Shown here: piece by piece, positions 1 to 28,783 of the stretch
Position numbering within the stretch: the stretch's first letter is position 1
Layout: every line of letters begins with the position of its first letter
Made by a program: the position numbers and the translations under genes
Notes under the pieces: generated by a model
Told to the model about the DNA's origin: nothing
Database searches by the model: none
What the model saw: the letters and a program-made list of their open reading frames with translations, nothing else
Assembly (NCBI GenBank): GCA_045863235.1
Contig: BTUM01000094.1
Span: 1-28,783 of the forward strand
Direction: 5' to 3'
DNA from: Candidatus Xenobia bacterium
GTDB lineage: Bacteria > Vulcanimicrobiota > Xenobia > Xenobiales > QWHO01
Length of the DNA stretch: 28,783 nucleotides

Positions 1-1
1 C

Positions 2-46
2 AGCGCGTCGGGCCAGGGCACGCGGGTGGAGTTCTCCCTGCCATGA
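2..46 (+). CDS. 3' end (partial) of probable sensor histidine kinase, HATPase_c C-terminus
   Basis: Own translation from nt 2: SASGQGTRVEFSLP*, resembling the S-x-x-G-x-G-T-x-[FV]-x-x-x-L-P end of HATPase_c domains; only 14 codons visible. Confidence 0.6.
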   Translation, partial: SASGQGTRVEFSLP

Positions 47-48
47 TT

Positions 49-78
49 GCAGAGCCCGCGCCCGGCCCGGGTCTTGCT
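49..78 (+). terminator. GC-rich hairpin after the kinase stop
   Basis: gcagagcccg...cgggtcttgc imperfect stem; no clear U-tract. Confidence 0.3.
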
Positions 79-208
79 GGCCGGCCGCAACGATCGCTTT
101 CTTAGAACCGGCTTCTATCAACCCTGCGCAAAGCGGCCACAGGCTGTGGCTTCTAGACCGGCTGCCCAACGAGGTCCTGTTGTGAAGGCTTGGGCCTGAC
201 CCAGCGAC

Positions 209-224
209 TTGACCACTCGGTCAA
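209..224. promoter_or_regulatory. Palindromic candidate operator upstream of sulfatase
   Basis: Perfect TTGACC-actc-GGTCAA inverted repeat 78 nt before the ATG at 302. Confidence 0.4.
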
Positions 225-301
225 CTCTGATTGCCCAAAAGGAGGATGCAATCCGAGATTGATCCCTGGTAAATTGTGCTAGACCAAAACCGGGGGGGTC
301 G

Positions 302-2581
302 ATGAATAGCATACGCTTTAGTTGGTGGGTGGCCGCCGTGGCATTCCTGGTTGTCCTTGCCGGGTGCGGTGGCGAAATAGAGAACGTTGGCGTGAGCCCG
401 TCAGGCAATTCATCTCAGGGAATCGTCCAGGTCCGACTGTCTGCGCCCGGAGGCGTGGCCCGCAGCGCGAGACTGGAGTTCGAGGGGGAAGCGGTCACCC
501 TCTCCAGGCAAGAGGAGATTCCTGAATCTGGCCTGCTTACTCTGGAGATTCCTCGAGATCGTTACGAGATGGCCGTTCAACTCCAGGACGCTGCGGGAAG
601 CGTCGTTGCCCTGACCCAGGCCCGGGTCGACTTGTTGGAACGAGAATTGGCCACAGTGGACCTGGGAGTTGTCGAAACCGGCGGTCAGGAGCGCGCGCTG
701 GAATCCCCCCCACCGGTCGAGGCTGCCCCGACTCAACCCCCTCCGAATATCGTTCTGATCGTAGCGGACGACCTGGACTTCTTCGACCTCGGCTGCAACC
801 TCGGCTCGGAGGCCCGGACGCCGCGCATCGACCAACTCGCAAGCCAGGGGATGCGCTTTCGAAACTACTATTCGAATGCCGCCAAGTGCTCGCCCAGCAG
901 GGCCGCCCTGCTCACCTCCCGGTCGCCGGCCCGCTTCGGTTGGACGGATGTGATCCAGCCCTATTACCGCTCCGACGGGTCAAGGTTAGGACCCGCCCGT
1001 GGACTTCCCGCCTCGGTGCCGACGATAGCCCAGGTGCTCCAGGACCGGGGTTATGTCACGGGCATAATCGGAAAGTGGCACGTCGGCTTCCGGCCTGACT
1101 ACCGGCCTGCCGTCAGGGGATTCGCCGAGGTGGCTGAGTGGGTTACCCATTACCCTGACTTCAGGACTGGCGGGGGCTTCTACTGGGGATTTCGGATCCT
1201 GGGAGCCGCCTGGGGCCCCGGCACGACCATGCCAGCCTTTGGCCAGCCCGACGCAGACGATCACTACCTGAGCAAGGAACTGACCGACCGGGCGATCGAT
1301 TTCATCAACCGCAACTCGACCCGGCCCTTCTTCCTCTACCTGGCTCACGTCTCGCCTCATGTACCCCTTCATGTTCCGGCTCGCTTCGACAACACGTCCT
1401 TTGGCTACGATCTGACGACCGTCGAGGGAAAGACCAGCGCGATGATCAGCAACCTCGACCGGGAAGTAGGTCGCCTCGTGGACCACATCGACTCCCTCGG
1501 TCTGGGGGCCAACACCCTGATCGTGTTTATCAGCGACAACGGAGGGATCCGGGCCGGACGGACCAGGAACTTGCGACGCCAGGCAGTCATGCGCGGGTGG
1601 AAAGACGCGCTCTATGAGGGCGGGGTCCATGTTCCGATGATCGCGCGATGGCCCGGACGAATCCCTGCCGGGACCGTGAACGCCACGGTCTGCTCCAGCC
1701 TCGACCTTTTGCCCACTTTTGCCAGCTTTTCCGGTGCTGTGCCGCCGGGTGGGATCGAAGGAAGAGATCTGTCCAGCAACCTGACTCGGGGTTCTTGGAG
1801 CCCGGCCCCGGATCTCTTCTGGGTGGCGCCTCGCTTCTACTCCTACGCTGACGCGAAGGCTGCCGGGGCGAGTTATGAGCAGCTCGACCAGTTCGCCATC
1901 CGCTCGGGAAACTTCAAGCTCGTGCGAGGCCCCGACCAGAGCCAGCCAGGTCTCTATGACGTTTCCACATTTCAGGGGGAGTTCACCGACCTGTCCGCCT
2001 CCAATCCCGCGCTCGTGGCTTCCCTGCTCGCCCGCTATAAAAGCTGGCACGCCACCGAGAGTCGCGTCCCCGCCGTGCTGACAACGGTGGGGACGACGCT
2101 GGCGGTTCCCTTCGACTCCCGGTTCGATTTCGCCGATGGCGATTTTACCTTCTCCATCGACGCCATGACCACCAACTTGACCCAGCGACGCACTCTGGCC
2201 GCGCGACCGGGTTGCTGGGAGCTGAACTGGATCGACGACAGGGTAAGGCTCAAGCTCTACGACGACCGCCCCGGCACTCTGGAAGAGAGGGCAGTCTATC
2301 TCCAGACCCAGCCTCTAACCAGCGGACAGATCCACCGCATCTCTTTCTCCGTCTATGGCCAGACCTGGAGGAGCAACCGAATTCTATCCCTCTACGTCGA
2401 TGGCGCTCTGGCTCAGCGTCTCCTGCCGGACGCTTATCCTCCCGGGAAGTCCTTCTACGCCGCCACGCCCAGCGACCAGCCTATCACCGTGGGCTCGAGG
2501 CCGGACGGGACGGCTCGTTTCCTCGGCACAGTGAGCCCTCCTCGCATCTTCACCCTGGCCCTTCCGGTGGACGAGCTCTGA
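302..2581 (+). CDS. Lipoprotein arylsulfatase (Cys-type, formylglycine-dependent) with C-terminal LamG/ConA-like domain
   Basis: Lipobox LAG|C; PNIVLIVADDL; CSPSRAALLT sulfatase signature; GKWHVG; PFFLYLAH-PHVP; SDNG; C-terminal DFTFSI...LSLYVDG...ITVG LamG-like strands. Confidence 0.9.
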   Translation: MNSIRFSWWVAAVAFLVVLAGCGGEIENVGVSPSGNSSQGIVQVRLSAPGGVARSARLEFEGEAVTLSRQEEIPESGLLTLEIPRDRYEMAVQLQDAAGSVVALTQARVDLLERELATVDLGVVETGGQERALESPPPVEAAPTQPPPNIVLIVADDLDFFDLGCNLGSEARTPRIDQLASQGMRFRNYYSNAAKCSPSRAALLTSRSPARFGWTDVIQPYYRSDGSRLGPARGLPASVPTIAQVLQDRGYVTGIIGKWHVGFRPDYRPAVRGFAEVAEWVTHYPDFRTGGGFYWGFRILGAAWGPGTTMPAFGQPDADDHYLSKELTDRAIDFINRNSTRPFFLYLAHVSPHVPLHVPARFDNTSFGYDLTTVEGKTSAMISNLDREVGRLVDHIDSLGLGANTLIVFISDNGGIRAGRTRNLRRQAVMRGWKDALYEGGVHVPMIARWPGRIPAGTVNATVCSSLDLLPTFASFSGAVPPGGIEGRDLSSNLTRGSWSPAPDLFWVAPRFYSYADAKAAGASYEQLDQFAIRSGNFKLVRGPDQSQPGLYDVSTFQGEFTDLSASNPALVASLLARYKSWHATESRVPAVLTTVGTTLAVPFDSRFDFADGDFTFSIDAMTTNLTQRRTLAARPGCWELNWIDDRVRLKLYDDRPGTLEERAVYLQTQPLTSGQIHRISFSVYGQTWRSNRILSLYVDGALAQRLLPDAYPPGKSFYAATPSDQPITVGSRPDGTARFLGTVSPPRIFTLALPVDEL

Positions 2582-2857
2582 GCTCCGCTCGCTGGCCGAT
2601 TTCGAGCTCAGGCTGAGGCCGCTCGAGCAGTTGCCACGAAAGGTTCGGTTGCGAGCCCTTCCAATGGGCTCCGGCACAGGCGCTGCGTCGAACCATGCGA
2701 GGGTGAGCCAGACACGGAAGGAACGTTGGCGGTTAGACCTCAGCCCAGGTCGAGAAGCGCCGGCGGCCGTAGACGAACCCTTCCATTGCGCGCTCGAGCT
2801 GCCAGACGAGCTCTGATGCAACGAAGGCCGGGGGACCCGGGGCCACCTCAGCGAGCC

Positions 2858-3862
2858 TTACTCCTTGCGAGCTTTCACCGCTACCCGCACGCCGCCCACG
2901 ACCACGGCCATGGCGTCTTCCTTGACGGCCGAGCCGGCTCCCACCGTTTTCCAATCGCGCATCTCCTGGCCGGCCTGGTGGATCTCCTTGAGCGACTGCA
3001 GCTGCGGTTCCCAACGGTTGAGCATGGCCTCCACCTGCCGGGCGTTGCCCCGCCGGTTGGCTCCGTACATCAGCGAGCCCATGGTGGCCAGCATCAACCC
3101 TACCCCGAGAGGGGCCAGACCCCAGTGGAAACCGACGGAGGCGATGCAGGTAAGGCTTCCCCCCAGGCCCCAGGGAGCCAGGCGCACAAAGGGGCCCGCG
3201 CCCTCGTCGCGCTCTTTGACGACCGCGCGCAGCTGCTCCAGGCTCTCGGCCGGGTAGCGGCCCAGCTCCTTCAGATCGCTCTCCACCTGCTTGCGAGCCG
3301 CCTCGAATTCAGGCTGAGACTGCTCGGCCAGGCTGCCCCGGGTGGCCTCGAGCAGCCCGCGCAGCTGGCCCACAGTAGCCGGACCGGACAGATCCACCTC
3401 GCTGGGCTCGCGGACCAGGTTGCCATTGCCCGCATAGGTCGAGCCGGTCACGAAACTCTCCAGCGACTGCGCCTGGCCTTTCAGCCAGCTCCCCTTCTCG
3501 TGGCGGTCGTAGGCCAGGATGCCGGTCATGGCTCCCCCAAACAGGCAGATCACGTTCAGTCCAGTCGTCCAGCCCCCCGTGGGGCCTCCGGTTAACACCA
3601 GGCTGCTCGCCAGGGTGCCCAGCATCACCGCGCTGGCCAGGCCCAGGCGATTGCGCCCGGCGTCCATCTTTCCGGCCCGGGCCAGGAGCTCACTGCGCAC
3701 CTCGCCAAGGGTCTCGCCGGGGACCGATTCGAGCAGGTCGATCTGATCGCTCAACCTCGAGTGGGCGGCCTGACTGGCGGGGTTCGTGAGGTGGTTCTCG
3801 AACCTTCCGGCACGCCGGCGCAGATCGGTCAGGATGTCGCTCTTGGCCACAGAAACCTGCAT
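2858..3862 (-). CDS. Hypothetical membrane protein (two hydrophobic hairpins) with C-terminal VVVGGVRV tag
   Basis: 334 aa from ATG 3862 (MQVSVAKS); start chosen because TATCAT lies 6 nt upstream and it avoids overlap with the divergent gene; two pairs of hydrophobic segments. Confidence 0.75.
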   Translation of the reverse strand: MQVSVAKSDILTDLRRRAGRFENHLTNPASQAAHSRLSDQIDLLESVPGETLGEVRSELLARAGKMDAGRNRLGLASAVMLGTLASSLVLTGGPTGGWTTGLNVICLFGGAMTGILAYDRHEKGSWLKGQAQSLESFVTGSTYAGNGNLVREPSEVDLSGPATVGQLRGLLEATRGSLAEQSQPEFEAARKQVESDLKELGRYPAESLEQLRAVVKERDEGAGPFVRLAPWGLGGSLTCIASVGFHWGLAPLGVGLMLATMGSLMYGANRRGNARQVEAMLNRWEPQLQSLKEIHQAGQEMRDWKTVGAGSAVKEDAMAVVVGGVRVAVKARKE

Positions 3863-3868
3863 GAAATC

Positions 3869-3874
3869 ATGATA
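3869..3874 (-). promoter_or_regulatory. -10 box TATCAT of probable leaderless promoter for 2858..3862
   Basis: Minus strand reads TATCAT-gatttc-ATG; no Shine-Dalgarno. Confidence 0.55.
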
Positions 3875-4924
3875 GAAAAGCGCCCTGAAAAGAAGCTGTT
3901 CGACCTCCTGGAGCAACTCTACGCCGAGCAGGGGCTGCCCAGCTCAGCCAGCAACGCGTGCGGCAGTTGCTTTACCTGCTGCACGGCCCGGGGGCTTACC
4001 CGGCACGCCGTGTCCGAGCTCGAGCTGGCCTACCTGGCCGACCGCGTCAGCCCGGGGGCGGCCGACTCCATGCGGCGCTATGTCAGGCGTGAGCGCAGTG
4101 CAGCCGGAGAGCTGCTCCATCCGGTCTGTCCCCACTACCAGGGCGGCTGCACCGTCTATCCCCACCGGCCTTTCTCGTGCCGGGTCTTCGGGCACTTCCG
4201 CGAGCAGGGAAGCCGCCTGCCCCAGGGCTGCCTGCTGGCCGGCAGCGAGCGGGAGTTTCCCCGTGGAGGCACTCTCGACTCGGTGCCCAAAGCCCGAGAG
4301 CTGCGCGTGCTGGTGCGCGAGTTCAGCCTGTACGCGCCGGCTGCCAGCCAGGTCGAGGTCGAGGGGCATTCTGACTCGCAGGATCCGCTCGATCGCGCCC
4401 TGGCCCACGTGGCCGCCCGGCGCTGGCCGGAGGCTCTGCAAGAGCTGAGCCAGGTCACCGAAGAGTCGGCCTTCGGACTGCAGACGCTGGGCCTGGTGCA
4501 GAGCGCCCTGGGCGACCTGAGCGCTGCGGTGCGCGCCTACGCCCGGGCCTGCGAGCTGGCCCCTGACAGCCTGGAGTGCCTCTGCCAGCTTGGCTCGACC
4601 CGCCTGTTCGCGGGCGAATTCGCGCGCGGTGTGCAGGACCTGGAGGCGGTGGTAGCCCGGGCACCCGAGCACGCTGCGGCCCTGAGCATGCTGGGCTCGT
4701 GCTACACCCTGGCCTCGGATCACGCCAGCGCAGCTGGTTACTACGAGCGCGCTGTGCGGGCTGCACCCGACCAGCCCGAGCTGAAGTTGCGCCTGGCCAG
4801 CGCCTACCTCGAGCTGCAGGACGTATGTGCTGCGCGCGAGCAGCTCGAGGCAGCCAGGGCCTTCGAGACCACCCGCGAGGTGGCCGAGCGAGCCCTCCTC
4901 GCGGGAGGATTCGGGCTCGACTGA
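3869..4924 (+). CDS. YkgJ-family (CxxCxxCC) cysteine-cluster protein fused to TPR repeats
   Basis: CGSCFTCC ... CPHYQGGCTVYPHRPFSCRVFG; C-terminal TPR-like units (LG..Y..A..LAP); start at ATG 3869 (MIEKRPE) is uncertain. Confidence 0.8.
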   Translation: MIEKRPEKKLFDLLEQLYAEQGLPSSASNACGSCFTCCTARGLTRHAVSELELAYLADRVSPGAADSMRRYVRRERSAAGELLHPVCPHYQGGCTVYPHRPFSCRVFGHFREQGSRLPQGCLLAGSEREFPRGGTLDSVPKARELRVLVREFSLYAPAASQVEVEGHSDSQDPLDRALAHVAARRWPEALQELSQVTEESAFGLQTLGLVQSALGDLSAAVRAYARACELAPDSLECLCQLGSTRLFAGEFARGVQDLEAVVARAPEHAAALSMLGSCYTLASDHASAAGYYERAVRAAPDQPELKLRLASAYLELQDVCAAREQLEAARAFETTREVAERALLAGGFGLD

Positions 4925-4928
4925 GCTC

Positions 4929-4972
4929 GTGCGGGCTCAACGCGTCCTCATGCGGGCGCGTTGAACCCGCAC
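4929..4972. terminator. 19-bp stem hairpin between convergent genes (terminator or REP-like)
   Basis: GTGCGGGCTCAACGCGTCC-tcatgc-GGGCGCGTTGAACCCGCAC (1 mismatch, 1 G-U). Confidence 0.6.
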
Positions 4973-4981
4973 CGGGTCAGC

Positions 4982-5611
4982 TCAGGCCGAGGCAGCCATG
5001 GCCGGAAGCGCCTTCTTCCAGCTAGCGAGCTCCTGGATGCGGCCGTACCACTTCAAGATGTTGCTGTACTGCTGCAGAGGCACCTGGGCTGCCTCCCAGT
5101 AGAACATCAAGGCCGCGATGGCGATGTCGGGCAGAGTCACCTCGTTGCCCAGGATGAACTGGTTCCTGGCCAGGTGCTCGTCGAGCACGGGAGCAAAGCG
5201 AGCCACCTTGGCCAGAGCGCCCTCCACCACTTTCTCGTCGGTCACGAAGCCCTGAATGAAGTGGGGAGCCAGTCGCTGGAATTCGACCGTGGCCACGCCC
5301 GGGCCCCACTCGCAGTTGGACCAGTCCAGCCACTGCAGAGCCTGAGCCCGCATCTTGGGGTCGGAGGGCCACAGCGATGACTTGGCCTTCTCGGCCAGGT
5401 AAACCATGATGGCGTTGGACTGGTTGAGCGTCAGATCGCCGTCCACCAGCACCGGAATCGTGCAGTTCGGGTTGATCTGCTTGAACTCGGGCGAGAAGCT
5501 CTCCCCACCAGGCAGGTCGATGATCTTTTCCTCGAAGGGGAGGTTGAGATGGTGCAGCACCGTCTTGACCTTGATGGCGTTGGGTGAGCCCGGGTAGTGA
5601 TAGAGAAGCAT
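4982..5611 (-). CDS. Glutathione S-transferase family protein
   Basis: 209 aa from MLLYHYPGSPN; INPNCTIPVLVDGDLTLNQSNAIMVYLAEK and TLPDIA GST motifs; AAAGGA RBS upstream. Confidence 0.92.
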   Translation of the reverse strand: MLLYHYPGSPNAIKVKTVLHHLNLPFEEKIIDLPGGESFSPEFKQINPNCTIPVLVDGDLTLNQSNAIMVYLAEKAKSSLWPSDPKMRAQALQWLDWSNCEWGPGVATVEFQRLAPHFIQGFVTDEKVVEGALAKVARFAPVLDEHLARNQFILGNEVTLPDIAIAALMFYWEAAQVPLQQYSNILKWYGRIQELASWKKALPAMAASA

Positions 5612-5669
5612 AGAGAGAGTGGTTCCTTTCCCCGATTGCCGGAGGATCATGCCCACCGGCGGGAGGTAA

Positions 5670-5684
5670 CTTTCAAATTGCAAG
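5670..5684. promoter_or_regulatory. Candidate HxlR operator between GST and regulator
   Basis: AT-rich imperfect palindrome CTT-T-CAA-A-TTG-C-AAG in the divergent intergenic region; TATCCT -10-like hexamer at 5690-5695. Confidence 0.5.
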
Positions 5685-5721
5685 CAAAGTATCCTGCCAT
5701 GGCTTGGATGGACTTTTTGCG

Positions 5722-6090
5722 ATGAGATCCCCCTGTCCGCTGGCCAACGCCCTCGACCTGCTCGGTGACCGCTGGACCCTGCTGGTCCTGCGCGACCTGT
5801 TCATGGGCAAACGCCGCTTTGGCGACTTTCTCGAGTCCCCCGAGAAGATCGCCACCAACATCCTCAGCGAGCGGCTGCGGCGCTTGGAGGAAGCCGGACT
5901 TGTGGAGAAGCGTCGCTACCAGGAGCGTCCCCCCCGCGAGGAGTATCGCCTGACCCCCAGGGGCGCGGAGACGCTCCCCATCATCCAGGCAGCCGTGCGC
6001 TGGGCCACCAGGCACATTCCCGATACCTGGCGTCCGCCCGAGTCGCTGGCCACCATGACGCCGGAGCAGTGGCTGGAGTCTCAATCCTGA
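5722..6090 (+). CDS. HxlR-family winged-helix transcriptional regulator (redox-sensing type)
   Basis: MRSPCPLANALDLLGDRWTLLVLRDL...RRFGDF...ILSERLRRLEEAGLV...EYRLTPRG; conserved N-terminal Cys; alternative start TTG 5704. Confidence 0.92.
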   Translation: MRSPCPLANALDLLGDRWTLLVLRDLFMGKRRFGDFLESPEKIATNILSERLRRLEEAGLVEKRRYQERPPREEYRLTPRGAETLPIIQAAVRWATRHIPDTWRPPESLATMTPEQWLESQS

Positions 6091-6161
6091 GCCCCATGGA
6101 GCTGGGCCCACCATTCCGATCCGACCGGATTTTTCCCATGCATCTCAGGCTCGGGCCGTGC

Positions 6162-6167
6162 TATGCT
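6162..6167 (+). promoter_or_regulatory. -10 box TATGCT of probable leaderless promoter
   Basis: TATGCT-caggct-ATG(6174); no SD. Confidence 0.55.
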
Positions 6168-6173
6168 CAGGCT

Positions 6174-7637
6174 ATGAAATCACGCGCTCTTACGGTCGTG
6201 CTGGTGCTGCTGCTGGCGGGTGGGGCCCTGGCCACCACCCCCGACGAGGTGCCCAACCCTCGCAAGAAGGGGAGCTGGGTGACCGACCTGGCCGGGGTCC
6301 TCTCGGCCTCCGACCGGTCTCGCATCGACTCTCTGGCCAACGAGCTGCAGCAGAAGAACGGCAGCCAGCTCGCGGTGGTGGTGCTGCACAACACCGACCG
6401 AACCCCCAAGAGCTTTGCCACCGCCTTGTTCAACAAGTGGGGCATCGGTCAGCGCGGCATCAACAATGGAGTGCTGGTGCTGGTGGTGATGAGCCAGCGG
6501 CGCATCGAGGTCGAGGTGGGCGACGGAGCCCGGATCCACCTGCCCGACCAGCGCACGTCCTCCATTTTGCAGAGCTCGGTCATCCCTCACTTCAAGGCCC
6601 AGCGACCGGCGCGAGGCATCGTGAGCTGCGTCGAGGAGGTCTGCGGGGTGCTGCGTCCGGTTCGATTCGCAGTCCGCTCGAAAGTCTACACGGGCTCAGC
6701 GATCTCCGACTTCGCCAACGTGCTGGGGAAAGACTTCAAGCAGAACCTGATCCATCGCTGCGAGAAGCTCTACAGCGAGCACGGGGTGGAGCTGGTGATC
6801 TTCACCCGCCCCCGGGCCCGCAGCGCCGAGCAAGAGTTCCGCGATCTGCAGCTGGGCCCCAATGCCGTGCTGGGCATGATCGCCACCGAGACCGGAACGG
6901 TGGACGTCTATGCCGGAGCGGATGTGAAGAGCCCGGATCTGCAGGCAGCCCGCAAGTACGCCGCGGACAAGAGCTGGGACCTGGCGACCGGCAAGCTGGT
7001 GGGTAGCGTGGAGGACGCTTCCGCCAACCTGAAGGTCGGTCCCCGCAGCGCCGAGGTGGCTCCACCGCCGCGGCGTCCCGTATCCACCACCTCGGTGACT
7101 CGTCGCCAGGCACCCTATCGCTCCAACGCCAATCCGCTCGGCTGGATGATTGTAGCCGGCGGAATCGTCGCCTGTGGTGGGCTCTACCACTATGCCCGCA
7201 ATCGTCCTCGCAAGTGCCCCCAGTGCGGCACCCGCAAGCATCGGATGTCCGAAAGCGAGGACGATCAGCACCTGAGCCGCGAGGAGATCCTGGAGGAGCA
7301 GCTCGGCAGCGTGAACTACGACGCCTGGCTCTGCCCCAGCTGCTCGCACGTCCACACCGAGCGCTGGAATGCCTGGGTGACCGGCTACCAGAACTGCCCG
7401 AGCTGCTCGCGCCGCACGCTGCACGTCACCCGCACCACGGTCGACTACCCGACCTACGACCACAGCGGTCGAGGCCGGGAAGACGGTCACTGCCGCAACT
7501 GCAACCACCAGTCCACCAGCTACTACACCATCCCCCGCAAGACGCGCAGCTCCTCGAGCTCGAGCTCGCGAAGCTCGGGCAGCTCGGGCTTCGGAGGTGG
7601 CCGCTCGTCGGGCGGAGGCTCGGGAGCGAGCTGGTAG
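6174..7637 (+). CDS. TPM-domain (YgcG-like) membrane protein with zinc-ribbon region and Ser/Gly-rich tail
   Basis: Signal peptide MKSRALTVVLVLLLAGGALA; VTDLAGVLS...FNKWGIGQRGINNGVLVLV TPM motif; TM segment; four CxxC; ends SGFGGGRSSGGGSGASW. Confidence 0.88.
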   Translation: MKSRALTVVLVLLLAGGALATTPDEVPNPRKKGSWVTDLAGVLSASDRSRIDSLANELQQKNGSQLAVVVLHNTDRTPKSFATALFNKWGIGQRGINNGVLVLVVMSQRRIEVEVGDGARIHLPDQRTSSILQSSVIPHFKAQRPARGIVSCVEEVCGVLRPVRFAVRSKVYTGSAISDFANVLGKDFKQNLIHRCEKLYSEHGVELVIFTRPRARSAEQEFRDLQLGPNAVLGMIATETGTVDVYAGADVKSPDLQAARKYAADKSWDLATGKLVGSVEDASANLKVGPRSAEVAPPPRRPVSTTSVTRRQAPYRSNANPLGWMIVAGGIVACGGLYHYARNRPRKCPQCGTRKHRMSESEDDQHLSREEILEEQLGSVNYDAWLCPSCSHVHTERWNAWVTGYQNCPSCSRRTLHVTRTTVDYPTYDHSGRGREDGHCRNCNHQSTSYYTIPRKTRSSSSSSSRSSGSSGFGGGRSSGGGSGASW

Positions 7638-7801
7638 CGCCTGGGCCGGGCACGAGCCAGTGGGCTGAGCTCGCTCCGGGCCGAGAGCCAGCAGGCAGTG
7701 GCTAGACGCTTTGGACCAGCCGGACCGGGCTGAACTCTCCGGTTTGAGCTCTCTCCGGCGGAGGAGCCGGATCGCGTTGAGCCCGCTCCTGCCAGCGCCG
7801 A

Positions 7802-8732
7802 TCAGGCCGAGAGCGCACCCTCGGGGAAGATCGAGAAGCTCAGCCTGTGCTCACCGACCTGGCTGTCCACCTGGACCGCCGCCTTCTCGGGGATCTGCTC
7901 GTAGCGGGTGGTGAAGGCCACCTGCTCGCGGGCCTGGCCGCGCGTCAGCTCCAGGAAGCCCTGAGCCGTGACCACGTTCTTCTCCACCGTGTAAGGGGTG
8001 GCTTTCACGGCCAGGCTCTCCTGCTTGTCGCGCAGGACCTGGCTGGCGCCTCCCTCCTCGGCCCGATAGATCTCGGTGTAGCCCCAGCCCTCGCGGTTGT
8101 TGGAGGAGACCGTCCAGGTGGTGGTGCTCCAGTTGGTGCGGCGGTCCACCTGCAGGTCCCCGATCTTGCCGCTCACGGCGTAGAAGTCATCGTGGACCAG
8201 GGGTGCTGGCGGTGGGGAACTGGCCTGCCATCATGTTCATCTGCACGCCGTCGCCACCGAAACTGGGAGTGAGCGTGACCTTGCTGCCCCAGGTCATCGT
8301 GTGCTGGCCGCGCTCCTTCAGCTCGTCGGTCAGCGGCGTCTCGCGGACCTCACGGACCGTCTGGAGCTTGAGCTCTTCTGGCTGCCCACCCACGGTGCCG
8401 GTCAGCCGGGCCATCTGCTCGCGGGTCACGGCCCCGCCCACTCCAAAGAAGCTGCCTCCCGATCCCTCGCCCTGCACGGGCTCGATCTTCTCCTGTACCT
8501 GAAGGCCGGCAACGACACCCTCCACCTTGACCGAGCCATCGGTCTGGCGGGAGTAGGTGAGATGGATCCGCTCGCTGCCGTCGAGCTGGCCGCTGAGCGT
8601 GACCCGCTCGGGCTTCTCGTTGAAAGCCTGGATCTTGAAGATCTGACCCACCACGCGACCCACCATCGGGTCGTGGTTGGGCAACAGGGCGGCTTGCATC
8701 GGCGTGAGCCTTGCGCTGACTGGGCTAGACAT
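7802..8732 (-). pseudogene. Beta-rich repeat hypothetical protein split by a 1-nt frameshift (ORFs 8187..8732 and 7802..8176)
   Basis: Strong RBS GGAGGG before 8732; removing one C from a CCCC run (plus 8200-8203 or 8214-8217) gives about 309 aa continuing into LVHDDFYAVSGKIG; same repeat motif in both halves; no RBS before 8176. Confidence 0.65.
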
Positions 8733-8972
8733 GGGATATCCCCTCCAGATCGGTTGCTTTTTGTTTGTTGAGGCAGTCTAGCCAACCCGCGCGAGCAACT
8801 CCACGGGCAGAATGTTACCGTTTCGATCAAGAGCCCGGGCGGTGATCGGGAGCTGCAAGCGATGGCCTTCGGTCGCGGCTGTTCAGAAGGCGGCAACGCC
8901 CTGTTTACAGGATAGCAAGGAGACCCTGCTAGCCTGGGAGGGAGCCAGCGGCTCAGAGGGGACGGAAACAGC

Positions 8973-9908
8973 GTGAAACACCAGACACTGATGGCAGCCC
9001 TGTTCATCTTGTTGGGAACCCTGGCCACCGGCTGGAGACTGGGCGAGGCCCACGCCGCCAGCCAGCGCGCCGACGCCCGCCGCGAGCTGGCGGCCGCCCT
9101 GACCCGCAACCAGGCCATGCGCGACGAGTGCTTCCACAATCTTCGGAACCAGTTCACCCCCGGATACCGCGGCAGTCAGCCCCTGATCTGGCTCGACCAG
9201 GGACGAGCCCAGATCGATACCAGGCAGGGTCAGATCTTTGCCACCCAGACTCCCACCTTCCTCGCCATCAACGGCCCCGGCTTCTTCCTGGTGGGCCCTC
9301 CCGAGGCCCCGGTCTACACCCGGGACGGGCGCTTCACCTTGCGCGACGGCGTCCTCTGTGACAGCCTGGGCCGGGCTTTGCTGGGATATCTCCCTCAGCA
9401 GCCTGGACGGCTGGTGGCCTTCCCCCGCCAGAGCTCCGACCAGCGCTATTTCACCAGTCTGCGCTTCGACGAGACGGGAGTGGCCTTCCGCGACCTGGTC
9501 CGGTGCGATCCGCTCACCGGCCAGCCATTCACGGACAGCGTTCCCATCTTCACCGTGGCTCTGGCCAGCTTCCCCAACCCCCAGATGTTGGTGCGCTCGG
9601 GCGACACCGGCTTTCTTCCTGGCAGTCAATCCGGCCAGCCCTCGATTGGAACGGTGCTGCCTCATCTGACCCGGGGGGTGGTGGTTCCAGGCAGTCTGGA
9701 GCTGGCCAACGTGGACTTCCAACAGCAGTCGCTCTGGCTCGCCGCCCTTCGCTCCCAGGCCGGCCTGCTCGGCGAGCCAGCGCCTGCGCCCGTGGCCCCG
9801 GCTCCCGACCAGGCGCCGGCCCACTTCATGATGCCGGGGGCCGATCCGCTGCAACTGGCCCCCAATCCCATGCTCGCCCCCCTCATGATGCAGGGCGCCT
9901 CAAGATGA
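8973..9908 (+). CDS. Flagellar hook/basal-body rod (FlgE/FlgF/FlgG)-family protein, atypical
   Basis: NLRNQFTPGYR (cf. NxANxxTPGFK), LAINGPGFF, YTRDGRF, VALASFPNPQML, GSLELANVD; GAGGGG RBS; hydrophobic N-terminus and Pro-rich C-terminus. Confidence 0.8.
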   Translation: MKHQTLMAALFILLGTLATGWRLGEAHAASQRADARRELAAALTRNQAMRDECFHNLRNQFTPGYRGSQPLIWLDQGRAQIDTRQGQIFATQTPTFLAINGPGFFLVGPPEAPVYTRDGRFTLRDGVLCDSLGRALLGYLPQQPGRLVAFPRQSSDQRYFTSLRFDETGVAFRDLVRCDPLTGQPFTDSVPIFTVALASFPNPQMLVRSGDTGFLPGSQSGQPSIGTVLPHLTRGVVVPGSLELANVDFQQQSLWLAALRSQAGLLGEPAPAPVAPAPDQAPAHFMMPGADPLQLAPNPMLAPLMMQGASR

Positions 9909-10012
9909 CTCCCCCCCGTTGGGAGCCGAGGCGGGTTGGCCTGAGCGATCTGGCGGTACGGTAACTTCCCGGCAAACACCTGCCCGGTGACCTGACGTCC
10001 TAATAGGGTATC

Positions 10013-10462
10013 TTGAACACCAACCAGATCTATACAGCCAATCTTCCCGCGGCGGGCCGGGCCTACGGGCTCGACCTGGACGCCAACCTCGAATTCGACC
10101 ACCACCACGACGCCGTGCTGGCCTTCGACCTGGCCGGCGACGGGGTCGTCTCCGAGCTCGACGTAGAGCTCAGTGGCCAGGCCCTGCGGGCCCTGGGAGG
10201 CGACTATGACCTCGACCAGGACGGCCAGCTCTCCTTCGACGAGGGCACCATCGGCTCACGCATGCATAGCGCTGCCCAGAGCTGGGATCGCGACCATGAC
10301 GGGGTGCTCTCGGCCGAGGAGCTGAAGCGGGCCCGCGCGCGCGTGCTGGTGGACGGCAGGGTCTACAGCCCCGAGGCTTTCCCCCTCCCGGACGGAACCA
10401 CTGGCAGCCTGGCTCGGGTCGATCCCCGCTATCACTGCTCCTGGGTGGCCAGCGACCGGTAG
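10013..10462 (+). CDS. EF-hand-like calcium-binding protein
   Basis: Three DxxxDG loops: DLAGDGVVSELD, DLDQDGQLSFDE, DRDHDGVLSAEE; TTG start; 31-bp convergent overlap with the AKR gene. Confidence 0.7.
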   Translation: MNTNQIYTANLPAAGRAYGLDLDANLEFDHHHDAVLAFDLAGDGVVSELDVELSGQALRALGGDYDLDQDGQLSFDEGTIGSRMHSAAQSWDRDHDGVLSAEELKRARARVLVDGRVYSPEAFPLPDGTTGSLARVDPRYHCSWVASDR

Positions 10463-11742
10463 ACGGCCAGCGGGTCGGGAGGGGGCTCCCACTCCATCAC
10501 CGGGCAGGCGTCTTCCACATAGCGTTGCTGGCGCATGCCCACCAGGACGGTGGTCACGCCTGGCGTTCCCAGCACGGTCCAGAGGGCTTTCTGGGACAGG
10601 CTGGCCCCCGGGCGAGCGGGCAGCTTCTCGTGCAGAACCTGATTGCGGTTGCGACTGATCCGGGCCGAGAGGCGACGGATTTCGAGCAACACAGCGTGGA
10701 AAGCCTCCAGGTAGCGCTCGCGCCAGCTCCTCTCCATCCGTTCCGCGAGGCGGTCCAGAGTGTCCAGCGTGTAGGGCCAGAGCTGGTTCTGCTCGACCTC
10801 GGTCCAGTCCGAATAGGAGAGGGGGCTGGCGGCCACCCTCTCGAGCTCGCCCGCCATCTGCACCGTGTCCGGGCTCTCCAGCGAACGTAGACGCTCGAGC
10901 AGCTCGCTCAGCGACTCCGGCCCCGCTCCCAGCTCAGGCGGGTCAGCCAGACGCAGCAAGCTGCGCCCCTTGAAGGCGTTCAGGGGTCGGTTGATCAAGA
11001 CTCCCAGGTTGGCTTCCCCGGCCAGCTCCAGCACCGACTTGCCGGCGTGATGGCGAGCCAACGCCCCTTCCGATTCGATCAAGTTCATGGGAAGTTGCAG
11101 CACCCGGAAGCCTTCCCCCGCCTGCTCGAGCATGCGGGGCAGCGAGGTGGACTCGGGGTCGGAGGGCGGGTCCGCCACGGTGTTGGAGGAGACCCCGTAG
11201 CAGCCGATCCGCCCTGCCGCCACCTGGCTCTCGAGATAGGCAAACGAGGCTTTGAGGCGGCGGTAGAACTCTTCTTTGACGTCCTGACCGCGGTGGGCCG
11301 CCTCCATCAGGAAGTACTCGGGGTTGTGCAGCAAGCAGACATCCAGGCGCTCGAGGCCCAGCCGGTCGAGTGAGCGCTGCAGCTGGTCCTCCAGAAACTC
11401 GGGGTGGATGCAGTGCCAGCAGCCCGGAGAGTATTCCACGACTTCGGGGAAGGGCTTGCCCTGAAGCTTGCGCTGGCGAGCCAGGCGCAGGTTGCTGCCC
11501 TGCACGTAGCCGATCTTCGAGACCACCACCAGGCCCTCTCGCCCTCGCTCGGCGAGCACCTGGCCCACCAGCCGCTCGCTGGAGCCATCGGTATAGTTGG
11601 TGGAGGTGTCGATCAGGTTGACCCCCCGGTCCAGGGCGGCCAGCAGAGCTTCCCTCTGGGCCGGGCTGTGCTCGTCCACCCGGTAGCATCCGAAGCCGAG
11701 CGGGGAGACCTCGAGCCCGGTCGAGCCCAGGCGGCGCTTCAA
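10432..11742 (-). CDS. Aldo/keto reductase family protein
   Basis: RRLGSTGLEVSPLGFG, GVNLIDTSTNYTDGSSE, VVSKIG, SLDRLGLERLDVCLLHNPE; TTG start at 11742 overlaps the upstream TGA (TTGA coupling); the longer ORF extension to 12336 is a shadow. Confidence 0.9.
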   Translation of the reverse strand: MKRRLGSTGLEVSPLGFGCYRVDEHSPAQREALLAALDRGVNLIDTSTNYTDGSSERLVGQVLAERGREGLVVVSKIGYVQGSNLRLARQRKLQGKPFPEVVEYSPGCWHCIHPEFLEDQLQRSLDRLGLERLDVCLLHNPEYFLMEAAHRGQDVKEEFYRRLKASFAYLESQVAAGRIGCYGVSSNTVADPPSDPESTSLPRMLEQAGEGFRVLQLPMNLIESEGALARHHAGKSVLELAGEANLGVLINRPLNAFKGRSLLRLADPPELGAGPESLSELLERLRSLESPDTVQMAGELERVAASPLSYSDWTEVEQNQLWPYTLDTLDRLAERMERSWRERYLEAFHAVLLEIRRLSARISRNRNQVLHEKLPARPGASLSQKALWTVLGTPGVTTVLVGMRQQRYVEDACPVMEWEPPPDPLAVYRSLATQEQ

Positions 11743-12245
11743 GAGCCGAACTTGACGGGAGGCTCGGGCGGAGGCTGCGCCGGCGCTTGACCGCCACCCC
11801 GCAGCTTCTTCCACAGCATCGCGCCCACGGCCACGGGTGCAGCCACTATGGCAGGCAGGGCCAGAGCCGTCATCACGGGCAGGCTGGCTCCGCCGATGGC
11901 AGCGGCCATGGTGGCGGTCAGGCTCAGAGCCCCGACCCGGGCCAGCTTGTCCCCGGTGGAGCCGCGCCAGAGGCCGCCTTTGCACAGGAAGATGCCCACC
12001 GCCACGGGAGCCGCCAGCACGCCCAGGCCCAGCAGGCCGGTCACGGTGCTGCCCAGCCCCACCAGCTGGGCCACCCCGCTGGCGGTGGCGCTGACGGCGG
12101 CCACCCGAGCCAGCCTGTCGCCCCAACCGGACTTCTGGGCGGGCTGGTAGCCGTCCACGGGCTGGCCAACGACGCTCTTCCGGCCCTCGGCGGCCTTCGG
12201 AAGGGCGGGCAGGGCCGGGTTCAGACGGAGGGGATTCACGTCCAT
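11739..12245 (-). CDS. Hypothetical membrane protein (about 4 TM) with Pro-rich termini
   Basis: 168 aa; duplicated unit GDRLARVAAVSATA / GDKLARVGALSLTAT, each followed by hydrophobic segments; coupled to the AKR gene. Confidence 0.7.
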   Translation of the reverse strand: MDVNPLRLNPALPALPKAAEGRKSVVGQPVDGYQPAQKSGWGDRLARVAAVSATASGVAQLVGLGSTVTGLLGLGVLAAPVAVGIFLCKGGLWRGSTGDKLARVGALSLTATMAAAIGGASLPVMTALALPAIVAAPVAVGAMLWKKLRGGGQAPAQPPPEPPVKFGS

Positions 12246-12345
12246 TCAGACGGTGATTCGGGGTAGACCGGGCGGGTCCCTCGCAAAGACCCGGGTGCGT
12301 GCTTCTCAGGGAACTGGAGCGCAGGTTTGTCGGCAATGCCTCATG

Positions 12346-13494
12346 TTAACCCCCGCCTTTGAGCACCACCTCGCGCACGTAGCGCTCGAGCTCGGCCCGG
12401 TGCTCCTTGCGGTAAGCGGGATAATCCTCCACGATACCCTCCCTGGCCATCCCCAGCAGGATGAAGGCCTCCAGCAGGCCGGCCTGGTTGAGCCTGTGCA
12501 AAGTCAGCAGAGTCTTGTCGGGGGGGATGTTGCCCTCGGAGGCGGTGTTGAGAGCCACCCGGATGGCGCTGGCTTCCTCCTCCAGGCTGGGCCGGTAGGG
12601 CTGCCCGGGATGGTAGCGAGCCCACTTGCCCGACTGCCAGTCGCTGCGCTCGAAGGCGTAGGCCAGCCAGGCCGGACCGGCGCTGGGAGCGACGTGCAAC
12701 TTGCTGGCCTTGACCTCCACCGGAATGTCCACCCGGGGATGAGCGAGCACCACTCCCTGCTGCTTGGCCCAGCCGATCAGCCCGTTGCGCGACAGGCGGG
12801 CGTAGGGCTCGCACAGATAGGCCTCGATGTACCTGGGCAGGGCCAGCTCAGCTTTGCCCGCGGCCATGAGCGAGTTGCCCCAGTAACGATGAGCCGCCTC
12901 GCGCTCGGGAGCGATGGCCACCGCCCGGGCATACCATTCGTCGGCCTGGCTGAAGGCGCTCTCCAGCCGATAAGTCTGGCCGATGTAGAGGGCCGCTTCG
13001 TAGAGGGTAGGATCGGCCTGGAAGGCTTCCTGGTAGGCGGCCCGCGCCTCGGCGTAGCGACGGGCGGCGAAAGCGGTCTCGGCCCGTTGCATGGCCTCGT
13101 CAGCTTTGGAGTTGGCCGAGAAGACCGGCTCTTCTCCGCCATCGGCGGCCAGGCTCTCGAGGGCGGCGGTCAAAAGCGAGTCGCGCACCCCCAGCCGGTC
13201 GGCCTCCACCAGGGCCTCGCGCGCTCTGGCGCGCTGGGCCTTGCGAAGGGACTTATCGGTGAGGGTGTTGGCCTGGACCAGCCGACAGAAGCCCAGCTTC
13301 AACTGTACCTGACCATCAGACGGATTTTCCGCCGCCAGCTCCTCCAGGAGCGGCAGAGCCTCCACGAAACGGTTCTGCTCGCACAACTCGAAGGCTTGCT
13401 GACGCTTGTCCTGAGAGAGCGCGGGCATGAGCAGCAGGGCCAAGATCAGCAGCAGCCTCAGGACCTTGGAGCAATCGAGGGTGGGAAGGAACAA
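12346..13494 (-). CDS. Exported tetratricopeptide-repeat protein
   Basis: Signal-like LRLLLILALLLMPALSQD; TPR units (YAEARAAYQEAFQADP, ALYIGQTY...WYARAVAIAP); start uncertain. Confidence 0.8.
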   Translation of the reverse strand: MFLPTLDCSKVLRLLLILALLLMPALSQDKRQQAFELCEQNRFVEALPLLEELAAENPSDGQVQLKLGFCRLVQANTLTDKSLRKAQRARAREALVEADRLGVRDSLLTAALESLAADGGEEPVFSANSKADEAMQRAETAFAARRYAEARAAYQEAFQADPTLYEAALYIGQTYRLESAFSQADEWYARAVAIAPEREAAHRYWGNSLMAAGKAELALPRYIEAYLCEPYARLSRNGLIGWAKQQGVVLAHPRVDIPVEVKASKLHVAPSAGPAWLAYAFERSDWQSGKWARYHPGQPYRPSLEEEASAIRVALNTASEGNIPPDKTLLTLHRLNQAGLLEAFILLGMAREGIVEDYPAYRKEHRAELERYVREVVLKGGG

Positions 13495-13495
13495 C

Positions 13496-14287
13496 CTAGG
13501 CTCTCGGCTCGCGGGTCTTGAGGCGCACGCCGCCCACCTGGATGTGGCCCTGGCGCTCGGCGATGGCCACCGACTCGGGCTTCTCGGCCAGCTTGAACAC
13601 CGAGTTGTAAACCTCGGCCTGGCGCTTGAGATGCTCCTCCACCAGCTGCGGTCCCTTCTCCATCCAGTGGGCCAGCACGTTGACGTCGCCCGGAGGGGTC
13701 ATCTGCATCAAGGTGGTCAGGGGCTTGTGCTGCATCGAATTGGCCGCGGTGATCAGGCCCAGGCCGGCGAACAGCGCTCCGGCGCAGCCCACCAGCCCGG
13801 CCGAGCCAGCTACCATGTAGGCCGGGATGGCCGCCATCCAGCTCAGCTGCGCCAGGGCCAGGCCTCCCGAGCTCATCCGATCCACCATCTTCTGGCTCTT
13901 CAGGCTGGCCTCCAGCGCCTTCTCGCGCCGCTGGAGCACCTCTTTGTCCTGGCCGCAAGCGGCCGTCTGCCAGGTGCGGTTCTCGGCCAGGGTATTGGTA
14001 TACTTGTCGTAGCGCTGTGGATCGAGCACCGGGAACTGGCCGGCCAGCACCATGCGCAGGTCGTTTCCGAAAGAAGCGGGCTTGACCTTGTCGGGGTTGC
14101 CCCCGGAAGCTCGGTAGACCTGGCTCCAGGTATCCAGCATCTGCTTGATCTCGGCCTGTTCCTTGGGGTCGGTGGCCCGAGCCTCTCTGGACTTGAGCTC
14201 TTCCACGATGAGACCCAGCTCGTAGCGGTTGCGCTCGAGCAGTGTGGTGCCCTTGCCGGGAGTGCTGACCAGGGGCGAGATGTTCAT
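13496..14287 (-). CDS. Hypothetical membrane protein (one hydrophobic hairpin) with C-terminal IQVGGVRL tag
   Basis: 263 aa from ATG 14287 (MNISPLVSTPG); the ORF extension to 14740 overlaps the MoaD-like gene and is rejected. Confidence 0.75.
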   Translation of the reverse strand: MNISPLVSTPGKGTTLLERNRYELGLIVEELKSREARATDPKEQAEIKQMLDTWSQVYRASGGNPDKVKPASFGNDLRMVLAGQFPVLDPQRYDKYTNTLAENRTWQTAACGQDKEVLQRREKALEASLKSQKMVDRMSSGGLALAQLSWMAAIPAYMVAGSAGLVGCAGALFAGLGLITAANSMQHKPLTTLMQMTPPGDVNVLAHWMEKGPQLVEEHLKRQAEVYNSVFKLAEKPESVAIAERQGHIQVGGVRLKTREPRA

Positions 14288-14293
14288 GGCCAC

Positions 14294-14328
14294 AGCATAC
14301 CGCCGAGCTTTGAAAGGATACTCAAAGC
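14294..14328 (-). promoter_or_regulatory. Leaderless -10 box TATGCT plus upstream palindrome
   Basis: Minus strand TATGCT-gtggcc-ATG; perfect GCTTTGA-N8-TCAAAGC inverted repeat at 14307-14328 (operator or terminator). Confidence 0.55.
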
Positions 14329-14334
14329 GGGCTG

Positions 14335-14627
14335 TCAGCCCCCGGCCATGGCACCCACCACCAGGAAGGGCTCCTTGCCGGCCACCACCGCCTCGGGCAG
14401 GGGAGCATCGGGTGATTCGTGGCTCAAATCCTCCTGACAGGCGTAAAACCTGACGAACGGACGGCGCTTGTGGGTCTCGTGGTCGCGGATGGTTCCGCGC
14501 AGGGCGGGAAAGCGAGCTTCCAGCGCGGTCAGCACCGAGCGTTGGGTGGGCGTGCCCTCCACCTCCAGCGAAACTTCCCCTTCCAGCCGCGCCAGGGTGC
14601 GCAGGTGCTGCGGCAACACCACCCGGA

Positions 14628-14631
<4 letters not shown>
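14335..14631 (-). CDS. MoaD/ThiS-family ubiquitin-like protein
   Basis: 98 aa; [14 protein letters not shown]...[12 protein letters not shown]...RPFVRFY...C-terminal AMAGG diglycine; ATGA overlap with the upstream gene. Confidence 0.9.
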
Positions 14632-15737
<1,106 letters not shown>

Positions 15738-15750
15738 GATCGTTGCTCCT

Positions 15751-17211
15751 TTACAGCGCGGTGGGGATGGATTGGGGGAAGCGAAACACGTTGGTGGGAT
15801 CGTAGCGTCGCTTGACCTCCACCAGCCGGGCCAGATTGCTGCCATAATAAGCCTGCAAGTAATCCTGCTGGGACTCGTCGATGAAGTTCTGGTAGCAAAA
15901 GCCCGAGGTGAAGGCGAGCATGGCCTGGTGGAACTCGTCCTGCCAGGCCTGGTTGAGGGCCACCACCTCGGGTGAAGTGGTGCCCAGCCAGTCCAGCTCG
16001 ATGCTGCTGATCAAGCTGGCCTGACGGTGGACGAAGGCGGTCGCGTCAGGGGCCAGTGCGGCCACCTCCTGGCCGGCCAGAAAGAACTTCCAGTTGGCGG
16101 CCGACCCGGTTCCCGGCCAGCGGCGCAGGTAGTCGAGGATGACCGCCGATCCCTCGGCGGGGATGGGAGCGAATGCGTAGCGCGAGCGCTCGTGGGAGTA
16201 GTCGCTGGCGTCGGGCTCGGCCAGAAAGTCCTGGCCGTCCCAGTAGGCCATTTCCTGAATCTGCTCGGACGCAGGGGCGGCCACCTGGAAGAAGGGCTCG
16301 AACAGGGCCCGCAGGTCGGTGGGGCTGCCCACCAGCTGGCCCAGGAGCTCCAGGCTCAGAGTGGTGCCATCGGTCGCCGCGGTCAGCTTGGCCCCCAGCT
16401 CGCGGGGCATCTGGGGAAGAAGCTCGAGGGCCAGAGGAAGCAGAGTCTCCAGCCGCTCGGTCCAGATGATCTGGTAGACGGTGACCCGATCCACCGGGTA
16501 GGTCTGGAAGAGGAACGAAGTGTTGATGCCGAAGTTGCCCCCTCCCCCACCCCGACAAGCCCAGAAGAGGTCGGGATTCTCGACCGCGTTCGCGCGCACG
16601 ATCTCCCCCGAGGCCAGCACCACCTCGGTCTCCAGCAGCTTGTCGCAGGTCAGCCCGTGCAATCGCATGTCAAAGCCGATCCCCCCTCCCAGCACCAGTC
16701 CGGCCACGCCCACCCTCGGACAGCGGCCATGGGGCAGGGCCACCGAGGCGGGGCGGAGCGCATCCTCCACGTTCTGGTTGCGCCCCCCACCCTGGACCCG
16801 GGCCACTCCTGAGACAGGGTCGAAGTCGACCTGATTCATGGTCGACAGATCGATCATCAGCCCGGTGGTGGTGGAGTAACCGGCGTAGGAGTGGCCGCCC
16901 GAGCGAGCCACCAGGGGAACCTGGTTCTCCTGAGCCCAGAGCAGGCTGGTGCGCACGTCCTCAGCCGATTGGCACTGAGCGATGGCCATCGGGAGCACGT
17001 TGGCAAAGCGCAGGTTCCAGGGCAGGGCGGCGTTCAGGTAGCCAGGCGAGTCGGGACGAAGCAGCGTGCCGCGAAGCGAAGCCGCCAGCTGGTCGAGGGG
17101 AAGCGGAGGAGCCAGGGCGGCCGGCGGAACGAGGGTGTCGCCACCGCATCCGGTGACACCCAGCACGCCCAGGCCGACCGAGGCTTTGAGAAAGTCTCGT
17201 CGGGAAAGCAT
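15751..17211 (-). CDS. Tat-exported (lipo)protein FAD-binding oxidoreductase, BBE-like family
   Basis: SRRDFLK twin-Arg motif plus TG|C lipobox; [45 protein letters not shown]...[27 protein letters not shown]-terminus. Confidence 0.92.
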
Positions 17212-17331
17212 GGAGGCGCTGGTTCGCAGTCCGCCCTCCGGGGCCCTTCGTTCACAACTTGGTAAACCCGTTCGCCACCTGGTTGGCTAAACTTCGTCGG
17301 GTGAACCACAGGAAGCAGTGAGAATGCACAC

Positions 17332-19356
17332 ATGAAGATCACGCCGCAAGAAATTCAGGCCCGTCTGGTCGCCACTCGCCCCGAGGCCGACTGCCTGCAG
17401 AGCAAGATGGGCGAGCACCTGGAGGGCGAGGTGCTGGTCAAGCTGCCGGATACCGCCGACGTGGCCGAGCTGGGCCAGGACTACGGGCTGCAGGTGCTCG
17501 AGACGATCAAGTTCTCGGGCGAGATGCAGAAGAACTTCAACGGCAAGCTGGTGCACGCACGCCTGCCCGAGGGAATCTCCACCGCCCAGGGGATCGCCCT
17601 GCTCGAGAAGGACCCTCGCGTGATCTACGCCGATGCCAACGACGTGGTCGAGCGCCAAGCCACCCCGGACGATCTGCACCCCCAGCTCTGGGGGCTCAAG
17701 AAGATCGAGGCCGAGGCGGCCTGGGACACGGTCAAGGGCAGCCGCAACGGACCCATCGTGGCCGTCATCGACAGCGGCATCGATCAAGATCACCCCGACC
17801 TGGTGGCCAACCTCTGGACCAATCCTCGCGAGACCGCTGACGGCCGAGATAACGACGACAACGACATCGTGGACGACCTGCACGGCTACAACGCCATCAA
17901 CGGCAGCGGCAGCCCGGAGGACGACAACTCTCACGGCACCCACTGCGCCGGCACCATCGCGGGCGTGGGCAACAACGGCCTGGGCGTGGTGGGGGTGAAC
18001 TGGGAAGGCCAGATCCTGGCCGGCAAGTTCCTCTCGGACAAGGGCAAGGGAGCCATCTCCAACGCCGTCAAGGTGGTGGGCTACGCCAGCGCCCAGGGGG
18101 CGCGCATCCAGAGCCATTCCTGGGGCCACACCGGCAGCTGGGGCAACCGGGCCCTGGAGGACGCCATGCGCTCCTCGCCCTCGCTGCACATCTGCGCGGC
18201 CGGCAACGACGGCAAGGATGTCGACGCCGAGCCGCACTACCCATCCAGCTTCGGCCTGGACAACATCGTCAGCGTGGCGGCCAGCGACTGGTCCGACCAG
18301 CTGGCCAGCTTCTCCAACTACGGCGCGGTGGGCGTGGACCTGGCCGCTCCCGGGGTGGGCATCTACTCCACCACTCCGGGCAGCTATGGCAGCATGTCGG
18401 GCACCTCCATGGCCACCCCGCATGTCAGCGGCGTGGCCGCCCTGATCGCCACTGCTCAGCCCAACGCCAGTAACGATCAGATCAAGCGCCGCCTGATGGC
18501 CAGCGTGGACGTGGTGGACTCGCTGGCGGGCACCTCCCAGACGGGGGGACGCCTCAACGCCCGCAAGGCGGTGGAATCTGACAGTGTGGCTCCCGGGGCG
18601 CTGGGGAGTTTCCGCGTGAGCGCCCGGGCCACCGGCGAGATGCAGCTTGGCTGGATCGCCACCGGCGACGACGGCAACCAGGGTCGGGCTTCGAGTTATC
18701 AGCTTCGCAGCAGCCCCAACCCCATCGACGAGGGCAACTTCGAGTCGCTGCCGGTGATGCGCACCGGCATGCCGGCCGAGGCCGGTCAGGCCGAGACCCG
18801 GCCCTCGCTGGCCTTCCCCGAGACGGGCGACCGCACCATGCACTTTGCCATGCGGGCGGTGGACAACGTGGGCAACCGCTCCCCGCTGGCCCGAACGTCG
18901 GTGGTCATCCCGGGCACTCGGGTGGCTTTCGACGACAGCATGGACGGCTTTTCGAACCGCTGGAGCGGCGAGGGCTGGGGGCGCGTCTCCATCGAGGGAC
19001 GGGGCAAGGTCTGGACCGACTCGCCCTCGGGCGACTATGAGCACGGCGCCAACCGCGCCCTGACCTCACCCTCCATCTCGCTGGCCGGGGTGACCGGCGC
19101 GGCCGTGACCTTCGACTACAAGCACGACCTGGAGAACCGCTTCGACAAGGTGGCTCTGGAGGTTTCCTCCGACGGCCAGAACTGGACCGGCCTGCAGGAG
19201 TTCACGGGCAAGAAAATGTGGGAGCGCGCCCGGGTGGACCTGTCGGCTTACGACGGGCAGAGCATCCAGCTGCGCTTCCGCCTGACCACCGACAACGCGG
19301 TGGCCAGGGACGGGTTTTACCTCGACCGCGTGGTGGTGGCGGGCTCGCAGAAGTAG
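17332..19356 (+). CDS. Subtilisin-like S8 serine protease with prodomain and C-terminal FN3-like and jelly-roll domains
   Basis: Catalytic triad VAVIDSG / HGTHCAG / GTSMATPHV; AAGN oxyanion motif; no hydrophobic signal peptide. Confidence 0.93.
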   Translation: MKITPQEIQARLVATRPEADCLQSKMGEHLEGEVLVKLPDTADVAELGQDYGLQVLETIKFSGEMQKNFNGKLVHARLPEGISTAQGIALLEKDPRVIYADANDVVERQATPDDLHPQLWGLKKIEAEAAWDTVKGSRNGPIVAVIDSGIDQDHPDLVANLWTNPRETADGRDNDDNDIVDDLHGYNAINGSGSPEDDNSHGTHCAGTIAGVGNNGLGVVGVNWEGQILAGKFLSDKGKGAISNAVKVVGYASAQGARIQSHSWGHTGSWGNRALEDAMRSSPSLHICAAGNDGKDVDAEPHYPSSFGLDNIVSVAASDWSDQLASFSNYGAVGVDLAAPGVGIYSTTPGSYGSMSGTSMATPHVSGVAALIATAQPNASNDQIKRRLMASVDVVDSLAGTSQTGGRLNARKAVESDSVAPGALGSFRVSARATGEMQLGWIATGDDGNQGRASSYQLRSSPNPIDEGNFESLPVMRTGMPAEAGQAETRPSLAFPETGDRTMHFAMRAVDNVGNRSPLARTSVVIPGTRVAFDDSMDGFSNRWSGEGWGRVSIEGRGKVWTDSPSGDYEHGANRALTSPSISLAGVTGAAVTFDYKHDLENRFDKVALEVSSDGQNWTGLQEFTGKKMWERARVDLSAYDGQSIQLRFRLTTDNAVARDGFYLDRVVVAGSQK

Positions 19357-19367
19357 CGCGCCAGTCT

Positions 19368-19411
19368 GTGTCAGTTCCCGGCGTGACACGTGTGTCGGCT
19401 CCTGTCAGCTC
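19368..19411. repeat. Intergenic TGTCARCTC-type repeat element, copy 1
   Basis: GTGTCAGTTC, GTGTCGGCTC, CTGTCAGCTC and GACAC-nn-GTGTC palindrome. Confidence 0.55.
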
Positions 19412-19438
19412 CCCGGGCGACGTCGCTCCGGGAAGCCC

Positions 19439-19762
19439 TCAGACCGGTGGCTCCGACTCCGCGTCGAGCACCTTGAGCCAGTAGCTGGCCACCTGGGTGG
19501 CAGGATCGCCAGCCAGCGCCAGGTTGGGCAGGGTCAGCGACAACACCGGTCGGCCGGGCTCCCCCGCAGCGGGCTCCGGGGGTGGGCCCTCGTCGCTCGA
19601 GAGCTCCAGCGTGTCCTCCTGGAAGAGAGGACTCTCACGCTTGCGCCGTCTTCGCCGGCGCCGGCCTTCCTCGGGATGATGATGATCGGCGTAGAGATCC
19701 GACTCCAGCATGCGATGCAAACGCATCTGGTAGGCACTGCTGCCCAGATCCACGGCCCCCAC
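19439..19762 (-). CDS. Small hypothetical protein with poly-Arg tract
   Basis: 107 aa; AAAGG RBS; HHHPEEGRRRRRRRKR, then EDTLELSS and a Pro-rich linker. Confidence 0.55.
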   Translation of the reverse strand: MGAVDLGSSAYQMRLHRMLESDLYADHHHPEEGRRRRRRRKRESPLFQEDTLELSSDEGPPPEPAAGEPGRPVLSLTLPNLALAGDPATQVASYWLKVLDAESEPPV

Positions 19763-20100
19763 CTGCCTTTACGAACAAACGTTCCCATGGGCAGAATAGC
19801 ACGAAAAGAATGGCTTGTCTACAGGGATCCGCTGCAAAGAGCTTACAGGATGGTTGTTCTAGCCTTCCACCAGACCTCAAGCGCTCTGAAGATGCGGGAG
19901 TTTCACCTGAAAGGAGACCGCCCCTTTCCGCCCGTGCGTGACCACGCCACAAGAAAGGCAGCCTGGCCGCTGGCGCGAGCCAGAGCGACAAGGTGCTGAT
20001 CGTGGCCCGGGGTAGCCCGGCTGGAGAGCGCCAACAATGAGAGCAAGCAGCTCCCAGCAGGCTGAGGAGCCGCGTCAAACGATTCAGGACCCGTGGGTGC

Positions 20101-20709
20101 TCAGGAGGTCGAAGACTCCAGGCTCGCCAGCTCGGTGCGGAGCTCCCGAAGCCAGGCCAGCCAGTCGAGACTTCGCTTGGCGACCAGGCGCTCGTCGAGC
20201 CAGTCTCGGGTCAGGGGCAGGAAGGCGCTCCGGTCCACGGCGTGGTAACGGCCTGCCTGCAGCCGGTAAAGTTGCACCCCGGCCTGCGAGCACCGCCAGA
20301 CCTCGCTGACACCCAGCTCGGCAAAAATCGCAAGCTTGTCCAGGGCCGAGCGGCTGATCTCGACCTCGATGGCCAGATCGGGCGCGTGAACGTTCGGGTC
20401 GCGACCCACCTCTCCAAACATGAAGGAAGCGTCCGGCTCGGCGCCTTTCTGGAGATCGCTGCGACGCTGGGTCGTCGAGCGCAGCGGACGAAATGGAACT
20501 TCGAAGCGCTCGCAGGCCGCCTGCACGACCGTCTCCAGCGCGTGAGCAAGCTCTTCATGCTCGGCCGATGGGCTCATGATCTCAAGCATCCCCTCAGAGA
20601 AAGTAAAGCGGGGCGAGCTTCGGTCTTCATGCTGGCGCAAGAGAGCCTCGTAAGTCTCCCAGCGGCATGGATTCAAGACGACTCTTTGCTCCCAGGTCGT
20701 GTCGAGCAC
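20101..20709 (-). CDS. Uma2-family (PD-(D/E)xK) putative endonuclease
   Basis: WETYEAL...GMLEIMSPSAEHE...GAEPDASF...PDLAIEVEIS...DKLAIFAELGVSEVW. Confidence 0.9.
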   Translation of the reverse strand: MLDTTWEQRVVLNPCRWETYEALLRQHEDRSSPRFTFSEGMLEIMSPSAEHEELAHALETVVQAACERFEVPFRPLRSTTQRRSDLQKGAEPDASFMFGEVGRDPNVHAPDLAIEVEISRSALDKLAIFAELGVSEVWRCSQAGVQLYRLQAGRYHAVDRSAFLPLTRDWLDERLVAKRSLDWLAWLRELRTELASLESSTS

Positions 20710-20812
20710 AGTTGACTGATTCGACCCGCCCTTCCCGGGTCCCTTGAACGGCGGGCGCGGGCGGTCGGCATACCGAGCGGGCGCGATGGGGCCGCAGCTA
20801 CCCGTGCAGCCC

Positions 20813-20852
20813 GTGTCAGGTCCCAGAGAGCGACGACACAGGTGTCAGCCCC
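20813..20852. repeat. Intergenic TGTCARCTC-type repeat element, copy 2
   Basis: GTGTCAGGTCCCAGAG...GACAC-ag-GTGTCAGCCCC, colinear with copy 1. Confidence 0.55.
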
Positions 20853-21035
20853 GATCCGGGAGTGGCACACGTACAGACACTGGCGATCGTCGCGGCAAGG
20901 CCGGTCTATTGGCGATGGTTGCCAGGTGAACGCGACGGATCCCTTGTGGTAGCTCTGTATGGACCCAACCCAGGGCGGAGGAGCTCGAGCAACTCCTCGC
21001 AAAGTCACTCGGCAACTGCCCGAAAGGAGTTCCCG

Positions 21036-21890
21036 GTGACCGCTCGCACCCTGGTGCAACCGCTCTTCGACGGCCCGGTCGACATCGTCGGAGACGTCCA
21101 CGGCTGCCTCGAAGAGCTGCGCATCCTGATGGGCCACCTCGGCTACGACGCGAGCGGCACTCACCCGGAGGGCCGCCGCCTGGTCTTCCTGGGCGACCTC
21201 ACCGACCGCGGCCCGGACAACGAAGGTGTGGTGCGGCTGGTGAAAGGTCTCGTGGAAGGCTGGGCTCAGTGTATCCTGGGCAACCACGAATTCAACCTTC
21301 TCCTCAGGTCGAGAAAGCCCGAGAACGGCTGGTTCTTCGGCGAGCCCCGCGAGGGGGAGAAGGCTGCCGACGAGGCCGTCCGCGCGATGGTGCTCGAGTT
21401 CTTTGCCACCCTGCCTCTCGCCCTCGAGCGTCCTGATCTGCGCGTCATCCACGCCTGCTGGGAGGAGAAGATGCTGGCCCTGGCTCGCCAGGCCACCTGC
21501 GCCCTGACTCTCCACGACGAGCAAAGGCAGGCCATCGAGCGTTCCTTCGAGGGGCGCAGTCTGGACAGAATCGATCAGGGCCTGGAGCGCCAGAACAAGA
21601 ATCCCGTCAAGCTCCTGATCTCCGGTCCCGAGGCGCGGGTGGCCGTGCCCTTCGTGGCCGGGGGCAAGGAGCGCTGGGAGGACCGGGTGCGCTGGTGGGA
21701 GGACTACCAGCCCGAAACACGCTGCATCTTCGGGCACTATGCGCTGAAGCGCAGTCAGCACCGTTCGACGCGGCGAGCGGTGTGCATCGACTTCGGGCTC
21801 TGCTACCGGGGCGAGGACCGGGCCCTCGCGGCGGCGCGCTTTCCCGAGAAGCAGCTCATCTTCCACGATGGGCAGCGGCAGGCGCTCTGA
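21036..21890 (+). CDS. Calcineurin-like metallophosphoesterase (PrpE/ApaH/Ser-Thr phosphatase type)
   Basis: GDVHGC, GDLTDRGPD, LGNHE, FGHY, CIDFG motifs; AAAGGAG RBS before GTG 21036. Confidence 0.9.
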   Translation: MTARTLVQPLFDGPVDIVGDVHGCLEELRILMGHLGYDASGTHPEGRRLVFLGDLTDRGPDNEGVVRLVKGLVEGWAQCILGNHEFNLLLRSRKPENGWFFGEPREGEKAADEAVRAMVLEFFATLPLALERPDLRVIHACWEEKMLALARQATCALTLHDEQRQAIERSFEGRSLDRIDQGLERQNKNPVKLLISGPEARVAVPFVAGGKERWEDRVRWWEDYQPETRCIFGHYALKRSQHRSTRRAVCIDFGLCYRGEDRALAAARFPEKQLIFHDGQRQAL

Positions 21891-21944
21891 ACAGGCAGCC
21901 GCCCTATGTGAACGAGATCTCTGGCGGGTATCGCTATGCGTCGG

Positions 21945-21996
21945 GAGTTGACACGCTCGGTGTCAGCTCATGAGCAGACGCACAAGCTGTCAACTC
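21945..21996. repeat. Intergenic TGTCARCTC-type repeat element, copy 3 (hairpin between convergent genes)
   Basis: GAGTTGACAC-N5-GTGTCAGCTC, plus CTGTCAACTC at 21987. Confidence 0.55.
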
Positions 21997-22063
21997 GGGC
22001 GGGTATCCCTGGTCGAAGCCTGTCGACAATCAGGACCTCGCGCGACATGGGATCGCGGTCCCA

Positions 22064-22963
22064 TCAGCCCTCCAACTCGCCTCGCAGGGTCAAAGCCAGC
22101 CCCTCCACCATGCGGGCGAAGGGCTCGTAGGTCAGCTTCTCCCAGGTGTCGCTCAGCTCGTGGTAGTGGTCATAGCGGTAGAACACCGTGTCCGTGACCA
22201 TCACGGCGGGAATGCCGGCGGCCCAGAAGCTGGCGTGATCGGACATGCCCATGCCGGCTTCCAGCAGGAAGCTCTCGCTGAAGTCGGTGGCGGCCACGCC
22301 CAGGCTGGGGAAGGCCACCCGCTCGCGCCAGCGGCCCACCAGGCGTTGAACCAGCGGGGCTGACATCGAGTTGCCCACGAAGGCCACGAAGTCGCCCACG
22401 TCCGGCACTCCGGGGAAGGGGGCGCGCTGGGAGTCGGGCTCGGAAACGTAGTAACCCACCGTCTCCAGGCACACCATGAAGCGGACCTCAAAGGGAGCCA
22501 GCTGGCGCACGTAGCGCACGCTCCCCATCTCCTCGGTGCGGTAGAAGGGTGGCTCCTCGTTAGGAAAGAGCACGAAGCGCAGCCCCTCCACCCCCGCCAG
22601 CAGGCGGGCCAGCTCCAACACGGCCGCCACTCCGCTGGCGTTGTCGTTGGCCCCGGGGCAGTCGAGCACCGAGTCGTAGTGAGCCCCCACCACCACATAC
22701 GGGCCCGGACCTGTGCCTGCTTCCAGGTTGTGAAACAGAGCCCCCTCGGCCTCGAAGCTGAGCCGATTGACCCGGTAGCCGCAGCCTTCGAGCTGGCCCT
22801 GCAGGTACTCGACCGTGGCCTCCAGGGCAGGATAAAAGCTCAGATTGCGAGGGCCGATGGTCTCAGCCAGATGCCGCACGTGCGCCTGAAGGCGCTCGCG
22901 GATCTCCGGAGCGGCCGGGGGCGGGTCTCCGTGCCAGGAGACCCCGGGCATGGGGGCGAGCAC
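22064..22963 (-). CDS. M28 family metallopeptidase
   Basis: VVVGAHYDS, PGANDNASG, NEEPP, SDHASF, YHELSDT; starts 1 nt after the M64 stop. Confidence 0.92.
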   Translation of the reverse strand: MLAPMPGVSWHGDPPPAAPEIRERLQAHVRHLAETIGPRNLSFYPALEATVEYLQGQLEGCGYRVNRLSFEAEGALFHNLEAGTGPGPYVVVGAHYDSVLDCPGANDNASGVAAVLELARLLAGVEGLRFVLFPNEEPPFYRTEEMGSVRYVRQLAPFEVRFMVCLETVGYYVSEPDSQRAPFPGVPDVGDFVAFVGNSMSAPLVQRLVGRWRERVAFPSLGVAATDFSESFLLEAGMGMSDHASFWAAGIPAVMVTDTVFYRYDHYHELSDTWEKLTYEPFARMVEGLALTLRGELEG

Positions 22964-22964
22964 T

Positions 22965-24596
22965 TCAGGCCGGGCAGACCCGGAAGTCCATCTGGCCGTC
23001 GAAGTCGGAGTTGTAGACCCGCACTTCCGGGGTGCGGAACTCGACCTTCACGCGGTACTTGCCGCCCTGCTCAGGCTGGAACTTGCGCTGGTTGGCATAC
23101 TGCAAGAGCTCCTGCTCGTTGCCCTCCTCGTCCACCTGGAACCAGCGCACCCCCACGCCTTCCAGCGGCGGGGTTCGCACGCTGACCTCCTGGCGGCCGT
23201 CCGAGTTGGTGCTCACGTCCACTCCATCCACCAGATTGATGCGGCTCATGAACTTGTGCCACATGTTCTCGCGATCCACCGGGCAGAACTCGGTCGAGCG
23301 CATGTCCCGCATCAGGCAGTCGCCGTGGGTAGGCCGATAGCCGGCCATCCGCTCGGTGTAGTCGAAGCTGGGAAAGGCTCCCACCTTGCCCGGGGTAAAA
23401 TCATAGTCAGCATCGTACAGGTTGACCCGCAGCGAGCCGAGCACGTTGTCGCCGTCGAACACTTTCTCCTGGAAGGTGATGGTGTGACGGCCCGGCTCCA
23501 GAGTGGGGGGCTCGACAGGCTTGAAGAAGCTGCGATCATCGGTGTGCAGGCCCGCGTAAGGCAGGGGTTTGCCGTCGAGCAGGATCTCTACGTCCTCGGG
23601 CGTGTCCCAGCCCACGGCGCTGATGTGGACATCCAGCCGCGAGGGCTTGTTCTCGGGGTTCTCGGGCACGTTGAAACGATAGGAGACCGGACCTTCGGCC
23701 AGGTTCTGCCAGGGGTAGTCGCCCACCAGCGCTTTGCCGTGCTCGGGCTTGAGATCACCGGTCAGCCAGTGCTTCCAGGGCACGTCCGGGGTGGAGGAGT
23801 GATTGGCGCCCCAGTAAACCTGGCCTCCGTCATACTCCTCGCCCACGTTGCCGAAATTGTGGCCCAACTCGTGGCGCAGCACCATGGTGCCGCTCTCGGG
23901 CGAGCGGGTGGTGATGGCATAACGTCCCCCAAGCCCCCCGTAATAGTTGTCGTTGGCGATCAGGATAGGATAGTCCGTGGCCGGAGCCAGAGCGATGGCT
24001 CGCTCGCAGGCTCGCCGGTCGCCTGGCATGATAGCTCGCTTGGAGCCTTCCGGTGAGCGATAGAGCTTGAGAGCTGTGTCTTTCTGGTCGCCGTCGCTCA
24101 GGCCCGACTCGTTGGAAGGCACGAAGACCGCGTGCACGTTGAAAAGAGGCAGATAACTGGCAAAGGTCTGACCCTGGAACATGTCGTCCGTGATCCGCTT
24201 TGCGTCCTCGAAGAAACGCTCTTTCTCCTCGACCGTGTAGCCGTCGCCCACGATGGTCAGGTTGATGCGGTTGTTGAGGGGGCCCTGATTGACCAGGGTG
24301 CGGACCTCCGAGCCGGGCCAGGCCTGCTGAGGATCTTTGAGGGCTTCTACTGCTGAGAGGGGCTTGACCGAGGCACGATACTCCCGGGGCAGGGCTTTGT
24401 CAGAGTAGAGCACCTCCTCGAACAGCTCCTGGCTGGTCTGGGTCTCTTCGTCGAGGTGAGCGGGAAGCGAGCGGAGGACGACCTTGTCCTGCTTGATCTG
24501 CTTGTCCTCGGGCTCCACCGAGAGAACCTGCACGTCGTCGCCGTCGCGATATTGCTGCACTCGCCAGGAGGGGGGAGGGTTGGTCTTCACGTTCAT
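22965..24596 (-). CDS. M64 (IgA-peptidase-like) zinc metallopeptidase
   Basis: RINLTIVGDGYT, FNVHAVFVPSNESG, YYGGLGG, HELGHNFGNVGEEY, CLMR...FCPV; no signal peptide. Confidence 0.88.
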   Translation of the reverse strand: MNVKTNPPPSWRVQQYRDGDDVQVLSVEPEDKQIKQDKVVLRSLPAHLDEETQTSQELFEEVLYSDKALPREYRASVKPLSAVEALKDPQQAWPGSEVRTLVNQGPLNNRINLTIVGDGYTVEEKERFFEDAKRITDDMFQGQTFASYLPLFNVHAVFVPSNESGLSDGDQKDTALKLYRSPEGSKRAIMPGDRRACERAIALAPATDYPILIANDNYYGGLGGRYAITTRSPESGTMVLRHELGHNFGNVGEEYDGGQVYWGANHSSTPDVPWKHWLTGDLKPEHGKALVGDYPWQNLAEGPVSYRFNVPENPENKPSRLDVHISAVGWDTPEDVEILLDGKPLPYAGLHTDDRSFFKPVEPPTLEPGRHTITFQEKVFDGDNVLGSLRVNLYDADYDFTPGKVGAFPSFDYTERMAGYRPTHGDCLMRDMRSTEFCPVDRENMWHKFMSRINLVDGVDVSTNSDGRQEVSVRTPPLEGVGVRWFQVDEEGNEQELLQYANQRKFQPEQGGKYRVKVEFRTPEVRVYNSDFDGQMDFRVCPA

Positions 24597-24699
24597 AGCT
24601 TCCCGAGCTTATCAGGGAGACATCCCGAACGGGTGAACGGTAAGTTACTTTGTAACCAACGAAGGTCCGGGCCCCTCGGGGGAGAACTTGCGCCCCCTC

Positions 24700-25926
24700 A
24701 TGGGCCACCCCATCGGTATCGACGCCACCCCCAAGGAGCGCAAGGGCGCTCTGGTGACGCTGTTTTTCACCATCTTCATCTCGCTCATCGGCTTTGGCAT
24801 CATCATCCCCCTCTTGCCCACCTACGGCCAGCAGATGGGGGCCACGCCCTGGGAGATCGGCTGGCTGTTCGCCTCCTACTCGCTGGCCCAACTGCTGGCC
24901 GCTCCCATTCTGGGCGATTTGAGCGACCGCTGGGGGCGCCGGCCGGTGATGATCGCAAGTCTGCTGGGCACAGCCCTCAGCTTCGTGCTGCTAGCCCGGG
25001 CCCAGAGCCTCCAGATGCTGTTCGTGGCCCGCATCCTGGACGGGCTTTCGGGGGGCAACATCTCGGCCGCCCGGGCCTACATCGCCGACATCACCGAGCC
25101 GCAGAACCGGGCCCGGGCCTTCGGCCTGATCGGGGTGGCTTTCGGTCTGGGCTTCGTACTGGGGCCGGCCCTGGGAGGACTGTTCTTCCAGATTCACCTC
25201 TCCGCCCCCGCCTGGCTGGCGGCCGCCCTCTCCCTGGTGGCCACCGGCATGGCCTTCTTCCTTCTGCCCGAGACGCGCCACGCTACCAGCGCCCGACGAC
25301 CCCCTTTCTGGGCCTCCCTGCCCACCGTGCTGAGCCAGCCCGCGCTGGCCTATCTCATGCTGGTCGACTTCATGATCTGGGCCTCGCTCTCGGTTTACCA
25401 GACCACCTTCCCCCTGTTCGCAGAGCGCCGCTTTCACTGGGATCCGGGGCAAATCGGCCTGGTGCTGGCCGGGGTGGGGCTGATCGGAGCCTTCGTTCAG
25501 GGCGGCCTGGTGGGCCGCCTGGTGGCCCGCCTGGGCGAGAAGCGCGTGCTGATCCTCGGCCTGTCCCTGGGCTCGGTTTCCCTGATTCTGGCCTCGGTAT
25601 CCCAGCAACCGGTTCTGTTCCTGATGTTCCTGGCTCCGGCTGTGGCCGCGAGCGGGCTGGTCTCTCCCAGCCTGGTGGCCATGGTCAGCCAGGCCGCCCG
25701 GGCCGACGAGCAGGGAAGGGTGCAGGGGGCGGCCAGTGCCATCGAGGGTCTCGGTCGCGCCACCGGCCCGGTCTGGGGCAACGGGCTCTTGCAGGCGCGC
25801 GGCGAGGGCGCCTCCTACCTGTCGGCAGGGCTGGTTTTACTGTTGACGGCCCTGTTGGCCATGGCCATCAAGCCCGCCCGGATCGAGCAAGCTGGCGCCG
25901 GTTTGACGCCGGATGGCGGGGGCTGA
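24700..25926 (+). CDS. MFS drug:H+ antiporter (DHA1/TetA-like)
   Basis: About 12 TM; motif A GDLSDRWGRRPV, motif B ARILDG, motif C GFVLGPALGG; alternative start TTG 24688. Confidence 0.92.
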   Translation: MGHPIGIDATPKERKGALVTLFFTIFISLIGFGIIIPLLPTYGQQMGATPWEIGWLFASYSLAQLLAAPILGDLSDRWGRRPVMIASLLGTALSFVLLARAQSLQMLFVARILDGLSGGNISAARAYIADITEPQNRARAFGLIGVAFGLGFVLGPALGGLFFQIHLSAPAWLAAALSLVATGMAFFLLPETRHATSARRPPFWASLPTVLSQPALAYLMLVDFMIWASLSVYQTTFPLFAERRFHWDPGQIGLVLAGVGLIGAFVQGGLVGRLVARLGEKRVLILGLSLGSVSLILASVSQQPVLFLMFLAPAVAASGLVSPSLVAMVSQAARADEQGRVQGAASAIEGLGRATGPVWGNGLLQARGEGASYLSAGLVLLLTALLAMAIKPARIEQAGAGLTPDGGG

Positions 25927-26081
25927 GCGATGAGCAAATGGTAACCTTTGTAACAGAATCTTAATGCTTTCGACGCTTACTCCCGAACGGCATTGGGAGT
26001 ATGCTAGGTTCAGCACAACCAGCCCATGGCGATCGGGCGCGAAGCAGGCGACCCGCAGAAGCGAAGGGGGAACCGCATCCG

Positions 26082-27728
26082 ATGGACCTGTTGAATGGCT
26101 TCGGTCTGGGCTCTCCAACGACCCGAGGAGTGGGTCAGCCGTTTGGGATTGGAGCTGCGCCCGGTCTGGGCCGCCCGGCCGGTGGCGTGGGCGGACCCGG
26201 TGCGCTACCGCCCGAGCTCGTCGGGGCCCTCATCAACATGCTCAGCCAGTTGCTGCAGTCGCTCACCCAGCTGAACCAGGGGTGGGGCAACTTCGCTGGC
26301 CAGGGTCAACCACCGGGAGGCATCGGTGGCGCCGGCAACGCCGGGAATGCTGGCAACGCCGGGAATGCCGGCAACGCCGGGAACGCCGGGAACGCCGGGA
26401 ACGCCGGGAACGCCGGGAATGCCGGCAATGCCGGCAACGCCGGGAATGCCGGCAACGCTGGCAACGCTGGCAACGCTGGCAACGCTGGCAACGCCGGGAA
26501 TGCCGGCAACGCTGGCAACGCCGGGAATGCCGGGAATGCCGGGAATGCCGGGAACGCCGGGAATGCCGGGAACGCGGGCAATGCAAGGAACGCTGGCGGA
26601 GCTGGCGGTGCCTATGGCGGAGGTGCCCGGGGCGGCGGAGCCGGGGCCGCCGGAGGAGCCGGTGGGGCGGCCGGTGCTGGCGGTTGCGATCACGGCGGTG
26701 GCGGCGGAGCGGCTGGCGGTGGTGGCAGAGCCGGCGCGGCTGGCGGGGCCGGTGGTGGAGCCGGTGCGGGCGGCGCTTATGGCGGCGGCATCGGAGCCGT
26801 TGGCGGGGCCGGTGGAGCTGGCGGAGCCGGAGGTGGAGCCGGCACTGGCGGCGCCTATGGTGGCGGCGGCATCGGAGCTGTCGGCGGGGCTGGAGGAGCT
26901 GGCGCTGCCGGGGGCGGAGCTGGAGCTGGCGGGGCCTACGGAGGCGGCATCGGAGCCTCGGGCGGAGCTGGTGGAGCCGGCAACGGCAACGGCACCCTGA
27001 CGCTGGGACAGTATCTCCTTTACGGCCCCGGCGGACCACCGCAGGGCGGAGCCGGGGGCGGCACGGCGGGCGCGGGCGGAGCTTATGGCGCCGGCAGCGC
27101 GGGCGGAGGCACCGGTGTGCAGAACCTCTCGGCTCCGGCCATGCAGGGTCCCTCTGATCTGAACGAGTTTGCCAGCTACCTGGCCGCCCAGCGAGCCGGA
27201 GGGGCACTCCAGGGCCAGACCAGCATCTCCCAGAGGGACGCCCTGGCCGGCACACGTTTTGCGCAGGTGCAGGACCCGACCCAGTGGCACGCGGCCGTGG
27301 CCCGCGACTACGCGGCCCAATTTGCCGCGTATGCCATTGGGGCCGATCCGCTATCGGCCCAGGGCCTGGCCGCTGGCCAACAGGCCTTCCCGCAGATGGC
27401 ACCCGAGGCCCAGCTGTTCATGCAGGTCGCCTCCGTCTTCAAGGGCAACCTGTTCAACGGCCCCGGCCTCTACGACAACCCCGGACTGGGCCGGCTCCTG
27501 CAGAGCACGGGCAACGGCGATTTGATCAACAATCCCCAGGTGGGCCAGACCGACGTGCAGACCATCGGGGCCATCACCCAGGCCCTCAACCGGGGGACCC
27601 TGACGCTGAATCAGGTGATCCAGAGCGGGACCATCGACAACCTCGACCGCTACTCTCAGATCATCAACTACGTCCAGACAGGTGGGTTCGCCAACGACAT
27701 CTTCCGCTATGAGAACGCGCCCACTTAG
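26082..27728 (+). CDS. Glycine-rich low-complexity protein with (AGN)28 and GGAYG repeats and a globular C-terminal domain
   Basis: GAAGGGGGAA RBS before ATG 26082; 548 aa; repeat variation is synonymous in this frame; normal codon style in the C-terminal part. Confidence 0.8.
   Translation: MDLLNGFGLGSPTTRGVGQPFGIGAAPGLGRPAGGVGGPGALPPELVGALINMLSQLLQSLTQLNQGWGNFAGQGQPPGGIGGAGNAGNAGNAGNAGNAGNAGNAGNAGNAGNAGNAGNAGNAGNAGNAGNAGNAGNAGNAGNAGNAGNAGNAGNAGNAGNAGNAGNARNAGGAGGAYGGGARGGGAGAAGGAGGAAGAGGCDHGGGGGAAGGGGRAGAAGGAGGGAGAGGAYGGGIGAVGGAGGAGGAGGGAGTGGAYGGGGIGAVGGAGGAGAAGGGAGAGGAYGGGIGASGGAGGAGNGNGTLTLGQYLLYGPGGPPQGGAGGGTAGAGGAYGAGSAGGGTGVQNLSAPAMQGPSDLNEFASYLAAQRAGGALQGQTSISQRDALAGTRFAQVQDPTQWHAAVARDYAAQFAAYAIGADPLSAQGLAAGQQAFPQMAPEAQLFMQVASVFKGNLFNGPGLYDNPGLGRLLQSTGNGDLINNPQVGQTDVQTIGAITQALNRGTLTLNQVIQSGTIDNLDRYSQIINYVQTGGFANDIFRYENAPT
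26331..26591 (+). repeat. 9-bp coding tandem repeat GCN-GGS-AAY: 28 AGN units plus one ARN
   Basis: 252 bp from 26331 to 26582 equals 28 units; variation confined to third codon positions. Confidence 0.95.
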
Positions 27729-27765
27729 GTCCCTGATCGAAACGAAGCGAGGGCAGCCTGACCGG

Positions 27766-28416
27766 TCAGGAGCGACGCGGGACTCGCACGCCGCCCACCA
27801 CCACGCCGTTACCGTCCATCCGCACGACCCCGCCCGACTCGCCCTGAAGGGCCTCGGCCATGCGGGTCACCTCTTCCCGGGTCTGAGCCTGCCAATCAGG
27901 GTCGGCCTCGGCCGGCAGGGGCTCGGGCTTCCAGCCCGCCATCGAGGAGCGGTCGTGCTGCACGGGCCGTTGCTCCCACAGCCCCTGTTTGCGAATGGTG
28001 CGGCTGGCCTGCTCGCCCTCCTCCTGGCGGAAGGGCTGGCCGGTGTTGAGATCGATGCTGACCAGGGCCAGGGCCGCGATAGCCCCGCCGGTGTGCATCA
28101 TGACGTGATAACAGTGCAGTACCGGAGTCTTGGTGAACGTCCAGCCGCGACGCTCGGTGCGCTGCACGAAGATCTCCTGGTGCAACAGCTCGCCCTTGCC
28201 GGGCTCGGGGCGTGAGTTCCAGATCTCGATGCGGTCCTCAGTATTGGGGTTCTGGTCGAAGTGGCTGCCGAAGAAGATCTGAGAGCGAGGATAGGAGCTG
28301 TCCAGCGGCTTTGTGTCCAGGTGGCCCAGGAGGTAGCCGTCAGGAGCGCGCTGACCAAGCTCGTTCTTGGCCTGCTTGAAGCGAAAGAGGGCCCTTTGCG
28401 GATCGATGGTCAGCAC
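27766..28416 (-). CDS. Hypothetical protein with C-terminal VVVGGVRV tag
   Basis: 216 aa, GTG start, ends GGVVRMDGNGVVVGGVRVPRRS. Confidence 0.75.
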   Translation of the reverse strand: MLTIDPQRALFRFKQAKNELGQRAPDGYLLGHLDTKPLDSSYPRSQIFFGSHFDQNPNTEDRIEIWNSRPEPGKGELLHQEIFVQRTERRGWTFTKTPVLHCYHVMMHTGGAIAALALVSIDLNTGQPFRQEEGEQASRTIRKQGLWEQRPVQHDRSSMAGWKPEPLPAEADPDWQAQTREEVTRMAEALQGESGGVVRMDGNGVVVGGVRVPRRS

Positions 28417-28422
28417 CTGCTC

Positions 28423-28428
28423 AGCCTA
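28423..28428 (-). promoter_or_regulatory. -10 box TAGGCT of probable leaderless promoter
   Basis: Minus strand TAGGCT-gagcag-GTG(28416). Confidence 0.55.
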
Positions 28429-28521
28429 CGCCAGAGGGCTGAACGAATTCTGAACCCCCAACCTCACAGGCGCCAAGTGCCGCTGAGCCGCCCATCCCAG
28501 GATGGTGTTGCCCAATCGTCA

Positions 28522-28728
28522 TCATCGGGACACGAGCCCCTCTCTCGAGGAGTAGGCGGGATAGCCCGGACGAATCCCTTCGGGCGCATGATGAGAGCCG
28601 CTGCAGCGGAGCGTGAACTCTTCACCTCGGGTATGGTAGGACACTGAATAGGTATCAGAGTGCGCACTCGGACAGTTGGGAATCGCTTTCATGTAGTGCG
28701 GGATCAGGTCGGTCAACGTGGGCGGATA
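28522..28728 (-). pseudogene. 3' remnant of a pilin/pseudopilin-like gene, truncated at its 5' side
   Basis: YPPTLTDLIPHYMKAIPNCP...YSVSY...FTLRC...YPAYSS resembles the YPxxLxxL-P-Y pilin head region; in-frame TGA three codons upstream, within foreign-looking sequence. Confidence 0.55.
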
Positions 28729-28783
28729 GTCTGTGTCTCACGAGGTGGTGTAACTTGGGGGACGAGGGGTAACGCTACCTCGC
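28729..28783. mobile_element. Probable terminal inverted repeat of an IS256-family element running off the window
   Basis: GTCTGTGTCTCACGAGGTGGTGTAACT resembles IS256-type ends (recalled consensus TTACACCAC-N6/7-GACAC-N3/4); begins exactly where the pilin-like frame breaks; no transposase visible. Confidence 0.5.

Follow-up and report, generated by a model that had tools for sequence, protein, structure and literature searches.

A predicted beta-meander tag at the C-terminus of some 170 probable type III cargo proteins in a Xenobia-type Eremiobacterota genome

The window, a 28,783-nt stretch of an Eremiobacterota (Vulcanimicrobiota) genome, carries three genes that end in the same C-terminal tag and are preceded by the same promoter motif (Table 1). 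The three C-termini and the 14-mer DNA core reported in a preliminary description of this DNA were confirmed in place, all on the minus strand. The gene bodies fall into three different BLAST clusters and are not full-length paralogues, in keeping with the dissimilar bodies first described. No Pfam family was matched by any of the three at E ≤ 0.05. Gene 1 is a member of a 5-gene paralogue cluster; of 8000 candidates scored, only 4 proved to be close homologues. In all three promoters the second repeat lies 28 nt from the start. For gene 2 there are contigs in RNA libraries from sludge and wastewater, in all 4 of the runs (2 studies) that were selected by this gene. Contigs cannot show starts; those from three runs of one study end 13-55 nt short of the ATG, and the fourth reads through.

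Table 1. Positions of the tagged genes, tags and promoter motifs in the window.
Feature	Position	Strand	Description
Tagged gene 1	2858..3862	-	ATG, 334 aa; two hydrophobic hairpin-like segments, no Sec-like signal, no Pfam
Gene 1 C-terminal beta-meander tag (predicted)	2873..2929	-	HMM 24.0 bits
Gene 1 shared promoter motif	3869..3901	-	25.3 bits; direct repeat and -10-like box, 6 nt before ATG, predicted leaderless
Tagged gene 2	13496..14287	-	ATG, 263 aa; helical body, one hydrophobic hairpin-like segment, no Pfam
Gene 2 C-terminal beta-meander tag (predicted)	13511..13567	-	HMM 28.6 bits
Gene 2 shared promoter motif	14294..14326	-	27.1 bits; predicted leaderless
Tagged gene 3	27766..28416	-	GTG, 216 aa; singleton body, no Pfam
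Gene 3 C-terminal beta-meander tag (predicted)	27772..27828	-	HMM 22.7 bits
Gene 3 shared promoter motif	28423..28455	-	34.1 bits; predicted leaderless

An iterated HMM seeded on the window's three tags was scanned over 88,734 six-frame ORFs of the genome. It recovered 171 C-terminal copies at ≥10 bits versus 3 reversed decoys, which bears out the earlier expectation of many copies genome-wide. At ≥12 bits there were 162 matches in six-frame ORFs and 2 in reversed ORFs; 158 of the 162 lie at most 40 aa from the stop and 119 at most 5 aa. A few copies are internal; in some proteins the tag occurs twice, or a further repeat domain comes after an internal copy. Among the genes called with our own gene caller, 168 bear the tag, and their bodies form 80 unrelated BLAST clusters, with 61 singletons.

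The tag motif is [GAS]-[VI]-x-E-x4-V-x-[VI]-G-G-V-x-[VL]-[RK]-x-R, its conserved span is about 19-20 residues, and it is preceded by a Pro/Gly/Ser linker. Only 3 residues separate the Gly-Gly pair from the basic run. The residues C-terminal of the motif are unconserved and number 0-30, where a basic tail within 4-7 residues of the stop had first been described. The motif is also longer than first stated, and the two hydrophobic strands proposed become three in our model, an all-beta, three-strand meander of modest quality (pLDDT 73, pTM 0.33) that would present one hydrophobic face of five Val/Ile/Leu residues. Tag identity was 72% versus 51% for the bodies in 20 orthologue pairs; since tag score guided the choice of pairs the figure is inflated, and 3 of 23 lacked an orthologue. 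The 14-mer has 9 copies in the genome and occurs in 8 of 36 VGGVR-encoding tags, three of the eight being the window's own, where codon use predicts about 8%. The 14-mer is therefore no element, and a mobile DNA element is rejected as well, in line with the earlier caution that the shared core may only reflect codon preference.

The proposal that the tag is undescribed held in the collections searched. Against 75 tags, Pfam gave no family match and only 5 weak single-member matches, NCBIfam no family match and only 1 such match, and PDB sequences only uL24 (E 1.3). A structure search with the 31-aa tag model found no Z ≥ 2 among 48,161 chains, a result that is uninformative at such a size, and the ESM Atlas returned nothing for the 32-aa tag part. 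Generic beta-meanders (the GAPDH Rossmann insertion, PDZ and uL24) have the same local strand pattern and appear as HMM false positives, but they lie inside larger folds, score weakly at internal positions and give no sign of homology. Among 1.84 billion representatives the tag HMM had 11 matches at E ≤ 0.001, with the best stretch C-terminal in 10. Seven were looked up and 3 were named, all Ca. Eremiobacterota hypothetical proteins; the motif is too short to prove absence outside the phylum. No description of the tag was found in the portions of the literature covered by our searches, which for PMC9259500 were of the main text; secretion is not mentioned in the portion of PMC11484240 covered.

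Within the phylum the tag was detected in 13 of 357 genomes, which agrees with the suggested lineage restriction. One genus (G060) has an acidic G-D variant that keeps the hydrophobic pattern but has the opposite charge: net charge is about +2 for tags in the window's genome, and -2 to -6 for 9 of 11 G060 tags, 10 of the 11 being net negative. Other genera of the same family were tag-negative, also with three further models. In tag-negative genomes, 24 complete propeller ORFs were inspected: none bears the tag, and many have Sec-type starts as judged by eye, which points to a different route for this fold there.

The genome encodes a complete flagellar-type export cluster: FlhAB, FliPQQR, FliO, FliMNN, FliGG, FliFE, FliHIJ, FliK, FlgBC and one FlgE/F-like protein. 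Neither flagellin nor a MotB plug was found in this 97.6% complete genome. The cluster ends with a small filament-like gene of 81 aa; its product is predicted to be one long helix rather than an SctF-type hairpin, and its designation as a 'needle' is unproven. The 81-aa family is present in all 14 genomes of one tag-positive scan and in G060. Many cluster-bearing genomes, however, have no detectable tag. With the 81-aa family in 41 of 60 genomes, the majority of them without detectable tag, the link between the two is nested, and kin are not independent.

As the preliminary description had noted for its three proteins, tagged proteins lack a Sec signal: a Sec-like h-region was found by a crude test in 1 of 168, versus 1279 of 5448 other proteins. 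A D-x-V-x-L-S-type motif occurs in 28 of 168 tagged proteins and 111 of 5448 others, and an N-terminal classifier reached an AUC of 0.84 in family-grouped cross-validation (control segment, 0.58). About 400 untagged proteins have type III-like N-termini above the same score. A membrane segment is predicted in 47 of the 168 tagged proteins.

A newly found promoter, a TTCAG repeat with an 11-bp period and mostly predicted leaderless transcripts, connects these genes. It has 420 sites in the genome versus 33 in the reversed genome, and lies upstream of 102 of 167 held-out tagged genes versus 29 of 1500 sampled others. It also precedes one copy of the 81-aa gene and, among 427 untagged genes whose N-termini are type III-like, 89; most export cluster genes lack it. 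A search upstream of 14 tagged genes in four other lineages did not turn up the promoter, and sigma-28-type promoter words were not enriched. Catalytic Pfam domains occur in 23 of 66 untagged promoter-bearing proteins and in at most 2 of 91 tagged ones (p 2e-8). Tagged bodies are largely of non-catalytic kinds: propellers, helical solenoids, MAM-like domains and membrane-hairpin proteins. With a complete export apparatus in the genome and, by composition, Ser/Thr/Pro-biased N-termini without a Sec peptide, both expected of type III substrates, the tagged proteins are likely cargo of this flagellum-derived machine, a view drawn from sequence bias and co-regulation.

The T9SS CTD, LPXTG, PEP-CTERM and GlyGly-CTERM are likewise C-terminal labels that a large paralogous set in one genome has in common, the last also with a Gly-Gly pair and a basic end. 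These need an N-terminal Sec signal, and the sortase-type ones also a membrane helix. The 1 in 168 Sec frequency sets the tagged cargo apart from both sortase-type and T9SS systems. No transmembrane helix follows the motif in the all-beta model, and the tag, at about 19 aa and without a Pfam or NCBIfam match, is neither the 70-80 aa domain nor the profile match expected of a T9SS CTD. XVIPCD is one C-terminal module that sits on many unrelated bodies among Xanthomonas-type T4SS effectors (PMC8047123). The Bartonella BID with its basic tail is another such module. At about 120-140 aa, XVIPCD and BID are larger than the tag; they act as the export signal and bind a VirD4 coupling protein. The likeness to T4SS basic tails drawn earlier fails, since the basic tail varies: that of the acidic G060 variant is not net positive.

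In injectisome regulons scattered cargo genes are tied together by PIP-box or hrp-box promoters, comparable to the TTCAG repeat, and the effectors have a Ser/Thr/Pro-rich N-terminal signal with a class I chaperone-binding domain near it. Here the tag is C-terminal, and CesT class I chaperones were rejected as partner, PF05932 being undetected in this genome (G000) and found in 1 of 36 genomes. The N-terminal compositional signal of injectisome effectors (PMC8047123) recurs in the tagged proteins; the differences are that the shared element is C-terminal, the machine is flagellar-type with rod genes, and most transcripts are predicted leaderless. Flagellar late substrates come closest in position, combining a C-terminal region bound by FlgN (FlgK/L), FliT (FliD) or FliS (FliC) with an N-terminal signal (PMC8527033). 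Those chaperone-binding ends are disordered, substrate-specific and four in number, whereas the tag is one predicted beta-meander, not a disordered or helical segment, carried by about 170 unrelated proteins of a genome in which no flagellin was found.

The tag is likely not the export signal itself, because type III-like N-termini are shared with about 400 untagged proteins and many cluster-bearing genomes have no tag. Of the sorting or export signal first suggested, a class-wide C-terminal label is thus likely and a role as the export signal itself unlikely. We favour, with a probability of roughly 45%, the reading that the tag is a class label on non-enzyme cargo, read before export by one shared cytoplasmic chaperone or adaptor. 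In this scheme one activator would act on the repeat promoter to turn on about 390 genes, and Ser/Pro/Ala-rich N-termini would send their products to the type III gate. The linker-set tag, with its face of five Val/Ile/Leu, would bind one partner, encoded in the genome, by which non-catalytic cargo is held or ranked, by analogy with flagellar chaperones on the C-terminal ends of late substrates; the analogy is limited, in that those chaperones bind disordered ends and not a folded meander. Tags of one genome would drift together (G-G and basic here, G-D and acidic in G060) because they track that shared partner.

The search for the partner, or for another route, found none, and several candidates were set aside. 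No chaperone-like family was enriched beside tagged genes, and the neighbours themselves were rejected. The export cluster held no gene special to tag-positive genomes among the matches listed, and no FlgN, FliS or FliT family among its 28 proteins scanned. Stand-alone FlhA-C paralogues were rejected, as their number does not follow the tag; so was flagellin, which is in 55 of 151 genomes and does not follow it either. The PQQ propeller count was likewise rejected.

A possible but rather unlikely alternative is that the tag acts after export, as an anchor or assembly element: the C-terminus would leave the channel last, fold outside and dock on the cell's own surface, the 81-aa filament or other tags, displaying about 200 binding proteins, with untagged enzymes diffusing or being delivered. 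Tagged cargo indeed consists of binding folds and not enzymes, some proteins have double or internal copies, and the tag is predicted to fold alone with a hydrophobic face that would need a packing partner. Genome-wide drift is as compatible with self- or surface-binding as with a chaperone, but the same charge sign on all tags of one genome disfavours simple self-pairing. The membrane segments of 47 tagged proteins suit membrane insertion more than tethered display, and the 81-aa gene is conserved in tag-negative genomes.

It is improbable that the tag is a targeting module of injected effectors inside a host or prey cell, directed to a membrane, an organelle or a conserved host protein. Propellers, solenoids and bilobed hydrophobic proteins resemble effector repertoires of host-associated bacteria, and anionic lipid is a possible ligand of the basic tail in this genome. 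Within the phylum, Ca. Eudoremicrobiaceae have been suggested to live as predators (PMC9259500). Against this, the charge flips between genera while the hydrophobic pattern is kept, and no translocon was identified. We give little credence to a role of the tag in clearing or protecting unsecreted cytoplasmic cargo, as a degron or stability element. The tag is short, near-terminal and set after a flexible linker, and exposed hydrophobic strands are typical handles for proteases and adaptors, but the extreme C-terminal residues are unconserved and of variable length, internal copies exist, and the exclusion of enzymes is less simply explained. Least credible is an export signal of another pathway with an incidental N-terminal bias, which the patchy tag beside a widespread type III cluster and expanded type IV pilus/type II-like families (a 39-member PilC-like family) would suit, but hundreds of untagged proteins have this promoter and these N-terminal features too, the cargo lacks the Sec or Tat step on which type II routes depend, and the other routes were rejected in the 5 genomes searched: T4SS (coupling protein, searched for by PF02534, in 0/5), T6SS/contractile (sheath PF04984 and VipB PF05943, 0/5 each) and encapsulin (PF04454, family-1, 0/5).

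Taken with the class-label reading, the findings tentatively suggest that Xenobia-type Eremiobacterota independently evolved a non-motile, flagellum-derived type III machine with a two-ended sorting code on a secretome of about 400 genes: an N-terminal export signal would mark all cargo, and a C-terminal beta-meander the non-enzyme third. The reader would be one receptor or anchor that takes many cargoes, and no type III system has a described counterpart; a C-terminal label common to about 170 putative type III cargo proteins had no precedent in the searches run. Type III cargo is normally hard to spot, sharing no motif; here tag, promoter and N-terminal bias together list a probable secretome of about 390 genes, or about 5% of the genome, in which one gene in three carries the tag. 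A portable 20-residue tag with natural basic and acidic versions should make the partner findable by pull-down and co-variation. The tag bears on the way in which a single export gate sorts its hundreds of substrates by rank and route, and the findings suggest that these bacteria of sludge and sediment live as predators or in association with a host.

Three hypothetical proteins of the window, none of which matched Pfam (0/3), end in a tag, a C-terminal module of about 20 residues. The three C-termini and the identical 14-nt DNA core reported in the preliminary description were both located in the window. An HMM built from these tags alone was run on the 88,734 six-frame ORFs of G000, the genome that contains the window as contig C94 (8.36 Mb, 97.6% complete), and recovered roughly 100 C-terminal matches. 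After iteration, 162 matches scored at least 12 bits, compared with 2 in reversed ORFs; the distance to the stop was at most 40 residues for 158 of these and at most five for 119, in keeping with the strict C-terminal position for which such an HMM had been proposed as a check. At 10 bits or more, 171 C-terminal matches were found versus 3 in reversed ORFs, so that the many genome-wide copies predicted from the window do exist. Genes called by our own script (7,154 in G000) contain 168 of the 171; without their tags, these proteins fall into 80 BLAST clusters, including 61 singletons, which extends the dissimilarity seen in the window to the whole genome. Because degenerate tags close most full-length untagged homologues, further weak copies exist, and 190-200 copies is a fair estimate of the total. 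The 14-mer occurs nine times in G000 and in only 8 of 36 VGGVR tags; the constraint therefore acts on the protein, and the earlier caution that codon preference may explain the shared DNA core was well placed.

Coordinates of tagged genes, promoter motifs, internal tags and export genes (tagged genes and promoter motifs, window positions; all others, G000 contigs or loci)
Feature	Position	Strand	Basis
Tagged gene 1	2858-3862	-	gene calling and promoter analysis
Tagged gene 2	13496-14287	-	gene calling and promoter analysis
Tagged gene 3	27766-28416	-	gene calling and promoter analysis
Promoter motif, tagged gene 1	3869-3901	-	
Promoter motif, tagged gene 2	14294-14326	-	
Promoter motif, tagged gene 3	28423-28455	-	
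Internal tag and repeat domain	L060 (G000:C135:61-2361)		
Internal tag and repeat domain	L061 (G000:C98:439-4347)		
Internal tag and repeat domain	G000 C3:76119, C3:123379, C32:68044		
Stand-alone FlhA C-terminal-domain paralogues	L002-L005 (G000:C80, C3, C1, C106) and C107		
Export cluster	L058:8849-19886 and L059 (G000:C27:54348-79252)		

The tag follows the profile [GAS]-[VI]-x-E-x4-V-x-[VI]-G-G-V-x-[VL]-[RK]-x-R (first G 97% conserved), preceded by a Pro/Gly/Ser/Ala linker. An AlphaFold2 model from 75 tags (pLDDT 73) has three strands; the GG motif of the preliminary description stands, and its two strands become three. Strand geometry suggests that the five Val/Ile/Leu positions would all point to the same side. 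In 20 orthologue pairs, identity was 72% in the tag, 54% in the preceding 20 residues and 51% in the body, a contrast inflated by picking the pairs on tag score; residues C-terminal to the tag were not conserved, and three more proteins had no orthologue. Internal tags comprise four strong and two weaker copies, one being the second copy in its protein. Five are followed by a Pro-rich linker and then by a repeat domain of 180-300 aa, with beta-type repeats in four and helical repeats in one. No meaningful match to the tag was found in NCBIfam, Pfam or PDB sequences, as had been anticipated, nor any match in the ESM Atlas; a structure search with a 31-aa model gave no match, the query being too small to inform, and a literature search returned no description among the papers listed. 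The tag is a real family on about 2.3% of G000 genes, undescribed and lineage-restricted. A GAPDH beta-meander (L182, genome G012) matched the tag HMM weakly, indicating that the fold pattern is generic.

A first tag model was positive in 14 of 151 genomes of the phylum, and a broader one in 13 of 357 (≥80% completeness) spread over nine genera and six families, as the predicted lineage restriction would have it; the largest family had none (0/268). Counts for genomes of the same genus are at least those detected. Distant positive genomes had 5-15 matches each (E ≤ 0.05), and all 27 inspected sit 0-16 residues before a stop, often on propellers. One propeller, from a genome initially scored negative, ends in a variant that has a G-D turn and lacks the basic tail; a re-search gave 13 matches in genome G060, 11 of them C-terminal. 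Five variant matches elsewhere were rejected as internal look-alikes (e.g., GAPDH, PDZ). A G060-trained model gave 21 matches there; four of the additional ones were checked, and each was C-terminal. G000 tags carry a net charge of about +2, and 10 of 11 G060 tags a negative one, which indicates that the hydrophobic pattern and glycine are constant and the charge genome-specific.

Most of the 91 tagged proteins (of 168) scanned had no Pfam match; the remainder included 16 propellers (PQQ_2 or PD40), five InhA-like MAM proteins, one HD domain and one DUF885. Many others resemble, by eye, either helical solenoids or hydrophobic-hairpin proteins of small size. In tag-negative genomes, propellers belonging to the same Pfam family stop at the last blade (tag in 0/24 complete ORFs; 27 found, three incomplete), and many start with what look by eye like Sec- or lipoprotein-type peptides. 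Catalytic domains (peptidases, nucleases, phosphatases, acyltransferases and others) occur in 23 of 66 untagged promoter-bearing proteins scanned, out of about 191 of at least 150 aa, versus at most 2 of 91 tagged ones scanned at a looser threshold (p = 2e-8). Subtilases have only a MAM-like domain in common with tagged proteins, with no tag among the matches listed.

A Sec-like h-region was found in 1 of 168 tagged proteins versus 1279 of 5448 others, so the absence of a Sec signal noted in the window is general. M-x-I starts, the residues Ser/Pro/Ala/Thr and a D-x-V-x-L-S-type motif are over-represented at tagged N-termini. A classifier of the first 50 residues reached an AUC of 0.84 with families held out together (control segment, 0.58) and placed 413 of 6,366 untagged proteins above the tagged median. 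A passage of one source describes type III signals as N-termini biased to Ser/Thr/Pro with no common motif (PMC8047123). Two window genes, a subtilase-MAM protein (17332-19356, +) and an M64 peptidase (22965-24596, -), have type III-like starts and no Sec peptide, tag or scoring promoter motif. A Gly-rich protein of Gly/Asn/Ala tripeptide repeats with a globular C-terminus (26001-27728, +) has a C33 paralogue that also adjoins a tagged gene.

Many tagged genes have in common a promoter that is newly recognised here: a TTCAG direct repeat with an 11-bp period, a TAnnnT box and a start codon 6-7 nt on. The layout appears to resemble that of OmpR/PhoB/SARP-type activator sites. TTTCAG lies upstream of 71/167 tagged genes versus 3% of 5,939 low-scoring genes. 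In two-fold cross-validation at ≥10 bits, the promoter preceded 102/167 tagged genes, 89/427 untagged genes with type III-like N-termini and 29/1,500 sampled others; spacing is identical before all three window genes. G000 has 420 sites versus 33 in the reversed genome, marking about 390 genes, the majority of which have type III-like N-termini. Of these sites, 262 run straight into an ORF and are predicted leaderless (113 tagged at ≥10 bits, nine weakly); among promoter genes with a leader, 6/102 are tagged. Inheritance of a common cassette whose middle was exchanged, rather than a functional link, may account for part of the association between tag, leaderless start and promoter. The promoter preceded 7/10 tagged genes examined in G060, 2/3 in G040 and 2/4 in G054, and 0/14 in four other lineages. 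Two near-identical 71-aa genes (G000:C133:508-2833) each have two sites upstream. In a family of about six uncharacterised proteins of 100-130 aa (G000:C42:12363, C34:40790, C62:31930, C74:12122), two lie near tagged genes and one has the promoter.

Tag-bearing genomes have a flagellum-derived export cluster. G000 encodes one full FlhA, with five stand-alone C-terminal-domain paralogues; FHIPEP matches reach 19 per genome in some relatives. All components of a flagellar-type export apparatus are encoded in the FlhA cluster, together with the C-ring, the ATPase complex, FliK and rod genes. At its end lie an 81-aa helical gene in triplicate, one gene of 104 aa and one of 473 aa that closes with a related segment. 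One 81-aa copy has the promoter and most cluster genes do not. Neither flagellin nor a MotB plug was found in G000. Synteny is kept in tag-positive and tag-negative genomes among the matches listed. Of 60 genomes tested, 41 have the 81-aa family, among them G060 and all 14 first-round tag-positive ones; since the predicted fold of the protein is a single helix, it is an unproven needle candidate. Searches for contractile sheath, VipB, T4SS coupling protein and family-1 encapsulin gave no match in any of five genomes each; CesT was found in 1/36, not G000. Distant from the cluster, a window gene (8973-9908, +) encodes a stand-alone FlgE/F/G D1-like protein whose N-terminus is hydrophobic.

The tag is a conserved module, restricted in position, and the proteins that carry it are unrelated, co-regulated, Sec-less and mostly non-catalytic. 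Judging from sequence, these are likely exported by the type III machine: the N-terminal signal would route them through it, and one partner would recognise the tag. We favour, with a probability a little under one half, a cytoplasmic multi-cargo chaperone or adaptor as this reader, because flagellar export chaperones bind C-terminal regions of substrates (in a passage of PMC8527033), class I chaperones are missing and tags within a genome drift together. Against it, the tag went undetected in most genomes that have the cluster. No partner was found among tagged-gene neighbours, FlhA C-terminal paralogues or, in the matches listed, export-cluster genes. A post-export anchor or assembly module, which the binding-fold cargo suit almost as well, is possible if somewhat unlikely. 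Host targeting is improbable, a degron still less probable and a stand-alone signal of another pathway least so, all three fitting more poorly than a chaperone, adaptor or anchor. XVIPCD (of Xanthomonas-type T4SS effectors), the T9SS CTD and flagellar chaperone sites are likewise C-terminal secretion labels, but the defining tests of each set the tag apart. There is a fair chance that the tag represents a type III sorting mechanism of a new kind.
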